From positions 548 to 64,547 of the forward strand of contig JAICJG010000001.1 in NCBI GenBank assembly GCA_025928585.1: a stretch of 64,000 bases of DNA, written 5' to 3'. Source of the DNA: Rhodanobacteraceae bacterium (GTDB lineage Bacteria; Pseudomonadota; Gammaproteobacteria; Xanthomonadales; Rhodanobacteraceae). A model generated the notes under the pieces. The model did no database searches. It was given only the letters and a program-made list of their open reading frames with translations, and was not told where the DNA came from. This document shows positions 1-64,000 of this stretch, one piece after another. How positions within the stretch are numbered: the first letter of the stretch is position 1; every line of letters begins with the position of its first letter. Both the position numbers and the translations under genes were made by a program.

Positions 1-421
1 TGATGGAGCTGATCTGCACGATCCGGCCCCACTTCCGCGCGCGCATGCCCTCGATGATCGGCCGGGTGACGTTGAAACAGGCGTTCAAGTTGGTGTTCAC
101 CACGTCCACCCACTGCTGGTAGGTCATCTTGTGAAAGGTGGCGTCGCGGGTGATGCCGGCATTGTTGATCAGGATTTCGACGGGACCGAGTCGCGCCTCG
201 ATCTCGCGGACCATTTGCTCACAGGACTGCGGATCCGACACGTCGCCACCGACGGTGAGCACCTCGATGCCTTCGCCGGCAAGTTGCTCCCGCCACGCCC
301 GCGTCTTTTCCTCGTTGCGATAGTTGGTGGCGAGCTTGTGTCCCATCCTGGCCAGCCGCCGGACGATCGCGGTACCGATGCCGCCGGTACCCCCCGTAAC
401 CAGTGCCACGCGTGCGCTCAT
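1..421 (-). CDS. phbB: Acetoacetyl-CoA reductase (SDR family), N-terminal part only; the gene runs off the left edge
   Basis: Manual reverse translation from the ATG (revcomp of 419-421) gives MSARVALVTGGTGGIGTAIVRRLA...ILINNAGITRDATFHKMTYQQWVDVVNTNLNACFNVTRPIIEGMRARKWGRIVQISSI. It has the TGxxxGIG Rossmann motif and the NNAGITRD / TNL / FNVT / WGRIV.ISS blocks typical of PhaB-type reductases. It is absent from the ORF track because it is open at the window edge. Confidence 0.8.
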   Translation of the reverse strand, partial: MSARVALVTGGTGGIGTAIVRRLARMGHKLATNYRNEEKTRAWREQLAGEGIEVLTVGGDVSDPQSCEQMVREIEARLGPVEILINNAGITRDATFHKMTYQQWVDVVNTNLNACFNVTRPIIEGMRARKWGRIVQISSI

Positions 422-515
422 GTCGGCCCCCGGCCCTGTGGTGTGGCCCCATCCTACCCGCTTCGCAAGCGGATGGGCGCGGCTTTGCAGGATGATTGCG
501 CGCGCGCGACCGGGA

Positions 516-1394
516 TCAGCTCGGTGCCTGCGGGTCGGCTTTGCGCGATACGATCCCGCGCAGCGGCGCCGGGTCGAAGGCGTCCGCCGCCGCGCACAGC
601 ATCGCTCCCGGATCGCGCACTTGGGGGACCGCCTGGCCGAGGAACCGCAGGGCGCCAGCAATCGCAGCCCGCGGATCGCGCGCCTCGACCGGCGGCGCGT
701 CGGTCGCTTTGGAAAGTTTGCAGCCGCACGCATCGACCGCGACCGGCAGGTGCAGGTACGCGGGCGTCGGAAGTCCCAGCATTCGCTGCAGGAGGATCTG
801 CCGCGGAGTGGAATCGAGCAGGTCCGCGCCGCGCACGACCTCCGTGATCCCCTGGAAGCCGTCGTCCACGACGCAGGCGAGCTGGTAGCTCCACAATCCG
901 TCAGCGCGCTTCAGCACGAAATCGCCGACCGCATCGCGCACGTTCTGGCGTTGCGGGCCCTGCAACACGTCCTCGAACTCGATGTCGGCGCGGGGTACGC
1001 GCAGCCTCCACGCGGGTTCCTGGCCATCACGCGCCGGGGCAATGCAACGCCCGTCGCGATGCGCGGCGCCGGCGGCCCCGAGCTCGGCGCGGCTGCACCA
1101 GCATGGAAATGCGGAGCCGTCGTCGCGCAGCCGTTGCAGGGCGGCGGCATAGGCGGCGCCGCGCCGCGACTGAAAGAGCGCTGGCGCGTCGGCCCCGACT
1201 CCCAGCCGTTCCAGCGTGGCGAGGATCGCCGCGGCGGACCCGGGCACCTCGCGCGGTGGATCGATGTCCTCGACCCGCAGCAGCCACGCGCCACCCGCGT
1301 GGCGCGCCCGCAGCCAGCTCGCGAGGGCCGCCACCAGCGACCCGAAGTGCAGCTTGCCGGTGGGGGAGGGTGCGAAGCGGCCGCGGTAAGCCAA
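516..1394 (-). CDS. gluQ: Glutamyl-Q tRNA(Asp) synthetase (truncated GluRS paralog)
   Basis: Track ORF 516..1772(-) contains YRGRFAPSPTGKLHFGSL, WLLRVEDID, QLACVVDDGFQGITEVVRGADLLDSTPRQILLQRMLGLP and KLSK. The first 126 codons of the track ORF overlap the divergent OPT gene and are rejected. A TTG at 1394 preceded by AAGGGAG gives M-AYRGRFAPSPTG. Confidence 0.85.
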   Translation of the reverse strand: MAYRGRFAPSPTGKLHFGSLVAALASWLRARHAGGAWLLRVEDIDPPREVPGSAAAILATLERLGVGADAPALFQSRRGAAYAAALQRLRDDGSAFPCWCSRAELGAAGAAHRDGRCIAPARDGQEPAWRLRVPRADIEFEDVLQGPQRQNVRDAVGDFVLKRADGLWSYQLACVVDDGFQGITEVVRGADLLDSTPRQILLQRMLGLPTPAYLHLPVAVDACGCKLSKATDAPPVEARDPRAAIAGALRFLGQAVPQVRDPGAMLCAAADAFDPAPLRGIVSRKADPQAPS

Positions 1395-1518
1395 GCGGAC
1401 TCCCTTGCGTGATGGTGCGAGGCGGCTAGTATGCGGCGGATGCGGTTCGGCGGGAGCGCCGGCCGTGTCATGCCGCGCGCCGCCGGGCCGCGGTCCCTTC
1501 GATCCAGGGGAGCACAGC

Positions 1519-3582
1519 ATGAACGCCGTTTCCGGTTTGCCCAGGCAACGTGAACTCACCATCCGCGGCGTGATCATCGGCATCGTGATCACGATCGTGT
1601 TCACCGCCGCCAACGTGTACTTCGGGTTGAAGGCGGGGTTGACGTTCTCGACCTCGATCCCGGCCGCGGTGATTTCGATGGCGATCCTGAAGGCGATGAA
1701 GGACGCGACCATCCAGGAAAACAACATCGTGCAGACGGTGGCCTCGGCGGCGGGCACGTTGTCGTCGATCATCTTCGTGCTGCCGGGTCTCGTGATCGTC
1801 GGCTACTGGACGGGATTTCCCTTCTGGACCTCGGTCGGGATCTGCGCGACCGGCGGCATCCTTGGCGTGATGTACACGATCCCGTTGCGGCGCGCGCTGG
1901 TCACCGATTCCGATTTGCCCTATCCGGAAGGCGTGGCGTGCGCCGAGGTGCTGAAGGTCGGCAGCGCAGGATCCGAGGACATCGGCCGGATGGGCGAGGC
2001 GGAGACGGTGCCGGTCGCCGCCGACCGCAGCGGGCCCCAGGCTCCCGATCCGGCTGCGGCCGCCCAGGCCGGCAGCGCGGGCCTCAAGGCCGTGCTGTGG
2101 GGCGCGATCATCTCGGCCGCCTTCTACGTGATCGTGCAGACGCGGGTGTTCGCCGCTGCGGTGACCGACTATTTCCGGGTGGGCGGCGCGCGTGGCGGCG
2201 CCACCGGCTTCGACTTCGGCCTGTCGTTCGCGTTGTTCGCGATCGGGCACCTGGTCGGGCTCTGGGTGGGCGTCGCGATGCTGGTCGGGGCGGCGATTGG
2301 CTGGGTCTGGGCGGTGCCGTACTTCACGCACGTGCACTGGGCCGCGGGCGCGGCGGCGACGGTGGCGCAGGACGGCTGGAGCCACTACGTGCGTTTCATC
2401 GGCGCCGGCGCAATCGGCGTGGCGGCCATCTGGACGCTCGCCAAGCTGGTGAAGCCGCTGGCGAGCGGACTTGCAGGCGCGATGCGGGCTTCGCGCGCGC
2501 GCAAGGCCGGCACGCTGCACGAACTGCCGCGCACCGAGCACGACATGCCGATCGGACTCGTGGGGCTGATTTCCGTGATCTGCTTCGTTCCCATCGCCTT
2601 CCTGCTGTGGCATTTTGCGATCACCAACGGCCTCGGCGCCGCGATCGCAACGCTGGTGATCGGCGGCGTGGTGTTCGTGGTGCTGCTGAGCTTCCTGGTG
2701 TCGGCGGTTTGCGGCTACATGGCGGGCCTGATCGGATCCTCGAACAGCCCGCTCTCGGGCGTCGGCATCCTGGTCGTGGTGGTCGCGGCGCTGTTGCTGG
2801 TGGTCGGCGTGAAGCCGTTCCTGCCGGCGGGCGCCGACAAGGCGCTGGTCGGGTTTGCCCTCTTCATCACCGCGATCGTGTTCGCGGTGGCCTCGATCGC
2901 CAACAACAACCTGCAGGATTTGAAGACCGGCCAATTGGTCGATGCGACGCCCGCGCTGCAGCAGTGGGCGCTGGTGATCGGCGTACTCGTCGGTGCGGTG
3001 GTGATTCCGCCGGTGCTGGACCTCCTGCAGCACAGCTATGGTTTCCTCGGTGCGCCCGGCGCGAATCCCGCGACCGCGCTTCCGGCGCCGCAGGCCGGCC
3101 TGATCTCGGCGCTGGCCAAGGGCGTGATCACCGGCGCGGTGCCGTGGGACATGATCGGCCTCGGCGCCGCAATCGGTGTCGGGGTGATCATCCTCGACGA
3201 GGTGCTGGGCCTGACAAGGAAGGGACCGCGGCTGCCGCCGCTGGCGGTGGGGCTCGGCATCTACCTTCCGACTTCGACCACGCTGATGGTGGTCGTGGGT
3301 GCGCTGGTCGGCGCCTGGTTCGACCGCCGCGCCGAGCGCAAGCCGAACGGCGATGCGACCAAGCAGCTCGGTATTCTCCTGGCCTCCGGGCTGATCGTCG
3401 GCGAGAGCCTGCTGGCGGTGATCTTCGCCGGCATCGTCGGGTTCAGCGGCAGGCAGGCTCCGATCGCGCTGGTGGGCAGTTCGTTCGCGACCCCTTCGAT
3501 CATTCTCGGCGGCGTGGTGTTCGCCGTGCTGGTGATCGTCCTCTACCGCTGGATCATCCGGATGGGCCGCGCGGCGGCTTGA
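1519..3582 (+). CDS. OPT-family oligopeptide transporter
   Basis: Track ORF 1405..3582. The ATG at 1519 gives MNAVSGLPRQRELTIRGVIIGIVITIVFTAANVYFGLKAGLTFSTSIPAAVISMAILK, a characteristic OPT N-terminal block. The protein is very hydrophobic and multi-spanning throughout. Confidence 0.85.
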   Translation: MNAVSGLPRQRELTIRGVIIGIVITIVFTAANVYFGLKAGLTFSTSIPAAVISMAILKAMKDATIQENNIVQTVASAAGTLSSIIFVLPGLVIVGYWTGFPFWTSVGICATGGILGVMYTIPLRRALVTDSDLPYPEGVACAEVLKVGSAGSEDIGRMGEAETVPVAADRSGPQAPDPAAAAQAGSAGLKAVLWGAIISAAFYVIVQTRVFAAAVTDYFRVGGARGGATGFDFGLSFALFAIGHLVGLWVGVAMLVGAAIGWVWAVPYFTHVHWAAGAAATVAQDGWSHYVRFIGAGAIGVAAIWTLAKLVKPLASGLAGAMRASRARKAGTLHELPRTEHDMPIGLVGLISVICFVPIAFLLWHFAITNGLGAAIATLVIGGVVFVVLLSFLVSAVCGYMAGLIGSSNSPLSGVGILVVVVAALLLVVGVKPFLPAGADKALVGFALFITAIVFAVASIANNNLQDLKTGQLVDATPALQQWALVIGVLVGAVVIPPVLDLLQHSYGFLGAPGANPATALPAPQAGLISALAKGVITGAVPWDMIGLGAAIGVGVIILDEVLGLTRKGPRLPPLAVGLGIYLPTSTTLMVVVGALVGAWFDRRAERKPNGDATKQLGILLASGLIVGESLLAVIFAGIVGFSGRQAPIALVGSSFATPSIILGGVVFAVLVIVLYRWIIRMGRAAA

Positions 3583-3835
3583 GAAATCGCGGCCGCATCA
3601 CCAATTTGGCCGAGATCGGCCCCGCGTCTCATTTTTTCGTCGTCATCCCGGGACCGACCGCGCCGTTTGCGGACGGAACCCGGGATCCAGCGCCTTGTTC
3701 TCGATTCGAGAAAACACTGGATACCGCCTTCGATCAGCGATCAAGCCGGCGATGGCCCCGGGATGACGAGAATTTTCTGTGCTGTGGCCCGTACCATCGC
3801 CAAGTCCGTACATCCTTTCTCATGGAAACGCCGTC

Positions 3836-5707
3836 ATGAACACCGCTACCGAAACCCGACCCTTCGAAGCCGAGGTCACGCAGGTCCTGCGCCTGGTGAC
3901 CCACTCGCTGTATTCGCACAAGGAGATCTTCCTGCGCGAACTGGTTTCCAACGCCTCCGATGCCTGCGACAAGCTGCGTTTCGAGGCAATCGGCAAGCCC
4001 GAGCTCCTGGGTGATGATGCCGAGCTGCACATCGACGTCGAATTCGACAAGGAGGCCGGCACCGTCACGGTGCGCGACAACGGCATCGGCATGAGCCGCG
4101 AGGAAATCGTCGCCAACCTCGGCTCGATCGCGAGTTCCGGCACCCGGCGCTTCCTCGAATCGCTCTCCGGCGAGCAGCAGGCCGACGCGCGCCTGATCGG
4201 TCAATTCGGCGTCGGCTTCTATTCCGCCTTCGTGGTGGCCGACAAGGTGACGGTACTGTCGCGCCGGGCGGGGGCCGTCGACAACGAGGGCGTACGCTGG
4301 GAGAGCGATGGCCAGGGCGAGTATTCGCTGGCTGCGGAGGAAATCGCCGCGCGCGGTACCAGCGTGATCCTGCACCTCAAGGAGGACGAGAAGGAGTTCC
4401 TCGACAACTGGAAGCTGCGTGACCTGATCCGCAAGTACTCCGACCACGTCGCCTTCCCGATCCGGATGAAGAAGCAGCAGGATGGCAAGCCGACCGGGGA
4501 ATGGGAGACGGTCAACGACGCCTCGGCATTGTGGGCCAAGCCGAAGTCCGAGATCAGCGACGACGATTACAAGGCCTTCTACAAATCGCTCGGCCACGAC
4601 TTCAACGATCCGCTGGCGTGGAGCCACAACCGCGTCGAAGGCAGCCAGCGCTTCACTACGCTCCTGTATCTCCCGGCGCAGCCGCCGTTCGATTTGCTGA
4701 TGGGCGCGCGCGACGAGCGCAAGGGTGTGAAGCTCTACATCAAGCGCGTCTTCATCATGGATGCGGCCGAGGAATTGCTGCCGAACTACCTGCGGTTCGT
4801 GCGCGGCGTGGTGGACGCGGATGATCTCCCGCTCAACGTCAGCCGCGAAATCCTGCAGCACAACCGCCAGATCGAGCGGATCAAGGCGTCCTGCGTCAAG
4901 CGCGTGCTGGACCTGATCGAGAAGCTCGCGGCCAGCGAACCGGAGAAGTTCGAGACGTTCCGCAAGTTCTTCGGCAATACGCTGAAGGAGGGCATCGTCG
5001 AGGATCCGTCGAACCGCGAGCGCATCGCGAAACTGCTGCGCTTCGCGTCCACCAGGGACGAAGGTGGCGAGCAGAAGGTGTCGCTGGACGACTACGTCGC
5101 GCGGATGCAGCCGGGCCAGGAGGCGATCTGGTACGTCACCGCCGACAGCTACAAGGCCGCGGCCGGCAGCCCGCAGCTCGAAGCCTTCAAGGCCAAGGGC
5201 ATCGAGGTACTGCTGATGTTCGACCGGGTGGACGAGTGGATCATGGGCCAGTTCGGCGAATACGAGGGCAAGACGTTCCGCAACGTCGCCAAGGGCGAGT
5301 TGCCGCTTGACGAGGCCGACAAGAAGAAGCAGGAGGAAGTCGCGAAGGAAGCCGAGCCGCTGGTCGCAAAACTGAAGGAACTGTTGGGCGACCGCGTGTC
5401 GGAAGTCAAGGTGTCGGCGCGCCTGACCGATTCACCTTCGTGTCTTGCGCTGGGAGACTACGACCTCGCGCCGCATCTTGCACGTCTGCTGCGTGAGGCG
5501 GGCCAGGAAGTTCCAGAGTCGAAGGCAACGCTGGAAATCAATCCTGCGCATCCTTTGGTCAAGCGTGTCGAAAGCGAGGCCGACGACGCCAGGGCGAAGG
5601 ATCTTGCGCTGCTGCTGCTCGAACAGGCCGAAATCACCGCCGGCGCGGCATTGCCCGACCCCGCGGCGTTCGTGCAACGGATGAACCGTCTGCTGGGCGG
5701 TTCATGA
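3836..5707 (+). CDS. htpG: Molecular chaperone HtpG (Hsp90)
   Basis: [40 protein letters not shown] and [17 protein letters not shown] are GHKL/Hsp90 signatures. ATG at 3836 ([14 protein letters not shown]). Confidence 0.95.
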
Positions 5708-5724
5708 AGGCCCAGAGCTTGTCT

Positions 5725-5756
5725 CCTTCCCCTTCAGGGGGAAGGTCGGGGTGGGG
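5725..5756. repeat. REP-like GC hairpin, family A (ccttcccc-ttcag-ggggaagg followed by tcggggtgggg)
   Basis: An 8-bp stem was read directly. It lies just after the htpG stop and belongs to the same family as 5897, 13974, 14051, 21146 and 32508. Confidence 0.75.
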
Positions 5757-5792
5757 TTGAACGTGGCCTCGAAAACCCATCCCCACCCCAGG

Positions 5793-6302
5793 TTGCTACT
5801 CTCGGCGTCCCTGCCTCGAGGAGCCACCCGGCCCTCTGCTCCTGCTTCGGGCGTTCATCCGCGCGCGGACCTGCGGTCCGCAAACCCGCCGATTCGCCCC
5901 CTTGAAGGGGAGGGAGCCGGGGGCACCCGCATCGACGCATGGCTCTGGGCCGCGCGCTTCTTCAAGACGCGCTCGCTCGCAAAACAGGCCGTCGAGCGTG
6001 GCCGGGTGGCGGTCGCGGGCGCATCCTGCAAGCCGGCGCACCTCGTCCGGGTCGGCGATTCGCTGCGGATCACGCGTGGCGAGGAGACGTTCGAAGTCCG
6101 GGTGCTGGCACTCTCCGTCAAGCGCGGCTCGGCCGCGCTCGCGCAAACGCTCTACGGCGAATCGGAAGCTTCCGTCCGTGCACGCGAGGATGCGCGGGCG
6201 CAGCGCCGAGCCGAGCGCGGCGGCTACCAGCCGCCGCCGAAACGTCCGGACAAGCGCGCGCGCCGGCTGATCCGGGCGCTCGGCGACCTCGACAGCCGCT
6301 AG
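5793..6302 (+). CDS. hslR: Heat-shock protein 15 (ribosome-associated, S4 domain); start codon uncertain
   Basis: RIDAWLWAARFFKTRSLAKQAVERGRVAVAG...KPAHLVRVGDSL and the C-terminal PPPKRPDKRARRLIRALGD match the Hsp15 pattern (E. coli RLDKWLWAARFYKTR...RPDKKERRDL). No ATG/GTG/TTG lies in frame between 5796 and the S4 core (about 5925). The TTG at 5793 is the last canonical start. Confidence 0.7.
   Translation: MLLSASLPRGATRPSAPASGVHPRADLRSANPPIRPLEGEGAGGTRIDAWLWAARFFKTRSLAKQAVERGRVAVAGASCKPAHLVRVGDSLRITRGEETFEVRVLALSVKRGSAALAQTLYGESEASVRAREDARAQRRAERGGYQPPPKRPDKRARRLIRALGDLDSR
5897..5925. repeat. REP-like GC hairpin, family A (cccctt-g-aagggg followed by agggagccggggg)
   Basis: Read directly. 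It lies inside the putative 5' end of hslR. Confidence 0.7.
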
Positions 6303-7603
6303 TCGGCAACCCTGCTGCCGCCGGCGCGTACCTGCCACACGTACAACGGGATCCCGAGCGCCAGCAGCACGAAATTCCAGTACACGGCGTCCTTGCCGGC
6401 TCCGATCACCGCCCACAGCGAAAAGGCGAAGGCGGCGCAGGCCAGCGCCGCCTCGCGCGCGGGCAGCGCGCGGCCCGCCCGGCGCGCCAGCACGATTTCC
6501 GCCATCGTCGAAAAGAGGTACGCCACCACGATGCTCAAGGTGCTGAGCAGCACGATGAAGGTGAACATCGCGATCATCCCGTGGGTGTAGTTGGCCAGCA
6601 CCACGAGGCTGGTCAGGGCGGCGGCAACGAGCAGCCCGAGCGTCGGCGTCGCGCGTGACGACTCGCGCGCGAACAACTGCGGAAACAAGCCGTCCTTTGC
6701 CACCGCCTGCGGGAATTGGCCGGCGATCAGGATCCAGCCGTTCAACGCTCCGAAGCAGGAGACGGTCGCGGCGCCCGCGATCAGCAGGCCCGCCCAGCCG
6801 CCCCAGAGCAGGCGGCCCGCATCCGCAAAGGGAGCGTGGGAATGTTCCAGCTCGCCGGCGGGCACGACACCCAGCACCGCGGTGGTGCACGCGATGTAGA
6901 ACACGGCAGCGATCGCGGTGCCCAGCAAGGTGGCGCGCGGGATCGTGCGCCCGGGGTCGCGCACGTGGCCGGCGGGGATCGTGGCGGACTCGACGCCTAT
7001 GAAGGCGAACAGGGTTGCCGCGACGCAGACGTTGATTGCGTTCATCGCCGAGCCGGCACGCGGGCCCGGCGCCAGCAGGTGCGGATCGAAATGCACGAAG
7101 CCGAACAGCGCGAGCGCCAGCAGCGGCGAGATTTTCAGGATCGTGGTCACGACCTGGACCGCGCCCGCGCTGCGGACCCCGGCGACGTTGACCGCGGTGA
7201 GCACCCAGATGGCCGCCAGCGCCGCGAGCGCGCCGAACAGGGGCGTCGTCCCGATCACGGGAACGAGCGCCGACAGGTAGCTGGCGAAAGCCACCGCGAT
7301 CGCGGTGTTGCCGCCGACCAGACCGACCCAGTAGATCCACGCCACCAGGAAGCCGACGCAATCGCCGAAGGCTTCGCGGCTGTAGGCGTAGGGACCGCCC
7401 GCGCGGGGCGCGCGCTTCGCGAGCCGGTAGAACACGCCGGCCAGCAGCAGCGCGCCGATGGCGCTGACCGCCCAGCCGATCAGGCTGTAGCCGCCGTACG
7501 GCGCGAGCGAAGCGGGCAGCAGGAATACGCCGGACCCGATCATGTTCCCGAGCACCAGCGCAGTCGCGGTCACCAGGCCGACCTTGCGTTTCGAGACGTC
7601 CAT
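6299..7603 (-). CDS. APC-superfamily amino acid permease (basic amino acid/polyamine antiporter-like)
   Basis: ATG at 7603 gives MDVSKRKVGLVTATALVLGNMIGSGVFLLPASLAPYGGYSLIGWAVSAIGALLLAGVFYRLAKRAPRAGGPYAYSREAFG, the typical APC N-terminus. It appears to have about 12 hydrophobic spans. Confidence 0.85.
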   Translation of the reverse strand: MDVSKRKVGLVTATALVLGNMIGSGVFLLPASLAPYGGYSLIGWAVSAIGALLLAGVFYRLAKRAPRAGGPYAYSREAFGDCVGFLVAWIYWVGLVGGNTAIAVAFASYLSALVPVIGTTPLFGALAALAAIWVLTAVNVAGVRSAGAVQVVTTILKISPLLALALFGFVHFDPHLLAPGPRAGSAMNAINVCVAATLFAFIGVESATIPAGHVRDPGRTIPRATLLGTAIAAVFYIACTTAVLGVVPAGELEHSHAPFADAGRLLWGGWAGLLIAGAATVSCFGALNGWILIAGQFPQAVAKDGLFPQLFARESSRATPTLGLLVAAALTSLVVLANYTHGMIAMFTFIVLLSTLSIVVAYLFSTMAEIVLARRAGRALPAREAALACAAFAFSLWAVIGAGKDAVYWNFVLLALGIPLYVWQVRAGGSRVAD

Positions 7604-7883
7604 GGGCCCCCGTTTGGCACCGCCGGCTGGAACTGCCGCGCGATTGTACGCGCCCACGCGAAGCGGTGCGCTGCGGGCGGCAGCGGCTGCGGGCGGCGAC
7701 AGCCAGCGCGGGTTGCAGCATCACCGCGGCGCTGCGTGCCGGACGGCTCCGGATCCGCGCATGCGCGGTCGTGCAGGAGAACGCGCGGCGGCGACCCTGT
7801 AAGATGCGCGGTTGCTGCTCCGGGTCACGCTGTGCCGATCCGCGAGACGGCCGTCTGCATTTTCCTATCGGTTTCGGATCCGC

Positions 7884-8810
7884 ATGCCCCATCCCTTTTT
7901 CGTCGACATCGACCCCGTCGCCTTCCACATCGGCTCGTTCGGGGTGCGCTGGTACGGCTTGATGTACCTCGGTGGTTTCGTCGGGGGGCTGTTGCTCGGT
8001 GAATACCGGCGGCGGCGCGGCAGGCTCGCGGTGGACCGCGAGGCGTTCCTCGACCTCGCGTTCTACGCGATGCTCGGCATCATCGTCGGCGGCCGTGTGT
8101 GGTACATGCTGACCTACCAGCCGATCGACTGGATCTGGACCGATCCGCTGCAACTGTTCCGGGTGTGGGACGGCGGGATGTCGTTCCACGGCGGCCTGCT
8201 CGGCGTGCTGGTCGCGAGCCTCTGGTGGTGGTGGCGGCATCGCGCGACGGTGACCCACTATTTCGACGTCGTCGATTTCGTGGCCCCGCTGGTGCCGATC
8301 GGACTCGGGCTCGGGCGGATCGGGAACTTCATCAACGGCGAGCTGTGGGGCAAGCTCAGCGACCTGCCGTGGGCGATGATCTTTCCGCACGCGCTGCAGG
8401 AAAACCCTCGTTTCGCGGGCATGGACGTCGCGCAATTGCACGCGCTGTATCCGTCCGGCGTGCTCGATGCGTACGCGCGCCAACCGTCGGAGTTGTACGA
8501 GTTCTTCCTGGAAGGCGTGGTGATGTTCACCGTGCTGTTCGTGTTCTCGATCAAGCCGCGCCACCGCTATGCGGTTTCGGGGCTGTTCGCGCTGCTGTAT
8601 GGCTGCTTCCGCTTCGCGATCGAGTTCATCCGCGAACCCGACCCGCAACTCGGCTACCTGTTCCACACCGGCTGGCTGACCATGGGCCAGGTGCAGTCGC
8701 TGCCGCTGATCGTGGTCGGCCTGGTGCTGCTTTGGATGTCACGCAACGCGCCGGTTGCGGCGCAGCGTCCGGAGGTTGTCGGCGAACGACGGCAGGCAAA
8801 GGTCGCTTGA
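7884..8810 (+). CDS. lgt: Phosphatidylglycerol-prolipoprotein diacylglyceryl transferase
   Basis: ATG at 7884 (MPHPFFVDIDPVAFHIGSFGVRWYGLMYLGGF). Lgt signature blocks are FRVWDGGMSFHGGLLG and GLGRIGNFINGELWGK. Confidence 0.93.
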   Translation: MPHPFFVDIDPVAFHIGSFGVRWYGLMYLGGFVGGLLLGEYRRRRGRLAVDREAFLDLAFYAMLGIIVGGRVWYMLTYQPIDWIWTDPLQLFRVWDGGMSFHGGLLGVLVASLWWWWRHRATVTHYFDVVDFVAPLVPIGLGLGRIGNFINGELWGKLSDLPWAMIFPHALQENPRFAGMDVAQLHALYPSGVLDAYARQPSELYEFFLEGVVMFTVLFVFSIKPRHRYAVSGLFALLYGCFRFAIEFIREPDPQLGYLFHTGWLTMGQVQSLPLIVVGLVLLWMSRNAPVAAQRPEVVGERRQAKVA

Positions 8811-8813
8811 CCG

Positions 8814-9806
8814 CTACAGCCACTTCGCGCGTTTCAGTACCACGTACAGCGTCACGCAGATGACGATGGTCGCGATGATGATCGCGGGGTAGGCGTAGCG
8901 GTTGGCGAGCTCCGGCATGTTGTGGAAGTTCATGCCGTACCAACTCGCCAGCAGGGTCGGCGCGGCGAGCAGTGCGGCCCAGCCCGCGAGGCGCTTGACG
9001 ACCTCGTTCTGGCGCACGGTGATCAGCGACAGGTTCACGTTCATCGCCGCACCGAGCATTTCGCGCATCGAATTGATGGCGTCGCTGACCCGCATCACGT
9101 GGTCCTGCACGTCGCGAAAGTACGGCCGCACGGCGTCGCGGATCACCTCCGGGTGCAGCCGCACCAGTTGGCCCATGATGTCCTGCAGCGGCGCGGCAGC
9201 GAGCTTCAGCGTCAGCAGCTCGCGCTGCATGTCGTAGAGCCGGCGCGACACGTCGCGGTTGGCAATCTCGCCGAAGATGTCCTGCTCCAGTTCCTGCAGT
9301 TCCTGCTTGAAGTCCTGCACGATCGGCAGGTAGTTGTCGACGATGAAGTCGAGCACGGAGTAGAGCGCGTAACTCGGGCCGAGGGCGAGGTGCGCGGGCG
9401 CCTGTTCGCAGGCCCGGCGTGCCGGCACGTAGGAGAGCGAGGCGCCGTGGCGCACGGTCAGCAGGTAGCGCTTGCCGATGAAGAGGTGGGTTTCCCCGAA
9501 CGCGATGGTGCCGTTGGTCATCTGCGCCGTCTGCGCGACGACGAACAGCGAGTCGCCGTAGGCCTCCAGCTTGGGGCGCTGGTGTGCGTTGTGCGCGTCC
9601 TCGACTGCGAGCTCGTGCAGCCCGAATTCGCCCTGGAGCTTTTCCAGCAGCGGCTCGTCGGGCTCGACCAGACCGACCCAGACGAAACCATCCGGCCGCG
9701 CGAGGAAGTCGCTGATCTCGTCGAGGGTGATGTCGCGGATCTTGCGGCCATCCGCGCCGTACGCGGCGCAGTTGGCGACGGAGTGCACGCCGGCGGCTTT
9801 GTCCAT
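8814..9806 (-). CDS. corA: Magnesium/cobalt transporter CorA
   Basis: ATG at 9806 (MDKAAGVHSV...). It has FGLHELAVEDAHNAHQRPKLE, the C-terminal WYGMNF (GMN motif) and two terminal TM helices. The upstream part of track ORF 8814..11057 is rejected. Confidence 0.92.
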   Translation of the reverse strand: MDKAAGVHSVANCAAYGADGRKIRDITLDEISDFLARPDGFVWVGLVEPDEPLLEKLQGEFGLHELAVEDAHNAHQRPKLEAYGDSLFVVAQTAQMTNGTIAFGETHLFIGKRYLLTVRHGASLSYVPARRACEQAPAHLALGPSYALYSVLDFIVDNYLPIVQDFKQELQELEQDIFGEIANRDVSRRLYDMQRELLTLKLAAAPLQDIMGQLVRLHPEVIRDAVRPYFRDVQDHVMRVSDAINSMREMLGAAMNVNLSLITVRQNEVVKRLAGWAALLAAPTLLASWYGMNFHNMPELANRYAYPAIIIATIVICVTLYVVLKRAKWL

Positions 9807-9814
9807 GCGCCGGA

Positions 9815-11092
9815 TTATGCGGGAACCGGCGCCTGGTTGCGCGATGTCACCGGGTGCGTCAGCCACAAGCCGGTCACGAGCCCGAGCCACGCGGGCAAGC
9901 CGAACAGGATCCATGGCAGGTTGTGCTGTGGAAACCAGGGCATGAGTTTCGAAACCAGCGCAAACGCGGACAGCAACGCGAGGATCAGCGCGATCCCGAG
10001 CGTCGCCCGCGACGCACGGCGCCCAGGCTTGCGCAGGCGCAGCAGCCCCGGGACGAGCAGCCAGGCGCCGGGGTTGAACAACCACAGGTTTTCGTTGGCC
10101 CAGGCCGCGCGATGGGCCGTCGCGAACCACAGCACCAACAGCAGCACGCCGACCAGGCCTGCGAGTACGGCGTAGGCCGCGCCGACCAGGGCGAACCACC
10201 AGCGATCGACCGGGTAGCGGTCGCGCAACCACGCCGACGCCGCGAATGCCAGGCCGAGGACGACGCCGGCGATCAGCAGCGGCCAGCGCAGGTCGGGCGG
10301 TTCGGCGGGCGGCGAGGGCAGGCGCTGCGGCGACACCAGGGTTTGCGAGATGACCAGCGGTTTGCCGTCGGGGGCGTGCGCATGCGCGACGTCGCGCATC
10401 AGGAGCGCCGGCAGGAACGCGCCGGTCCATTCCGTCAACGGCTGGTCGGCGTACGGGCCGAGCCCGAGATCGAGCAGGTACATGAGCCAGGACTGCCCCG
10501 ACATCAGCCGGTCCGTTTCGCTGCGGTAGGTTTCCCCGCCGGAAGCCGGGCCGGTGAGCTGCCGGCGCAGCGCGCCGCCCAGCGCGGCGTCCAGCGCGTC
10601 GCGCACCCGGGTCGTGCAGTTGTCGGCGAAGTAGCGGTAGCGGTAGCGCGAGTTCTGCGGCTGCACGTTCCAGACCAGGAAGTCGCGCAAGGCCGCGCGC
10701 TGCGCCGGCGCGAGGTTCAGGCGCTGGTCGGTGATCGAGCGGCCTTCGCTGGTGAATTGCTGGATGTCGTCGGCAGCCGGCCACGCGGCCGCGCGGTAGA
10801 TCATGACGCCGCGCGCAAAGTTGAAGTAGAAATCCTTCTGGTTGAAGTCGAACAATCCGTAGTTGAAGGCGTAGGCTTCCCCGCTCGCGGTGTCGGTGAC
10901 GACCAGCGCATCGTGGCCGAAGCGCTCCCAATAGATCGTGCCGGGCCCGTAGGTGTAGAGGTCCACGCGCAGGTCGGCGCCGGGAGCGTCGATGACACCG
11001 GCCCGGGCGAGGGGCGCCAGCAGGAAGCACAGCAGCAAGGCGACATTCGTCCCCCATGCGCGGACGAGGGTCGAGCGGGGTGAATCGCGCAT
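9815..11092 (-). CDS. DUF4105-type periplasmic/membrane protein (Lnb N-terminal domain-like)
   Basis: ATG at 11092 (MRDSPRSTLVRAWGTNVALLLCFLLAPLARA, a signal peptide). It is followed by YTYGPGTIYWERFGHDALVVTD...AYAFNYGLFDF...YRYRYFADNCTTRVRDALD and several C-terminal TM helices. The stop is 8 nt before the corA start. Confidence 0.7.
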   Translation of the reverse strand: MRDSPRSTLVRAWGTNVALLLCFLLAPLARAGVIDAPGADLRVDLYTYGPGTIYWERFGHDALVVTDTASGEAYAFNYGLFDFNQKDFYFNFARGVMIYRAAAWPAADDIQQFTSEGRSITDQRLNLAPAQRAALRDFLVWNVQPQNSRYRYRYFADNCTTRVRDALDAALGGALRRQLTGPASGGETYRSETDRLMSGQSWLMYLLDLGLGPYADQPLTEWTGAFLPALLMRDVAHAHAPDGKPLVISQTLVSPQRLPSPPAEPPDLRWPLLIAGVVLGLAFAASAWLRDRYPVDRWWFALVGAAYAVLAGLVGVLLLVLWFATAHRAAWANENLWLFNPGAWLLVPGLLRLRKPGRRASRATLGIALILALLSAFALVSKLMPWFPQHNLPWILFGLPAWLGLVTGLWLTHPVTSRNQAPVPA

Positions 11093-11247
11093 GGGTGAAG
11101 GCTGCCGTGGCAAAAGGACGTCACATGATAAAGGCATGCCGCGAGACGGCATCCCCGACCCTGCGCGCTGCGCGTCGCGCCCGCACCTCGTGCGACCTTC
11201 CTGCGGAAGGGATGAGCGTTTTGTGCCCTGTCGGGTCTCGAGCCGCG

Positions 11248-12090
11248 CTATGCAGCGCTCCCCCTGCGAACGCGGAGCTGCTGCACGCGCCGGTCGTCGG
11301 CGCGGATCACGTCGAACGACCATTCGCCGAGCGAGGCCGATTCGCCGGGATCGGGCAGATGGCCGATCTCGGCGGTGACGAGGCCGCCGATGGTGTCGTA
11401 TTCCTCGTCGGAGAACGCGGTCCGGAAGTGTTCGTTGAAATCCTCGATCGAGGTCAGTGCATCCACCAGCGCGCTGCCATCCGGCTGCGCGACGATCAGC
11501 TTCGGCGGCACTGCTTCGTCGTGCTCGTCGTCGATCTCGCCGACGATCTCCTCGAGCACGTCCTCGATGGTCACGAGACCCGCGACGCCACCGTATTCGT
11601 CCACCACCACCGCCATGTGGTTGCGCGAGCGGCGGAACTCGGCCAGCAGCACGTTGAGGCGCATCGATTCGGGGATCATCACCGCGCGCCGCAGCAGCGC
11701 ACGCACATCCAGCGCGCCGCCCTGGTCGCGGCGAAGCAGGTCCTTGGCGAGCAGGATCCCGAGGATCTCGTCCTTGTCCTCGCCGTGCACGGGGAAACGC
11801 GAGTGGCCGGATTCGACCACCGTGTCGAGGATCTTCGGGAGATCGTCGTCGACGTCCAGCATCACCATTTGCGCGCGCGGCACCATCACGTCGGCGACCA
11901 CCATCTCGGTGACGCGCATCGCGCCTTCGATCATCGCGAAGGTTTCGCTGGTCAGCAGGCCGTTGGTCTGCGACTCGCGCAGTTCTTCGAGCAGTTCCCC
12001 GGCGTTGCGGGGTTCACCGGTGAGGAGATGGCCCAGGCGGTCCCACAGTGACCGGTGGGCGGGGCCGATGGTACTTGGCGGTTCGGACAT
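11248..12090 (-). CDS. corC: CorC/YbeX-type CBS-domain divalent-ion efflux accessory protein
   Basis: ATG at 12090 (MSEPPSTIG...). It has a CBS pair (VADVMVPRAQM..., SRFPV) and a CorC_HlyC C-terminal domain (EYDTIGGLV...). It sits in the conserved ybeZ-ybeY-ybeX order. Confidence 0.9.
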   Translation of the reverse strand: MSEPPSTIGPAHRSLWDRLGHLLTGEPRNAGELLEELRESQTNGLLTSETFAMIEGAMRVTEMVVADVMVPRAQMVMLDVDDDLPKILDTVVESGHSRFPVHGEDKDEILGILLAKDLLRRDQGGALDVRALLRRAVMIPESMRLNVLLAEFRRSRNHMAVVVDEYGGVAGLVTIEDVLEEIVGEIDDEHDEAVPPKLIVAQPDGSALVDALTSIEDFNEHFRTAFSDEEYDTIGGLVTAEIGHLPDPGESASLGEWSFDVIRADDRRVQQLRVRRGSAA

Positions 12091-12366
12091 AGAAGGCAAC
12101 ACGTCCCCGCAGGGGCGGGTCGTCCATTGTAGCGGATGCGCGTGGCCGTCGCAGGAGCGCGCCATTGTCGACGGTAGCCCCGAGGCGGGGCGGCGACTGC
12201 GTTGGCAGGATTGCAAATGTCAACGTCGAAGGCGGGCCGCAGGGTGAGCGACATGGATGTCGCGAATCAATCCGCAAACGGTATGCCCCGGATTCCACTG
12301 GCGCGGTCCATCCGGGTTACCCGGCAGGGCGTGTGGCTGGGGTAGGGACAGCTCTCTCATTCGGCA

Positions 12367-12924
12367 TCAGTACGGGTTGGCGATGTCGAGTGAAGCGAGA
12401 ATGCGCGCCTCGAGCGCTTCCATCCGCGTGGCGTCGCGTTCGCGCTGGTGATCGTGGCCGAGCAGGTGCAGCACGCCGTGCACGGCGAGGTGCGCGTAGT
12501 GGTCGCGCAGGGGCTTGGCCTGCTCGCGTGCCTCGCGCTCCACCACCGGCGCAGAAATCACGATGTCGCCCAGCAGGGGTGCCGCGACGCCCGAAGGCAG
12601 TTCGGCGGGGAACGACAGCACGTTCGTGGCGTAATCCCGGCCGCGGTAGCGGCGATTCAGCGAGCGGCCTTCGCGTGCACCCACGATGCGGATCGACAGT
12701 TCAGCCGGGCCTCGATGTCCGGCACCCGCCAATGCCGCCGCGACCCAGCGGCGAAAGCTCACGGCCGCCGGACTGCCGCGACGGGGAAGGGCGTAGCCGA
12801 CATGCACGACGGGAACCGGGACCCGCGACCCGGGACCCGAGGTTGCGTTCCGCAGCGGTGCCGATGCTGGTTGGCCACCATCCGCGCGGCGGTGAGGCGA
12901 ATGGGTTCTGGAGGATGGGCTCAC
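12367..12924 (-). CDS. ybeY: rRNA maturation endoribonuclease YbeY; N-terminus uncertain (alternative GTG start at 12807)
   Basis: Contains ATNVLSFP and the zinc motif HLAVHGVLHLLGHDH. The first 39 codons (from the GTG at 12924) run through a GGGACC-rich repeat arm and are low complexity. The GTG at 12807 would give a 146-aa protein of normal YbeY size. Confidence 0.85.
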   Translation of the reverse strand: MSPSSRTHSPHRRADGGQPASAPLRNATSGPGSRVPVPVVHVGYALPRRGSPAAVSFRRWVAAALAGAGHRGPAELSIRIVGAREGRSLNRRYRGRDYATNVLSFPAELPSGVAAPLLGDIVISAPVVEREAREQAKPLRDHYAHLAVHGVLHLLGHDHQRERDATRMEALEARILASLDIANPY

Positions 12925-12975
12925 GATGCGCGGCTTCAGCTTTCCCGGGTCCCGGGCCCCGGGCCCCGCGTCCCG
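12811..12975. repeat. MITE/REP-like element, about 165 bp, with GGGACC-rich inverted ends (copy 1)
   Basis: The left arm is gggaaccgggacccgcgacccgggacccg (12811-12839). The right arm is cccgggtcccgggccccgggccccgcgtcccg (12944-12975) and is close to its reverse complement. The element fills the phoH-ybeY junction. Confidence 0.6.
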
Positions 12976-13946
12976 TTTTCACTCTCTTCCGCCTTCTCGT
13001 ATGCCCGCACGATCTTCGCGACCAGTGGATGGCGCACCACGTCGCGCGCGGTGAAGAAGGTGAAGCTGATGCCCTCGACGCCACGCAGTACCTCGATCAC
13101 GTTGCGGAGGCCCGAACGCGTGCTGCGCGGCAGGTCGACCTGCGTGACGTCGCCGGTGACGACGGTGGTGGTGCCGAAACCGATGCGGGTCAGGAACATC
13201 TTCATCTGCTCGGCGGTGCTGTTTTGCGCCTCGTCGAGGATCACGAACGAATCATTGAGCGTGCGTCCGCGCATGTACGCGAGCGGTGCGATTTCGATCA
13301 CGCTGCGTTCGATCAGCCGCGCGACGCGGTCGAAGCCGAGCATTTCGTACAGGGCGTCGTACAACGGGCGCAGATAGGGATCGACCTTCTGGGCTAGGTC
13401 GCCCGGCAGGAAACCGAGCTTCTCGCCGGCCTCGACGGCGGGCCGCACCAGGATCAGGCGTTGCACCCGGCCGGTTTCGAGGGCCTCGACCGCGCTCGCT
13501 ACCGCGAGGTAGGTCTTGCCGGTGCCGGCCGGCCCGATTCCGAAATTGAGGTCGTTGCCGGCGATCGCGTGCAGGTAGCGCACCTGGTTCGGGCCGCGGC
13601 CGCGGATGGTCCCGCGCTTCACCTTGATCATGACTTCCGGCGCGCCTTCGACCTGCTGGTCCGCCAGCGCGTCGACACCCGCTTCGGACAGCCGCAGGTT
13701 CAGCACGCGGCCGTTCAAGGTCTCGCGTTCGGTGGCCTCGTACAGCGAACGCAGCACGCGCTCGCCGGATTTCACCGCGGGTTCTTCGCCGATCACCCGG
13801 AACACGTTGCCGCGATTGTTGATCTCGACGCCGAGGCGCAATTCGATCTGGCGCAGGTGCTCGTCGAACGGACCGCACAGGTTCGCGAGCCGTTGCGTGT
13901 CGTCGGGTTCGAGCGTGAAGTCGTGCTGGACGATGCCGTCGGTCAT
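12936..13946 (-). CDS. phoH: PhoH-like ATPase (YbeZ)
   Basis: Contains the Walker A GPAGTGKTYLAVA, plus RPAVEAGEKLGFLPGDL, DPYLRPLYDAL and FVILDEAQN. The C-terminal tail NGTRGPGPGTRES is encoded by a repeat arm. Confidence 0.93.
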   Translation of the reverse strand: MTDGIVQHDFTLEPDDTQRLANLCGPFDEHLRQIELRLGVEINNRGNVFRVIGEEPAVKSGERVLRSLYEATERETLNGRVLNLRLSEAGVDALADQQVEGAPEVMIKVKRGTIRGRGPNQVRYLHAIAGNDLNFGIGPAGTGKTYLAVASAVEALETGRVQRLILVRPAVEAGEKLGFLPGDLAQKVDPYLRPLYDALYEMLGFDRVARLIERSVIEIAPLAYMRGRTLNDSFVILDEAQNSTAEQMKMFLTRIGFGTTTVVTGDVTQVDLPRSTRSGLRNVIEVLRGVEGISFTFFTARDVVRHPLVAKIVRAYEKAEESENGTRGPGPGTRES

Positions 13947-13973
13947 AGGCGCGCGAGGACCACCTGTCTAACC

Positions 13974-14008
13974 CTTCTCCCCTCCGGGAGAAGGTGGCGC
14001 GAAGCGCC
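13974..14008. repeat. REP-like GC hairpin, family A (cttctccc-ctcc-gggagaag plus ggcgc-gaa-gcgcc)
   Basis: Read directly. It lies between the miaB stop and the phoH start. Confidence 0.7.
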
Positions 14009-14050
14009 GGTTGAGCGTTCGGGTTGTAGATGACGCCGGGTCTGTGATCG

Positions 14051-14088
14051 GACCCTCATCCCAACCCCTCTTCCGAGGGGACAGGGGC
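14051..14088. repeat. REP-like GC hairpin, family A, inverted orientation (cccctc-ttcc-gagggg)
   Basis: Read directly. It overlaps the last 11 codons and the stop of miaB. Confidence 0.7.
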
Positions 14089-15480
14089 CAGTACGCGGGC
14101 ACGTAGCGAGTTCGTCAGCGCGGCGGTGATCACGACATCGACAAATTGTCCGATCAAACGCCCGTCGCCGGCGAAATTCACCTGGCGCATGTTCTCGGTC
14201 TTGCCGGTGAGTTCTTTCGGGTTCTTCTTCGAGGGCCCTGTGACGAGGATGCGCTGGGTGGTGCCGACCATCGCCTCGCCGATCCTCGCCGCGTGGAAAT
14301 TCAGCAGTTCCTGCAATCGCGACAGCCGCTGGTGCTTCACCGCGTCCGGCGTCGGATCGAACAGGTTGGCCGCGGGCGTCCCGGGCCGCTTGGAGTAGAT
14401 GAACGAGAACGACTGGTCGAAGTCCACGTCCTCGATCAGTTGCAGCGTCTGCGCGAAATCGGCGTCGGTCTCGCCGGGAAAGCCCACGATGAAATCACTG
14501 GAGACCGAGATGCCCGGCCGCACCACGCGAAGTTTCGCGATCTTCTCCCGGAACATCGCCGCGGTGTAGTTGCGCTTCATCATCGTCAGGATGCGGTCGG
14601 AACCCGACTGCACCGGCAGGTGCAGGAAGTTCGCGAGCTTCGGCACGTCGCGATACGCGGCGATCAGCGAATCGGAAAACTCCAGCGGGTGCGAGGTGGT
14701 GAAGCGGATCCGGCCGACGCCGTCGATCTCGGCAATGGCGCGGATCAGCAAGGCCAGATCCGCGGTGCCGCCCCCGAACATCGGGCCGCGATAGGCGTTG
14801 ACGTTCTGGCCGAGGAGGTTGATTTCCTTGACGCCTTGCTCCGCGAGTGAGGCGACTTCCGCCAGCACGTCGTCGAACGGGCGCGAAATTTCCTCGCCGC
14901 GGGTGTAGGGCACCACGCAGAACGAGCAGTATTTCGAGCAGCCTTCCATGATCGACACGAACGCGGCCGGGCCCTCCGCACGCGGCTCCGGCAGCCGATC
15001 GAACTTCTCGATGTCGGGGAAGGAAACATCGACCTGCGGCTTGCCGGTCTTGCGGCGCGCATCGATCAGGTCGGGCAGGCGGTGCAGGGTCTGCGGGCCG
15101 AACACGAGGTCGACGTAGGGCGCGCGCTCGACAATGGCTTCGCCTTCCTGCGAGGCCACGCAGCCGCCGACGCCGATCAGCACACCGGGCCTTGCCTGCT
15201 TGAATTCCTTCCAGCGCCCGAGTTGCGAGAACACCTTCTCCTGCGCCTTCTCGCGGATCGAGCAGGTGTTCACGAGGATGACGTCGGCTTCGGCCACATC
15301 GTGGGTGCGCAGCATGCCGCGCTCGGCGCCGAGCACCTCCTCCATCTTGCGGGAGTCGTACTCGTTCATCTGGCAGCCATGGGTCTGGATGAAGAGCTTC
15401 CCCGGCGCGGCTTGCCGGAGAGCGGTCTGGTCCGATGCCGCCGCCGGAGTGGCGTTGGCGGGGATGGGGGTGTCGGCCAT
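14056..15480 (-). CDS. miaB: tRNA-2-methylthio-N6-dimethylallyladenosine synthase
   Basis: ATG at 15480 (MADTPIP...). It has GCQMNEYDS, the radical-SAM [21 protein letters not shown] and a TRAM C-terminus. The last 11 codons and the stop lie in a REP-like hairpin. The upstream part of the track ORF (to 16056) is rejected. Confidence 0.93.
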
Positions 15481-15639
15481 CGCAGTGGGTCGAGCGGTGA
15501 AATGCCTATTGTAGGGGTGGTAGCGGGTAGCGGCCCGGACGGGCAGCGCTTCGCACACGCACCCACGGATGTGAGCGTCCGCCCGTTCCGGGAACGCGCC
15601 GCTTGGCATTCGGCGGGCGCAGGGGCACACTGCGGGCCC

Positions 15640-16839
15640 ATGAACGCCACACTTCGCCCGGGGGCGCGCGGCGGCAGGCGAGGGTTGCCCCGACCGGAAC
15701 CGATCGGCGCCGCAGCGATCGCGGTGGCGTGCGCGGTGTTGCTGGTCTTCGGCTGGGCCGGTCCGGTCTCGGCCAGCGTCCTGTATCGCTGCGTCGGCAA
15801 GGGCGGCGTGATCGCCTTCGTCAGTCACACGGCGGGCTACCGGGATTGCCGCAAGGTCGGTGCCTGGCACACCGCCACCGCGCGTTTGGTCGCGGCAAGC
15901 GTCCGCGTCGCGGCGCCGCCGGCATCGCGGCAGTCCAGCGGTGCGGTGCTGCCCGGCAAGCCGCCCCGCCCGGTCAAGGCCAATCCCGCGGTGCTGAAGG
16001 TGACGCCGCTCGGCCAGCCGGCGACCATCGAGGTGCAGCCGTTGATTCGCCAGCATGCGTGGCAGCCGCTGCCGGTGGCGATCCTGGATTCGCTGGCCAA
16101 GCGGTTGCTGCCGCGCCTGCTCGGTCTTGAGACGTCTCCGCCACCGCGACCGCCAGCGAGCAGCGGGCCGACGCCTGCATCCGGTGCGACCGCGGCGATT
16201 CCGCTGAAGCTCCAGGCCGACGTGCCGCAGCCGCCGCGACGCGGGGCGGTGTACCGGGTGCGGGAGAAGAACGGCACGGTGCTCTACACCAATATCGCGT
16301 CACTCGCCAAGCGCGGCGACGCGACCCGGTTGTTCACCTATATCGTCGAGTGCTACGCATGCAACCTGCATTCGAAGATCAACTGGAACACCGTGCCGCT
16401 GCACCTCGCGGCCTACCGTGACGACATTCGCAGCGCGGCGGCGCTGACCGGCGTCGATGCGGCATTGCTGCGCGCGGTGATCCACGCCGAGTCCGGATTC
16501 AACGCCGGTGCCCTGTCGTACAAGGGCGCACAGGGCCTGATGCAGTTGATGCCGGGCACCGCGTCCGAGCTGGGGGTGGCGGATGCCTTCGACCCGGCAC
16601 AGAACATCTCGGGTGGCGCCCGCTACCTGGCGGCCTTGCTGCACGATTACCACGGCGACGTGAAGCTCGCCGCGGCGGCCTACAACGCGGGGGCGGGCGC
16701 GGTCACGAAGTACGGTGGAGTGCCGCCGTACGCGGAAACACGGGTCTACGTGAAACGGGTGGCGTTGCTGTACCAGCGCTACCGCAAGGCCCTGGCCGGA
16801 GCGGGTGCGGCCCTGGCTGCCGCCGACGGCGCAGGATGA
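15640..16839 (+). CDS. Lytic transglycosylase (SLT domain) with DUF4124-like N-terminal repeats
   Basis: ATG at 15640 (MNATLRP..., then a hydrophobic signal [17 protein letters not shown]). It has [15 protein letters not shown] and [16 protein letters not shown] (DUF4124-like). The SLT catalytic block is [30 protein letters not shown]...AYNAGAGAV. Confidence 0.85.
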
Positions 16840-16898
16840 CGGTTGATGGGGCTGATCACCGGATATCCCGCACGCAGGTTCCCACCAGCGCGGCTTCG

Positions 16899-17112
16899 GT
16901 AGGTTGGGCTGATCCCGGACTCGTTCCGGGAGAAGCCCAACGGCCGCCGATCCTTCGCGGATGCATGGCCACCAGCCTCGTTGGGCTTCGCTGCGCTCGG
17001 CACCAACGTACAAGAGCGCTCTGACATTGCTTCCCCAACAGCCGCCGATCGGCCGCGGATGGAATGGGTCGCGACCGTCGTTGGGCTTCGCTGTGCTCGG
17101 CACCAACCTACA
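16899..17112. repeat. Cluster of REP-type hairpins (family C), including a 100-bp-period tandem pair
   Basis: One hairpin is gtaggttgggct...agcccaac (16899-16941). cgttgggcttcgctgCgctcggcaccaacGtaca (16979-17012) recurs exactly 100 bp later as cgttgggcttcgctgTgctcggcaccaacCtaca (17079-17112). The preceding about 35 bp are also similar. Confidence 0.8.
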
Positions 17113-17136
17113 GGGCGTTCACCCGTTCGGCGATTC

Positions 17137-17943
17137 TCAGCGCTTCAGCGCGGACGTCAGCGCGGGCGCGATCGCCTCGACGATTTGTTCCGCGAGCATG
17201 TGGTTGGCGGCGACGATGTTGCCGGATCCGGGCAAGCCGTCGCGGCCGACGAGGTCGCAGTAGCGGCCACCGGCCTCGCGCACCAGCAGGCACCCCGCAG
17301 CCATGTCCCAGACCTCGAGGCCCGTCTCGAAATAGCCGTCCAGACGTCCGTTGGCCGTCCATGCCAGGTCGAGCGCGGCGGAGCCGGCGCGGCGGATGTC
17401 CTCGGCCCGCTTCAGCACCTCGCGGGTCATCGCGAGCTGGGCGTCCAGATGCTGGCGCTGGCGGTATGGGAAACCGGTGGCAAGCATCGCGCCGTCCAGC
17501 GATTCGCGCCGGCCGACGCGGATGCGACGGTCGTTCAGGAACGCGCCATCGCCTTTGCTGGCGGTAAAGATCTCATTGCGCAGCGGATCGAGGATCACCG
17601 CGTGCACGGGTTCGCCGCGGTCGAGCTGTGCGATCGAAACCGCGAACTGCGGGATCCCGCGCAGGTAGTTGTGGGTGCCGTCCAGCGGGTCGACGGCCCA
17701 GGTGAAGCGGGCGCCGGCCTTGCCCGATGCGCCGCTTTCTTCGCCGAGGATCGCGTGGTCCGGGTAGGCGCGGCGCAGCTCGCGCACGATCTCGGCTTCC
17801 GCCTGGCGGTCGACTTCGGACACGAAATCGAGGTGGCGCTTCTCGGAAACGACCACGCTGTCGAGCCGATTCATGTAGCGGAGGATCACGCTGCCCGCGG
17901 CGCGCGCGGCACGGATCGCAACGGTGACGGCAGGACGGGCCAT
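17137..17943 (-). CDS. suhB: Inositol monophosphatase family protein SuhB
   Basis: ATG at 17943 (MARPAVTVAIRAARAAG). IMPase motifs are FVSEVDRQAE, WAVDPLDGTHNY and WDMAAG. It is divergent from trmJ, as in E. coli. Confidence 0.93.
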   Translation of the reverse strand: MARPAVTVAIRAARAAGSVILRYMNRLDSVVVSEKRHLDFVSEVDRQAEAEIVRELRRAYPDHAILGEESGASGKAGARFTWAVDPLDGTHNYLRGIPQFAVSIAQLDRGEPVHAVILDPLRNEIFTASKGDGAFLNDRRIRVGRRESLDGAMLATGFPYRQRQHLDAQLAMTREVLKRAEDIRRAGSAALDLAWTANGRLDGYFETGLEVWDMAAGCLLVREAGGRYCDLVGRDGLPGSGNIVAANHMLAEQIVEAIAPALTSALKR

Positions 17944-18044
17944 GGATGAATCCGGATGATGGGGGGACTGAAAAAGAACGCGCCGCTCGGCGCGGCGCGG
18001 GTTCGAGTTTAACAGCGCCCGCGCTGCGCCGTTACTCTGGCTGG

Positions 18045-18818
18045 ATGAACCAGTCGACCGGCAACTTGCCGCCACCACCGCAGTCCATCCGCTTCGTGCT
18101 GGCGCGCACGTCGCATCCCGGCAACATCGGCGCCGCCGCGCGCGCGATCCGCACGATGGGCTTCTGGCGCATGTTGCTGGTGGCGCCCCGGCGATACCCC
18201 GACCCGCAGGCGACCGCAATGGCCGCGGGTGCCGACGACGTGCTCGCGAACCTGAGGCTTGCGGACAGCGTGCGGGGCGCCGTCGCCGATTGCGAGCGCG
18301 TGTACGGCCTGTCCGCCCGCCGTCGCGGCGTGAACCTTCCGGAACTCGATCCACGTTCGGCGGTCGCGGAAATCGCGCCGATGCTGCAGCAGGAGAGGCA
18401 AGTGGCGCTGCTGTTCGGCAACGAACGCTCGGGTCTCGACAACGACGAGCTGTCGGTGTGCCATGCCATGGTGCGGATCCCGAGCGTCGAGGAGTTTGCA
18501 TCCCTCAACCTGGCGCAGGCGGTGCAACTGATGGCGTGGGAGCTGCGGATGGCCGTGCTCGGTGAGGTTCCCGCGCCGCCGGCGGCGTGCGACGAGCCGG
18601 CCAGTGCCGAGCAGATGGAACGCTTTTTCGAGCATCTGTTCGCAACCCTGCACGCGATCGATTTCCACAAGGGCCGCTCGGCGATCACCATCGAGCAGCG
18701 CCTGCGCCGGTTGTTCCATCGCGCGATGCCGGACGCGCGCGAGCTGCGGATCCTGCACGGCGTGCTCGCCGACGCGGAACGGATGGCGCGATTGGCGGAA
18801 GAGGCGGGCAAACCGTAG
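18045..18818 (+). CDS. trmJ: tRNA (cytidine/uridine-2'-O)-methyltransferase TrmJ (SpoU class)
   Basis: ATG at 18045. Contains IRFVLARTSHPGNIGAAARAIRTMG, LLFGNERSGL and IPS...SLNLAQAV. Confidence 0.88.
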   Translation: MNQSTGNLPPPPQSIRFVLARTSHPGNIGAAARAIRTMGFWRMLLVAPRRYPDPQATAMAAGADDVLANLRLADSVRGAVADCERVYGLSARRRGVNLPELDPRSAVAEIAPMLQQERQVALLFGNERSGLDNDELSVCHAMVRIPSVEEFASLNLAQAVQLMAWELRMAVLGEVPAPPAACDEPASAEQMERFFEHLFATLHAIDFHKGRSAITIEQRLRRLFHRAMPDARELRILHGVLADAERMARLAEEAGKP

Positions 18819-18902
18819 ATCGCATCGGCGACGGCACCCCGCCGCTGCGCGGCGGCGCTTCGCGCGCGTCGCCGGACCGGCCGGTCCGCAAGCGTAGCGG
18901 GT

Positions 18903-18924
18903 GCGCAGCAGCGCGCTGCTGCGC
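18903..18924. terminator. Perfect GC-rich palindrome (gcgcagcag-cgcg-ctgctgcgc) between convergent trmJ and the CNNM gene; possible bidirectional terminator
   Basis: A 9-bp stem was read directly from the sequence. A second palindrome, cggaccggccggtccg, lies at about 18872-18888. There is no canonical U-tract directly after the stem, so the call is tentative. Confidence 0.3.
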
Positions 18925-18969
18925 CGTTCGTCTGCAAAACCGGACCAGGGTTGTTTTCTTTGCGCTCCG

Positions 18970-20328
18970 CTAGCCGCCGCCGGGTTCGGCGTCGTCCCCG
19001 CTATCGGGCCCCGCCAGCGGCGTGATTGCCACCTTGTCGATCCGCACGCCGTCCAGATCCACCACCTCGAATTTCCATTGGCGCCAGATGGTGCTCTCGG
19101 CGACGTCGGGAATGCGGCCGAACATCTCGATCAGCATTCCGGCGAGGGTGTAGTAGTCACCGTCCTTCTCATTCGGCAACTCGTCCAGTTGCAGCAGTTC
19201 GCGAAGGTCGTCGGCCGACAGCGCGCCATCGACCAGCCAGCTTCCATCGTCGCGCCGGACCGCCGAGCTGCCGTGCGAGACAGCACCGTCCGCGTGGGTC
19301 GTCCGGCCGACGACGGCATTCAGCACGTCGTTCAAGGTCACCAGCCCCTCGATGTCGCCGTATTCGTCCACGACCAGCGCGAACGGCATCCCGGCGTCGC
19401 GAAATTCATCGAGGATGCCGAGCGCGCGCGCGGTGGCCGGTACGAACAACGGCTTCGCGAGCTTGCGGAACAGGTCCGGCTTCGCCGGCGCCATGCCCTT
19501 GCGCGGGTCCTGCGACAGCGCCTGGAGCAGGCTCTTGACCTCCAATACGCCGAGCACCTCGTCCTCGTCCGCGCGGTATACCGGATACCGCGAATAGGGG
19601 GTCGCGTGCATCACGGCGAGGTTCTCCTCGAGCGGGGCGGCGGCATCCAGCCACGCGATGCGCGGACGCGGCGTCATCAGGCTGTCGACGGAGCGGTCGC
19701 CCAGCCTGAGCACCCGGTTGACCATGTTGCGTTCATCCGTGTCCAGCACGCCCTGCTCGGCGCCTTCGGCCACCAGCATGCGGATCTCTTCCTCGCTGAC
19801 CTGCTCGCGGCGGACGCGGTGCACCCTGAGCAATCGCAACACCAGGTCCGACAGGAAGCTCAGCAACCATACGAACGGCGCCATCAGCCACGACAGCACC
19901 TGCATCGGGAACGCGACCACCTGCGCGATCCGCTCGGGTGCTATGAGTGCCACTCGCTTGGGCACCAGTTCGCCGACCGTGATGTTGATCGTGGTGACCA
20001 GGATGAAACCCAGCAGCAGCCCGATCACCAGCGAGGCGTTCGCGGAGGCGGCCAGGCCGAGGCCGGCGAGCCATCGCCGGATCGTGTCGCTGATTGCCGT
20101 GCCGGTGGCAGCGCCGGTGATCAGGGTGATCACGGTGATCCCGACCTGCACCGTGGACAGGAAGCGGTCCGGGTGCATCGCCAGCCGCAGGGCGATCTGC
20201 GCCCGCGCGCTGCGCCGGGCCATGTAGCGCAGCCGGCTCTTGCGCGAGGCAATCAGTGCGATTTCGGCGAGCGCGAAGAACGCGTTGCCCAGCGCCAGCA
20301 GCAGCACCAGGCCGAGGTCGGTCAGCAT
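18970..20328 (-). CDS. CNNM/DUF21-CBS-CorC_HlyC family membrane protein (hemolysin-like, TlyC family)
   Basis: The N-terminal DUF21 TM region is MLTDLGLVLLLALGNAFFALAEIALIASR...VGELVPKR. A CBS pair and the CorC_HlyC C-terminal domain follow. Confidence 0.88.
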   Translation of the reverse strand: MLTDLGLVLLLALGNAFFALAEIALIASRKSRLRYMARRSARAQIALRLAMHPDRFLSTVQVGITVITLITGAATGTAISDTIRRWLAGLGLAASANASLVIGLLLGFILVTTINITVGELVPKRVALIAPERIAQVVAFPMQVLSWLMAPFVWLLSFLSDLVLRLLRVHRVRREQVSEEEIRMLVAEGAEQGVLDTDERNMVNRVLRLGDRSVDSLMTPRPRIAWLDAAAPLEENLAVMHATPYSRYPVYRADEDEVLGVLEVKSLLQALSQDPRKGMAPAKPDLFRKLAKPLFVPATARALGILDEFRDAGMPFALVVDEYGDIEGLVTLNDVLNAVVGRTTHADGAVSHGSSAVRRDDGSWLVDGALSADDLRELLQLDELPNEKDGDYYTLAGMLIEMFGRIPDVAESTIWRQWKFEVVDLDGVRIDKVAITPLAGPDSGDDAEPGGG

Positions 20329-20442
20329 TCAGCCCAAAGCCGGGCGGGAGGATCCATCCCGGAAGTTTAGCAAGCGATGGCGGGGTTCGCGCCTGCGCGT
20401 CGCTCGTGTACCATTTCCGGGGTTTTGCACGGATGAGCGGCC

Positions 20443-21072
20443 ATGTTTTCCCTACAGACGATGTTCGGCAAGGGCGACCGCTTCTATGACCTCCTGGAAG
20501 CAAGCGCCGGCGCCGCACGCGACGGCGCGAAGGCATTGCAGGGCCTGCTGGAGGCGCACGGCGAGCCAATGCTGCTGGACGGCTTCCGGGCCGCGCGCCG
20601 GCGCGAGAAGGATCTCGCCGCGCAAATCAGCGAGGCGCTGGTCAACACCTTCGTCACCGCGCTCGATCGCGAGGACATCGAGGCGATGTCGTCCGCGCTG
20701 TACCGCATCCCCAAGACCGTTGAAAAGTTCGCGGAACGCTACGCCATCGTGGCCAAGCGAGTGGAGGGCATCGACTTCGCCTCGCGTGCCAGCCTGCTGA
20801 TGAGTGCTACCGATGGCGTCGCGGAGATGGTGCGCGAGCTGCGTAACGGCATGAACATCGGACGCATGCGCAAGCTGCAGGATCGCCTGCAGGCGGTCGA
20901 ATCGGAAGCCGACCGGTTGCTACTGGAGCCCTATCGCGCCCTTTACCTCGGCAGCGACGATCCGATCCGCATGATGCTGGCCAAGGACCTGTTCGAATTG
21001 CTGGAAAAAGCCGTCGATCGTTGCCGGGATGTCGGCAACGTGATTTATTCAATTGTGCTGAAGAATTCGTGA
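20443..21072 (+). CDS. DUF47 (PhoU-like) phosphate-transport regulator, Pit accessory protein
   Basis: Contains MFGKGDRFYDLLE...REKDLAAQISEALVNTFVTALDREDIEAMSSALYRIPKTVEKFAERY...AVESEADRL...DLFELLEKAVDRCRDVGNVI. This is the classic DUF47 helical-repeat pattern, and it lies upstream of pit. Confidence 0.85.
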   Translation: MFSLQTMFGKGDRFYDLLEASAGAARDGAKALQGLLEAHGEPMLLDGFRAARRREKDLAAQISEALVNTFVTALDREDIEAMSSALYRIPKTVEKFAERYAIVAKRVEGIDFASRASLLMSATDGVAEMVRELRNGMNIGRMRKLQDRLQAVESEADRLLLEPYRALYLGSDDPIRMMLAKDLFELLEKAVDRCRDVGNVIYSIVLKNS

Positions 21073-21195
21073 GCGGCTTCGGTTTCGTGCGATCCTGGCA
21101 TGCTTCCAGAACCCCCGCGCAGGCTTGCTGCGCAAGCCCGCGTCGCCCCCTTGACTCAAGGGGGCAGAAAGAAGGTGCTGAAGAATTCGTGAGCG
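21055..21195 (+). repeat. Two perfect 21-bp direct repeats (GTGCTGAAGAATTCGTGAGCG at 21055-21075 and 21175-21195) flanking a 99-bp hairpin-rich insert
   Basis: Read directly from the sequence. Copy 1 contains the last four sense codons and the stop of the DUF47 gene. The insert carries the palindrome cccccttga-c-tcaaggggg (21146-21164). Confidence 0.9.
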
Positions 21196-21311
21196 CAGGG
21201 AGCAGGGGAGAGGGAGCAGGGAGCAGGGAAATGCGCGGTGAAACGTTCTCGCGTCAGGTCGCTGCCGAAGCGCCCCCTGCTTTTTGCTGCTCTCTGCTCC
21301 CTGCTTCCTGC
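21196..21311. repeat. G-rich tandem octamers (GGAGCAGG-like x4, 21196-21230) with a complementary C-rich segment (ctgctccctgc, about 21288-21311) just upstream of pit
   Basis: Read directly. gcagggagcag and ctgctccctgc are perfect 11-nt complements separated by about 60-80 nt. Confidence 0.6.
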
Positions 21312-21325
21312 GCGGAACGCGCCGC

Positions 21326-22450
21326 ATGAGCCTCAGCCTGCTCGTCGCCGTCATCGGGATCGCGTTGGTGTTCACCTACATCAACGGATTCCACGACACC
21401 GCCAATTCCATCGCGACGGTGGTTGCGACCAAGGTGCTGTCGCCGGGACAGGCGGTGCTGCTGGCGGCGGCGACGAATCTGGGCGGGGCACTGGTCGGTT
21501 CGGCGGTGGCCGTGACCATCGCCACGGGCCTGATCGATGCAGGCGTGCTGCAGGTGGGCGGAGAGGTGCTGATCTGCGCGCTGGTCGGCGCGATCGTGTG
21601 GAACCTGATGACGTGGTGGTGGGGTCTGCCGTCGTCGTCGTCGCATGCCCTGATTGGCGGCCTGTGCGGCGCCGCGTTTGCCGCTTCCGACGGCAACTTC
21701 CACGCGATCATCTGGGCCACCGATCCCGACCAATGGTGGCACGGCGGCGGCATGATCCCGAAGGTGATCGTGCCAATGATCGCCTCGCCGATTGCGGGGT
21801 TCGCGCTGGGTATCGTCGTGATGGGAGCGTTGCTCGCGCTGTTCGCATGGTTCGGCAATCGTACCGGGTACCTGCGCCGGTTCGGCCGCACCCCTTTCGT
21901 GAACTTCTTGTTCGGCAAGGCGCAGTTGTTGTCGGCCACGGCGATGGGCGTGTCGCACGGCATGAACGACGCGCAGAAGACCATGGGCATCATCGCGCTG
22001 GCCCTCGCCAGCGCCACCGCGGCGCACAATTTCGATCACCTGCCGGCGTGGCTGCACTTCCTGCGGGTGTCCGACGCCGGTGGCCATTTCCCGATCCCGG
22101 TGTGGGTGAAGGTGCTGTGTGCGCTGGTGATGGCGGCAGGCACCGCTGGCGGCGGCTGGCGCATCATCAAGACGCTGGGGCACAAGATGGTCAAGTTGCA
22201 CCCGATCAACGGGTTTGCCGCGGAAACCAGCTCCGCGGCGGTGATCATCGTGGCATCGATGTTCGGGCTTCCTGTGTCCACCACCCACGTGGTCTCTTCC
22301 TCGATCATGGGTGTCGGCGCTTCCAAACGTGCCAACGCAGTGCGCTGGACCGTGGTCGAGCGCATGGTGTGGTCGTGGATCCTCACGTTGCCGATCAGCG
22401 CGTTTATCGCCTGGGTGCTGGTGGAGCTTACCCGCCCGCTGTGGGCATAG
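21326..22450 (+). CDS. pit: PiT-family inorganic phosphate transporter
   Basis: ATG at 21326. Contains MSLSLLVAVIGIALVFTYINGFHDTANSIATVVATKVLSP and the second-half repeat GVSHGMNDAQKTMGIIALAL. Confidence 0.92.
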   Translation: MSLSLLVAVIGIALVFTYINGFHDTANSIATVVATKVLSPGQAVLLAAATNLGGALVGSAVAVTIATGLIDAGVLQVGGEVLICALVGAIVWNLMTWWWGLPSSSSHALIGGLCGAAFAASDGNFHAIIWATDPDQWWHGGGMIPKVIVPMIASPIAGFALGIVVMGALLALFAWFGNRTGYLRRFGRTPFVNFLFGKAQLLSATAMGVSHGMNDAQKTMGIIALALASATAAHNFDHLPAWLHFLRVSDAGGHFPIPVWVKVLCALVMAAGTAGGGWRIIKTLGHKMVKLHPINGFAAETSSAAVIIVASMFGLPVSTTHVVSSSIMGVGASKRANAVRWTVVERMVWSWILTLPISAFIAWVLVELTRPLWA

Positions 22451-22484
22451 GTTTGCGAAGGGCCGGCCGCGCTAGACTGCGCGC

Positions 22485-23438
22485 GTGAACGTTCCCTCTG
22501 TGCACGACGACAAGGCGGCGCGCGACGACAAGCTGGTCGTCGCGATTTCCTCGCGCGCGCTGTTCGACCTCACCGAATCGCACGCCCTGTTCGAACGGGA
22601 AGGGCTGGAGGCGTACCGGGCCTACCAGATCGCCCACGAGAACGACGTCCTCGGGCCGGGCGTGGCGTTCCCGGTGGTCAGGAAGCTGCTGGCGCTGAAC
22701 CGGCCCGAACCCGACGTCCCGTACGTGGAGGTGATCCTGCTGTCGCGGAATTCCGGCGACACAGGCCTCCGCATCTTCAATTCGATCCAGCATTACGGTC
22801 TCGCGATCACCCGCGCGGCTTTCACGTCGGGCGAGGCGACCAGCGAATACATCGCGCCGTTCGCCGTGGACCTGTTCCTGTCCGCGAACGCGGAGAACGT
22901 CGCGCGCGCGCTGCGTTCGGGCGTCGCGGCCGCGACGATCCTGCCTTCGCAGATGCACGACGCCCACTCCCAGCAGTTGCGGATCGCCTTCGATGGCGAC
23001 GCGGTGATCTTCAGCGACGACTCCGAGCGCCTGTCGCAGGAGCAGGGCATCGAGGCGTTCCACCGCAACGAATCCGAGCGCTGGGACGAGCCGCTTCCCG
23101 GCGGCCCGTTTCGCGGGTTCCTCGCGGCCCTGCATCGCCTGCAGGCGGCGTTTCCGCCCGAGAACGCGCCGATCCGCACGGCCCTCGTCACTGCCCGTTC
23201 GGCACCCGCGCACAAGCGCGTGATCCTGACCCTGCGCCAGTGGGGTGTGCGCATCGACGAGGCGCTGTTCCTCGGCGGCCGCGACAAAGGTCCGTTCCTC
23301 GAAGCGTTCGGCGCGGACCTCTTCTTCGACGACTCGCCGGTCAACGTCGAGTCGGCGCGCCGCCACGTCGCGACCGGGCATGTGCCGCACGGGGTTTCGA
23401 ACCCGCGGGACCCGGGACCGGGGACCCCGGACCGCTAG
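22485..23438 (+). CDS. 5'-nucleotidase family protein (pfam06189-like)
   Basis: GTG at 22485. Contains LVVAISSRALFDL, VILLSRNSGDTGLRIFNSI, RIAFDGDAVIFSDDSE and ALVTARSAPAHKRVILTLRQWGVRIDEALFLGG. The tail NPRDPGPGTPDR is encoded by a repeat arm. Confidence 0.7.
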   Translation: MNVPSVHDDKAARDDKLVVAISSRALFDLTESHALFEREGLEAYRAYQIAHENDVLGPGVAFPVVRKLLALNRPEPDVPYVEVILLSRNSGDTGLRIFNSIQHYGLAITRAAFTSGEATSEYIAPFAVDLFLSANAENVARALRSGVAAATILPSQMHDAHSQQLRIAFDGDAVIFSDDSERLSQEQGIEAFHRNESERWDEPLPGGPFRGFLAALHRLQAAFPPENAPIRTALVTARSAPAHKRVILTLRQWGVRIDEALFLGGRDKGPFLEAFGADLFFDDSPVNVESARRHVATGHVPHGVSNPRDPGPGTPDR

Positions 23439-23565
23439 GGCCCCGCATTCGAGCCGCAGGCGTGCGGGTGGGACCGGGTCTTGCGGGTTTCTCCGATGCG
23501 CGGGCGCTTCGAACCTCCGGGTGCGGATTCGGGCGCGGGTCTCCTGTCCCGGGTCCCGAGTCCCG
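23405..23565. repeat. MITE/REP-like element, about 161 bp, with GGGACC-rich inverted ends (copy 2)
   Basis: The left arm is cgggacccgggaccggggaccccggacc (23405-23432). The right arm is gtcccgggtcccgagtcccg (23546-23565). The inner block cgatgcgcgg(gc)gcttc is shared with copy 1. Confidence 0.6.
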
Positions 23566-23604
23566 ATACAATCGCAGGCTTGCTCGCATCTAACGGAAGT
23601 CAGC

Positions 23605-24777
23605 ATGCCCGCCGCTCGTTCGAACCCCCTCGATCTGTACGATGTCCGCGCCGCGCTTTCCGAGGAGGAGCGGATGGTGCAGGATTCGGTGGCGCGCTTC
23701 GTCGACGACCGGGTGTTGCCGATCATCGGCGACTGCTTCGACCAGGCGCGCTTCCCGGCCGAGCTGATTCCCGAAATCGCGTCGCTCGGCCTGCTCGGTG
23801 CGACGATTCCGGAGGAGTACGGCGGCGCGGGCATGAACCAGGTGAGCTACGGCCTGATCTGCCAGGAACTCGAGCGCGGCGATTCGGGCCTGCGCAGTTT
23901 CGCTTCGGTGCAATCGTCGCTCGTGATGTATCCCATCTTTGCCTTCGGCAGCGAGGAACAAAAACGCGAATACCTGCCGAAGATGGCGGCGGGCGAGGTA
24001 ATCGGCTGCTTCGGCCTGACCGAGCCGCACGGCGGCTCCGACCCGGCCAACATGAAGACGGTTGCCAGAAAAGATGGCGACGACTGGGTGATCAATGGTT
24101 CGAAGATGTGGATCACCAACGGAAATCTTGCGCACGTCGCACTGGTGTGGGCGAAGACCGAAGACGGCATCCGGGGTTTTCTGGTTCCCACGCAGGCCAA
24201 AGGTTTCGCCGCGCAGGAAGTCCACAAAAAGATGAGCCTGCGCGCCTCGGTCACCAGCGCGCTGTTCCTGGACGACGTGCGCGTGCCGGCGAGCGCGATG
24301 CTGCCGAACGTGAAGGGGCTCCGGGGTCCGTTGAGCTGCCTCGACTCGGCGCGTTTCGGCATCAGTTGGGGCCCGATCGGCGCGGCGCAGGCGTGCCTCG
24401 AGGAAGTGCTGGACTACACCCGGGAGCGCGTGCTGTTCGGTCGCCCGCTGGCCGCCAACCAGGCGGTGCAGTTGCGCCTGGCCGACGTTGCCCGCCGCAT
24501 CACCACCGCGCAACTGCTGGCGCTGCAACTGGGCCGGCTCAAAGACGCCGGCAAGTTGCATCCCACCCAGATTTCACTGGCGAAGTGGAACAACGTGCGG
24601 ATGGCGCTGGATGTCGCGCGGGAATGCCGCGACATTTTGGGCGGTGCCGGGATCACGACCGAGCACGTGGCGATCCGCCACGCGCTGAACCTCGAGTCGG
24701 TGGTGACCTACGAAGGCACGCAGACGGTGCACCAGCTCGTGGTCGGCCGCGAGCTCACCGGGATCAATGCGTTTTAG
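23605..24777 (+). CDS. gcdH: Glutaryl-CoA dehydrogenase (acyl-CoA dehydrogenase family)
   Basis: ATG at 23605 (MPAARSNPLDLYDVRAALSEEERMVQDSVARFV). Contains GCFGLTEPHGGSDP, WITNG and YEGTQTVHQLVVGRELTGINAF. Confidence 0.9.
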   Translation: MPAARSNPLDLYDVRAALSEEERMVQDSVARFVDDRVLPIIGDCFDQARFPAELIPEIASLGLLGATIPEEYGGAGMNQVSYGLICQELERGDSGLRSFASVQSSLVMYPIFAFGSEEQKREYLPKMAAGEVIGCFGLTEPHGGSDPANMKTVARKDGDDWVINGSKMWITNGNLAHVALVWAKTEDGIRGFLVPTQAKGFAAQEVHKKMSLRASVTSALFLDDVRVPASAMLPNVKGLRGPLSCLDSARFGISWGPIGAAQACLEEVLDYTRERVLFGRPLAANQAVQLRLADVARRITTAQLLALQLGRLKDAGKLHPTQISLAKWNNVRMALDVARECRDILGGAGITTEHVAIRHALNLESVVTYEGTQTVHQLVVGRELTGINAF

Positions 24778-24879
24778 GGGTGGTCGTCCGCGATCACGAG
24801 CGGAGGACGGGGTCTGGGTGCGTTCGCAAAAGTGCACTCTGGCCCCGATTCTGATGGGTCGGCAGGGCAGGAGATTGAG

Positions 24880-25317
24880 ATGAAACTTCGCACGAAGATT
24901 TTCGCCTGTGTGGCAGCGGGTGCAATGCTGGTTTGCGGAAGCGCCGCGGCCGCGATCGACGCCAACGAGGTGCACCTCGCGCTGACTTCGCTGCGGCTCG
25001 CGCTCGTCAAGATCGGCGTCGCCAACGCCATGTTGTCCAACGCGACACCACCCTCGAGCAATGCCGAGGCGCACGTGGCCCCGGCCAACCAGCTCGACAG
25101 CGACGAGATCCGCTCGATCCTCGTGAGCAAGGGCGGCGTGATCAACGTATATCTCAAGCCGGAGGCGGGCGTCGAGGGCGGCATCCTCCAGCTGGTACCG
25201 GCGATCGCCACTGGCACGGACGGGAAAAGGGGCGTGCGCTACACCTGCTACAGCCCGAACATCCCGGATATCGCGCAGGCGGCGCCGGAGTGCAGCTACC
25301 GTCCGCCGTCGAAGTAG
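24880..25317 (+). CDS. Secreted hypothetical protein with a type IV pilin head-domain-like sequence but a Sec-type signal peptide
   Basis: ATG at 24880, preceded by GGCAGGAG. The signal peptide is MKLRTKIFACVAAGAMLVCGSAAAA. The mature part resembles a pilin globular domain and ends in a Cys-x14-Cys loop (RYTCYSPNIPDIAQAAPECSY). Confidence 0.6.
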   Translation: MKLRTKIFACVAAGAMLVCGSAAAAIDANEVHLALTSLRLALVKIGVANAMLSNATPPSSNAEAHVAPANQLDSDEIRSILVSKGGVINVYLKPEAGVEGGILQLVPAIATGTDGKRGVRYTCYSPNIPDIAQAAPECSYRPPSK

Positions 25318-25324
25318 CGCAGCG

Positions 25325-25891
25325 ATGACGACAGCCATGCCGTGCCCCGAACCCGTGCTGGAAACGGAGCGGTTGCTTTTGCGGCCGCCCCAGCGGGAGG
25401 ATTACGCGGGGTGGGCTGCATTGGGCAGGGACGAGGAGGCCATGCGCCACCTCGGCGGTACCAAAACGGCGTTCGATTCGTGGCGGCATTTCCTGGCGAA
25501 CGTCGGTTCCTGGCACGTCCTCGGCTTCGGTCCGTTCTCGGTGATCCGCAAGGCGGACGGCCACTGGATCGGCCGGATCGGTCCGTTGCGCCCGGAAGGC
25601 TGGCCCGGCAACGAGATTGGCTGGACGCTCGCGCGCGAAGCGTGGGGGCAAGGTTATGCGACGGAAGCCGCGAGCGCGGCGGCCGACTGGGCATTCGCGG
25701 TGCTGGGTTGGGACGAAATGATCCACTGCATCGCGCCGGACAATCACGCTTCGCAGGCTGTCGCGAAAAGGCTCGGATCGAGCCGACGCGGCCCCGGCCG
25801 AATGCCCGCGCCGCACGACCAGGAAGCGATCGACATCTGGGGCCAGACACGCGGGGAATGGTTCGCGCGCCGCGCCCCCCGCACCGCTTGA
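25325..25891 (+). CDS. GNAT-family N-acetyltransferase (RimJ/RimL-like)
   Basis: Contains LETERLLLRPPQREDYAGW...IGRIG...EIGWTLAREAWGQGYATEAASAAADWAF...IAPDNHASQAVAKRLG. Confidence 0.85.
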   Translation: MTTAMPCPEPVLETERLLLRPPQREDYAGWAALGRDEEAMRHLGGTKTAFDSWRHFLANVGSWHVLGFGPFSVIRKADGHWIGRIGPLRPEGWPGNEIGWTLAREAWGQGYATEAASAAADWAFAVLGWDEMIHCIAPDNHASQAVAKRLGSSRRGPGRMPAPHDQEAIDIWGQTRGEWFARRAPRTA

Positions 25892-25902
25892 ATCCATCGG
25901 AC

Positions 25903-28197
25903 ATGAATGCAATCAAGACCCCGGTCCCGGCGCGCCACAAGGGCTTCAACCGCGCGGAAATCGTCGACGCAAACTTCTCGGAGTTCGTGCAGGCATGGCA
26001 AGGCCGTGCGTTGCCGGCGCCGCGCGGCGGCGATCCGGTGCTGCCGGGCAGTGCCTGCACCGCGCGCGATTTCCGCGAGTTGTTCGAGTCGCAACTGATC
26101 TCTCGCCATCTGGATTTGATGGCGCGCGTGCTGCGCGTGCAGAACAAGGTCTTCTACACCATCGGGTCCTCTGGGCACGAAGGCAACGCGATGGTCGCGC
26201 GGCTGACGCGGCATACGGATCCCGCGTTCCTGCACTACCGCTCCGGCGCCTTCATGGCCGAGCGCTCCCGCAAGCTTCCGGGCATCGACCCGGTGGCCGA
26301 CTCCGCCCTGAGTTTCGCTGCTAGCAAGGAGGACCCGGCCTCCGGCGGGCGCCACAAGGTGTGGGGATCGAAGCCGTTGTGGGTGCTGCCCCAGACGTCC
26401 ACGATCGCCTCGCACCTGCCGAAAGCGTTCGGCACCGCGGTCGCGATCGAGCAGGCGCCACGGATCGGACACCCGCTGCCGGTGCCGAAGGACTCGATCG
26501 TGATCTGCTCGTTCGGCGATGCCTCGAGCAACCACGCGACCGCGCAGGTGGCGTTCAATGCCGCGGCCTACACCGCCTACCAGCGGCTGCCGGCGCCGGT
26601 GCTGTTCGTGTGCGAGGACAACGGCATCGGCATTTCGGTGAAAACGCCGTCCGGCTGGATCGCGAACAATTTCCGCGATCGCAAGGACCTCGACTACTTC
26701 TTCGCCGACGGACTCGATCTCGCGGAGGGCTACGCGCAGGTGCAGCGCGCGGTCGAGCATTGCCGCGGCACGCGCCGGCCGACCTTCCTGCACCTGAAGA
26801 CGACGCGCCTCGCCGGCCACGCCGGCACCGATTTCGAGATCGAATGGCGCAGCTTCGAGGAGCTGACGGCGCTCGAAGCCACCGATCCCCTGCTGCGCTC
26901 GGCCTCGATCGCACTCGAGTCCGGGTTGTACACGTCGGAAGCGTTGCTCGACGAATACGAGGCGATCCGCAAGCGCTGTTTCGCCGCGGCGGAAGCGGCC
27001 TACGATCGCCCGAAGCTCGCGACGCTCGAGGAAGTGATGCAACCGCTGGCGCCGTATTCGCCGGAGGCCGTCGCCGACGAGGCCGTGCGCGCGGATTACG
27101 CGGAGCGGCGGATCGCCGTGTTCGGTGGCAAGGACAAGCTGCCGGAAACGCAGCCGCCGCGGCACCTCGCGCTGCAGATCAATGCCGCCCTGCACGAGCT
27201 GCTCGCCAAGTATCCGGAGTCGCTGGTGTTCGGCGAGGATGTGGCGCAGAAGGGCGGCGTGTACACCTTGACGCGCGGGCTCTACAAGGCGTTCAAGGGC
27301 GCGCGGGTGTTCAACACCCTGCTGGACGAAACGACGATCCTCGGCCTCGCGCAGGGCTACGCCAACATGGGCATGCTGCCGATCCCCGAGATCCAGTACC
27401 TCGCGTATTTCCACAACGCCTGCGACCAGATCCGCGGCGAGGCGGCCTCGCTGCAATTCTTCTCGAACGACCAGTTCCGCAACCCGTTGCTGGTGCGGAT
27501 CGCCTCGCTCGGTTACCAGAAGGGATTCGGCGGGCATTTCCACAACGACAACTCGATCGCCGGGCTGCGCGACATCCCGGGGCTCGTGGTGGGCTGTCCC
27601 TCGCGCGGCGACGATGCCGCGACGATGCTCCGGACTCTTGCGGCCTTGTGCAAGGTCGACGGCCGGGTGTGCGTGTTCCTCGAACCGATCGCGCTGTACA
27701 TGACCAAGGACCGTTACGAAGCCGGGGACGGCCAGTGGCAGTTCGAATACCCCGCGCCCGGTGAAGCCATGCCCCTGGGCGAGGGCCGCGTGTACAACGA
27801 AGCAGCCGAAGACCTCGTGATCTTCACCTTCGGCAACGGTGTGCCGATGAGCCTGCGCGCCGCCCGCGAAATCGAGAGGCAGCGCAAGTGGCAGGTGCGG
27901 GTGGTCGACCTGCGCTGGCTGCTGCCGTTGAACGAAGCCTTCATCGCCGCGCAGGCGAAGACCGCGAAGCGAATCCTCGTCGTGGACGAGGGTCGCAGGA
28001 GCGCAGGGGTGGGCGAGGGCATCCTTACCGCGCTGGTCGAGGCCGGACTCGGCGACAAGCCGATCGCGCGGGTGGTGGGCGCCGATACCTACACGCCGCT
28101 CGCCGGGGCGGCCTTGCTGGTACTGCCTGGGGAGCCCGACATCGTGGCGGCGGCGGGCAAGCTGGCGCGGGCCCACGGGCGCCGCAAACGCCCATGA
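25903..28197 (+). CDS. Fused alpha/beta thiamine-diphosphate-dependent 2-oxoacid dehydrogenase E1 component
   Basis: ATG at 25903. The N-terminal half is E1-alpha-like (GSSGHEGNA, ICSFGDASSNHATAQ, FVCEDNGIGISV). The C-terminal half is E1-beta/transketolase-like (VFGEDVAQKGGVYTLTRGL, RVFNTLLDETTILGLAQG, VVDLRWLLPL). It is 764 aa in one frame. Confidence 0.85.
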   Translation: MNAIKTPVPARHKGFNRAEIVDANFSEFVQAWQGRALPAPRGGDPVLPGSACTARDFRELFESQLISRHLDLMARVLRVQNKVFYTIGSSGHEGNAMVARLTRHTDPAFLHYRSGAFMAERSRKLPGIDPVADSALSFAASKEDPASGGRHKVWGSKPLWVLPQTSTIASHLPKAFGTAVAIEQAPRIGHPLPVPKDSIVICSFGDASSNHATAQVAFNAAAYTAYQRLPAPVLFVCEDNGIGISVKTPSGWIANNFRDRKDLDYFFADGLDLAEGYAQVQRAVEHCRGTRRPTFLHLKTTRLAGHAGTDFEIEWRSFEELTALEATDPLLRSASIALESGLYTSEALLDEYEAIRKRCFAAAEAAYDRPKLATLEEVMQPLAPYSPEAVADEAVRADYAERRIAVFGGKDKLPETQPPRHLALQINAALHELLAKYPESLVFGEDVAQKGGVYTLTRGLYKAFKGARVFNTLLDETTILGLAQGYANMGMLPIPEIQYLAYFHNACDQIRGEAASLQFFSNDQFRNPLLVRIASLGYQKGFGGHFHNDNSIAGLRDIPGLVVGCPSRGDDAATMLRTLAALCKVDGRVCVFLEPIALYMTKDRYEAGDGQWQFEYPAPGEAMPLGEGRVYNEAAEDLVIFTFGNGVPMSLRAAREIERQRKWQVRVVDLRWLLPLNEAFIAAQAKTAKRILVVDEGRRSAGVGEGILTALVEAGLGDKPIARVVGADTYTPLAGAALLVLPGEPDIVAAAGKLARAHGRRKRP

Positions 28198-28293
28198 CCA
28201 TCGTCGCCAACGTTTGTGGTCCCGGCGCGACCGCCGCGCCGGCGACGCGATGACCCGGGCCGTCGCCCCCGTGCTGCGCTTCGATCCCTGCGC

Positions 28294-29541
28294 ATGGACT
28301 TGAATCCGGCCAGCGGCAACGGCGCCGTCGGGCCGGTGGCGCCGGTCCGTGCGGCCGCGGCGCGCGGGCCGACCCGCTATGGCCCGTTGGTCGCCGTCAG
28401 CTTCGTGCACGTCCTGAACGACATGATGCAGTCGGTGATCGTCGCGATCTATCCGCTGCTGAAGGGCGAGTTCGACCTCGGATTCTTCCAGATCGGCGCG
28501 ATCACGCTGACCTTCCAGTTGACCGCGTCGCTGCTGCAGCCGGTGGTCGGCATGGTTACCGACCGGAAGCCGTTGCCGTACTCGTTGCCGATCGGGATGT
28601 GTTTCACGCTGGGCGGCTTGTTGCTGCTCTCGGTGGCGCCGTCGTATCCGGTGCTGCTGGCGGCGGTGGCGCTGATTGGCTGCGGGTCCTCGGTATTCCA
28701 TCCCGAGTCCTCGCGCGTCGCGCGGATGGCGTCGGGCGGGCGCTACGGTTTCGCGCAATCGGTCTTCCAGATCGGCGGCAACATCGGCCAGGCGCTGGGG
28801 CCGCTGCTCGCGGCCGCGATCGTGCTGAAGCTCGGGCGCTCGCACGTGGGCTGGTTCGGACTCGCGGCACTGCTCGCGATCGTGATCCTCCTGCAGGTCA
28901 GCCGCTGGTACAGCCGGCACGTGGATGAGCGGGTCCGTAAGCGCCACCCGGACGAGAGGCCGCTGTTCCCGGCGCCAGTGGTGCGGCGGACAATCGGGGT
29001 ACTGCTGATCCTGATGTTCTCGAAGTTCTTCTATCTCGCGAGCATCAGCAGCTATTACGAGTTTTACCTTATGCACCGCTTCGGCCTGTCGGCGCATGCA
29101 TCCGCGAACTTGCTCGGAGTGTTCCTGTTTGCCGTCGCGGCCGGCACGCTGATCGGCGGCCCGTTGGGCGATCGCATCGGGCGCCGGCGGGTGATCTGGT
29201 TCTCGATTCTCGGCTGCGCGCCTTTCACGCTGCTGCTGCCGCACGTGGGTCTCGGCTGGACGGTGGGCCTGAGCGTCGTGATCGGGCTGGTCCTCTCCTC
29301 GGCGTTTCCGGCGATCATCGTGTATGCGCAGGACATGCTCAGCCACCGGATCGGCATGATCTCCGGGATGTTCTACGGATTCAGCTTCGGCCTCGGCGGG
29401 ATCGGCGCCGCCGTACTCGGCGCGGTCGCCGACCATTACGGGATCGTGTTCGTGTACCAGGTCTGCGCGTTTCTGCCGCTGCTCGGCTTGCTGGCCGTTT
29501 TCCTGCCCGACGTGCGGCCGCCGGACGCTGCCGGCACGTAA
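28294..29541 (+). CDS. fsr: MFS transporter, fosmidomycin-resistance protein family
   Basis: HVLNDMMQSVIVAIYPLLKGEFDLGFFQIGAITLTFQLTASLLQPVVGMVTDRKPLPYSLPIGMCFTLGG...GSSVFHPESSRVARMASGGRYGFAQSVFQIGGN closely follows my recollection of the E. coli Fsr sequence. Confidence 0.88.
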   Translation: MDLNPASGNGAVGPVAPVRAAAARGPTRYGPLVAVSFVHVLNDMMQSVIVAIYPLLKGEFDLGFFQIGAITLTFQLTASLLQPVVGMVTDRKPLPYSLPIGMCFTLGGLLLLSVAPSYPVLLAAVALIGCGSSVFHPESSRVARMASGGRYGFAQSVFQIGGNIGQALGPLLAAAIVLKLGRSHVGWFGLAALLAIVILLQVSRWYSRHVDERVRKRHPDERPLFPAPVVRRTIGVLLILMFSKFFYLASISSYYEFYLMHRFGLSAHASANLLGVFLFAVAAGTLIGGPLGDRIGRRRVIWFSILGCAPFTLLLPHVGLGWTVGLSVVIGLVLSSAFPAIIVYAQDMLSHRIGMISGMFYGFSFGLGGIGAAVLGAVADHYGIVFVYQVCAFLPLLGLLAVFLPDVRPPDAAGT

Positions 29542-29680
29542 GCCGGACCCGCTGCGTGCCGGAACTCACAAGCCGCGCTGTGGTCTCAGGGGATTGCATT
29601 GCGCGTGGCAGCGCATCCGCGTGTCCGTTACCCTTGCGGCAAAGCCGGCCGTCGGCACGATTGAACGAGTGAGGAAATCC

Positions 29681-30442
29681 ATGGCCCTGCGTTCCCGTAA
29701 TCCCGTCCTGCGCGAGAAGTTCTTCCAGAGCCTGCCGGCCACCGCCGAGCCGATGACCTTGAACGGCACGCTGGTTCGCACCGGCCTGCTGCTGGTGCTG
29801 ATGCTGATCACCGGCGGCTGGACCTGGAACCATTTCATGAGCACCGCCGCGGTTGGCGGGCTCGCTGCCGGTGCGGCTGCGAGCCAGCCGTTCCTGTGGG
29901 GCGGCGTGATCGTCGGCTTCATCCTCGCGATGGCTTCTGCATTCAAGCCGAACTGGACGCCGGTGACGGCGCCGCTGTACGCGATCGCCGAAGGCACCTT
30001 TCTCGGCGCGATCTCGGCGATGTTCGAGGTGCGCTACCACGGCATCGTCGTGCAGGCCGTGCTGGCCTCGATCGGCGTGCTGGTGGTGATGCTGCTGCTC
30101 TACCGCAGCGGCGTCGTCAAGGTGACCCAGAAGTTCCGGATGGGCGTGTATGCGGCGACCGGCGGGATCATGCTCCTGTACCTCGTGCAGTGGGGACTGT
30201 CCGCGTTCACCAGCTACAGCATGCCGTTCGTCTTCGGCGGCGGCACCTTCGGCATCCTGTTCAGTCTGTTCGTGGTCGGCATCGCGGCCCTGAACCTGGT
30301 GCTGGACTTTGACCTGGTGGAACGCGCGACGGCTGCGGGCGCGCCGAGGTACATGGAGTGGTATTGCGCGTTCGCGCTGATGGTCACGCTGGTCTGGCTG
30401 TACCTCGAGTTGCTGCGGCTGCTGGGCAATACCCGGCGGTGA
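29681..30442 (+). CDS. Bax inhibitor-1/YccA-like membrane protein (BaxI_1 type)
   Basis: ATG at 29681, preceded by GAGGAA. The N-terminus MALRSRNPVLRE is followed by about 7 hydrophobic helices. Confidence 0.6.
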   Translation: MALRSRNPVLREKFFQSLPATAEPMTLNGTLVRTGLLLVLMLITGGWTWNHFMSTAAVGGLAAGAAASQPFLWGGVIVGFILAMASAFKPNWTPVTAPLYAIAEGTFLGAISAMFEVRYHGIVVQAVLASIGVLVVMLLLYRSGVVKVTQKFRMGVYAATGGIMLLYLVQWGLSAFTSYSMPFVFGGGTFGILFSLFVVGIAALNLVLDFDLVERATAAGAPRYMEWYCAFALMVTLVWLYLELLRLLGNTRR

Positions 30443-30590
30443 TGTGCACGGGCGGCTTCATTCGAAGCGGCTGGTTGTCGAAAGTCAGGCCATGGATGGC
30501 CGTTCTGCTGCAGGCTGACCTGCTTGCCACCAAGGCAGGACAGGACTTCAACGAAACAGCGACCAGGGAGGATCGCAAGGGAACGCACCC

Positions 30591-30911
30591 ATGATCATCG
30601 TGACGAGTGAACATGTAGCCGGCTACAAGGTCACCGAGACCAAGGGGCAGGTGTTCGGCCTGGTGGTGCGCAGCCGCGGCATCGGCGGCAACGTGATGGC
30701 GGGATTGCGTTCGATCGTCGGCGGCGAGATCAGCGAGTACACCCAGATGCTGGAGGAGGCGCGCCGCCACGCCACCGACCGCATGGTCCAGAATGCCCAG
30801 GCGATGGGCGCGAACGCCGTGGTGACGATGCGCTTCGATTCCTCGGAAATCGGCCAGACCATGAGCGAAATCGTGGCGTACGGCACGGCGGTCGTGATCG
30901 AGAAGTCCTGA
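30591..30911 (+). CDS. YbjQ/UPF0145 family protein
   Basis: Contains MIIVTSEHVAGYKVTETKGQVFGLVVRSRGIGGNVMAGLRSIVGGEISEYTQMLEEARRHATDRMVQNAQAMGANAVVTMRFDSSEI. The family pattern holds along the full length. Confidence 0.88.
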   Translation: MIIVTSEHVAGYKVTETKGQVFGLVVRSRGIGGNVMAGLRSIVGGEISEYTQMLEEARRHATDRMVQNAQAMGANAVVTMRFDSSEIGQTMSEIVAYGTAVVIEKS

Positions 30912-30914
30912 GCG

Positions 30915-31226
30915 ATGCTGGCCATCGCGCTCTACGTGCTGGGTGCATTGCTGCTGGTGGTCGCGGCGGTCGCGCTCCTGGTCGGCGGCACGCTGATGTT
31001 GTTCCTGCCGCAACTCATCCTCGGTGGCTTGTCCCTGATCGTCGCGCTCGCGATCGAGCGCTGGCGCTACAAGCCGGTGAGCATCGCACCGCCCGATCCA
31101 CGCTGGACCGACACCGGGGAACGTTTCGTGGATCCGGGAACGGGCCTCATGACGGCCGTGTATTTCGATCCCGCCAAGGGCGAGCGGCATTATGTCGGTC
31201 TGCCGGGATCGAACACGACCCCGTAG
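30915..31226 (+). CDS. Small hypothetical membrane protein
   Basis: Starts 3 nt after the ybjQ-like stop. It has two hydrophobic helices (LAIALYVLGALLLVVAAVALLVGG and LILGGLSLIVALAI). No family was recognised. Confidence 0.5.
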   Translation: MLAIALYVLGALLLVVAAVALLVGGTLMLFLPQLILGGLSLIVALAIERWRYKPVSIAPPDPRWTDTGERFVDPGTGLMTAVYFDPAKGERHYVGLPGSNTTP

Positions 31227-31458
31227 GCTGGCTTGAGGTCAAGGCTCCGGAGCCGGCGTCGTCGGAATCGTTGCGTTTCCGTTCCCGCGCGCCATGCCGG
31301 TTCCGTCGCTGCGCTCCTTGAACCGCGCGGTTGTAGGCCGGCGCCGGGGCGAAGGCCGGAGCCGGCAGCCCCGGCCAGTGCTGCTTCGGCGCCGGCGGGG
31401 GCGCGGTGCAAGCGGCCGGTCCGCGCTACAGCGGCCCTTCCTCGGGCCGGGCACCGCG

Positions 31459-32499
31459 TCAGGCGGAGCCGCCTCCAATGATCCGCGGTTCCGGTTCGAG
31501 CCCGATATCGAAACGCTCGCGTACGCCCTGCCGAACGCGTTGCGCGAGCGCCCAGAGCTCGGCGCCGGAGGCATGGCCGTGGTTCACCAGCACCAGTGCA
31601 TGGCGGTTCGAAATGCCCGCATCACCATATCGCAAGCCCTTGAATCCGCAAGTTTCTATCAGCCACGCAGCCGACAACTTCGAACCGCCGTCGGTGCGCC
31701 AGCAGGGCAGTTGCGGGTATTCGCCGCGCAACCTGGCAACCCGCGATGCCGTGACGACCGGATTCTTGAAGAAGCTGCCGGCGTTGCCGATCATGGCGGG
31801 GTCGGGGAGCTTGCGGGTGCGCAGGTTCACCACCGCGTCGGCGACGTGAATCGGCGCCGGGTTCGTGACGCCCATCCGCTCCAGTTCCTCGCGCAGCCCG
31901 GCATACTCGACGCGGGGCGCGTCGGTACGCGGCAGGCGCAGGGTCACCGCGGTGATCAACCAGCGGTCCGGATGCCGCTTGAAGACCGAATCGCGGTAGC
32001 CGAATTCGCACTGCCCGTTGTCGAAGCGGACTTCGCGGTGCACGCGCAGGTCGAAGGCATCGACCGATTCGATGCGTTCGCCGGCCTCGACCCCGTAGGC
32101 GCCGATGTTCTGCATGGGAGCCGCGCCGACGCTGCCCGGAATCAGGATCAGGTTCTCGAGCCCCGGGAAACCGTGCGCAAGCGTCCAGCGCACCAGATCA
32201 TCCCAGTGTTCACCCGCAGCGACCCGGATGCGCACAGCATCGGCTTCTTCGGAAAGGACCTCGACGCCGCGGGTTTTCATCGTCACGATCAGCCCGTCGA
32301 AATCGTCCGCGAAGAGCACATTCGAGCCTTCGCCGAGCAGCAATGGCGGTTTGCCGCGCAGGGCAGGGTCGGCAAGCAGCGCCGGGATCGCGGCGGCGCG
32401 GTGGATCTCGGCCAGCCACGCCGCGCGCGCGTCCACACGCAAGGTATTGCGATGGAGCAGCGAAGCACCTTCGGTCAACGTGAAACCGGCGGGCGCCAT
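31459..32499 (-). CDS. murB: UDP-N-acetylenolpyruvoylglucosamine reductase
   Basis: ATG at 32499 (MAPAGFTL...). Contains LLLGEGSNVLF, GLENLILIPGSVGAAPMQNIGAYG, GNAGSFFKNP and AAWLIE.CGFKG. Confidence 0.92.
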   Translation of the reverse strand: MAPAGFTLTEGASLLHRNTLRVDARAAWLAEIHRAAAIPALLADPALRGKPPLLLGEGSNVLFADDFDGLIVTMKTRGVEVLSEEADAVRIRVAAGEHWDDLVRWTLAHGFPGLENLILIPGSVGAAPMQNIGAYGVEAGERIESVDAFDLRVHREVRFDNGQCEFGYRDSVFKRHPDRWLITAVTLRLPRTDAPRVEYAGLREELERMGVTNPAPIHVADAVVNLRTRKLPDPAMIGNAGSFFKNPVVTASRVARLRGEYPQLPCWRTDGGSKLSAAWLIETCGFKGLRYGDAGISNRHALVLVNHGHASGAELWALAQRVRQGVRERFDIGLEPEPRIIGGGSA

Positions 32500-32507
32500 C
32501 GGGACAA

Positions 32508-32541
32508 CTCCCTCCCCTTCAAGGGGAGGGTGGCGGTGGGG
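32508..32541. repeat. REP-like GC hairpin, family A (cctcccctt-c-aaggggagg followed by gtggcggtgggg)
   Basis: A 9-bp perfect stem was read directly. It lies between the pyrD stop and the murB start. Confidence 0.8.
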
Positions 32542-32561
32542 ACGGTGTTCGTCGCCGGTCC

Positions 32562-33602
32562 TCACGTGGCCTCCGATTCGAGCTGCTGCCTGCGGATTTC
32601 TTCCACACACTCCGTCAGCAACCATGGGCCCCGGAAGATCAGCCCGGAATAGATTTGCACCAGCGTCGCGCCGGCCGCGATCTTGTCGGCCGCGTCACTG
32701 CCGCTCAGGATGCCACCCACCCCGACCAACGGAAGCTTGCCGCCCAGGCGCCGGGCCATGCCGCGCAACACTTCGGTGGAAGGTTCGAACAGTGGTTTTC
32801 CGGAAAGACCGCCGGCTTCGCTTGCGTGCAGCTCCCCGGCGACAGCCGCGTGGTCGATGGTGGTGTTGGTGCAGATCAGTCCGTCGATGCCGGAATCCGC
32901 CACCGCCGCGGCGATCGCGTCCATTGCCATGCCGTCGAGATCGGGTGCGATTTTCAGCAGGAGGGGCTTGCGTGCCTGATGGCGGGCGGCGAGTTGCTCG
33001 CGCGATTCCATCAACGCTCCGATCAGCCGCGGCAGCGAATCGGCCGCCTGCAATTCGCGCAGCCCGGGGGTGTTCGGCGAGGACACATTGACCGTGACGT
33101 AGCTGGCGAGGGGATACACGCGTTCGAGGCAGGCGAGGTAGTCGTCGGCGGCGCGCTCGTTCGGCGTGTCCTTGTTCTTGCCGATGTTGATGCCGAGCAC
33201 CCCGCGCCATTGCGCCCGCTCGACGTTCCGTGCCAGCGCATCGACGCCGTCGTTGTTGAAGCCCATCCGGTTGATGAGGGCTTCCTGTCGGGGCAGCCGG
33301 AACAGGCGCGGTTTGGGGTTGCCCGGTTGCGGCCGTGGCGTCACCGTGCCGATCTCGATGAACCCGAAGCCGAGCGCGCCGAGCGCGTCGAGGTGCGCGC
33401 CGTTCTTGTCCAGCCCGGCCGCAAGCCCCACCGGGTTGGGGAAATCGATTCCGAAAGCCCGCACCGGCAGGTCCGCGGGCGGCGGGTGCGCGACGAACCG
33501 CATCAGGTTGCTGCGCTGCGCGACGCCGAGCGCGTACAGGGTCAGGCCGTGCGCGGCCTCCGCCTCCAGCGTGAACAGCAACGGGCGCAGCGTCGCGTAC
33601 AT
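32562..33602 (-). CDS. pyrD: Dihydroorotate dehydrogenase (quinone), class 2
   Basis: Contains [59 protein letters not shown]-like [15 protein letters not shown] and GVGGI.SG.DA..KI.AGA.LVQIYSG. Confidence 0.95.
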
Positions 33603-33605
33603 CGG

Positions 33606-33890
33606 TCAATGCAGTCCGTGGAACGCGATGGCGCCGGCGATGAAAAGGGCAGCGAATGCGACCGCGACGACCACGCAGGCGATCTGAATCCACCCGAGGA
33701 TCAGTCCGGCGAGAGCCATGCCATCGCCCTCGATGCTGCCCGGCGGCGAGCGGCGGATTTCCGAGCGCGCCGAGTGCCCGCAGATCACCGCCACCAGCGC
33801 TCCGACGCCAGGCAGGAAGACGTATGCGAGGACCCCGAAAATCAGGCTGACCACCGCCAGCGAACTCGTGCGCGGGTACACCGTATTCAT
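33606..33890 (-). CDS. DUF4190-like small membrane protein
   Basis: Has two hydrophobic hairpin segments (LAVVSLIFGVLAYVFLPGVGALVAVICGHSARSEI and MALAGLILGWIQIACVVVAVAFAALF). Confidence 0.6.
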   Translation of the reverse strand: MNTVYPRTSSLAVVSLIFGVLAYVFLPGVGALVAVICGHSARSEIRRSPPGSIEGDGMALAGLILGWIQIACVVVAVAFAALFIAGAIAFHGLH

Positions 33891-33954
33891 GGATGGGCTG
33901 CTTCCGTTGGTACCGCGCTATGGTCGCATACCCGCGGCAGCCGCGCCGCGGGTT

Positions 33955-34719
33955 TCAGAACCGCAGCGACTGCCCGCCGTCGACAACCATGATCTGCCCA
34001 GTGATCCAGCCGGCGAGTGGCGAAGCAAGGAACAGCGCGAGTTGCGCGACTTCCCTGGCGGTCCCGAAGCGTCCGAACGGAATCGTCGCCAGCACCTGCG
34101 CGTACTGCTCGGGCTTCTCGTGCTTGACCCGGTCCCACACGCCGCCTTCGAATTCGATCGAGCCGGGCGCGATCGCGTTGACGCGGATGCGGTCGCCCGC
34201 CAGCGCGAGCGCTTGGGTGCGGGTGTAGTGGTTCAGCGCGGCCTTCATCGCCGCGTACGGCGGGCCCATGGTGCGCGGCCGCAGCGAGCCGATCGAACTC
34301 GTGTGCAGGATGCACGGATGGGGCGAGCGTCGCAGGTGCGGGAGGGCATGGCGCGAAGCGCGCACCGCGGCCATCAGATCGACGTTGAAATCGACCAGCC
34401 ACGACTCGTCGTCTTCACGAAAGCCATAGCCGGTGGCGTTGTTGACGAGCACGTCCAGCCCGTCCATCGCCCGCGCCGCGTCCTCGATCCAGCGCTCGAT
34501 CTGGTCCGCATCGGCCAGGTCGCAACGCTGTGTGTGCAGGCGTTCCGGAGGGGCACCGGCATCCCGGCGCAACGCATCGAGACCTTCCTGTCCGCGCGCG
34601 CACGCCGCCACCGAGGCGCCCGCTTCGAGAAAACCAAGTGCCATGGCGCGGCCGATGCCGCGGCTGCCGCCGGCGATGGCGACCCGGTAGCTCGTGAAAT
34701 CGAAGGCTGGTGCCGTCAC
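33955..34719 (-). CDS. Short-chain dehydrogenase/reductase (SDR)
   Basis: A GTG at 34719 preceded by GCGAGG gives MTAPAFDFTSYRVAIAGGSRGIGRAMA. Contains NNATG, the Y-x3-K motif (YAAMKAAL) and PGSIEF. The upstream part of the track ORF (to 34971) is rejected. Confidence 0.85.
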   Translation of the reverse strand: MTAPAFDFTSYRVAIAGGSRGIGRAMALGFLEAGASVAACARGQEGLDALRRDAGAPPERLHTQRCDLADADQIERWIEDAARAMDGLDVLVNNATGYGFREDDESWLVDFNVDLMAAVRASRHALPHLRRSPHPCILHTSSIGSLRPRTMGPPYAAMKAALNHYTRTQALALAGDRIRVNAIAPGSIEFEGGVWDRVKHEKPEQYAQVLATIPFGRFGTAREVAQLALFLASPLAGWITGQIMVVDGGQSLRF

Positions 34720-34813
34720 TGCATTGCCTCGCACTGCCTTTGGCGCCCCGATGCCGCGAGCTGTTTCGCTTCCCCTAGAAGGAGAGGGCGCTTGCTCAGG
34801 ATGCTCGACGCGC

Positions 34814-36346
34814 TCACAGATCGAACTTGATTCCCTGCGCCAACGGCAGCGCATCCGACCAGTTGATGGTGTTGGTCTGCCGGCGCATGTAGGCCTTCCA
34901 CGCGTCGGAACCCGATTCGCGGCCTCCGCCCGTTTCCTTCTCTCCACCGAACGCGCCGCCGATTTCGGCACCGGACGTTCCGATGTTGACGTTGGCGATG
35001 CCGCAGTCGGACCCTTTTGCCGAAAGGTACTGCTCCGCGACCTTCAAGTTCTGGGTGAAGATCGCGCTCGACAATCCCTGCGGCACGTCGTTCTGCATCG
35101 CGATCGCGTCGTCCAGCGTCTCGAACGGCATCACGTACAGGATCGGCGCGAAGGTTTCGGTCTGCACGATCTCGTCGGAATTCTTGACGCCGGTGATGAT
35201 GGTCGGTTCGACGAAGTTGCCCTTGCGCTCGAGCACCGAACCGCCACTGACGATCCGTGCCCCGCCGGCCTTGGCGGTCTTCACGGCTGCCGCAAACTGC
35301 TCGACCGCGGCCTCGCTGTTCAGCGGCCCCATCAGGGTATGCGGATCGGTGGGGTCGCCGATCTTTTTCTCGACCTGCTGGTAGGCATGGCGCAGCTTGT
35401 CCAGCACGTCGTCGATGATCGATTCGTGCACGAACAGCCGACGGGTGCTGGTGCAGCGCTGGCCTGCGGTGCCGACCGCACCGAACACGATCGCCGGGAT
35501 CGCGAGCTTCAGGTCGGCGGAGGCATCCAGGATGATCGCATTGTTGCCGCCGAGTTCCAGCAGCGAGCGACCCATCCGCGCGGCCACGCGCTCGCCGACG
35601 ATGCGGCCGACCTTCGTCGAACCGGTGAAGCTGATCAGCGCGATCCGCTTGTCGTCCACGAACTTCTTCGCGAGCTCGGTGCCGGCATCGTTGATGAGGT
35701 AGAAGATCTCCGGAAAGCCGCCGGCTTTCAGGGCCTCGTTGCAGATCCGGATGGTGGCGATTGCCGACAGCGGCGTTTTCGGCGAGGGCTTCCATATGCA
35801 CACGTCGCCGCAGGCGGCGGCGATGAAGGCATTCCAGCTCCACACCGCGACCGGGAAGTTGAAGGCGCTGATGATGCCGACCAGGCCGAGCGGATGCCAC
35901 TGCTCGTACATCCGGTGGCCGGGGCGCTCGGAATGCATCGCGTTGCCGTACAGCATTCGCGACTGGCCGAGCGCGAAATCGGCGATGTCGATCATTTCCT
36001 GCACTTCGCCGTCGCCCTCCGGCTTGATCTTGCCCATCTCCAGCGCGACCAGCGATCCCAGCGCGTTCTTGTGCTCGCGCAGCGCCTGCGCACAGAGGCG
36101 AATGGCCTCGCCCCGCCGTGGCGCGGGCGTCTTGCACCATTCGCCGAAGGCCTTGCTCGCGTTCGCGATGACCGTCTCATAGTCGGCGTCGCTGGAGGCA
36201 TACACTTTGGCCAACGGCTCGTTCGTGGCAGGATTCACCGGTTCCAGCACGCCGCCATCGGTCGTTTTCGACCACTCCCCGTTGCCGACGAAGGTGCCGG
36301 AATTGGTGTCGGCGAGGCCGAGCGCGGAAAGAATCGCGTGGGACAT
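34814..36346 (-). CDS. ALDH7-type aldehyde dehydrogenase (piperideine-6-carboxylate / alpha-aminoadipic semialdehyde dehydrogenase-like)
   Basis: ATG at 36346 ([11 protein letters not shown]...). Contains [41 protein letters not shown] and the C-terminal [26 protein letters not shown] typical of the ALDH7 clade. Confidence 0.88.
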
Positions 36347-36467
36347 GGATGCTCCTGGAGCCGCAACGGGCAATTGCTTCGAATGAGCCGCGCATTGTAG
36401 CAGCGACCGTTTCGCAACTTCGGCGCGGCTTGGTCAACCACTCCAGCGACAGTGCGTTATCGGAGGC

Positions 36468-37391
36468 ATGGGAACACTCGCGCGGATTTTGGTCGCCGCG
36501 GTATCGGTCGCGAGCAGCGTGACCTGCACGGCGCAGGCACGCTGGCAACCGTGGCATGCGGCGCAGGTTCCGGGCACCAGTCGCAAGGTGGATCCTGCGC
36601 AACTGCCGCCCGGCATCGCGATCCTGCGTGACGTGCGCTATGGCGACGGCGCCGGTGAAACGTTCGACGTCTACGCGCCGCGGGACGCACACGGCGCGCC
36701 GGTGATCTTCATGGTGCACGGCGGCGGATGGCAGCGCGGCGACAAGGCTGCGCGTGGCGTCGTACAGAACAAGGTCGCGCACTGGGTGCCGCGCGGCTTT
36801 GCCGTAGTGTCAGTGGATTATCCGATGCTGCCGGACACGCTGCCGCTGCAGCAGGCGCGCGACGTGGCGTTGGCGCTTGCGGCCGCGCAGCGCGATGCGC
36901 CGCGGTGGGGCGGCGATCCCGACCGCTTCGTGCTGATGGGTCATTCGGCGGGCGCACACCTGGTGTCGTTGATCAGCGTCGAGCCAGTTGTCGCGACATC
37001 GCAGGGCGCGCTGCCGTGGCTCGGCACGGTCGCCCTCGACAGCGCCGCCTACAACATCGCCACGATCATGCAAGCGCCGCACCTTCGCTTGTACGACGAA
37101 GCCTTCGGCGACGATCCGGCCGCATGGGTCGCACTTTCGCCCATCGCGCAATTGCACGCGAAAATCGCGCCGTTCCTGGCCGTGTGCTCGTCGCGGCGAG
37201 CGGACTCATGCAGCCAGGCCGAAGCGTTCACGACGAAGGCGGGCGGGTTCGGTGCGCGGGTAGAAGTGCTCCCCGAGGACATGCGGCACGGTGAAATCAA
37301 TGAAGTGCTGGGCGAGCCGTCTGCGTACACCACCGCGGTGGACCAGTTTCTCGCAAGCCTCGACCCCTCGCTGGCGGTGCGTTTGCGCTGA
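36468..37391 (+). CDS. Secreted alpha/beta hydrolase (esterase/lipase-like)
   Basis: Has a signal peptide (MGTLARILVAAVSVASSVTCTAQA), the oxyanion HGGGW motif and the nucleophile elbow GHSAGAH. Confidence 0.85.
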   Translation: MGTLARILVAAVSVASSVTCTAQARWQPWHAAQVPGTSRKVDPAQLPPGIAILRDVRYGDGAGETFDVYAPRDAHGAPVIFMVHGGGWQRGDKAARGVVQNKVAHWVPRGFAVVSVDYPMLPDTLPLQQARDVALALAAAQRDAPRWGGDPDRFVLMGHSAGAHLVSLISVEPVVATSQGALPWLGTVALDSAAYNIATIMQAPHLRLYDEAFGDDPAAWVALSPIAQLHAKIAPFLAVCSSRRADSCSQAEAFTTKAGGFGARVEVLPEDMRHGEINEVLGEPSAYTTAVDQFLASLDPSLAVRLR

Positions 37392-37493
37392 GCGCCAGGT
37401 CCGGGACGATTGCTGTCGTATGAACAGGGCGCCTCGGTTTGGATTTGACCGAGGCCCAAGTATCCTTGTGCGGCAAAAACCGACTGGAAGTAC

Positions 37494-37570
37494 GGCCCCG
37501 TAGCTCAGTTGGATAGAGCGTCCCCCTCCTAAGGGGAAGGTCGCCCGTTCGAATCGGGCCGGGGTCGCCA
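37494..37570 (+). tRNA. tRNA-Arg (anticodon CCT)
   Basis: Cloverleaf folded by hand. The acceptor GGCCCCG pairs with CGGGGTC. The D-arm is TAGCTCAGTTGGATAGAGC, the anticodon arm is CCCCC-TCCTAAG-GGGGA with CCT at positions 34-36, the T-arm is GGTTCGAATCC-like (CGCCCGTTCGAATCGGGC), and the CCA end is encoded. Confidence 0.9.
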
Positions 37571-37674
37571 GTCCTGCGTTTCCCCCGCAAGGGAGCCGGC
37601 ATTCGCGTGGCCTACACGTTTCGCCTGCGAGCATGCGCCATCGCGATTGCGCCGGGGCGGCAAAGGTAGTCTGG

Positions 37675-38754
37675 ATGGGGCGACGAATCCTGTTTGGCGT
37701 CTATCACTGGGGTCTTGGCCATGCCACCCGGAGCCTCGGGCTGATCCGCGCGTTGCTGGATCGCGGCGACGAGGTGACGATCCTGATGCAGCCCGGCGGA
37801 GGCATGCAGCTGCTGAAGTCGGAACTCGGTGACGCCTGCGAGTACCTGCCCTTTCAGGACACGCCCGCCCCCTTCAGCCGCTATCCGGTGGTTTTCTACG
37901 TGCGCATGACCGCGGCGATGCCGTGGATCCTGGCGGGTTTCCGGCGCGAGCATCGCTTCACCGAAAAACTGGTTGCGGAGCGACACTTCGACCGCGTGGT
38001 GTCCGACAGCCGCTTCGGCGTGTGGTCGCGCGAAGTGCCGAGCTTTTGCATCCTGCATTCCATCCACCAGCGCGTGCCGTTCTTCAGCCGCTTCACCGAG
38101 TGGTGCGCGGAGCGCGGGCAGCGCGATCTTCTGAAGGGATTCACGAAAATCCTGATCCCGGACGTCGAGGAAAACGGGGGCCTGTCCGGCTGGCTGGGCC
38201 ACGAGCCGAATTTCGACTGGGGCGACGGACGATTGGCCTACATCGGGCCCTTGTCGAGCGTGCCGCGCCTCGACATCGAGCAGGATATCGACGTGTTCTT
38301 CTCGGTTTCCGGCATCGAGCCGCAACGCGGATTGCTGGAGGACCTCGTGCTCGATGCGCTGCCGCGGCTGTCCGGCAAGGTCGTCGTGACGCTCGGCCGG
38401 CCACGGGACGCCGGCGAATGCCGCGAAGTCGCGGGTGCGACCGTATACGACTATCTCGATCGCGAACGCCAGGCCGAAATGCTCAACCGCGCCAAGCTGG
38501 TGATGACCCGATCGGGCTATACCACCCTGATGGAACTCGCAGGTTTGGGCAGGCGGGCGCTGTTCGTCGCGACACCTGGCCAGAGCGAACAGGAATACCT
38601 CGCGCGGTTCCATCGCGAGCGCGGGCACGTGTGGTCGGTGGAGCAGAAGCACATGGACATCCCGCGCGACCTGGAGCGAGCCAAGGCCATGCGCGGCATA
38701 CCGCAAATGGACGCGGGCGCCTCAGTCGGACGATTTCTTGCCGCCATCGCCTGA
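37675..38754 (+). CDS. GT-B fold glycosyltransferase (MurG/GT28-related, MJ1255-like)
   Basis: ATG at 37675 gives MGRRILFGVYHWGLGHATRSLGLIRALLDRGDEV (N-terminal G-rich loop). The C-terminal donor-binding block is AKLVMTRSGYTTLMELAGLGRRALFVATPGQSEQEYLA. Its 3' end overlaps the convergent hpnL-like gene by 33 nt. Confidence 0.7.
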   Translation: MGRRILFGVYHWGLGHATRSLGLIRALLDRGDEVTILMQPGGGMQLLKSELGDACEYLPFQDTPAPFSRYPVVFYVRMTAAMPWILAGFRREHRFTEKLVAERHFDRVVSDSRFGVWSREVPSFCILHSIHQRVPFFSRFTEWCAERGQRDLLKGFTKILIPDVEENGGLSGWLGHEPNFDWGDGRLAYIGPLSSVPRLDIEQDIDVFFSVSGIEPQRGLLEDLVLDALPRLSGKVVVTLGRPRDAGECREVAGATVYDYLDRERQAEMLNRAKLVMTRSGYTTLMELAGLGRRALFVATPGQSEQEYLARFHRERGHVWSVEQKHMDIPRDLERAKAMRGIPQMDAGASVGRFLAAIA

Positions 38755-39726
38755 GTCGTGCTTGCCCCCGGACGGCATTTCGCGCCAGGTCGCGCCGACG
38801 ATAGGCAGCGAAAACATCCAGATGGCGCCGGTCCACACGATCCGGAAGCCGAGCATCATCGCGAGGCCGTCGGTGTAGCCGATGCCGTACGCCTGCGCGA
38901 TCACCATGCCGAGCAGGTCGATGGTGCCGATCTGGCTGACGAGACCCGCGCCGATCAGGATCACCGCGAGCGAGAACGCGTAGATCGTGGCGGCACTCCA
39001 GTAGTCGAGATGCTGCACGTGCATGCCGCGCCCGACCTGCCAGAACGCGATGGTCAGTGCGCCCAGGTATATGGCGGCCAGCACCAGGCTGACGCCGATC
39101 GTGTGCGGCGTGCACAGCTTGCGCAGGCCATCGAGCAATTCGACGCCGCCCTTGGCGATCTTCTTCAGCCATTCCCGGCGCACCCCGCCCGCGAGCTTGC
39201 GGGCCTTGTCCTCGAACACGACCGCGCCCGCCACGAACGCGACGAACAGTACCAGCAGCGCCACCGCCACCCAGCGGACCTCGCCCCAGCCCGGCAGCCC
39301 CATGACCGCCAGGAACAGGAAGACGACCGCGATCTCGACGAGCAGCATCATCACCGTGGCGGCGGCGCTGCGACCGACGTGCACTCGGCGCGAGGCCGAC
39401 ATCACCCAGTTCTGCGAAAACAGCCCGAGCGGCAACGTCACCGTCAGTTCGCCCACCGCGAATGCCAGCCAGAACGGGCGCGGCGAGATGCACACGCCGA
39501 TCCGGTTCAGCATCAGCCTGAGTTGCACCGCCTTGCAGCCGAGGTACACCGCGGCGGCGCCGACCGAAATGCCGATGACGTGGAGCGGCAGGCCGCGCAG
39601 CCGCGCCATCACCTTGCCGAGGTCGCCGAGGTTGAACGCGAACACCAGCAGTGCGGCCGCCAGCAGCACGGGCAGCACCACTCCGGGTTTGAGGACGTGC
39701 CGGATCCTGGACAGGAGTTTCAGCAT
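38722..39726 (-). CDS. hpnL: UPF0104 / lysyl-PG-synthase-TM (flippase-like) membrane protein, HpnL-like
   Basis: ATG at 39726 (MLKLLSRIRHVLKPGVVLPVLLAAALLVFAF). It has about 8 TM helices with the UPF0104 architecture. The start overlaps the upstream acyltransferase stop by 7 nt. Its position in the hpn locus matches TIGRFAM HpnL (recollection, not searched). Confidence 0.65.
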   Translation of the reverse strand: MLKLLSRIRHVLKPGVVLPVLLAAALLVFAFNLGDLGKVMARLRGLPLHVIGISVGAAAVYLGCKAVQLRLMLNRIGVCISPRPFWLAFAVGELTVTLPLGLFSQNWVMSASRRVHVGRSAAATVMMLLVEIAVVFLFLAVMGLPGWGEVRWVAVALLVLFVAFVAGAVVFEDKARKLAGGVRREWLKKIAKGGVELLDGLRKLCTPHTIGVSLVLAAIYLGALTIAFWQVGRGMHVQHLDYWSAATIYAFSLAVILIGAGLVSQIGTIDLLGMVIAQAYGIGYTDGLAMMLGFRIVWTGAIWMFSLPIVGATWREMPSGGKHDSGDGGKKSSD

Positions 39727-41021
39727 GGCGCCAGACGGTCGATGTCGGGCAGGAAGTCCGATAGCGCATTGTCCAGGTAGCGGACGACATTTTCTGGACG
39801 CCGCCACCCTGGCGGCACGTCGCACGGGCAGGTGTTCCGGAACGAGGTGCCTTCGCGGGCCACCAGCCCCTTGCGGTGCAGCCACTGCAATCTGCGGGCG
39901 GTGAGCCGGTCGACCGGTACCCGTTCAAACAGCGGGTCCACGGCCGCGCCGTGCCTGACCAGGCTGGCGTGCGCGTCCGCGAGCCACCGGGTAAGTTCGC
40001 CGGCCGCGAACACGGGCGACCCGTGCAGGAGAAAACGTGCGAGCAGGTAGCTCGGCGTGATCGTTACCAGATCGAGCACCGCTTGCCGCAGCTTCGCATC
40101 GAAATCGCGGCGCTCCACACGGGTGTCGGCGCGAAATGCCTGGCCCGCCCGGATCACCACCCGCGATTTTCCGGGTGCGAGCGTGTCGTAGCCGAGCCCG
40201 ATCGGCTGGATCCAAGGGGGCGACTCGGCCATGCGGGCGACGCGGAAGAACCCGCCGCGAACGCGACCAAAAGGTCCGGTTTCCGAAATCGTGCCTTCCG
40301 GCGAGAAGTAGATGCAGCACCCCCGGTCGAGGCGTCGCGCGAAGTGGGCGATTTGCCGTTCGACCGTGGCGCGAAAGCCCGGCGCGATGGCGGCGCGTGC
40401 CTCGTGGCCAAGCCTGCGCAGCCCCCACCAGCGCTCCAGCGCATCGTCGGAACGTTCGAGCAGCGCATTCACGGAACACGCGCCAGGATGGACGCCGGTT
40501 TCCCGCCGCCCGCGCGGGTTCAGCAGCGAACCCGCGTCCGCAGCGCCGAACCCCTCGGCCGCCAGCATGCACAGCGCTTCGCCGAGGGTGAATTCGCGGA
40601 CCCGCCGCATCGGTTCGGTACGCCCCAGCGGGAAGAACCACGCCAGCGAAATCCGGCGGAGCAGTCCCGAAACGGGGCGCGGCCAGTGCCCCGTGAGCCG
40701 CGCGAGTATTCCCGGGCGAAACAGGTCTTCGCGCGTCGCGTAGAAAGGCAAAGCGCCGAGGAAGCGCAGCCCGCGGCGATCCAGCAGCATGGTCCCCAAT
40801 ATCGGGCCGTCGATGTCCCGCTGGTGGTTGGATGCGACCATCGAGCCCGGCCGCATGCGGAAATCTTGCGGCAGCAGAACCTCACGGCGGTATACCGCGC
40901 TGATGTACAGATCGCCCGCGAACCGGAACAGCCAACTCGCAACCGGGTGGGGGTCGGCATCTTGGGTCGGCCATGTCTCGCGCGTGCGGATGGAGAACGC
41001 TGGCTCTGCGCGACGTTGCAT
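39720..41021 (-). CDS. PlsC-type (lysophospholipid) acyltransferase family protein, unusually long (433 aa)
   Basis: Contains the HX4D catalytic motif in VASNHQRDIDGPILG and a later FSPEGTIS (EGT-type) block. The ATG at 41021 directly abuts the TGA of the upstream GT2 gene (TGAATG). Confidence 0.7.
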   Translation of the reverse strand: MQRRAEPAFSIRTRETWPTQDADPHPVASWLFRFAGDLYISAVYRREVLLPQDFRMRPGSMVASNHQRDIDGPILGTMLLDRRGLRFLGALPFYATREDLFRPGILARLTGHWPRPVSGLLRRISLAWFFPLGRTEPMRRVREFTLGEALCMLAAEGFGAADAGSLLNPRGRRETGVHPGACSVNALLERSDDALERWWGLRRLGHEARAAIAPGFRATVERQIAHFARRLDRGCCIYFSPEGTISETGPFGRVRGGFFRVARMAESPPWIQPIGLGYDTLAPGKSRVVIRAGQAFRADTRVERRDFDAKLRQAVLDLVTITPSYLLARFLLHGSPVFAAGELTRWLADAHASLVRHGAAVDPLFERVPVDRLTARRLQWLHRKGLVAREGTSFRNTCPCDVPPGWRRPENVVRYLDNALSDFLPDIDRLAPC

Positions 41022-42131
41022 TCAACCGGCCCCGCGCTGGTAATGGCGGTCCTTCCACACCGAACGCGTGCCGCCGAGTGCGCGCCACGCGGAGTACCAG
41101 GCCGTGACGAGGAAGAAGGTCGCCGTCGCTGGCAGCAGCACCGCCGCCAGCGGATTGCGCCGGTAGTACACGAGGGTCGGCAGGTAACAGCAGCCCAGCA
41201 CGAGCCACGCGCCTGCGCCGAGCCAGCGGGCCGCGCCGTGACCCGCGGCCACCGCGAGCACCGGAATCCAGAACGCCAGCACCAGCAACGCCGTTGCCGC
41301 GATCAGCAACGCGAGCGATTCGCGCAACTGCACGAATGCCGTGCGCGCGATCATGTGGGCGATCCCACCGGCGTCTGCACGGCGCAGGCTCGTCGCGCCG
41401 CGGGTGAGCCCGATCCAGCAGCGATGGCCGGCCCGCTTGACGTGCGCGGCCAGCGTGCAATCATCGATGATGGCGTCTCGCCACGCGCCAAAGCCGCCGG
41501 CGTCCGCAAGTGCCTGCCGGTCCACCAGGACGACGCCGCCGGCCGCGGCCGCAACCCGCGAACGCATCCGGTTCGCGAGCCGGAACGGATACAGCAGCTT
41601 GAAGAAGTACACGAACGCGGGCATCAGCCAGCGCGCAGCCGCACCCGCCCAGCACGGTTCGGCGCACACCGACACCAGCGCATAACCCTCGTCGGCCTTG
41701 CGTTGCAGGGAGGCGGGCATGCCCCGCGTCAGCCGGATGTCCGCATCGAGCAGCAGCACGCGCGGCGTCGTGACATTCCGAATGCCTTGTTCCAGCGCCC
41801 AGAGCTTGCCGGTCCATCCGGCCGCCGGCGGTGTGCCCCGGATGAGCGTGAGATCGTCGAGGCCGCTGCCGCGGGCAACGGCCGCGGTCTCATCATCGGA
41901 TTGGTCGTCGATCACGATCACCGGTGCGCCTCGCGCGCAGACACGCAGCGCCGCGAGCGTGTCGCCCAGTACCGCCGCTTCGTTGCGCGCGGGGATCAAG
42001 ACCGTGAAGCCGGCTGGCTGCGCATCTTCGGCATCGTCGGCTTCCAGCCTCTCCGTGCAGCGCCATGCCTGCCACGGGAGCAACAGGACCGCCAGCCAGA
42101 GTGCGAGCGAGACGGCGGCGAGGATCAGCAT
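41022..42131 (-). CDS. hpnB: Family-2 glycosyltransferase, hopene-associated HpnB-like
   Basis: ATG at 42131. It has an N-terminal TM, then VLIPARNEAAVLGDTL...VIVIDDQSDDET...LLDADI (GT-A DxD). WTGKLWAL is present, and C-terminal TM helices follow. It lies 28 nt downstream of hpnH. Confidence 0.7.
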   Translation of the reverse strand: MLILAAVSLALWLAVLLLPWQAWRCTERLEADDAEDAQPAGFTVLIPARNEAAVLGDTLAALRVCARGAPVIVIDDQSDDETAAVARGSGLDDLTLIRGTPPAAGWTGKLWALEQGIRNVTTPRVLLLDADIRLTRGMPASLQRKADEGYALVSVCAEPCWAGAAARWLMPAFVYFFKLLYPFRLANRMRSRVAAAAGGVVLVDRQALADAGGFGAWRDAIIDDCTLAAHVKRAGHRCWIGLTRGATSLRRADAGGIAHMIARTAFVQLRESLALLIAATALLVLAFWIPVLAVAAGHGAARWLGAGAWLVLGCCYLPTLVYYRRNPLAAVLLPATATFFLVTAWYSAWRALGGTRSVWKDRHYQRGAG

Positions 42132-42159
42132 GTGGTGCCCGCCCGGCAGCGTCGGCGGG

Positions 42160-43290
42160 TCAGTTCCTGACGCCGCCGAAGTGCGCGATGGGAACGTTGC
42201 TGTGCGGGCTTCGCTGGTTGGGCTCGGGGGTGTCGTAGAGGATCGGCGGGTCGGCCGCGAACGCGCCCGTGAGCTTCGGCCCGCGGACGCTGGCCCAGAA
42301 GGCTTTGAGCGGATGCCGGAACGAATCGTCGGCCGCGGTGCCTTCGAAGCCGCAATGCGCCATGCAGTTCGCGCATTTTGGATTGCGCCCGACCCCGTAA
42401 TTTTCCCAATCGGTCTTCTCGATGAGGTCCGTGAAGGTGGGTACGTAGCCTTCGTCGACCAGCAGGTAGCACGGCTTCTGCCAGCCGAACACGTTGCGGC
42501 ACGGCATGCTCCACGCGGTGCACTGGTAGCCCTGGTTGCCGCACACGAAATCGAGGAAGAGGCTGGACTGCGACAGCGCCCATTTGCTGCGCTTTTCCTT
42601 CCTGCGCCGGAAGATCTGGCGCATCAGTTCCTTGGACTGGCGACGACCCATGAACACGTCCTGGCGCGGTGCGTGCTCGTAGGCGAAGCCCGGAGAGAAG
42701 GTGATGCCGTCGACCCCGAGATCATAGGTCGCGAAATCGAAGAATTCGGCGACTTCCTCGGGCTTGGCGGTGGTGAACAGGGTGGTGTTGATGTTGACCC
42801 GGAATCCGCGGCGCTTGGCTTCGCGGATCGCGGCCACCGCCGTGTCGAACACACCCTCGCGACCGACGCTTTCATCGTGCCGTTCGCGCATCCCGTCGAG
42901 GTGTACCGAGAACGTCAGGTGGTCGGATGGCGTGAACAGGTCGAGTTTCTTCTCGAGCAGGATCGCGTTGGTGCACAGATAGATGTACTTGCCGCGCGCG
43001 AGGAAGCCGTCGACGATCTCCTTGATGTCCTTGTGGACGAGTGGCTCGCCACCGGCGAGCGACACCATTGGCGCGCCGCATTCGTCCACTGCGTGCATGC
43101 ATTCCTCGACCGAAAGGCGCTCTTTCAGGATGTGCGAGTCGTAATCGATCTTGCCGCATCCGGGGCAGGCGAGATTGCACTGGAACAACGGCTCCAACAT
43201 CAGCGTCAGCGGATAACGTTTCACGCCGCGCAGCTTTTGGCCGATGATGTAGCTCGCGACCTTGACTTGTTGACGGATGGGGATGGACAT
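42160..43290 (-). CDS. hpnH: Adenosyl-hopene transferase, radical SAM (HpnH)
   Basis: ATG at 43290 (MSIPIRQQVKVASYIIGQKLRGVKRYPLTLMLEPLFQCNLACPGCGKI, with the CxxxCxxC cluster). Contains SLAGGEPL and LCTNAILL. The C-terminal Cys-rich CANCMAHCGFE follows the HpnH pattern. Confidence 0.88.
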   Translation of the reverse strand: MSIPIRQQVKVASYIIGQKLRGVKRYPLTLMLEPLFQCNLACPGCGKIDYDSHILKERLSVEECMHAVDECGAPMVSLAGGEPLVHKDIKEIVDGFLARGKYIYLCTNAILLEKKLDLFTPSDHLTFSVHLDGMRERHDESVGREGVFDTAVAAIREAKRRGFRVNINTTLFTTAKPEEVAEFFDFATYDLGVDGITFSPGFAYEHAPRQDVFMGRRQSKELMRQIFRRRKEKRSKWALSQSSLFLDFVCGNQGYQCTAWSMPCRNVFGWQKPCYLLVDEGYVPTFTDLIEKTDWENYGVGRNPKCANCMAHCGFEGTAADDSFRHPLKAFWASVRGPKLTGAFAADPPILYDTPEPNQRSPHSNVPIAHFGGVRN

Positions 43291-43448
43291 TCGTTGACTC
43301 CTCTGGCGCGGAGGCGCCCGGGGTGTGACCGGCGGGCGGTTGCAGTCGGTGGGGCTGGTCCCGATAGTGGACCCGCATGTGTCAAGGTGGCGTTGACGCG
43401 ACCCTCCCGCATCGCGGGCGAGCGCGGAATGCAGCAAAAAAACTTGCC

Positions 43449-43660
43449 GCGGATCGACCCGGGCCGACACAGCTGGAGCGAAAAGCAATTTGACGCGGAT
43501 AAAGCGGATGAACGCGGATCGAAGCAGAAGCATCAACGCGAATTGCGCGGATGAACATGGATGAAGCTCCCCGATTGGTTGCTTGACCCCCCCCTCTATC
43601 CGCGCTCCTCCGCTTCGGGAATTTCCTTTGCCCGATCCGTGTTGGTCGGTATATATCCGT
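43449..43660. promoter_or_regulatory. Array of GCGGAT hexamers (5 copies, 43449-43552) mirrored by ATCCG(C/T) (3 copies, 43598-43660) in the 420-bp gap between the idi and hpnH operons
   Basis: Counted directly. GCGGAT occurs at 43449, 43495, 43504, 43514 and 43547. ATCCGC occurs at 43598 and ATCCGT at 43635 and 43655. Two CAAAAAAACTT boxes lie at about 43435 and 43663. The region is visibly less GC-rich than its surroundings. Confidence 0.4.
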
Positions 43661-43710
43661 GTCAAAAAAACTTCCTTTGCTCTTTCGCGGCCCTCCGCAC
43701 GAGGTTCGTA

Positions 43711-44308
43711 TCAGTCCGTGGCAAGGGAATGCTTTTCGGGCAGGCGGGGCGTACCCTCGGGCAACCGGTCCGCGAACTCGCCGCGCAGCCGCTGCCATTC
43801 CAGTTTCAGCCACGGGGTGAAGCGTTCGGGCGTTTCGGCGATCTCGCGGTCGAGCGCTTCCGGCATCACGTAGCGCCATGCCGCAATCTCGGTCGCGTTG
43901 ACGTGCACCGGCGCGTCGGATGTGCCGACGTACACCCAGCACAGTTCCGTCTCGGAGCCGGCGTCCCCGTACTCCGCGTGGTACTGGAACTTGTAGACGA
44001 ATTCGAGCGGGCAGGTGAAACCGAGCTCCTCGCGCAGGCGGCGCCGGGTGGCGGCGACCATGTCCTCGCCGCCGCGCGGATGGCTGCAGCAGCTGTTGGC
44101 CCAATAGCCGGGCCATAGCGGCTTGCCCGTCGCGCGCTGCTGGAGCAGGAGTGCGCCCGCCGAATTGAACACGAACAGAGAGAACGCGCGATGCAGGATG
44201 CCTTTGCCCGCGTGCGCGTCGGCCTTGTTGGCGTGGCCGATCTCGCGGTCGGCGGCATCCACCAGGATCAGCCGCTCGGAATCGAACGACACCACGCGAT
44301 CATCGTGC

Positions 44309-44316
<8 letters not shown>
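43711..44316 (-). CDS. idi: Isopentenyl-diphosphate delta-isomerase, type 1 (Nudix)
   Basis: Contains HRAFSLFVFNSAGALLLQQRATGKPLWPGYWANSCCSHP.GGE...RRRLREELG, with the catalytic Cys and Glu blocks. The TTG start at 44316 overlaps the upstream stop by 8 nt, and later in-frame GTG starts are possible. Confidence 0.88.
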
Positions 44317-46567
<2,251 letters not shown>

Positions 46568-46584
46568 GCTGGTTCCTTGCAGCT

Positions 46585-47607
46585 TCAATCGGCGACGATG
46601 GTTTCCAGACCCCGCGGGTCCGCACCCAGGTCGATCGTGGTGAATCCGGCCTCGGTGGCGCGTTTCGTGAATTCCCGCAACCGCATATCATCCATGGCGA
46701 ACGTGACGCCCACGTCACCACCGCCCGCGCCGCAGCTCTTGTAGACGGCGTCGCACTCCGCCGCCAGTGCAGCCAGGAGGCGGTGCCCGCGGCTCGCGAT
46801 GTCCACTCCGCCGGCCTCGCCGAAGCGCGCCAACGCTTGCGCATAATCGTCGAGGCTGGACAGGAAGGATGCGGCATCGTGACCCACAACGGCGTCGACA
46901 CCGCGTGAAGATATTGTAGCGAGTTCGCCCATGCGGGCGGCATGCCCGGACGGGTCGCGTTCATGCCATGCCGCCACCGCGCCGAGCATCTCCTCGGTCG
47001 AAGCCGGCCGGCCGCTGAACACGCAGCACCAGCGCAAGCCACGGGGGAGTTGCAGCGGCACGCATTCCGGCGTGCCTCCCGGGAGTTGGAAGCGCGACAG
47101 TCCGCCGGCCAGCGCGGCGGCGGTGTCGATGCCGCTGCCGCGCCCGTGCTGGATCGCGCGGTGCACGGAGATGCATTCCGCGAGCGTCGGCGCGGGTCGT
47201 CCCGCGCAGGCGTGCAGCGCGCCGAGCAGGGCGACCGTGAGCGCGGCGCTGGAACCCAGGCCGAGCTTTACCCGCTCGCCGGGGCGTTCGAGGAAGAACG
47301 CGTCGCTGTCGAGCTCGACGCGGCACGGGAGCAGCGCGGCCGCGAACGGCAATTGCGCGAACAGCGAGGCGAGCCATGACAGTTCGCGGGCGGGCGTGCC
47401 GCACCAGTCGACCCCGCCGGGCCCGACGCGCAGGCGCGCGTGGAGCCCAAGGGTGGGCGACGCGATCTCCCATGCGTTTCCGTGCATTGGATCCAGCGTA
47501 ACCCTGGCCCGCCGGTCGACCGCGATCACCAGCGCGGGCGCACCTTCCAGTACCGCGTATTCGCCGAGCAGCACCAGCTTGCCGGGTGCGCTTGCGGTGA
47601 TGCGCAT
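46585..47607 (-). CDS. mvaK2: Phosphomevalonate kinase (GHMP family)
   Basis: ATG at 47607 (MRITASAPGKLVLLGEYAVLEGAPALV). The GHMP motif is GLGSSAALTVALLGAL, and KSCGAGGGD is C-terminal. It sits between the MVD and HMGR::MVK genes. Confidence 0.8.
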   Translation of the reverse strand: MRITASAPGKLVLLGEYAVLEGAPALVIAVDRRARVTLDPMHGNAWEIASPTLGLHARLRVGPGGVDWCGTPARELSWLASLFAQLPFAAALLPCRVELDSDAFFLERPGERVKLGLGSSAALTVALLGALHACAGRPAPTLAECISVHRAIQHGRGSGIDTAAALAGGLSRFQLPGGTPECVPLQLPRGLRWCCVFSGRPASTEEMLGAVAAWHERDPSGHAARMGELATISSRGVDAVVGHDAASFLSSLDDYAQALARFGEAGGVDIASRGHRLLAALAAECDAVYKSCGAGGGDVGVTFAMDDMRLREFTKRATEAGFTTIDLGADPRGLETIVAD

Positions 47608-48638
47608 CAGGCCGGGTTCCCGCTGGCGACCTCGAGTTCGGAATCCGCGACGATCCGCGCACCCTCTCCGAGCCCGCTCAGGATCACGTCTTGCACACCC
47701 GCCACGTCGCGCAGGACATCGGCAACCTGCGCTGCGGCATCGGGCAGGCACACGGCCTTCACTTGCGGGCCGGCGTCGATCGTGAAAAACACGCCGAGGC
47801 CGTCCCGTTCGCGCAGGCTGCGCACGCGCTGCATGCATTCGACAGTTGCCCCGTTCCAGTAGATCAGGCCCGGGCGGGTGGACAGCATTACCGCATGCAT
47901 GGCGAGGCAACTCGCCTCCCCGACTGCGGCCAGCCGGTCGAAGTCGCGGCTGCGGACGGCGCCCCGCGCCACCTCGAGATCGCCTGCGCCGGTGGTGATC
48001 CAGTCGCGGTAGAACGGTGACGTGCGCCGCGAGAGATCCATGCCGGTGCGCGAGCTGGTGGACTTCGCGGTCCGCGTGGTGATCGCGATCACCACGCGCA
48101 GCGGCCACGCCGCGGCATCGAGCAGCGGCCTGGCAAACGCATCTTCGCCATCGGCGCGCGTGCCGGCGGCCATTTCGGCGAAGCCGCCGAAGATCGAACG
48201 TGCGGCCGAGCCCGAGCCGCGCCGCGCGAGTCGCGAGAGCGACGACGCATCCAGATCGGTTCCGAGCGCGCGGTCGGCCGCGACCGCGAGTGCCGCAAAA
48301 CCGGACGCGGAGGAGGCGAGTCCGGCTCCGGTCGGAAAATCGTTCTCGCTGACGACACAGGCACGGGTGGCGACGCCCGCGTGCGCGCGCAGCAGGTCGA
48401 GAAACGCGGAAATCTTGCGTGACTCGGCTGCGTCGCGGCGCCCGTTCAGCACGATGTCGTCCGCACCGAGCGCCGGATCGAAGCGGACGGCGGTGCGCGT
48501 ATGCAATCGGTCGAGGGTGATCGACAGCGAACCCGAGGCCGGCAGGTTCAACGCATCGTCGCGTTTCCCCCAGTATTTCACCAGCGCGATGTTGGGATGC
48601 GCGAGGGCGGAGGCCCGCCCAGGTGGCGATGTGATCAA
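47607..48638 (-). CDS. mvaD: Diphosphomevalonate decarboxylase
   Basis: Contains AHPNIALVKYWGKRD, LPASGSLSITLD, PTGAGLASSASGFAALA, RRGSGSAARS and FTIDAGP. A TTG at 48638 preceded by AGGAA is the preferred start (alternative GTG at 48653). Its stop overlaps the PMK start by 1 nt. Confidence 0.88.
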   Translation of the reverse strand: MITSPPGRASALAHPNIALVKYWGKRDDALNLPASGSLSITLDRLHTRTAVRFDPALGADDIVLNGRRDAAESRKISAFLDLLRAHAGVATRACVVSENDFPTGAGLASSASGFAALAVAADRALGTDLDASSLSRLARRGSGSAARSIFGGFAEMAAGTRADGEDAFARPLLDAAAWPLRVVIAITTRTAKSTSSRTGMDLSRRTSPFYRDWITTGAGDLEVARGAVRSRDFDRLAAVGEASCLAMHAVMLSTRPGLIYWNGATVECMQRVRSLRERDGLGVFFTIDAGPQVKAVCLPDAAAQVADVLRDVAGVQDVILSGLGEGARIVADSELEVASGNPA

Positions 48639-48727
48639 CGGTGGTTCCTGCACGTGGTGGTCATGGTGCCGGTGGATGGTTCGCCGGGTCCGCGCGGGCA
48701 TCGACCCGCAACGGCGGTCCGAACCGC

Positions 48728-49735
48728 TCAAGCGGGGCGCCGCCGCGAGAAGTATCCCTGGTCGCGGAACCATTGTATTGCGTCGGCAAGCGCTTCCCGG
48801 GCGGGACGCGCGCGGTAGCCGAGTTCGGTCTCGGCGCGGCGGCTGGTGAAATACATCTTGTGGCGCGCGAGCTTGACGCCGTCCACGGTGATGGTGGGCG
48901 CACGGTCGCTGATCCGCGCCCACGCCTCGGCGGCGTGCGCGATCGGCAGGAGCGCACGATGCGGCAGGCGGATCTTGGGCCCGGCACGGCCGCTAAGTTC
49001 CGCGACGGTAGAGAGGATCTCGCGCAGGCTCATGTTCTCGCCGCCGAGAATGTAACGGCGCCCGCGCTCGCCGTGCCGGTACGCAAGCACGTGGCCCTCG
49101 GCGACGTCGTCGACGTGCACGATGTTGAGCCCGGTATCGACGTAGGCCGGCATCTTGCCGCGCGCCGCGTCGAGCACCATCTGCCCGGTGGGCGTGGGCT
49201 TGCGGTCGCGCGGGCCGACCGGTGCGGAGGGATTCACGATCACGATGTCCTGTCCCGCGCGCGCGCGCCGCCGCGCCGTTTTCTCGGACAGGTATTTCGA
49301 GCGCTTGTACTCGCCGATCATGTCGGCATAACTCGCGGGCGTTTCCTCGTCGGAAGGCGTGCCGTCCTCGTGCAGCCCGAGCGTGGCGACGCTCGAGGTG
49401 TGCACGATGCGCGCGACGCCGGCGCTTCTCGCGGCGGCCAGGATGTTGCGCGTTCCGCGCACGTTGGTCATGCGGATCTCTTCGGGATTACGCGCCCACA
49501 AGCGGTAATCCGCGGCGACGTGGAACAGCCCCTCGCACCCGTCCAGCGCAGCGCGCAGCGTGGGCGGATCGAGCAGGTCGCCGCGCACGATCTCGACGTC
49601 CGCGCCCTCGAGGGTGGTGGTGTCGCTGGTCGGGCGCGCGAGCGCGCGCACCTCGAAACCGTGGCGCAACAGCGCAAGGCACACCGCTGATCCCACGAAT
49701 CCGTTGCCGCCACTGACGAGAACGCGCGTGCTCAT
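48728..49735 (-). CDS. hpnA: Hopanoid-associated NAD-dependent sugar epimerase/dehydratase (HpnA)
   Basis: ATG at 49735 (MSTRVLVSGGNGFVGSAVCLALLRHGFEV, Rossmann GxxGxxG). It has Y-x3-K (YKRSK) and lies between hpnG and the MVA genes. Confidence 0.8.
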   Translation of the reverse strand: MSTRVLVSGGNGFVGSAVCLALLRHGFEVRALARPTSDTTTLEGADVEIVRGDLLDPPTLRAALDGCEGLFHVAADYRLWARNPEEIRMTNVRGTRNILAAARSAGVARIVHTSSVATLGLHEDGTPSDEETPASYADMIGEYKRSKYLSEKTARRRARAGQDIVIVNPSAPVGPRDRKPTPTGQMVLDAARGKMPAYVDTGLNIVHVDDVAEGHVLAYRHGERGRRYILGGENMSLREILSTVAELSGRAGPKIRLPHRALLPIAHAAEAWARISDRAPTITVDGVKLARHKMYFTSRRAETELGYRARPAREALADAIQWFRDQGYFSRRRPA

Positions 49736-50460
49736 GCAGCGACGCATGCCCGCGTGGCGAGGCGCGCGGCCGACGTCAGCGCGCGCCGCGCCTGCGAGAA
49801 GTCCTGCGCAAGCGAACGCACCGCGTTCCAGACGGGCGGGCCGCCGAACGCGATCGTGGACAGCATCCGCCAGGACGGTCCGCCACTGCCGCCGTCGAGC
49901 GCGCGCAGGACCCGCTGCGGCAGCTCGCGGCCGAGCGGGTCGCAGATCGCCTTCACCGCCACGAACGGCAGCCCGGCACGCGCCGCGACGGCCGCGATCG
50001 ATGCAGCTTCCATGTCCACGGCGATGGCGCCGGAACGTTCGGCGAGCGCGCGCTTGTCGGCCTCGTTGGCGAGCGGTTCGGCTGCCGACCACAAGGCGCC
50101 TTCGCGCACCCTCAGCGAGCCGGAACACGCCGCAATGATCCGCTCCCGGGCGCTCGCATCGGTGGCGAAACCGGGGTCGTCGGGAGCGTGCCGGATGCGA
50201 TCGGGCACCACGAGGTCGCCGGGCGCGAGGCTGCCGTCCAGCGCCCCCGCCACGCCCCAGTTCGCGATCCGGTCGATGCCGCACTCGAGCAGCCGTTCCG
50301 CGGCACGCAGCGCGTTGTGCGGTCCGATGCCCGACACGGCGATCCAGCCGTACTGCCAGCGCGCGCATCCGCCCGGCCGCACGCCCCGGACGCCTACGCT
50401 GCGGGCCTCCGCGGGCAGCGCGACGATCAGTCCGTTGCGGTCAGTCCGTTCGCTGGACAT
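49732..50460 (-). CDS. hpnG: Hopanoid-associated nucleoside phosphorylase/nucleosidase (HpnG)
   Basis: It is PNP_UDP_1-like. Contains GLIVALPAEAR, VSGIGPHNA, NWGVAGAL and AVDMEAASIA. There is an ATGA overlap with hpnA, and its start overlaps the shc stop by 20 nt. Confidence 0.8.
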   Translation of the reverse strand: MSSERTDRNGLIVALPAEARSVGVRGVRPGGCARWQYGWIAVSGIGPHNALRAAERLLECGIDRIANWGVAGALDGSLAPGDLVVPDRIRHAPDDPGFATDASARERIIAACSGSLRVREGALWSAAEPLANEADKRALAERSGAIAVDMEAASIAAVAARAGLPFVAVKAICDPLGRELPQRVLRALDGGSGGPSWRMLSTIAFGGPPVWNAVRSLAQDFSQARRALTSAARLATRACVAA

Positions 50461-52375
50461 TGCGGTATCGCACCAGCGCCCAGTACGGGAAGTAGCGGCT
50501 GTAACCGTGGTACTTGAGGTAGAACACCCGCGGAAAACCGGGTGCGTTGAAGCGCGTGTCGTGCCATTCGCCGTCGACCTGCGTCTTCAGCAGGTACTCG
50601 ATCCCGCGCGCGACCGCCGGGCTGCCCGCTTCGCCGGTTCGCATCAGCGCAAGCAAGGCCCACGCGGTCTGGGTCGGGCCACTGCGCGCGCCGCGCCCGC
50701 GCAGACTCGGGTCGAGGTAACTGTCGTTGCCTTCGCCCCAGCCGCCATCGGCCTGCTGCACCGACTTCAGCCATTCCGCAGCGCGCCGGATCGGGGGTGC
50801 ATGCACTTCGAGGCCGGCGGCCCGCAGCGCCACCACCACGGACCAGGTCCCGTAGATGTAATTGGTGCCCCAGCGCCCGAACCATGCGCCTTCGGGAGAC
50901 TGTTCGTCGAGCAGGAAACGCAGCACCCGTTCGCGGCTGTCGCGGTCCCGTGGCCGCCGCAGCAGCGACAACAGCAGCAACACCCGCCCGCTGACGTCGC
51001 TGGTCGGGGGATCGAGCAGGGCCCCATGGTCCGCGAACGGAATCTGGTTCAGCCACTGATGGTCGTTGTCGGCATCGAACGCGGCGAAGCCGCCGTCGCG
51101 TGACTGCATTCCGGTCAGCCAATCGCACGCCCGGCCGATCGCCTTCGAGAACGCAGCGCGGTCCGGCGACTGGTACATCGCCCGCGCCACCACCGCGGTG
51201 TCGTCGAGGTCGGGGTAGGCGTCGTTGCGGAACTGGAACGCCCAGCCGCCGCCGGGAAGCGTGCGGCGGTAGGTCCGCCAGTCGCCGGGAGCATCGAAGA
51301 GCTGGCGCGCCGCGAGCCAGTCGAGCGCACGGCGGATCGCCTGTTGCGGGGCGCCCGGGTCTTCCTGCATCGCGAGGCAGGTGAGGCCGGTATCCCACAC
51401 CGGCGAGACGCACGGCTGGCACCAGGCTTCCTGGTCGTGGATCACCAGGAGGTCGTCGATGGCCTTGCGGGTTTCGCGGCGCGCGGGATGCTCGGCCGGA
51501 TAGCCGAGCAGCGCCAGCGCCTCGTAGGCGTTGACCATCGCCGGGAAAATCGCGCCCAGCCCGCCGTCACCATTGCGACGCTCCAGGATCCAGGCTTCCG
51601 CGCGCCGCAGCGCGCGACGGCGCAGCCGGCGCGGGATCAGTGCTTCGCCGCTGCGGAGCGTCTTCTCGCAGGCGAACAGCAACCGGTTCAGCAGCGAACG
51701 CGGACGGAAATAGTGCTTTTCTTGCTCGGGCGGGGTGACGAACAATTCGCGGATGTCTACGCCGCGCGGGTTCGCCGCGCGCGGCTTCAGCGAAGTCAGT
51801 ACCGAAAGCGGCACCATGACCGTGCGCGACCAGTACGAGACCTTCATCAGGTTGAACGGAAACCAGCGCGGCAACAGCACGATTTCGACCGGCAGGAACG
51901 GCACCCCGCGCCAGGGCAACTCGCCGAACAATGCGAGTGCGATGCGCGTGAACACGTTGCTGCAGGCGGCGCCGCCTTCGGCGAGGATCGCCGAGCGTGC
52001 GCGCAACATGTGCGGCGCGTCGGGACGGTCACCGGCGAGCTTCAGGGCAAAATAGCACTTGACGCTGCAGCTCACGTCCATCGCACCGCCGGGATAGAGC
52101 GGCCAGCCGCCGTCGCGCGACTGGTGGTCGCGCAGGTACGCGGCCAGGCGAGATTCGAGCAGCCGGTCCGATTCGCCGAGGTAGTGCAGCATCAGGATGT
52201 ATTCGGCCGGGATGGTGCAGTCGGCTTCCAGTTCGTACTGCCAGTACCCGTCGGGGTGCTGCTTCGCGAGAAGGCGCGCACGGGCGGCCTCGATCCCGGC
52301 GTCCAGGCGGTCGCGCGACCGGTGGCTGCCGCGGGTTGCGGGGCGTGAATGCGGCAGGCCTGAATCCGGTGCCAT
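50441..52375 (-). CDS. shc: Squalene-hopene cyclase
   Basis: ATG at 52375. It has multiple QW repeats (QHPDGYWQYE, QSRDGGWPLY, RRNGDGGLGA, MQSRDGGFAAF, QSPEGAWFGRWG, VQQADGGWGE). The catalytic DxDD is in YPDLDDTAVV. The N-terminal 330 aa of track ORF 50441..53365 are rejected. Confidence 0.95.
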   Translation of the reverse strand: MAPDSGLPHSRPATRGSHRSRDRLDAGIEAARARLLAKQHPDGYWQYELEADCTIPAEYILMLHYLGESDRLLESRLAAYLRDHQSRDGGWPLYPGGAMDVSCSVKCYFALKLAGDRPDAPHMLRARSAILAEGGAACSNVFTRIALALFGELPWRGVPFLPVEIVLLPRWFPFNLMKVSYWSRTVMVPLSVLTSLKPRAANPRGVDIRELFVTPPEQEKHYFRPRSLLNRLLFACEKTLRSGEALIPRRLRRRALRRAEAWILERRNGDGGLGAIFPAMVNAYEALALLGYPAEHPARRETRKAIDDLLVIHDQEAWCQPCVSPVWDTGLTCLAMQEDPGAPQQAIRRALDWLAARQLFDAPGDWRTYRRTLPGGGWAFQFRNDAYPDLDDTAVVARAMYQSPDRAAFSKAIGRACDWLTGMQSRDGGFAAFDADNDHQWLNQIPFADHGALLDPPTSDVSGRVLLLLSLLRRPRDRDSRERVLRFLLDEQSPEGAWFGRWGTNYIYGTWSVVVALRAAGLEVHAPPIRRAAEWLKSVQQADGGWGEGNDSYLDPSLRGRGARSGPTQTAWALLALMRTGEAGSPAVARGIEYLLKTQVDGEWHDTRFNAPGFPRVFYLKYHGYSRYFPYWALVRYRNVQRTD

Positions 52376-52377
52376 GG

Positions 52378-53517
52378 CTATTTCGAGGTAGCGGCTTGGG
52401 CGGGGCCGCAGGCATCGCTGCGCGGCCATGCCGAGTGCGGAGCAGGCAGCAGGCCGCCCCAGTCGTCGGCCAGGGCCTGCAGCGGCAGGCCGTCCGCGAG
52501 CCGCGCGAACCAGCCCCGCAGCACGCGGCTGTAACCCGCGAACAGGTGCGTCACGATCACTACCTTCTTGACGACCTGGCGCGAGACCTTCACCTGCACG
52601 CCGGCCGTGAAATCGGGTTTGGCGAGGATCGAGCCGAGCGTGCGCATCGCGAGCCCCACCGCGATCAGGCAGAAGCGCCGGATTCCGACTTCCTTTTCCG
52701 GGATCAGCAGCGTGTAGTTCAGGGCGTTGCGCAAATGGCTGTGGGCGATGCCGATCAGTTGCGCATAGGCGTGCCCGAAGGCGGCCGGAACGCTGCCGCG
52801 CCTGATCGTCTGCAGGTCGACCCCGGCGCGGGCGAACAGGTCGCGCGGCAGCCAGCACACGCCGCGGTCGCGGTCTTCCCAGAAGTCCTTGAGGATGTTG
52901 GTCATCTGCAGGCCCTGGCCGAACGAGACGTCCAGCTCGGACATCGCTTCGCGCTGCTCCGCGATTCGGGGCGAGTATTCGCAGAACAACTCGGTGAGCG
53001 TCTGCCCGACGATGCCGGCGACGTAGTAGCAGTAGCGATCCATCTCGCGCATGTCGGCGAGGCCCGCGGTGCTGGCCTCGCGCTCGAAGCTCGGCATTCC
53101 GGTGCACATCGTGCGGATGCAGCGCGCCAGTGCTTCGCGCTGGGGCAGGTTGAAGCTGTCGGTGATCTCGATGATTTGCGGCGCGTGCTCGACCAAATCG
53201 CGTTCGGCGGGAAGGGTGCTGCCGTTCAACAGCGGTGCCAGGTCGCGCGCGAACGACGCGGGGTCCTCGGTCGAGCCGACCACCCGCGTGAAGCGGTCGT
53301 GGAACTGCTGCTTGACATCTGCCGGCAGGGATTGTTCGTCCTCGATGGTGTCCGCGATCCTGCACAACAGGTACGCGTTCGCGATCACCGTGCGCAGGCG
53401 CGCGTCGAGTTGCGGGATCGTCAATGCGAAGGTGCGCGAAACCGCGGGCAGGATCCGGTCCTGGTAGGCCCGGGCGGCGCGAGGCGGCGCGTGTGCGGCG
53501 GCGACATGGATTGTCAT
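52378..53517 (-). CDS. sqs: Squalene synthase (single-enzyme farnesyl-diphosphate farnesyltransferase type; squalene/phytoene synthase family)
   Basis: Contains SRTFALTIPQL, YLLCRIADTIEDE (Asp-rich 1), MDRYCYYVAGIVG, GQGLQMTNILKDFWEDRDRG (Asp-rich 2 region) and a hydrophobic C-terminal tail. Its stop is 2 nt before the shc start. Confidence 0.85.
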   Translation of the reverse strand: MTIHVAAAHAPPRAARAYQDRILPAVSRTFALTIPQLDARLRTVIANAYLLCRIADTIEDEQSLPADVKQQFHDRFTRVVGSTEDPASFARDLAPLLNGSTLPAERDLVEHAPQIIEITDSFNLPQREALARCIRTMCTGMPSFEREASTAGLADMREMDRYCYYVAGIVGQTLTELFCEYSPRIAEQREAMSELDVSFGQGLQMTNILKDFWEDRDRGVCWLPRDLFARAGVDLQTIRRGSVPAAFGHAYAQLIGIAHSHLRNALNYTLLIPEKEVGIRRFCLIAVGLAMRTLGSILAKPDFTAGVQVKVSRQVVKKVVIVTHLFAGYSRVLRGWFARLADGLPLQALADDWGGLLPAPHSAWPRSDACGPAQAATSK

Positions 53518-53606
53518 CCTGCGAGTCTCCTTCGGCGCGGGCCCTTCCGGTTACCTGCTGATCGTACCTATTGTCCGTGAAGATGAGGTGGAAATCGCCG
53601 CTGGTT

Positions 53607-53636
53607 TTGACACGTGTGCGGCGCGGTGGCTAGGCT
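53607..53636 (+). promoter_or_regulatory. Candidate sigma70 promoter for ispA (TTGACA-N18-TAGGCT)
   Basis: A perfect -35 hexamer lies at 53607-53612 and a TAnnnT -10-like hexamer at 53631-53636, about 43 nt upstream of the ispA ATG. This is a pattern match only. Confidence 0.3.
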
Positions 53637-53678
53637 CGCGGACTGCGCCCGAACCCGTTCCGCTGCCGGAGTCATGCC

Positions 53679-54563
53679 ATGCCCTTTGCCGATCGTGTCC
53701 CCGGCTATCTGGAACGCGTCGAACGCGCACTGGATTCGCGCCTGCCCCCGGGCGACACCCGGCCTGCATCGCTGCACGCCGCGATGCGCTACTCGGTGCT
53801 CGGCGGCGGCAAGCGGATCCGGCCATTGCTCTGCTACGCGGCGGGCGAGCTGCTGGGCGTCGATGCGGAACGCCTCGACGATGCCGCCTGCGCGGTCGAA
53901 TGCATCCACGCCTTTTCACTGGTTCACGACGATCTGCCGGCGATGGATGACGACTCGTTGCGGCGCGGCCGCCCATCCACCCACAAGGCATTCGGGGTGG
54001 CAATGGCGATCCTCGCCGGAGACGCCCTGCAGACGCGCGCGTTCGAAATTCTCGCCGGCGACGGCCGCGGCGATCCGGCGGCCCGGCTCGGGATGACGGC
54101 GGTCCTTGCGGCGGCGACCGGCTCGCTCGGCATGACCGGCGGGCAGGCGATCGACCTCGAATCGGAAGGCCGGCAACTTGCCGCGTCCGATCTGGAAGCA
54201 CTCGACCGCGCCAAGACTGGCGCCTTGATCCGCGCAGCGGTAGTGATGCCGTGCTGCGCCGCTCCGGGTCTTCCCCACGGCGCGCGCGAGGCGCTGGAGC
54301 GCTATGCCAGTGGCATGGGCCTCGCGTTCCAGATCAAGGACGACGTGCTGGACATCGAAGGCGACCAGGCGCTCACCGGCAAGACGCACGGCGCCGATGC
54401 CGCCCGCGGCAAGGCCACCTATCCGTCCCTGATGGGGATGGATGCGGCCCGCGCCCGGGCGGATGCGTTGTACGCCGATGCGTTGGCCGCGCTGGACCGC
54501 TTCGGGGATGCCGCGGAACCCTTGCGCTGGATGGCACGCTACATCGTGCACCGCGACCGCTGA
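53679..54563 (+). CDS. ispA: Farnesyl diphosphate synthase ((2E,6E)-FPP synthase)
   Basis: The first Asp-rich motif is LVHDDLPAMDDDSLRRGRP and the second is FQIKDDVLD. GKRIRPLL is present. It is divergent from sqs. Confidence 0.92.
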   Translation: MPFADRVPGYLERVERALDSRLPPGDTRPASLHAAMRYSVLGGGKRIRPLLCYAAGELLGVDAERLDDAACAVECIHAFSLVHDDLPAMDDDSLRRGRPSTHKAFGVAMAILAGDALQTRAFEILAGDGRGDPAARLGMTAVLAAATGSLGMTGGQAIDLESEGRQLAASDLEALDRAKTGALIRAAVVMPCCAAPGLPHGAREALERYASGMGLAFQIKDDVLDIEGDQALTGKTHGADAARGKATYPSLMGMDAARARADALYADALAALDRFGDAAEPLRWMARYIVHRDR

Positions 54564-54638
54564 ATCGCGGGCCGGCCCGCTTGCATCGCACGGCGCGAAG
54601 CCCGACACTGCCCGCATCTGGAGACCGGCCTGGCACCG

Positions 54639-56507
54639 GTGGGAGTCCCGAGGCATCGCGTGGGCATCCATGCCGAGGCACCGAACAAGCGCGGGATCGT
54701 CGCCGAACTCAGCCACCGCCATGTGCTGCGGGCGGCTGCGGTGTACGTGGGCGCCGTGTGGGCGCTCTCCCAGGGTATCGCGCAGCTCGCGCCGGTATTC
54801 AACGCACCGGGTTGGATCACGCGCTGGTTCGTGATCGCCTGCGCGGTCGGGTTTCCGTTTTGGGTCGCCTTCGCCTGGTACTACAGGTTGACGCCGGAAG
54901 GCTTCCGGCGCGAAGGCGCCATCGTTGCCGAAGACCCGGCGTTTCACCGCGCCACCGGCCGCAAGCTGGATTTCTGGATCATCGGCGTGATGGCGGTCGC
55001 GCTCGTGCTGCTGATCACCAACCAGTTCGTGCTGCATCGCGATGCGACCAGCGCCGCCGACGCCGTGGATGCCAGGGACATCGCCGCCGAATTCGCCACG
55101 ATCCCCTACAAATCCGTGGCCGTGCTGCCACTGGCCAACGATAGCGGCGACCCCAAGCAGCAGTACTTTACCGATGGTTTGTCCGAGGAGCTGATCTCCG
55201 ATCTCACCCAAGTCAACGGGCTCAAGGTGATCGGGAAATATTCCAGCTTCAAGTTTCGCGACAGCAAGGACAGCCTCGCGCAGATCGGTGCGGCGCTCGG
55301 GGTCGCGCACCTGATCCAGGGCTCTGTGCGCCAGCAGGACGATCGCATCCGCGTCACCGTTAGCATGATCCGGGCGAAGGACGGAACCAGCGTGTGGTCG
55401 CACAGTTACAACGAGCAGCTCAAGGATGTGTTCGCGATCCAGTCGCGGATCGGCGATGCGGTGGCCGCGGCGCTCAAGATCAAGTTGCTGGGGGAGGCGA
55501 TCGTCTCGATCGACAAGCCGCCCAGTGGCAACGTCGAGTCATATCAATTGATGCTGCAGGGGCACGCGCTCGCGCGGCGCCAGACCGAAGCCGGTTTTCA
55601 ACAGGGGATCGCACTTCTGCACCAGGCGCTCAAGCTCGATCCGGACTACGCCTATGCCTGGGGGGTGCTGTCCACCGCGCTTATCAACGAGGGCCAGATC
55701 TTCCTTTCCGGCGAAGCCCGCCAGGAGGCGTACGCCCAGGCCCGCATGGCGGCGAACCGGCAGCAAGCGCTGGCGCCGGATGCGGCAGCCACCCACATGA
55801 ACCTCGGTTACCTGCTGGCGAATGTCGACAATGACCCCGTGGGCGCGCTCGCCGAGTTCCGGCGGGGACTGGAACTGGCGCCACGCGACGGCACCGCGAT
55901 GACGTTCATGGCCTACGGTCTCGCCAACGTGGGACAAGCCAGGCAGGCGGCGGACCTGTTCCGCAAAGCCATCAATACCGATCCGCTGCAGGCCAGTTGG
56001 TACGCTCCGCTCGTCTCCGTATTGATGGCCGACGGCCAGCTCGATGACGCCGAGCGTGCCGCACACAAGGCGCTGCAACTGCAGCCTGGCTTTCCGGGGA
56101 TGTATGCCAATCTGGCCTTGATCGACATCCTGCGCGGCAATGCCGCCGCGGCGCAGCGCGAGGCGGACCGGGAATCGGATCCGGTGTTTTCGCCCTGGGT
56201 GCGCGCGATGGCGCAACAGGTGGGAAGCGACCGGGTCAAGGCCGACGCGGCCCTGCACGATTACATCGGGAAATACGGCGCGACCGAGCCGTATCTGGTC
56301 GCCGACCTGTATGCCGCGCGGAAGCAACCGGACGACATGTTCAAGTGGCTCGACCGCGCCAGGGATGGCCACGACCCGTATCTTTTGAGCATGCTCTATG
56401 ATCCGTTTCCGCTCGCCTACCGGGCCGACCCGCGTTTTGCGGCCTTGTGCCGGCGTGCCGGCCTGCCGGTGCCGGGCGAGGCTCCAAGCGCATCGGGCAC
56501 ATATTGA
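54639..56507 (+). CDS. Membrane-anchored TolB-N-like / TPR repeat protein
   Basis: The N-terminal motif is IVAELSHRHVLRAAAVYVGAVWALSQG, with two TM helices. SVAVLPLANDSGDPKQQYFTDGLSEELISDLTQVNGLKVIG...LIQGSVRQQDDRIRVTVSMI is TolB-N-like. TPR-like repeats follow. The GTG start at 54639 is uncertain (alternative GTG at 54660). Confidence 0.75.
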   Translation: MGVPRHRVGIHAEAPNKRGIVAELSHRHVLRAAAVYVGAVWALSQGIAQLAPVFNAPGWITRWFVIACAVGFPFWVAFAWYYRLTPEGFRREGAIVAEDPAFHRATGRKLDFWIIGVMAVALVLLITNQFVLHRDATSAADAVDARDIAAEFATIPYKSVAVLPLANDSGDPKQQYFTDGLSEELISDLTQVNGLKVIGKYSSFKFRDSKDSLAQIGAALGVAHLIQGSVRQQDDRIRVTVSMIRAKDGTSVWSHSYNEQLKDVFAIQSRIGDAVAAALKIKLLGEAIVSIDKPPSGNVESYQLMLQGHALARRQTEAGFQQGIALLHQALKLDPDYAYAWGVLSTALINEGQIFLSGEARQEAYAQARMAANRQQALAPDAAATHMNLGYLLANVDNDPVGALAEFRRGLELAPRDGTAMTFMAYGLANVGQARQAADLFRKAINTDPLQASWYAPLVSVLMADGQLDDAERAAHKALQLQPGFPGMYANLALIDILRGNAAAAQREADRESDPVFSPWVRAMAQQVGSDRVKADAALHDYIGKYGATEPYLVADLYAARKQPDDMFKWLDRARDGHDPYLLSMLYDPFPLAYRADPRFAALCRRAGLPVPGEAPSASGTY

Positions 56508-56646
56508 GACCTCCGCCGAAGCCGGGATAGCCGCCGACTGCATTCACCCGGGGGCCGTTCGGTGGCGCAGACAAGCCTGGACGGGCACGACAAGAAGCCG
56601 TCCCCGTTCCCGGAGACGGCTTCCGCCGAGACGAAAGTGGACCAGG

Positions 56647-57399
56647 TCAGTCGTGGAGCCGCCGGCGCCGCAGGCCCACGAACGTGCCGATCAGCAGCAG
56701 GCCCAGCCCGAACATCCCCAGTGCCGCCGGTTCCGGCACCGCGGTTGGCTTCACGCACGGGCCGGTCCCTGTGCATACGTACAGGTTGCCGTCCAACACG
56801 ATCGGATCAAACGCGATGGGCGTGATCCAGATATCGGTGATGCCGGTCAGGGCCCGACTGGTGAGGCTGAGCGTGCAGGAGCCTTCCACGGTGGTGCAGC
56901 CACCCAGGAAGCTGATTGGCTCGCAGCCGACATCGCCCGGAGCGCACGTTGCGCCGAACAGATTGCCGGTGTTCGTTCCCTCGACCGAATCGACCGTGAT
57001 CAGCAGCCCGGTCCAGCCGGTGAGCGCACTGATATCGAGGTCGATGATCTGCTGCGGGTCGGAGCCGATCTGGTCACCGGTGCAGGCGGGATCGAGCGGC
57101 GAGTTGCATTCGACGCCCAGGCCCGGCACGTTCGGGTTCTTGAGCATCGTGGCCGGGTTCCAGGTGCCATCGTCGTTCTCCCAACCACTCAGCGACACCG
57201 TACCGTGACCGGCGCTGGGCGCGAATGCCCGCGGCGCGAGCAAGGACGTCGCGGTGCTCCCGCCGACGGTCGGGGACGTCCAGGTGCTGCTGCCCGAGGC
57301 GGCCAAAAGGCCGACGTGGATGGGAATGGCGTTGGCGCCGAGCGAACACAGCAGTGCGCCGGAGGCAAGCGCGGCGGAAAGGAGCACGGAGTTGCGCAT
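56647..57399 (-). CDS. PEP-CTERM sorting-domain secreted protein
   Basis: ATG at 57399 with a signal peptide (MRNSVLLSAALASGALLCSLGANA). The C-terminus VPEPAALGMFGLGLLLIGTFVGLRRRR is a textbook PEP-CTERM anchor. Confidence 0.85.
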   Translation of the reverse strand: MRNSVLLSAALASGALLCSLGANAIPIHVGLLAASGSSTWTSPTVGGSTATSLLAPRAFAPSAGHGTVSLSGWENDDGTWNPATMLKNPNVPGLGVECNSPLDPACTGDQIGSDPQQIIDLDISALTGWTGLLITVDSVEGTNTGNLFGATCAPGDVGCEPISFLGGCTTVEGSCTLSLTSRALTGITDIWITPIAFDPIVLDGNLYVCTGTGPCVKPTAVPEPAALGMFGLGLLLIGTFVGLRRRRLHD

Positions 57400-57883
57400 G
57401 GCCAGCCTCTGGGATGCAAAGGATTGGGGACTGGCCTTTTGCGTCCGCAACGTCGGTGCGCGTCAGCAGTCCGACCTCAGCCAAGCACAGGGCGTGCCGA
57501 GAACGCAAGCCTTTGAAATGTCTGGCAACGTGTGGTCTTGAATCCGTCGTGCAGATCGAAAATGTAATGTCTTCCGACACGCGTCGCCATGCACGCCATT
57601 GGCTTTGGCCCGCGCGGGCGGCGCCGCGGCTGAATTCCATTGCGATCACCGGAATGTAAGGCGTCCCGACGGAAACGTTCGCCTTTGGCTGGCACGGGTT
57701 GCCAATCGACATGGGAGCCATCTGTTCCCGAACGGCGGAGACCGAGCCGCGGGTGTTCGCGCGCGGGCGCTCGAGTTTCCTGGCGGCTGCGTTTTGCGGT
57801 AGCATCGAGCGGGTGCTTGCAAGCACGCCCGCTTCAAGGAATGAAGCCGGCCGCGGCCCCGCGGTCCAGCGCGAGGAACCGAC

Positions 57884-60853
57884 ATGGCGGAAATCCGCGA
57901 TTGCACGATCGTCTTCGACGGCAAACCGCTCACCGGCGCCGCCGATCAGCCGCTGGTCGAATTCCTGCTCGAGCACCACATCGACCTTCCTCACGTTTGC
58001 TACTTGCAGCCGCTCGGACCGATCCGGACCTGCGACACCTGCTGGGTCGAAGTCGGCGGCGAACTGCAGCGTGCCTGTGCGCTTAGGAGCGCCGACGGGA
58101 TGGAGGTCGTCAGTGCCAGCGAACGCGCAACGAGTGCGCGCCACGAAGGCATGGACCGCATCCTCGCCAAGCACGAACTCTATTGCACCGTCTGCGAGAA
58201 CAACACCGGCGACTGCCAGTTGCACAACACGTTCGCCGGCATGGAGATGCCGATCCAGCGCTATCCGTTTACCCGCAAACCCTACCAAAAAGACACCTCG
58301 AGCCCGTTCTACACCTACGATCCGGACCAGTGCATCCTGTGCGGGCGCTGCGTCGAGGCGTGCCAGAACATCGAGGTCAACGAAACGCTCAGCATCGACT
58401 GGTCGATGGAGCATCCGCGGGTGTTGTGGGACGGCGGCAAGCCGATCGACGAATCGAGCTGCGTGCAATGCGGCCACTGCGTCACGGTGTGCCCCTGCAA
58501 CGCCCTGCTCGAAAAGACCATGCAGCCGGATGCCGGGCCGCTGACGTCGATGCCGCAGGCGCTCAAGCGGCCGTTGATCGACACCATCAAGGACTGGGAA
58601 AACACGATGGGCGCGCCGCCCATCACGGGCATTTCGGAAATGGACATGCGCTGGCGCCAGCCGGAGATCAAGCGCACCAAGACTGTGTGCACCTATTGCG
58701 GCGTCGGTTGCAGTTTCGAGATGTGGACCCGTGACCGCCTCATCCTCAAGGTCCAGCCGATGCCCGAGGCTCCGGCCAATGGCATCTCGACCTGCATCAA
58801 GGGCAAGTTCGCCTGGGACTTCGTCAACAGCCCCGACCGCCTCACCACGCCGCTGATCCGGGAGAACGGCCGCTTTCGCGAGGCGTCCTGGGACGAGGCG
58901 CTGGACCTCGTCGCTCGCCGGCTGCTGGAGATCCGCGAGCGGCACGGGCCGCGCAGCATCGGCTTCATCGCCTCGAGCAAGGCGAGCAACGAGGAAGCCT
59001 ACCTGACCCAGAAGATCGCGCGCCTCATCATCGGCACCAACAGTGTCGACAATTCATCGCGCTACTGCCAGAGCCCGGCGACCAAGGGCTTGCAGCGGAC
59101 GGTTGGCGTCGGTGCCGATTCCGGCACCATCCGCGACATCGAGAAGGCCGACGTCGTCGTGCTGGTCGGCACCAATACGGCCGAGAACCACCCGGTGATC
59201 GCCTCGCGCATCAAGCGTGCGCACAAGCTCCATGGCCAGAAACTGATCGTCGCCGACCTCCGTCGCCACGAAATGGCGACCCGTGCGGACCTCTTTCTGC
59301 GCACCAGGCCCAGCACCGACCTCGTCTGGGCGTCGGCGTTGTCGCGCTACATGTTCGACCACGATCTGGCCGACCTGGACTTTTTGCGCCAGCGCGTCAA
59401 CCAGGTGGATGAATATCGTGCGTCACTCGAACCGTTCACGCTGGATTTCGCGGAAGAAGTGACCGGGGTGCCCAAAGAGCAACTGATCGAGGCAGCCGAG
59501 ATGATCGGCCATGCCGAACGCGTGTGCCTGCTGTGGGCGATGGGGATCACCCAGCACGGCCACGGCGCCGACACCAGCACCGCGCTCTCGAACCTGATGC
59601 TCGTCACCGGCAATTTCGGCCGGCCCGGCACCGGCGCCTACCCGATGCGCGGCCACAACAACGTGCAGGGCGCCAGCGACTTCGGCGGCCTCAAGAACGT
59701 CTATCCGGGCTACGAAAAAGTCACCGACGAGGAGGCGCGGGCGCGCTGGGCGAAGGGCTGGGGCGTCGCATCGGAACAGTTGTCGAACGAAGTAGGTCTG
59801 GACAACTTCGAGATGACGATGAAGGCCGGCGACGAGTTGAAGGCGATGTACATCATCGGCGAGGAAACCGCGGCTTCCGAATCCAACGCCCAGGAAACGC
59901 ACGAGCATTTCGCGAAGCTCGATTTCATGGTGGTCGAGGACATGTTCGTCAGCGCCACCGCCGAATACGCGGACGTGGTCCTGCCGGCCTGTGCGAGCAT
60001 CGAAAAGGAAGGCACGTACGTCAACACCGAACGGCGCATCCAGCGCTTCTACGAAGTGATGCCGCCGCTCGGCGACAGCCGGCCCGATTGGCGCATCCTC
60101 ACCGACCTTGCCGCGCGCATGGGCCACGACTGGGGTTACACGCACCCATCGCAAATCATGGACGAATGCGCCGGCATTGCGAAGGTGTTTGCCGGCGTCA
60201 ACTACGAGCGGTTGGAAGGGTTCAAGTCACTGGTCTGGCCGGTCAAGGAAGACGGCACCGACACACCGCTGCTGTACACCGACAAATTCCATATGCCGGG
60301 CGGAAAGGCCGTGCTGTACCCGCTCGAGTGGCAGCAGCCGGCCGAGGTGCCGGACGAGGAATTCGACCTGCACGTCAACAACGGCCGCCTGCTCGAACAT
60401 TTCCAGTCGATGAACCAGACCGGCAAGGGGCCGCGGATGATGTCCGAAGTCCCCCATTGGTTCATCGAAATCGGTCGCGAGCTCGCCGCCGAGCGCGGGA
60501 TCGAGGATGGCACCTGGCTGCGCGTGATCTCGCGGCGCGGCGCCGTGAAGGTGCGTGCGCTGGTCACCGATCGCGTGCACGGCAACGAGCTGTACCTGCC
60601 GATCCACCACGAGAAGCCGTCGATGAACCGCCTCACCGGCAATGCCCACGACCCGGACGTCAACACACCCGCCTACAAGGAAGTCGCCGTCCGGATCGAA
60701 AAGCTGGGCGAACGTGGCGAGCCTCCACTGCACCGGAACAATTTCCGTTTCGGAAATCCAACGCCGCGGCCCGGCCCCGAGGTCGAGCGCAAATGGCAGC
60801 GCGACGACTATGCGCCGATCACGGAACGCGCACCGCATCCGGAGCGCATGTGA
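57884..60853 (+). CDS. Formate dehydrogenase alpha subunit, molybdopterin type with N-terminal 2Fe-2S/4Fe-4S domains (YrhE/FdhF-like, Cys variant)
   Basis: Has an N-terminal plant-type ferredoxin-like CYLQPLGPIRTCDTCWV. Two 4Fe-4S motifs are CILCGRCVEAC and CVQCGHCVTVCPC. The MopB Cys cluster is CTYCGVGCSF. The active-site region is SSRYCQSPAT (Cys, with no in-frame TGA). A C-terminal molybdopterin-binding barrel is present. Confidence 0.9.
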   Translation: MAEIRDCTIVFDGKPLTGAADQPLVEFLLEHHIDLPHVCYLQPLGPIRTCDTCWVEVGGELQRACALRSADGMEVVSASERATSARHEGMDRILAKHELYCTVCENNTGDCQLHNTFAGMEMPIQRYPFTRKPYQKDTSSPFYTYDPDQCILCGRCVEACQNIEVNETLSIDWSMEHPRVLWDGGKPIDESSCVQCGHCVTVCPCNALLEKTMQPDAGPLTSMPQALKRPLIDTIKDWENTMGAPPITGISEMDMRWRQPEIKRTKTVCTYCGVGCSFEMWTRDRLILKVQPMPEAPANGISTCIKGKFAWDFVNSPDRLTTPLIRENGRFREASWDEALDLVARRLLEIRERHGPRSIGFIASSKASNEEAYLTQKIARLIIGTNSVDNSSRYCQSPATKGLQRTVGVGADSGTIRDIEKADVVVLVGTNTAENHPVIASRIKRAHKLHGQKLIVADLRRHEMATRADLFLRTRPSTDLVWASALSRYMFDHDLADLDFLRQRVNQVDEYRASLEPFTLDFAEEVTGVPKEQLIEAAEMIGHAERVCLLWAMGITQHGHGADTSTALSNLMLVTGNFGRPGTGAYPMRGHNNVQGASDFGGLKNVYPGYEKVTDEEARARWAKGWGVASEQLSNEVGLDNFEMTMKAGDELKAMYIIGEETAASESNAQETHEHFAKLDFMVVEDMFVSATAEYADVVLPACASIEKEGTYVNTERRIQRFYEVMPPLGDSRPDWRILTDLAARMGHDWGYTHPSQIMDECAGIAKVFAGVNYERLEGFKSLVWPVKEDGTDTPLLYTDKFHMPGGKAVLYPLEWQQPAEVPDEEFDLHVNNGRLLEHFQSMNQTGKGPRMMSEVPHWFIEIGRELAAERGIEDGTWLRVISRRGAVKVRALVTDRVHGNELYLPIHHEKPSMNRLTGNAHDPDVNTPAYKEVAVRIEKLGERGEPPLHRNNFRFGNPTPRPGPEVERKWQRDDYAPITERAPHPERM

Positions 60854-60946
60854 TGTCCCCGGCGCACGCAGGACGTGGCCGGGCCCCCGCCGTGCGACCC
60901 GATCACACGCACGGGCGGGACGGGACCACTCCCGGAGCAGGACATC

Positions 60947-61429
60947 ATGGCTGAACCCATCCAGTACACGCCGCGGCCCGCGAAAATCGGCCCCGACGCG
61001 CACGACGAACTCGAGCGGCTGTTGCAGTCGATGCACGAGCACGGCGTGCTGCGCATGGCCAACGACCTGGTGGCCGCGAACACCCAGTGGACGCAGATCA
61101 TCGTCGACGGACTCAGCAAGGCGGGTTCGCGCAAGACCGTGCAGAACCTGTCGATCCTGCTGATGGTGCTGTCGCGGATCGAGCCGGGCGATTTCTACAA
61201 GATGCTGTTCGCGCTCCGGGACAGCCTCGAATACCTGGCGCGCCCCGAGCCCGCAGCCGACAAGCCGGAGCCACCGGGCATCAGGGGCGCCTACAGGATG
61301 CTCAAGGATGATGCGCTGTGGCGCGGCCTCCGACCTTTGCTCGGCGCGCTGAAGGCATTCGGCGAAGGTCTCGACCGCAAGGTCGACACGCCCATTTCGG
61401 CGTTCACCGGCAAACCCACCGAACATTGA
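60947..61429 (+). CDS. DUF1641-family protein (YrhD-like partner of YrhE-type formate dehydrogenase)
   Basis: ATG at 60947 ([14 protein letters not shown]...). Contains [35 protein letters not shown] and [29 protein letters not shown]. Both the family call and the pairing with this FDH type are from recollection. Confidence 0.6.
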
Positions 61430-61468
61430 TGGCGCGTTGCCCCGGCGGCGTCGGGCGCGAATCGGGAT

Positions 61469-61544
61469 TGGTGGAGCTGAGGGGGATCGAACCCCTGACC
61501 TCTGCATTGCGAACGCAGCGCTCTCCCAGCTGAGCTACAGCCCC
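61469..61544 (-). tRNA. tRNA-Ala (anticodon CGC)
   Basis: The reverse complement is GGGGCTGTAGCTCAGCTGGGAGAGCGCTGCGTTCGCAATGCAGAGGTCAGGGGTTCGATCCCCCTCAGCTCCACCA. It has the G3:U70 Ala identity pair, the anticodon loop TTCGCAA and an encoded CCA end. Confidence 0.92.
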
Positions 61545-61660
61545 ACACGTTTGGTTGTCCCGGCAAGCGTCCGATCGGACGCTGCGGTGCGTCGACGCGT
61601 TGCGCGCCAGCGAGCCGTGTATGGTAACCGGTCTGCCGGCGGCGGCCAAGCCTTGCGAAG

Positions 61661-61786
61661 GAAAACCGGGGTCAGAGTGCCTTTTCGCAAGCCAACCGAA
61701 AACCGGGGTCAGAGTGCCTTTTCGCAAGCAAGGCCAGGGATCATTTGAGAGCGGTACCCGAAAAGCCACTCTGACCCCGGTTTTCG
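61661..61786. repeat. Family D repeats: two perfect 32-bp direct copies plus one inverted copy, between tRNA-Ala and rnd
   Basis: gaaaaccggggtcagagtgccttttcgcaagc occurs at 61661-61692 and 61698-61729. The inverted copy cgaaaagccactctgaccccggttttcg lies at 61759-61786. Confidence 0.85.
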
Positions 61787-61796
61787 ACGGTCTTCA

Positions 61797-62882
61797 TCAG
61801 CCTGGCAGCAGGGGCGTCAGCTCCGCTTCCAGCAAGCCGCGGCGCCAGCCTTCCAGCCCGGCGGGCCAGGTCCTGGCGACCGCGAGTTCCTCGATCAGGC
61901 GGCGTGGACAGAGCAACCCGGCAGGCAGGTCGAGCTTCGCCGCGATCGCGTGGACCTTTTCGCGCATCGCGTCGGCCGAGCGTTTGTATTGGCCCCGCGG
62001 CGCGGCCACGATCGGTTCGAGTGCGTCAAGTTCCCCCGGAGTCGCCTCCGCGTGCAACAGAGGGAGCAGTTCCGATCTTTGCGGTCCGCGCAGCGCGCGC
62101 AGACCCTTGACCCGTTCGAACAATGCCTGCGGATCGGCTGGCGGCTGAAGCGACAGCGACAGGGCATGGGCGTCATCCAGCAGCCACGGTTTCGGCTTGT
62201 CGAGCGCACGGGCGGCCTCGTCCCGCCACAGCAATACCCGACGCAGGCGCGCCTGTGCTTCCGGCGGCCAGTCCGCCGCCGCCCGGAAATCGCGCTGCGG
62301 CTGGAGGTCGGCGCCCTGGCGTTGCCGATCGGCTTGGTGCAGAAGCCGGGCGCAGTCTTCGGCGTGCCATTCGCGGCGGCCGAGCCGATCGAGGCGCGCC
62401 GCCAGCACCCCCTGCAATTCGACGAGGTAGGCGACATCGAGCTCGGCATATTCGAGCTGGCTCGGGGTGAGTGGCCGCCGCAACCAGTCGGAACGCGTTT
62501 CGTCTTTCGGGATATCGATGCCGAGCAGTGCCGCCACGAGCTTCTGGTAGCTGAGTCCCGGCCCCATCCCGCACAACGCCGCCGCGATCTGCGTGTCGAA
62601 GAGTTGCAGCGGCATATCGCCAAGCAGCGGCGCCAGCGCCTGCAGGTCCTCGCCCGCGCTGTGCATCACGCAGCAGCGGCGGGCCACCAGTGCGCGCACA
62701 TCGGCTCCGGCATCGTAGGCGGTGGGGTCGACGAGCCAGCGCTCGTTCTCGTGCGCGGCCTGCACCAGCGCAAGTTTCGGGTAATAGGTGTCCCGGCGCA
62801 TGAACTCGGTGTCGAGCCCGATCGCCCCATTGTCGCCGGGCACCGGCATCCGGGCCGACTGGTCGATCCAGGCGGCAGTCAT
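61797..62882 (-). CDS. rnd: Ribonuclease D
   Basis: The DEDD 3'-5' exonuclease blocks are IGLDTEF, VMHSAGEDL and YAELDVAYL. An HRDC-like C-terminal region follows. Confidence 0.88.
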   Translation of the reverse strand: MTAAWIDQSARMPVPGDNGAIGLDTEFMRRDTYYPKLALVQAAHENERWLVDPTAYDAGADVRALVARRCCVMHSAGEDLQALAPLLGDMPLQLFDTQIAAALCGMGPGLSYQKLVAALLGIDIPKDETRSDWLRRPLTPSQLEYAELDVAYLVELQGVLAARLDRLGRREWHAEDCARLLHQADRQRQGADLQPQRDFRAAADWPPEAQARLRRVLLWRDEAARALDKPKPWLLDDAHALSLSLQPPADPQALFERVKGLRALRGPQRSELLPLLHAEATPGELDALEPIVAAPRGQYKRSADAMREKVHAIAAKLDLPAGLLCPRRLIEELAVARTWPAGLEGWRRGLLEAELTPLLPG

Positions 62883-62971
62883 CGCTCGTTACCGTGCGTG
62901 ATTTGGTGTTCCATTGCAGACCGGTTTGCTATCGTGAACCGCACACGATAACAGCCAGCCTTCGCCCACGC

Positions 62972-64000
62972 ATGCCGAATCCGCAACTGCTCAGCCGTCA
63001 ACATGCCATCGGGGGCGCGATCGGCGTGCTGCTTTTGGTGTTCGCACTGGTGTATCGCTTCTTCCCGGCGGCGCTGAAAGTCGAACCGGTGGCGCTGAAG
63101 CCGCGCCCGGCCGCATCGGCCAGTGCGCCGCCCGGCGGGCGGCGGGCCGCGCGGCAATTGACGCCGGCGGAATCCGAACTCAATGCGGGGCCGCCGATTT
63201 CGCTGGCACCGGCTTCCGTGATCGCGGCGCGCGCTCGCGCAGGAAGCCTGGGCGGGCAGGCGGGCAACGGCAAGGTCGCGCAGTTGTTGACGCGGGCCGG
63301 CAAGGCCGCCAGCGACGGACATCTCGCCGGCCCCGGGGACGCGACTGCCCTCGCACTGGTGCTGCGGGCGGTCCAGGAGGCGCCGGACGACCCGCACGTC
63401 CAGCGGGCCGTGTCCTTGCTGCATGCGCGCCTCGTGGCCGATGCGCAACAGTCGCTGGCTGCCGGCGACGCCGACGCCGCGCGCGCGAACCTCGCAGCCC
63501 TGAAGCGACTCCCTGGTGCCGGGGACGACGCGCAGGCGTTGGCGGCACGCGTCGATGTCTCCGCCCGGGTTCAGGCGCTGCTTGAAGATGCCTCCGGCCT
63601 GGTGCAGCAGGGCAAGCTCGAGGGGCCCGGCCCCGGCAGCGCACTTGCGGTCTATCGCGAAGTGCTGTCGCTCGATCCCGAAAACGTGGTCGCGCGGCAA
63701 GGGCTGCAGCGCGTGCAGGAGGAGGCGCTGGACCGTGCGTTGAGCGCCGCCGCGCAAAACGAAGACAAGAAGGCCGAGGCAGCGCTGGCGGACGCCGCCT
63801 CGATCCTGCCTTCGTCGCATGCGCTCGCGGAAACCCGCGCCCGCATCGCCGCCCTGCGCAGCGGCCGCGCCGAGAGCCTGATGGCGCAGGCGACCTCGGC
63901 GCTCGATGCCGGCAACGCCGCCCTGGCCGAACGGCTGGCCGTACAGGCCGGCGCCCTCGGCGCATCGACGGAGGCGTTCCTCGCGAGATTGAAGAACGCC
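62972..64000 (+). CDS. Hypothetical membrane-anchored Ala/Leu-rich helical-repeat (TPR-like) protein; 3' end beyond the window
   Basis: Manual translation from the ATG at 62972 gives MPNPQLLSRQHAIGGAIGVLLLVFALVYRFF (TM)...AQLLTRAGKAASDGHLAGPGD...ALAVYREVLSLDPENVVARQGLQRVQEEAL... There is no stop up to position 64000. It is absent from the ORF track because it is open-ended. Confidence 0.6.
   Translation, partial: MPNPQLLSRQHAIGGAIGVLLLVFALVYRFFPAALKVEPVALKPRPAASASAPPGGRRAARQLTPAESELNAGPPISLAPASVIAARARAGSLGGQAGNGKVAQLLTRAGKAASDGHLAGPGDATALALVLRAVQEAPDDPHVQRAVSLLHARLVADAQQSLAAGDADAARANLAALKRLPGAGDDAQALAARVDVSARVQALLEDASGLVQQGKLEGPGPGSALAVYREVLSLDPENVVARQGLQRVQEEALDRALSAAAQNEDKKAEAALADAASILPSSHALAETRARIAALRSGRAESLMAQATSALDAGNAALAERLAVQAGALGASTEAFLARLKNA

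What the first reader, a model, noticed from the sequence alone, without database searches (positions are those of the whole stretch)
37494..54563. Mevalonate-pathway genes embedded in a squalene/hopanoid operon: a roughly 17 kb isoprenoid supercluster next to tRNA-Arg
Seen in the sequence: on the minus strand, sqs (53517) -> shc -> hpnG -> hpnA -> mvaD -> PMK -> HMGR::MVK -> idi (43711) are packed with junctions of +2, -20, -4, +89, -1, +17 and -8 nt. This looks like one largely translationally coupled unit. After a 420-bp gap comes hpnH -> GT2 -> acyltransferase -> hpnL (43290 -> 38722) with junctions of +28, 0 and -7 nt. ispA is divergent from sqs. A GT-B glycosyltransferase converges on hpnL. 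tRNA-Arg(CCT) lies about 100 bp from the cluster edge. Established knowledge: Proteobacteria normally make IPP by the MEP route. To my knowledge, the classical hpn loci (Zymomonas, Rhodopseudomonas, Burkholderia) carry no mevalonate genes. Inference: this is a self-contained HMG-CoA-to-hopanoid module, probably acquired or assembled as a block, that gives hopanoid synthesis its own precursor supply. This is my best candidate for the undescribed system in this window.
Basis: partly seen in the sequence, partly recalled or inferred. Interest (0 to 1): 0.8.

Follow-up and report, generated by a model that had tools for sequence, protein, structure and literature searches.

The report
Mevalonate genes inside a hopanoid operon
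A soil-type gammaproteobacterium (uncultured Rhodanobacteraceae) keeps the genes that make the isoprenoid building block by the mevalonate route in the middle of its operon for hopanoid membrane lipids; the layout is real and shared by dozens of related species, but every enzyme is a known type, and I could not test whether the mevalonate route serves hopanoids alone or the whole cell.

Summary
Every gene call, coordinate and junction holds. On the minus strand lie sqs-shc-hpnG-hpnA-mvaD-pmk-hmgr::mvk-idi, a 420-nt spacer, then hpnH, an HpnB-like GT2, an acyltransferase and an HpnL-like membrane protein. ispA is divergent, and a GT-B gene and tRNA-Arg(CCT) sit at the edge.

This is not a recently acquired island. 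G+C is uniform. Both flanking tRNAs and the full gene order recur in at least 14 species-level Rhodanobacteraceae MAGs, including a 3.29-Mb single-contig MAG. In all, 56 of 80 related species-representative loci from several gammaproteobacterial orders link the four-gene MVA cassette to squalene or hopanoid genes.

The same cassette also stands alone in Wenzhouxiangella and Rhodanobacter. A published survey scores Wenzhouxiangella as MVA-only and Rhodanobacter as having both pathways. "Private precursor supply for hopanoids" is therefore unproven, because I could not determine the MEP status of this lineage. General IPP supply placed beside its largest sink is slightly more likely.

HMG-CoA synthase is not linked. 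Precursor-pathway genes inside hpn clusters (ispH) and MVA clusters flanking Streptomyces terpenoid clusters are known precedents. I rate this a new variant of a known kind, of moderate interest.

The parts
37494..37570 (+). tRNA-Arg(CCT) at the cluster edge
   Evidence: ARAGORN; Rfam tRNA, 65 bits. The same tRNA lies next to the GT-B gene in L001, L008, L011, L013, L014, L015, L018, L025 and L038.
37633..38754 (+). GT-B glycosyltransferase (MurG/GT28-like), convergent on the HpnL-like gene
   Evidence: Pfam Glyco_tran_28_C and Glyco_trans_1_3, both weak; NCBIfam gives only weak murG/MGT hits. It stays with the cluster in relatives at 78-85% identity. In distant relatives it is relocated next to ispA.
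38722..39726 (-). HpnL-like integral membrane protein (LPG_synthase_TM family)
   Evidence: Pfam PF03706, 35.3 bits against cutoff 33.4. No NCBIfam family at E<=1e-3. The ATG at 39726 overlaps the acyltransferase stop by 7 nt. Relatives call a 333-aa product.
39720..41021 (-). Acyltransferase-like protein, 433 aa
   Evidence: Weak partial Pfam PF01553 match. No NCBIfam hit and no PDB relative. Conserved in position in relatives at 55-68% identity.
41022..42131 (-). HpnB-like family-2 glycosyltransferase
   Evidence: The best NCBIfam match is TIGR03469 HpnB, at 310 bits and full length, below the 379 cutoff. Pfam GT2 families match.
42160..43290 (-). hpnH, radical-SAM adenosylhopane synthase
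   Evidence: TIGR03470, 520.7 bits against 225; Radical_SAM + DUF3463; CNLACPGC at residue 38; GAGGAG ahead of the ATG at 43290.
43291..43710 (.). 420-nt idi-hpnH spacer, probably holding an internal promoter for hpnH
   Evidence: Only the hpnH-proximal ~110 nt are conserved in relatives L009, L010, L017, L038 and L040. Spacer length in relatives ranges from -31 to 2252 nt. No Rfam match. Consensus promoter and terminator scans give background numbers only.
43711..44316 (-). idi, type-1 (Nudix) IPP isomerase
   Evidence: NF002995, 167 bits against 127; TIGR02150, 150 against 106. Overlaps the fusion gene by 8 nt, as in relatives.
44309..46567 (-). hmgr::mvk, class II HMG-CoA reductase fused to mevalonate kinase (752 aa)
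   Evidence: Pfam HMG-CoA_red (residues 21-394) + GHMP_kinases_N/C (527-751). TIGR00532, 424 bits, and TIGR00549, 236 bits, both above cutoff. All 120 listed homologues have the same three domains and most are about 750 aa.
46585..47607 (-). GHMP-family kinase, probable phosphomevalonate kinase
   Evidence: GHMP_kinases_N. The best NCBIfam match is TIGR01220 PMK, below cutoff. An ortholog profile hits PDB 3K17 (Lin0012) at 132 bits over full length, against 75 or less for MVKs. Its position between mvaD and mvk is invariant in all loci.
47607..48638 (-). mvaD, diphosphomevalonate decarboxylase
   Evidence: TIGR01240, 282 bits against 171. The phosphomevalonate-decarboxylase model scores 178, below its 475 cutoff. 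MVD-like_N + MDD_C.
48728..49735 (-). hpnA, hopanoid-associated SDR/sugar-epimerase-like protein
   Evidence: TIGR03466, 481 bits against 368.
49732..50460 (-). hpnG-like nucleosidase/phosphorylase
   Evidence: PNP_UDP_1. The best NCBIfam match is TIGR03468 HpnG, 147 bits, below the 187 cutoff. Position between shc and hpnA is conserved.
50441..52375 (-). shc, squalene-hopene cyclase
   Evidence: TIGR01507, 787 bits against 431; both SQHop_cyclase domains; DLDDTA at residue 389.
52378..53517 (-). sqs, one-step (eukaryote-type) squalene synthase, first gene of the operon
   Evidence: SQS_PSY, 183 bits. The best NCBIfam match is TIGR01559 squal_synth, not HpnC or HpnD. The best PDB relatives are T. 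cruzi and human squalene synthases. DTIED56 and DFWED211 are present.
53679..54563 (+). ispA, farnesyl diphosphate synthase, divergent from sqs
   Evidence: NF045485 FPPsyn, 329 bits against 275; DDLPAMD84 and DDVLD221. The divergent ispA/sqs pair is conserved in relatives.

Best explanation
This is a chromosomal, vertically inherited isoprenoid supercluster of an uncultured Rhodanobacteraceae lineage.

One tightly packed unit, sqs-shc-hpnG-hpnA-mvaD-pmk-hmgr::mvk-idi, is followed by hpnH, an HpnB-like GT2, an acyltransferase and an HpnL-like protein. In this clade the second unit probably has its own promoter. ispA is divergent.

Together the genes encode this route: HMG-CoA to mevalonate, to mevalonate-5-P, to mevalonate-5-PP, to IPP and DMAPP, to FPP, to squalene (single-enzyme SQS rather than HpnCDE), to hopene, to adenosylhopane, to ribosylhopane or bacteriohopanetetrol. 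Further glycosyl or acyl decoration is uncharacterised.

The four-gene MVA cassette (mvaD-pmk-hmgr::mvk-idi) is a module shared by many Gammaproteobacteria. In this and several other lineages it sits inside the hopanoid operon. Most likely it is the cell's general, possibly only, source of IPP, co-located and co-expressed with the largest isoprenoid sink. It is less likely to be a hopanoid-only supplement.

Shown: gene identities, packing, conservation and the resident (non-island) status. Inferred: co-transcription, the products, and the general rather than dedicated role.
For: - Family assignments and intact motifs.
- Overlapping or near-abutting junctions.
- Identical order from ispA to the GT-B gene in L001/L002, L008, L010, L011, L013, L014, L015, L017, L018, L020, L025, L038, L040 and L043, and the sqs-to-idi unit with divergent ispA in a 3.29-Mb single-contig MAG (the locus ends just past idi).
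- 56 of the 80 species-representative loci from the genome scan (L005-L084) have at least one squalene or hopanoid gene next to the cassette. These include loci labelled Natronospirales, Arenicellales, Salinisphaerales and Lysobacterales SP244.
- On a neighbour-joining tree of the fusion protein, the linked state lies on deep branches and the stand-alone state is nested within them.
- idi and hpnH overlap or nearly abut in more distant relatives.
- G+C and GC3 match the flanks. tRNA-Arg and tRNA-Ala flank the cluster in relatives. The fusion is on no plasmid.
- For a general rather than dedicated role: the cassette persists without hpn genes among unrelated housekeeping genes. Wenzhouxiangella, Woeseia and Dyella caseinilytica are scored MEV-only in PMC13001223 Table S1.
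- The cluster's ispA scores above the cutoff of NCBI's FPP-synthase model. It is not in the xseB-ispA-dxs arrangement seen in E. coli.
Against: - The MEP status of this genome and its clade is unknown.
- The one Rhodanobacter species in the survey is scored 'Both', and other Rhodanobacteraceae genera (Frateuria, Luteibacter, two Dyella species) are MEP-only. Co-existence is therefore plausible.
- HMG-CoA synthase and thiolase are not within 10 kb in any locus with Pfam-annotated gene calls (L093 shows only one side), so the source of HMG-CoA is unverified.
- Co-transcription is inferred from spacing only. The +89 and 420-nt gaps could hold promoters, and the consensus scans are uninformative.
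- No hopanoid transporter (hpnN) or hpnI/J/K/O-type genes turned up among the window ORFs scanned.
Confidence: 0.6

Rival explanations
1. Dedicated supply. The lineage keeps a complete MEP pathway for quinones and undecaprenyl phosphate. The operon-embedded MVA cassette is a private IPP/DMAPP source, co-regulated with hopanoid synthesis, in the way Streptomyces MVA clusters feed adjacent terpenoid clusters.
For: - MVA genes lie between hpnA and hpnH with overlapping junctions, and the layout is conserved in many species.
- Rhodanobacter is scored as having both pathways, and most Rhodanobacteraceae genera in the survey are MEP users.
- In Streptomyces, an MVA pathway that co-exists with MEP is reported to flank a hybrid-isoprenoid cluster (PMC4650096).
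- MEP genes such as ispH sit inside hpn clusters elsewhere (PMC4263297).
Against: - No MEP gene was seen in the 64-kb window or in the 84 related loci. This is weak evidence, because MEP genes are normally scattered.
- The cassette is kept without hpn genes in several lineages.
- Three of the four cassette-relevant gammaproteobacterial taxa in the survey are MEV-only.
- The FPPS gene, which scores above the FPP-synthase model cutoff, is part of the cluster.
Confidence: 0.33
2. Recently acquired genomic island, integrated at tRNA-Arg(CCT) as a ready-made block from another phylum.
For: - A tRNA gene lies about 60 nt from the cluster edge.
- MVA is unusual for Proteobacteria.
- A few near-identical fusion genes sit in MAGs labelled Gemmatimonadaceae, Casimicrobiaceae or Thermoanaerobaculia.
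Against: - G+C is uniform at 0.63-0.71 across cluster and flanks, and GC3 is 0.82-0.89, like the neighbours.
- I saw no integrase, transposase or direct repeat among the scanned ORFs next to it.
- The same cluster lies between the same two tRNAs in many species at 73-97% protein identity.
- It is not on plasmids.
- The odd taxon labels are single MAG contigs and are compatible with binning errors.
Confidence: 0.04
3. The HMGR ('degradative' class II) and kinases serve mevalonate catabolism or salvage, not biosynthesis.
For: NCBI names the protein 'hydroxymethylglutaryl-CoA reductase, degradative'. HMG-CoA synthase is not linked.
Against: - The TIGR00532 name covers class II enzymes generally (own knowledge).
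- The reductase is fused to mevalonate kinase and sits with PMK, diphosphomevalonate decarboxylase and IDI. These form an ATP-driven, irreversible biosynthetic sequence.
- No HMG-CoA lyase gene is adjacent.
Confidence: 0.03

Closest known systems
Classical hpn (hopanoid) gene clusters of Zymomonas, Rhodopseudomonas, Burkholderia and Rhodomicrobium
   Same: shc, hpnG, hpnH, hpnA, an HpnB-like GT2 and an HpnL-like membrane protein are clustered. A precursor-pathway gene can be embedded: ispH lies inside the Rhodomicrobium udaipurense cluster (PMC4263297). The Alphaproteobacteria survey draws isoprenoid-precursor genes inside hpn clusters and states that the functions of hpnA, hpnB and hpnL are unknown (PMC12583986).
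   Different: Squalene is made here by a single eukaryote-type SQS rather than HpnC/D/E. The embedded precursor genes are a complete lower MVA pathway plus idi, not one MEP gene. No hpnN or hpnI/J/K/O/P/R-type genes turned up among the window ORFs scanned.
Streptomyces mevalonate clusters flanking hybrid-isoprenoid and terpenoid biosynthetic gene clusters
   Same: MVA genes are physically attached to the cluster for one isoprenoid product. In Streptomyces the host also has MEP, and the MVA pathway feeds the adjacent product (PMC4650096).
   Different: - The Streptomyces cluster has six separate genes including HMG-CoA synthase; its IDI is type 2 and its HMGR class I (these two points are my own knowledge).
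- Here there are four genes, with a class II HMGR fused to MVK, a type-1 IDI and no HMGS.
- The product is a membrane lipid, not a secondary metabolite.
- Co-existence with MEP is unproven here.
Acidobacteria subdivision 22 MAG 'Mor1' (Sinninghe Damste et al. 2017, PMC5462960)
   Same: A genome with MVA genes, no detected MEP genes, shc, hpnH and a squalene-synthase-type gene instead of hpnCDE. This is the same biochemical combination.
   Different: It belongs to a different phylum. The paper notes the combination only in passing. The gene order there could not be compared here because figures are not held. It has no HMGR::MVK fusion that I know of.
Stand-alone gammaproteobacterial MVA cassette (Wenzhouxiangella, Rhodanobacter lindaniclasticus and others)
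   Same: The same four genes in the same order, with the same fusion, at 66-73% identity.
   Different: No squalene or hopanoid genes within 10 kb; the neighbours are unrelated housekeeping genes.
Gram-positive MVA operons (mvaK1-mvaD-mvaK2) and the Enterococcus MvaE thiolase/HMGR fusion
   Same: Class II HMGR, GHMP-type MVK and PMK, and MDD in an operon. The nearest solved PMK-like structure is Listeria innocua Lin0012. Fusion of HMGR to another pathway enzyme has a precedent in MvaE (own knowledge).
   Different: The fusion partner here is mevalonate kinase, not thiolase. The operon is embedded in a product pathway.

Membership tests
hpn hopanoid biosynthesis cluster | Squalene-hopene cyclase with a DxDD motif | tested here: met
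   TIGR01507, 787 bits against 431; DLDDTA at residue 389.
hpn hopanoid biosynthesis cluster | HpnH radical-SAM adenosylhopane synthase | tested here: met
   TIGR03470, 520.7 bits against 225; CxxxCxxC present.
hpn hopanoid biosynthesis cluster | HpnG nucleosidase/phosphorylase | tested here: inconclusive
   The best family is TIGR03468 HpnG, but at 147 bits it falls below the 187 cutoff. The conserved position between shc and hpnA supports the call.
hpn hopanoid biosynthesis cluster | HpnA and HpnB accessory proteins | tested here: inconclusive
   HpnA is met (481 against 368). The HpnB-like GT2 scores 310 against 379, below cutoff but the best match and full length.
hpn hopanoid biosynthesis cluster | HpnC/HpnD/HpnE three-step squalene synthesis | tested here: not met
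   The only SQS_PSY protein scores 58-77 bits on HpnC/HpnD, against cutoffs of 250-279, and matches eukaryote-type SQS best. No HpnE-like amine oxidase was found in the cluster.
hpn hopanoid biosynthesis cluster | HpnL membrane protein (NCBIfam/TIGRFAM HpnL model) | tested here: not met
   No NCBIfam family at E<=1e-3. Only Pfam LPG_synthase_TM, 35 bits against 33.4. It is HpnL-like by Pfam family and position only.
hpn hopanoid biosynthesis cluster | HpnN RND hopanoid transporter | tested here: not met
   No RND-family protein among the window ORFs scanned. It may be encoded elsewhere in the genome.
Classical (eukaryote/Gram-positive type) mevalonate pathway | HMG-CoA reductase | tested here: met
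   Class II; TIGR00532, 424 bits against 260.
Classical (eukaryote/Gram-positive type) mevalonate pathway | Mevalonate kinase | tested here: met
   C-terminal half of the fusion; TIGR00549, 236 bits against 163.
Classical (eukaryote/Gram-positive type) mevalonate pathway | Phosphomevalonate kinase | tested here: inconclusive
   The best NCBIfam match is TIGR01220, 78 bits against 166. The profile matches PDB 3K17 (Lin0012) at 132 bits over full length, well above MVKs. That Lin0012 is the Listeria PMK is my own knowledge.
Classical (eukaryote/Gram-positive type) mevalonate pathway | Diphosphomevalonate decarboxylase, as opposed to the phosphomevalonate decarboxylase of alternative routes | tested here: met
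   TIGR01240, 282 bits against 171. NF040704 scores 178 against 475.
Classical (eukaryote/Gram-positive type) mevalonate pathway | HMG-CoA synthase and acetoacetyl-CoA thiolase | tested here: not met
   Neither is in the 64-kb window nor within 10 kb of the cassette in L001-L004, L091 and L092; L093 shows only the ispA side.
Dedicated (pathway-private) precursor supply, Streptomyces type | A complete second IPP pathway (MEP) in the same genome | not testable with these tools
   Only 64 kb of the genome is available, and it holds no MEP gene, nor do the related loci. The search for clade-specific homologues was saturated by the clade itself, so I could not obtain a MEP query.
Dedicated (pathway-private) precursor supply, Streptomyces type | MVA genes physically attached to the product cluster | tested here: met
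Genomic island at a tRNA gene | Deviant composition, mobility genes, patchy presence among close relatives | tested here: not met
   Composition is uniform. No integrase or transposase Pfam hit was seen at the borders. The cluster is present in every clade locus whose contig reaches far enough, with the same flanking tRNAs.

The most novel reading that the evidence does not exclude
The lineage keeps a full MEP pathway for quinones and cell-wall carrier lipid. It uses the operon-embedded MVA cassette, fed by an unlinked HMGS or by HMG-CoA from leucine catabolism, as a private and co-regulated IPP supply for hopanoids. To my knowledge this would be the first case of two-pathway partitioning for a bulk membrane lipid in Proteobacteria. 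It would also mean hopanoids, the lipids whose labelling led to the discovery of the MEP route, being made by the mevalonate route.
Probability: 0.3. Interest if true: 0.65.

Novelty: new variant of a known kind. Interest (0 to 1): 0.4.

Why it matters
Hopanoids are major bacterial membrane lipids and geological biomarkers. In the organisms studied so far their precursors come from the MEP pathway; labelling of hopanoids is in fact how that pathway was discovered (own knowledge; Rohmer 2008 is cited in PMC10663253).

A widespread and abundant group of soil and bioreactor Gammaproteobacteria appears to make them from mevalonate, with all steps from HMG-CoA onward encoded at one locus. This matters in three ways:
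- It changes the expected isotope and labelling signatures for part of the environmental hopanoid pool.
- It offers a compact natural 'HMG-CoA to hopanoid' module for engineering.
- If MEP co-exists, it gives a tractable bacterial system for asking why cells keep two IPP pathways.

The HMGR::MVK fusion is very common in public data, yet in the source names listed it is called only 'HMG-CoA reductase, degradative'. That is an annotation gap worth fixing.

Tried and rejected
1. Finding the source contig by exact protein look-up (hpnH). It is not on record. The nearest genome has 97% identity on the fusion (L005), so the window comes from an unsampled species.

2. Testing for MEP genes.
- No hit with E. 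coli IspH, Dxr, IspG, Dxs, IspD or IspF in the window or in 84 related loci.
- I tried to reach an xseB-ispA-dxs locus of an outgroup through IspA homologues. All 120 listed hits were the same clade at 78% identity or more.
- I looked for a Xanthomonadales replicon in PLSDB with E. coli IspG and found none.
- Result: MEP status is undetermined.

3. Reading the species rows and pathway classes for Pseudomonadota in Table S1 of PMC13001223. The stored file is truncated and tab-separated phrases are not searchable. Only genus-level rows were recovered.

4. Consensus promoter and terminator scans of the cluster give background numbers only.

5. An Rfam search of the cluster and spacer finds only the tRNA.

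6. A PDB sequence search for the acyltransferase finds nothing.

7. Six literature searches for a prior description of MVA genes in a hopanoid operon of Gammaproteobacteria, or of an HMGR-MVK fusion, found none.

8. The first tree script timed out. I repeated it with a faster distance calculation.

Full report
OBSERVATION

The window is uniformly G+C-rich at 0.63-0.71. ARAGORN finds tRNA-Arg(CCT) at 37494-37570 and tRNA-Ala(CGC) at 61469-61544. The only latitude is the mvaD start, where +74, +26 or -4 are also possible. The fusion-gene start at ATG 46567 gives the 752-aa length shared by the relatives.

Pfam and NCBIfam support every assignment. These score above the curated cutoffs:
- SHC: 787 bits
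- HpnH: 521 bits
- HpnA: 481 bits
- diphosphomevalonate decarboxylase: 282 bits
- class II HMG-CoA reductase (424 bits) fused in one 752-aa ORF to mevalonate kinase (236 bits)
- type-1 IDI: 167 bits
- FPP synthase: 329 bits

Three calls are the best match but fall below cutoff: HpnG, the HpnB-like GT2, and the GHMP kinase between mvaD and the fusion. For that kinase I built a profile from seven orthologs. It matches PDB 3K17 (Listeria innocua Lin0012, which I know as that organism's phosphomevalonate kinase) over its full length at 132 bits, against 75 or less for mevalonate kinases. PMK is therefore the best reading.

The squalene synthase is the one-step eukaryote type, with T. cruzi and human SQS as its best PDB relatives. 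It is not HpnC or HpnD. Catalytic motifs of SHC, HpnH, SQS and FPPS are intact, and there are no internal stops.

SURROUNDINGS

The rest of the window encodes ordinary chromosomal functions. These include htpG, lgt, corA, the miaB-phoH-corC group, suhB, trmJ, pitA, pyrD, an aldehyde dehydrogenase, a formate-dehydrogenase-like oxidoreductase and RNase D. None of the ORFs I scanned in the 64 kb matched an MEP enzyme, HMG-CoA synthase, thiolase, an RND transporter, an integrase or a transposase.

WHO IS IT, AND IS THE LAYOUT CONSERVED?

The fusion protein has more than 8000 homologues. The closest, at 88-95% identity, come from MAGs labelled Rhodanobacteraceae. Others at 66-73% come from Oleiagrimonas, Rhodanobacter, Wenzhouxiangella and Arenicellales. 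A scan of one genome per species returned at least 585 genomes encoding a relative, and the best 80 loci were kept.

A tblastn synteny table using the 15 cluster features shows three things:
- The complete order from ispA through sqs-shc-hpnG-hpnA-mvaD-pmk-hmgr::mvk-idi-hpnH-GT2-acyltransferase-membrane protein to the convergent GT-B gene recurs wherever the contig is long enough. It is seen in L001/L002 and in 13 further species-level genomes: L008, L010, L011, L013, L014, L015, L017, L018, L020, L025, L038, L040 and L043. L043 includes the 1.09-Mb scaffold of 'Lysobacterales bacterium 66-474'.
- At 73-82% identity the core from sqs to hpnH is kept, while the tail genes are moved or lost (L003, L033, L034, L036, L039, L046-L058).
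- Variants that still link the cassette to squalene or hopanoid genes occur in MAGs labelled Natronospirales, Arenicellales, Salinisphaerales and Lysobacterales SP244.

In total, 56 of the 80 loci carry at least one squalene or hopanoid gene beside the cassette. Eighteen have a stand-alone cassette with adequate flanks, and six are too short to judge. The IspA look-up shows the sqs-to-idi unit with divergent ispA on a single 3.29-Mb MAG contig (L093; the locus ends just past idi).

On a neighbour-joining tree of the fusion protein, the linked state sits on deep branches. The stand-alone state forms nested groups: Rhodanobacter in the strict sense, Wenzhouxiangella, and L032/L035/L037. The simplest reading is an old linkage that has been lost repeatedly. 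This is an inference from a distance tree, not a tested reconstruction.

ISLAND OR RESIDENT?

Five lines of evidence point to a resident locus:
- Composition does not differ from the flanks.
- tRNA-Arg(CCT) lies beside the GT-B gene, and tRNA-Ala(CGC) on the ispA side, in many relatives.
- Identities of all cluster genes fall together with distance.
- No PLSDB plasmid carries the fusion.
- Sequence beyond tRNA-Arg differs between genomes, so the tRNA may be a hotspot for other insertions.

The cluster is therefore an old resident of this chromosome region.

TRANSCRIPTION UNITS (INFERRED)

Overlaps and gaps of 2-17 nt from sqs to idi suggest one unit. The +89 gap before mvaD is variable among relatives, from about -22 to about +208 nt.

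The idi-hpnH spacer is 420 nt here. It is 34-440 nt in most close relatives, over 900 nt in three of them, and overlapping or very short in distant ones. Only its last ~110 nt are conserved. That stretch contains a TTGACA-type element visible in the sequence, so a second promoter for hpnH is likely in this clade.

Consensus promoter and terminator scans are at background, and Rfam finds only the tRNA.

MECHANISM

The encoded enzymes give a continuous route:
1. HMG-CoA to mevalonate (HMGR).
2. Mevalonate to the 5-phosphate (MVK, fused to HMGR).
3. The 5-phosphate to the 5-diphosphate (PMK).
4. The 5-diphosphate to IPP (MvaD).
5. IPP to DMAPP (IDI).
6. FPP (IspA).
7. Squalene (SQS).
8. Hopene (SHC).
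9. Adenosylhopane (HpnH).
10. Ribosylhopane (HpnG), and from there bacteriohopanetetrol.

HpnA, the HpnB-like GT2, the acyltransferase, the HpnL-like membrane protein and the GT-B enzyme probably decorate or export the product. The functions of hpnA, hpnB and hpnL are stated to be unknown even in model organisms (PMC12583986).

HMG-CoA synthase is not linked in any locus with Pfam-annotated gene calls. The entry point is therefore an unlinked HMGS or, speculatively, HMG-CoA from leucine catabolism.

DEDICATED OR GENERAL SUPPLY?

I tried several routes to the MEP status of the clade, and none worked.

The indirect evidence points both ways. In a 2026 survey (PMC13001223, Table S1), Wenzhouxiangella, Woeseia and Dyella caseinilytica are scored MEV-only and the one Rhodanobacter species is scored Both. 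Frateuria, Luteibacter, Dokdonella and two other Dyella species are scored MEP-only. Three observations favour a general IPP source:
- The cassette survives without hpn genes among unrelated housekeeping genes.
- An FPP-synthase-model ispA sits in the cluster, not beside dxs as in E. coli.
- Single MAG contigs of the clade are only about 3.0-3.3 Mb.

I put this reading at roughly 0.6 and the dedicated-supply reading at roughly 0.3.

COMPARISON WITH WHAT IS KNOWN

Four precedents are relevant:
- Precursor-pathway genes inside hopanoid clusters are known for MEP; ispH lies within the Rhodomicrobium cluster (PMC4263297).
- MVA clusters attached to a product cluster are the rule in Streptomyces strains that have both pathways (PMC4650096).
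- An MVA-only acidobacterial MAG with shc, hpnH and an SQS-type gene was noted in 2017 (PMC5462960).
- The stand-alone gammaproteobacterial cassette is present in cultured Wenzhouxiangella and Rhodanobacter lindaniclasticus.

What is different here is a complete lower MVA pathway with an HMGR::MVK fusion, interleaved between hpnA and hpnH of a proteobacterial hopanoid operon, together with a one-step SQS. The arrangement is conserved across dozens of uncultured species. Six literature searches found no description of it.

VERDICT

The feature is real, conserved and neatly organised. It is built from known enzyme families, and it extends a known theme of precursor genes riding with a product cluster. 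I classify it as a new variant of a known kind, with interest about 0.4. The value would rise if MEP proves to co-exist, because that would mean true pathway partitioning for a membrane lipid. A single hmmsearch on the source genome or on the single-contig MAGs would settle this.

Noticed in passing
window 44309-46567 (-): The HMGR::MVK fusion is extremely common: more than 8000 homologues, at least 585 species-level genomes, and all 120 listed hits carry all three domains. Every source name that is listed calls it 'hydroxymethylglutaryl-CoA reductase' (usually 'degradative') or 'hypothetical protein', with no mention of the kinase half. One listed relative is 1131 aa (P0110) and may carry a further domain. 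I found no paper on this fusion.
   Followed up: partly
window 43291-43710: The 420-nt idi-hpnH spacer is the most A+T-rich stretch of the region. It has two T7 runs, and its first ~300 nt have no counterpart in any relative. Only the ~110 nt next to hpnH are conserved. In three relatives the same spacer is 960-2250 nt (L014, L038, L040), so this is a hotspot for insertions.
   Followed up: partly
window 37494-37570; loci L001, L008, L011, L013, L014, L015, L018, L025, L038: Relative to the cluster, tRNA-Arg(CCT) is in one orientation in L001, L008, L015, L038 and the window, and in the opposite orientation in L011, L013, L014, L018 and L025. Genes beyond it differ between genomes: an esterase and aldehyde dehydrogenase here, a kumamolisin-type peptidase in L001. 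L002 has a Prim-Pol/PriCT_1 gene about 1 kb beyond ispA.
   Followed up: no
window 25342-28197 (+): A 951-aa protein combines E1_dh with the transketolase pyrimidine-binding and C-terminal domains, so it looks like a fused alpha/beta 2-oxoacid dehydrogenase E1. It is not Dxs, because no DXP_synthase_N match was reported.
   Followed up: no
window 54639-56507 (+): A 622-aa TPR protein lies directly downstream of ispA, with weak similarity to CadC/HilA-type activators. It is not conserved at this position. In the 3.29-Mb single-contig MAG, ispA is followed directly by RNase D, which in the window lies 7 kb further on (61797-62882). The TPR gene, an unassigned ORF, the formate-dehydrogenase-like gene and tRNA-Ala lie between them here.
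   Followed up: partly
loci L032, L042, L081: Near-identical cassettes (69-82% identity) sit in MAGs labelled Gemmatimonadaceae, Casimicrobiaceae and Thermoanaerobaculia. These could be binning errors or real transfers.
   Followed up: no
locus L052: One Rhodanobacteraceae MAG has ispA and sqs directly followed by the MVA cassette, with no shc, hpnG, hpnA or hpnH. This looks like an intermediate in which the hopanoid genes were lost while squalene synthesis and MVA were kept.
   Followed up: no
window, many positions (e.g. 39876-42170 +, 44123-46744 +): Long antisense ORFs of up to 873 aa overlap the real genes. This is the usual artefact of a 67% G+C genome. GC3 picks out the coding frame.
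   Followed up: yes

Follow-up and report, generated by a model that had tools for sequence, protein, structure and literature searches.

The acyltransferase (AT), UPF0104 membrane protein and GT-B glycosyltransferase encoded beside hopanoid genes in the window (the whole stretch of DNA analysed, 64,000 nucleotides) form a conserved unit, repeatedly linked to hopanoid genes in other loci. We lean towards reading this trio as a cassette of the make-modify-flip kind, comparable to gpgSDF and MprF, whose product would be an acylated glycosyl hopanoid; both the acceptor and the product are proposals. A sequence-only reading of the same DNA had already suggested make-modify-flip logic. This is still the best reading, though with a different unit.

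Five genes beside a hopanoid and isoprenoid block

The features of the locus, by position in the window, are as follows.

37494..37570, plus strand: tRNA-Arg(CCT) (Rfam tRNA 65 bits; ARAGORN)
37675..38754, plus strand: predicted GT-B glycosyltransferase, GT28/GT1 superfamily, 359 aa, soluble (Pfam, NCBIfam, profile search against PDB, synteny)
38722..39726, minus strand: UPF0104 membrane protein (PF03706, MprF-flippase-type), polytopic, 334 aa (Pfam)
39720..41021, minus strand: predicted acyltransferase (AT), LPLAT/GPAT-like, 433 aa (PF01553, AF2 model, Foldseek, motifs)
41022..42131, minus strand: HpnB-like family-2 glycosyltransferase (GT2), 369 aa (TIGR03469)
42160..43290, minus strand: hpnH, radical-SAM adenosylhopane synthase, 376 aa (TIGR03470)
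43711-44316, minus strand: IDI/NUDIX
44309-46588, minus strand: HMG-CoA reductase-mevalonate kinase fusion
~46585-47610, minus strand: phosphomevalonate kinase-like
~47607-48620, minus strand: diphosphomevalonate decarboxylase
~48728-49726, minus strand: hpnA
49732-50460, minus strand: hpnG
~50441-52420, minus strand: shc
52378-53517, minus strand: squalene synthase

The eight genes from 43711 onwards were annotated with NCBIfam and Pfam, and the inner gene boundaries of this hopanoid/isoprenoid block (43711..53517) are approximate. The order of its genes, all on the minus strand, is repeated in the called genes of loci L001 and L003. At the outer edge of the cluster, the tRNA gene lies 104 nt upstream of the GT-B start; this tRNA gene is also beside GT-B in L001 and L008.

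The hpnH product scored 520.7 bits against TIGR03470 (HpnH; cutoff 225). Its gene comes first in the run hpnH-GT2-AT-UPF0104; upstream of it lie an intergenic region of 420 nt and an AGAGGAG ribosome-binding site. A gap of 28 nt separates hpnH from GT2. The GT2/AT junction, GGTTGAATGCAA, is a TGAATG, and at the AT/UPF0104 junction, CCATGCTGA, the end of AT and the start of UPF0104 share 7 nt. GT-B converges on the UPF0104 gene with a 3' overlap of 33 nt (38722-38754). On sequence grounds, all five are real genes, not chance ORFs, because full-length homologs of every one occur in dozens of further contigs. The sequence-only reading had placed these genes and all four junctions just as we find them, although the operon is on the minus strand. 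It had also set them in a hopanoid cluster, and hpnA, hpnG, shc and squalene synthase are indeed nearby.

The conserved unit contains GT-B

AT, UPF0104 and GT-B were all present in 50 of the 51 related loci that have at least 2.3 kb downstream of AT. The trio is maintained in loci where AT identity falls to about 30%, and the UPF0104 family is co-distributed with AT (195 matches). In locus L060, all three genes run in one direction as an operon whose junctions overlap. Carriers belong to the Rhodanobacteraceae, Nevskiaceae, Casimicrobiaceae, Salinisphaeraceae and Ectothiorhodospiraceae, to Acidihalobacter and Thiohalorhabdus, and include Gemmatimonadota genomes. Every one is a metagenome-assembled genome, and to date the trio has been seen in uncultured bacteria alone. 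When neighbouring ORFs were compared all against all, no further family recurred.

GT2 behaves differently. The hpnH-GT2 pair is repeated in most loci. However, GT2 is missing between hpnH and AT in L044 and L050, and missing from the cluster in L045, L047, L052, L057, L061, L063, L066 and L071. The sequence-only reading drew the unit wrongly in this respect; it treated GT-B as an add-on to GT2, AT and UPF0104, whereas GT-B is the invariant partner and GT2 is dispensable. We conclude that the conserved unit is AT, UPF0104 and GT-B, not GT2-AT-UPF0104.

The best family for GT2 is TIGR03469 (HpnB), matched over the full length with 310 bits, below the cutoff of 379.25. The L058 ortholog of GT2 reached 386 bits and the L038 ortholog 366, compared with 545 for a genuine HpnB. 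GT2 is 40% identical to the latter (E 8e-60), has CruG as its second-best NCBIfam match and contains three hydrophobic segments. We read GT2 as a divergent HpnB and a variable neighbour of the trio. It would be the ordinary, uncharacterised HpnB of hopanoid clusters, with no obligatory part in the cassette. The sequence-only reading had stated that HpnB and HpnL lack a demonstrated function, and this still holds in work from 2025-26 (PMC12583986; bioRxiv 10.1101/2025.07.29.667474).

The UPF0104 protein is not HpnL

The UPF0104 protein matches PF03706 over residues 16-297, with a thin margin (36 bits; cutoff 33.4). At least seven hydrophobic segments, and a polytopic topology, are predicted. 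The TIGR00374 flippase-like domain model gave no match, and neither did any NCBIfam model at E<=10. The latter set includes TIGR03476 (HpnL; cutoff 195.65 bits), for which the HpnL of Mycetohabitans pBRH01 served as positive control and scored 329.8 bits. Profile alignment of the UPF0104 family to the same HpnL, using hhalign, returned a probability of 0.1. Hence, the name HpnL, given to this protein in the sequence-only reading, is rejected. Setting the two apart avoids wrong annotation transfer.

These results bear on an earlier version of the proposal, in which GT2, AT, 'HpnL' and GT-B constitute one obligatory unit, and the inserted AT reveals the functions of canonical HpnB and HpnL. The tight packing of hpnH-GT2-AT-UPF0104, shared by the window and most of its close relatives, is what such a unit predicts, and GT2 is a true HpnB homolog. 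We nevertheless consider this version improbable: the UPF0104 protein lacks profile similarity to genuine HpnL, and the trio persists in the ten loci named above, where GT2 is absent or not adjacent. Furthermore, canonical hpnH-hpnA-hpnB clusters that do encode HpnL, such as that of Mycetohabitans pBRH01, have no AT or GT-B.

AT founds a rare LPLAT/GPAT-like family

AT matches PF01553 with 32.2 bits (cutoff 23), in a stretch confined to the motif III-IV part. All four LPLAT motifs, namely the HX4D motif I and motifs II-IV, can be recognized. Motif I is NHQRDID, at residues 65-71, and is intact, as the sequence-only reading had noted. Across 44 homologs H66, D71, R97-E98-D99, P241-E242-G243 and P273 are invariant. 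Motif III reads PEGTIS (241-246; family pattern PEG[TAV][IV]S), and its arginine is absent from 44 of 44 sequences. In PlsB and PlsC, this arginine binds the acceptor phosphate; its absence from AT thus fits a non-phosphorylated acceptor. About 170 residues separate motif I from motif III, the C-terminus is a winged-helix-like domain of about 130 aa and no transmembrane segment is predicted.

There was no sequence-level match to any solved structure, and no NCBIfam acyltransferase model was matched. The AF2 model (pLDDT 88.8) was compared to known structures using Foldseek. Human GPAT1 (8e4y) was found with E 1e-6 and TM 0.52, and PlsC (5kym) with probability 1.0 and a target-normalised TM of 0.50. 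As modelled, AT has a GPAT1-like fold, shared with solved LPLAT members. As for identity with PlsC proper (TIGR00530), AT scored 13.3 bits against a cutoff of 103 and, like all 44 sequences, is without the motif III arginine; this assignment was rejected.

The family has 199 representatives among 1.84 billion proteins, all carried by metagenome-assembled genomes. The sequence-only reading had raised the prospect of a housekeeping PlsC/LpxL paralog; AT is not one, but a member of this rare family. Its view that an acyltransferase falls outside the canonical hpn set also stands. Searches with tblastn found no match for AT, or for GT-B, in 72,556 plasmids and chromids, of which 32 have hpnH. AT founds a rare, previously unnamed LPLAT/GPAT-like family.

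GT-B is the best conserved of the three

Identity between GT-B proteins is 50-83% across loci, the highest in the trio. Matches were to Glyco_tran_28_C (PF04101; 29.1 bits, cutoff 22) and PF13528 (28.3 bits, cutoff 25). By profile, the nearest relative of solved structure in the PDB is E. coli MurG (1f0k; E 0.003), in an alignment limited to the C-terminal nucleotide-sugar motif. Aligned loci share the invariant stretches WGLGHAxR, SDSR and RSGYTTLMELA...GQSEQxYLA. His16 and Asp111 are invariant, there is a GT28-type nucleotide-sugar motif and no transmembrane segment is predicted. These features assign GT-B to the GT28/GT1-type GT-B superfamily. Note that GT28 also includes MGDG synthases. 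GT-B is not MurG itself; the score against the equivalog model TIGR01133 was 27 bits, with a cutoff of 250.

Since MurG is the best solved relative, the trio might act on a polyprenyl-phosphate-linked or other envelope glycoconjugate, by MurG-like chemistry, O-acylation and flipping, with no relation to hopanoids or glycerolipids. Archaeal AglD-like proteins, which fuse UPF0104 to dolichol-phosphate-type glycosyltransferases, offer a precedent. We regard this reading as very improbable. In addition to the low equivalog score, no polysaccharide, peptidoglycan or O-antigen genes recur beside the trio, and we know of no LPLAT-fold enzyme that acts as a glycan O-acyltransferase. A point against the hopanoid reading is that the nearest characterised relatives of AT (GPAT1, PlsC) and GT-B (MurG) act on glycerolipids or polyprenyl lipids, not triterpenoids.

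The trio is linked to hopanoid genes in many arrangements

Linkage was counted in loci flanked on each side by at least 5 kb of sequence, scoring the presence of at least one of shc, hpnG, hpnH, hpnA and squalene synthase. A hopanoid gene adjoins the trio in 30 of 34 such loci, in about nine arrangements, though many of these 30 are closely related loci that inherited a single arrangement, which makes the count an overestimate of the independent cases. Which trio gene is coupled to which hopanoid gene varies from locus to locus. In the window, AT and UPF0104 follow hpnH and GT2. In L066, hpnA is overlapped by GT-B. In L071, the trio brackets the whole operon: the genes run AT-dxs-ispA-hpnH-hpnG-hpnA-shc-DUF116-UPF0104, and GT-B is convergent. 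Conversely, no hopanoid gene lies within about 8-10 kb of the trio in L037, L060, L064, L069 and L070, four of which are among the eight distant trio loci examined (about 30% identity).

Such unlinked loci would be expected if the trio modifies an ordinary glycerolipid. GT-B would then make a glycosyl-diacylglycerol or glycosyl-PG, AT would acylate the head group and UPF0104 would flip the product; proximity to hopanoid genes would reflect shared envelope adaptation and co-regulation. The closest characterised relatives, GPAT1 and PlsC for AT and MurG for GT-B, work on glycerolipids or lipid I, and the known UPF0104 cassettes (gpgSDF, hexSDF and MprF) are all glycerolipid-acting. Against this, trio genes are mixed in among hopanoid genes, joined to them by tight or overlapping junctions in many arrangements, including the bracketing in L071, and no glycerolipid gene recurs nearby. 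The missing motif III arginine also argues against a glycerol-phosphate-type acceptor, though a sugar head group is still compatible. We judge action on a glycerolipid rather unlikely.

A proposed route to an acylated glycosyl hopanoid

For the cassette that we favour, acceptor, donors, step order and flipping are all inferred. GT-B would act on the cytoplasmic side of the inner membrane, where it would move a sugar from a nucleotide sugar onto a hydroxyl of an extended hopanoid. The likeliest acceptor would be bacteriohopanetetrol, made via HpnH and HpnG. AT, as a peripheral protein of GPAT1/PlsC fold, would take a fatty acyl group from acyl-ACP or acyl-CoA and attach it to the sugar placed by GT-B or to a side-chain hydroxyl that is still free. 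UPF0104, which is translationally coupled to AT, may then carry the finished lipid to the outer leaflet, like the same domain in MprF. The four AT motifs, the GPAT1/PlsC fold, the invariant residues of GT-B and the pairing of soluble AT and GT-B with a polytopic UPF0104 make such a route plausible. Lipid translocation by a UPF0104 domain has been shown only for MprF; for stand-alone UPF0104 proteins, GpgF included, it is still a prediction (PMC12713373).

Hopanoid side-chain diversity is a geochemical biomarker and shapes the properties of bacterial envelopes. Many composite hopanoids, several glycosides and the fatty-acyl esters among them, have no known biosynthetic genes; esters of bacteriohopanetetrol with fatty acids dominate in Hypericibacter terrae and are likewise without a known gene (PMC12583986). 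The trio is a candidate source of such acylated or glycosylated hopanoids. A more speculative and unlikely variant is a hybrid lipid, where the polyol side chain of bacteriohopanetetrol takes the role of glycerol; AT would acylate one hydroxyl, GT-B would glycosylate another and the trio's own UPF0104 would export the product. If true, this would be the hopanoid analog of monoglycosyl-diacylglycerol. It would also provide the first genes for the acyl-bacteriohopanetetrols of H. terrae, and the first function for a hopanoid-linked UPF0104 protein. The work also defines an unnamed acyltransferase family, with a GPAT1-like modelled fold.

Comparison with known systems

GPAT1/PlsB and PlsC share with AT the HX4D catalytic dyad, motifs II-IV and, as modelled, the overall fold. 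AT differs in having about 100 extra residues between motifs I and III, no motif III arginine and an additional winged-helix-like C-terminal domain. In the carotenoid glycoside ester pathways (CrtQ/CrtO of staphyloxanthin; CruC/CruD), glycosylation of a terpenoid likewise precedes attachment of a fatty acyl group to the sugar, and the genes responsible lie in the terpenoid's own cluster. Unlike the trio, these pathways use other enzyme families, have no UPF0104 partner and act on a carotenoid acceptor.

HpnI-HpnK-HpnJ with HpnL, the glucosamine/cyclitol ether branch of bacteriohopanetetrol, resembles the trio in combining hopanoid-linked glycosylation, head-group tailoring and a UPF0104-superfamily protein. 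HpnI is a GT2 enzyme, whereas the trio has a GT-B. Tailoring is by deacetylation and ring contraction rather than putative acylation, and HpnL is different from the UPF0104 protein described here.

In MprF, each PF03706 membrane domain is paired with one enzyme that forms an ester at a hydroxyl of the lipid head group, the putative role of AT. MprF is a fusion, whereas AT and UPF0104 in the window are separate proteins, translationally coupled by their overlap. The MprF synthase is a tRNA-dependent aminoacyl transferase (DUF2156), while the esterifier of the trio would be an HX4D acyltransferase fold. The bifunctional MprF model of NCBIfam gave no match at the locus. More widely, UPF0104 domains occur fused to GT-A and GT-B domains (bioRxiv 10.1101/2022.03.11.483950).

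Closest in composition are gpgSDF of Pseudomonas aeruginosa, comprising a GT-B synthase, a deacetylase and a UPF0104 predicted flippase that yield GlcN-PG, and the similar hexSDF of Clostridioides difficile (PMC12713373). Like the trio, both combine a soluble GT-B, a head-group modifier and a stand-alone UPF0104 predicted flippase, and the modified glycolipid head group is built at the cytoplasmic face (PMC12713373). As in those systems, the three genes are encoded together and inherited as a unit, with the exception of a single locus; in L060 they are also co-directional. The modifier is an LPLAT-fold acyltransferase in the trio and a deacetylase in gpgSDF and hexSDF, and the GT-B is GT28/GT1-like and convergent, whereas theirs is GT4. 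While gpgSDF and hexSDF act on PG or DAG, the trio is in a hopanoid cluster; therefore, it probably acts on a triterpenoid instead. The trio would thus extend the logic of glycosyltransferase, modifier and UPF0104 cassettes from glycerolipids to a probable triterpenoid substrate.

Gene organization of the hopanoid cluster

Since the G+C content of the window is 64-71%, raw open reading frame (ORF) lists are noisy, and real genes were chosen by third-position G+C and homology. A sequence-only reading had placed hpnH, a family-2 glycosyltransferase (GT2), an acyltransferase and a UPF0104 membrane protein in one operon, faced by a MurG-like glycosyltransferase (GT-B). ORF coordinates, family models and the sequence itself bear out every detail of this layout. 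The operon is on the minus strand of the window. The five genes are as follows.

42160-43290, minus strand: hpnH (TIGR03470, 520.7 bits)
41022-42131, minus strand: GT2, family-2 glycosyltransferase, after a 28-nt gap from hpnH
39720-41021, minus strand: acyltransferase, 433 aa, entered from GT2 via a TGAATG junction
38722-39726, minus strand: UPF0104 protein, 334 aa, with a 7-nt overlap (ATGCTGA) with the acyltransferase gene
37675-38754, plus strand: GT-B, 359 aa, converging on the operon with a 33-nt 3' overlap

Upstream of hpnH, on the same strand, are genes for a NUDIX-type IPP isomerase, an HMG-CoA reductase-mevalonate kinase fusion, a phosphomevalonate kinase-like protein and diphosphomevalonate decarboxylase, in that order. 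Beyond the last of these, again on the same strand, are hpnA, hpnG, shc and a one-gene squalene synthase. This gene order places the GT2, acyltransferase, UPF0104 and GT-B genes at the distal end of a 17-kb hopanoid and mevalonate cluster. None of hpnN, hpnI, hpnJ, hpnK, hpnO, hpnP or hpnR was found within the window. Four further features flank the cluster or lie at its far end.

52378-53517, minus strand: single squalene synthase, SQS_PSY-type, 379 aa, adjoining shc, instead of the three-gene hpnCDE route
53679-54563, plus strand: polyprenyl (FPP-type) synthase, divergently transcribed
37494-37570, plus strand: tRNA-Arg(CCT), 104 nt upstream of the GT-B start, bounding the cluster
36468-37391, plus strand: alpha/beta-hydrolase esterase/lipase, hormone-sensitive-lipase-like, with an N-terminal hydrophobic segment, just past the tRNA

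Several further observations concern the cluster. A complete mevalonate pathway (43711-48923, minus strand) sits between hpnA and hpnH, inside the hopanoid cluster of a gammaproteobacterium. No other gene of the cluster is as conserved as the pathway's 759-aa HMG-CoA reductase-mevalonate kinase fusion, whose protein is 87-96% identical across loci where the acyltransferase reaches only 54-77%. The tRNA-Arg(CCT) also adjoins GT-B in two related loci (L001 and L008), in differing orientation, and was absent from this position in L003, L011 and more distant loci. The alpha/beta-hydrolase recurs beside GT-B in L001, L012, L018, L034 and L054 but at no other locus, and might be either a deacylase acting on the product of the acyltransferase, UPF0104 and GT-B genes or a mere neighbour. 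Between the NUDIX gene and hpnH is a 420-nt non-coding gap (43291-43710), which is ~150 nt in L001 and L003. The hpnH frame stays open across the gap, without a stop codon, and the gap has no Rfam match and no match to a promoter-like consensus. A 244-aa ORF (43382-44116, minus strand) was dismissed as a shadow ORF, because no family matched it and it overlaps the NUDIX gene. In the Rfam scan, the tRNA was the sole match. Promoter and terminator scans gave signals no better than shuffled sequence, and no terminator-like site was found where the UPF0104 and GT-B genes converge. Their 3' overlap (38722-38754) recurs at 33-36 nt in L001, L003, L064, L066 and L069, and is kept among loci where the acyltransferase is only ~30% identical.

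The acyltransferase, UPF0104 protein and GT-B form an invariant unit

Gene order was surveyed, a check proposed in the sequence-only reading, at 60 loci from species-representative genomes and 11 found by exact protein look-up. We mapped 14 window proteins on these loci by tblastn. Note that the genome scan relied on a single peptide pattern around HX4D and so could have missed distant members, possibly including cultured carriers. Among the 51 loci whose sequence extends 2.3 kb or more downstream of the acyltransferase, 50 carry the acyltransferase, UPF0104 protein and convergent GT-B together. The sole exception (L065) is an outlier at 27% identity. This trio persists down to ~30% identity for the acyltransferase, 36-40% for the UPF0104 protein and ~50% for GT-B. 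At a Gemmatimonadota locus (L060), the three genes are co-directional with overlapping junctions. We conclude that the acyltransferase, UPF0104 protein and GT-B are the invariant unit.

GT2 had also been assigned to the unit. Although it adjoins hpnH in most Rhodanobacteraceae, its position varies: it is downstream of GT-B at L038 and L058, not between hpnH and the acyltransferase at L044 and L050, and missing from the cluster in several further arrangements. The survey upholds the proposed hopanoid linkage but replaces GT2 with GT-B as a constant partner of the acyltransferase.

Of the 34 loci flanked by 5 kb or more in each direction, 30 have at least one hopanoid gene (shc, hpnG, hpnH, hpnA or squalene synthase), in about nine arrangements; many of these positive loci are close relatives with one common layout. 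The couplings vary by lineage. In the window the order is hpnH-GT2-acyltransferase-UPF0104; at L058 the acyltransferase follows hpnA, at L066 GT-B overlaps hpnA, and at L061 the trio faces shc-hpnG-hpnH-hpnA. At L071 the order is acyltransferase, dxs, polyprenyl synthase, hpnH, hpnG, hpnA, shc, DUF116, UPF0104 and then the convergent GT-B, so the trio brackets the entire hopanoid operon. An all-against-all comparison of neighbouring ORFs revealed no other recurrent neighbour family. Five trio loci (L037, L060, L064, L069 and L070) lack a hopanoid gene within ~8-10 kb and, judged by locus flanks only, four of eight distant trio loci are hopanoid-linked and four are not. The hopanoid link is thus not universal among distant members. 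The main rival to a hopanoid substrate is the same chemistry on a glycerolipid co-regulated with hopanoids, which we regard as unlikely, if a serious contender.

The trio is outside the canonical hopanoid gene set

A tblastn search with HpnH identified 32 plasmid or chromid records with hpnH, from Burkholderia, Cupriavidus, Caballeronia, Azospirillum, Mycetohabitans, Streptomyces and others. Neither the acyltransferase nor GT-B had a match anywhere in that plasmid and chromid collection. The trio is therefore outside the canonical hpn set, as the sequence-only reading had said of the acyltransferase.

The UPF0104 protein had been labelled HpnL, and this label fails. The protein just passes PF03706 (36 against 33.4 bits) and matches nothing in NCBIfam, even at E<=10. 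Its profile had no match among solved structures, and a search with the alignment profile returned in-family proteins only, none named HpnL. The positive controls were the genuine HpnL and HpnB encoded by a Mycetohabitans megaplasmid. The control HpnL scored 329.8 bits, so the HpnL model works, and hhalign found no similarity between it and the window UPF0104 family profile (probability 0.1). HpnB and HpnL themselves are still uncharacterised (PMC12583986; bioRxiv 10.1101/2025.07.29.667474). In Mycetohabitans rhizoxinica pBRH01 (L067, 50-6586), genuine HpnL adjoins a 2-aminoethylphosphonate pathway (aepX, aepY, aminotransferase and cytidylyltransferase genes), ~8 kb from hpnH. The neighbourhood is a hint that, in pBRH01, HpnL may handle a phosphonate-bearing lipid.

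GT2 matches HpnB over its full length at 310 bits, under the curated cutoff of 379. Its orthologs reach 366 and 386 bits at related loci, and genuine HpnB, encoded in the hpnH-hpnA-hpnB cluster of pBRH01, reaches 545 bits. GT2 shares 40% identity with this control protein, and we read GT2 as a probable divergent HpnB. With GT2 variable in position and the UPF0104 protein not HpnL, a four-gene HpnB/HpnL unit, as originally proposed, appears improbable.

GT-B is a GT28/GT1 superfamily member according to family models. The best solved relative in a profile search is E. coli MurG (E 0.003), through the C-terminal nucleotide-sugar motif only; the single sequence matched no solved structure. On the MurG equivalog model GT-B reaches 27 bits against a cutoff of 250. 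That the trio builds a polyprenyl-linked glycoconjugate is, in our estimation, very improbable. His16 and Asp111 of GT-B are invariant, and presumably resemble the GT1 catalytic dyad.

A rare acyltransferase family without the motif III arginine

The acyltransferase passes PF01553 through motifs III-IV only and matches no NCBIfam acyltransferase model. Searched by sequence, its profile gave only chance matches to solved structures. An exhaustive phmmer census of 1.84 billion cluster representatives recovered 199 relatives at E<=1e-3 and 34 at E<=1e-30, most being 410-450 aa and aligning end to end. The motifs are unusually spaced in this family: HX4D lies around residue 60 and PEG around residues 235-245, which puts ~100 additional residues between motif I and motif III. 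H66, D69, D71, R97-E98-D99, P241-E242-G243, S246, G249, P273 and D279 are invariant in 44 aligned members. Motif III reads PEG[TAV][IV]S, and the canonical EGTR arginine occurs in none of the 44 sequences. In PlsB and PlsC, this arginine contacts the acceptor phosphate. By that analogy, its absence would point to a non-phosphorylated acceptor.

An AlphaFold2 model was poor when built on 23 close homologs (pLDDT 68.8) and confident when built on the 44-sequence alignment, which includes distant members (pLDDT 88.8, pTM 0.85). With the confident model, Foldseek ranked human GPAT1 (E 1e-6, probability 1.0, TM 0.52) ahead of T. maritima PlsC (probability 1.0). In this predicted model, the last 130 residues bear a weak resemblance to winged-helix domains. 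No transmembrane segment was predicted. We rejected a housekeeping PlsC paralog because the family is rare, it fails the PlsC models and the partnership with the UPF0104 protein and GT-B is fixed.

All named family members are from metagenome-assembled genomes. Most are Rhodanobacteraceae; others are Nevskiaceae, Casimicrobiaceae, Salinisphaeraceae, Ectothiorhodospiraceae, Acidihalobacter, Thiohalorhabdus, Chromatiales, Gemmatimonadota and Acidobacteriota, with the remotest in Armatimonadota and Dehalococcoidales. Loci L019 and L023 are from the SCNpilot and FW021 sources. In the Rhodanobacteraceae clade the protein almost always ends Pro-Cys (39720-39725 in the window), the final Cys being invariant in 23 sequences; distant clades have other endings. 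At L054 (uncultured proteobacterium contig_8135), the acyltransferase appears as two tblastn matches (56% and 54% identity) between GT2 and UPF0104, which suggests a frameshift, assembly break or duplication in that genome.

Discussion

The trio is real, and its best-supported reading, which we hold to be somewhat probable, is that it glycosylates, acylates and flips an extended hopanoid; the product is a prediction. First, soluble GT-B would glycosylate an extended-hopanoid hydroxyl at the cytoplasmic face. The peripheral acyltransferase would then esterify a fatty acid onto the sugar or a side-chain hydroxyl. Finally, the translationally coupled UPF0104 protein would flip the product. Fatty-acyl esters of bacteriohopanetetrol do exist and, in Hypericibacter terrae (genome GCF_008728855.1), mono- and diacyl bacteriohopanetetrol make up 80% of hopanoids, without an assigned gene (PMC12583986). 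Another acylated hopanoid, an N-acylglucosaminyl form, is known from Alicyclobacillus. A literature search on acylated glycoside hopanoids returned plant chemistry only, and neither a PlsC-type acyltransferase nor a GT28 family is listed near shc in the supplements to a microsynteny preprint.

The novelty lies in the acyltransferase family, in its constant association with a MurG-like GT-B and a UPF0104 protein other than HpnL, and in a hopanoid context that recurs; we found no description of these in the searchable literature. The trio is directly testable through heterologous expression. The logic of such a cassette is already known, and the trio follows a known kind. In P. aeruginosa, glucosaminyl-PG is made by the products of gpgSDF: a GT-B synthase, a deacetylase and a predicted UPF0104 flippase; C. 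difficile hexSDF is similar (PMC12713373). MprF also has UPF0104 as its flippase domain, and fusions of UPF0104 to GT-A or GT-B domains are frequent (bioRxiv 10.1101/2022.03.11.483950). Together, gpgSDF, hexSDF and MprF are close analogies for the mechanism proposed here.
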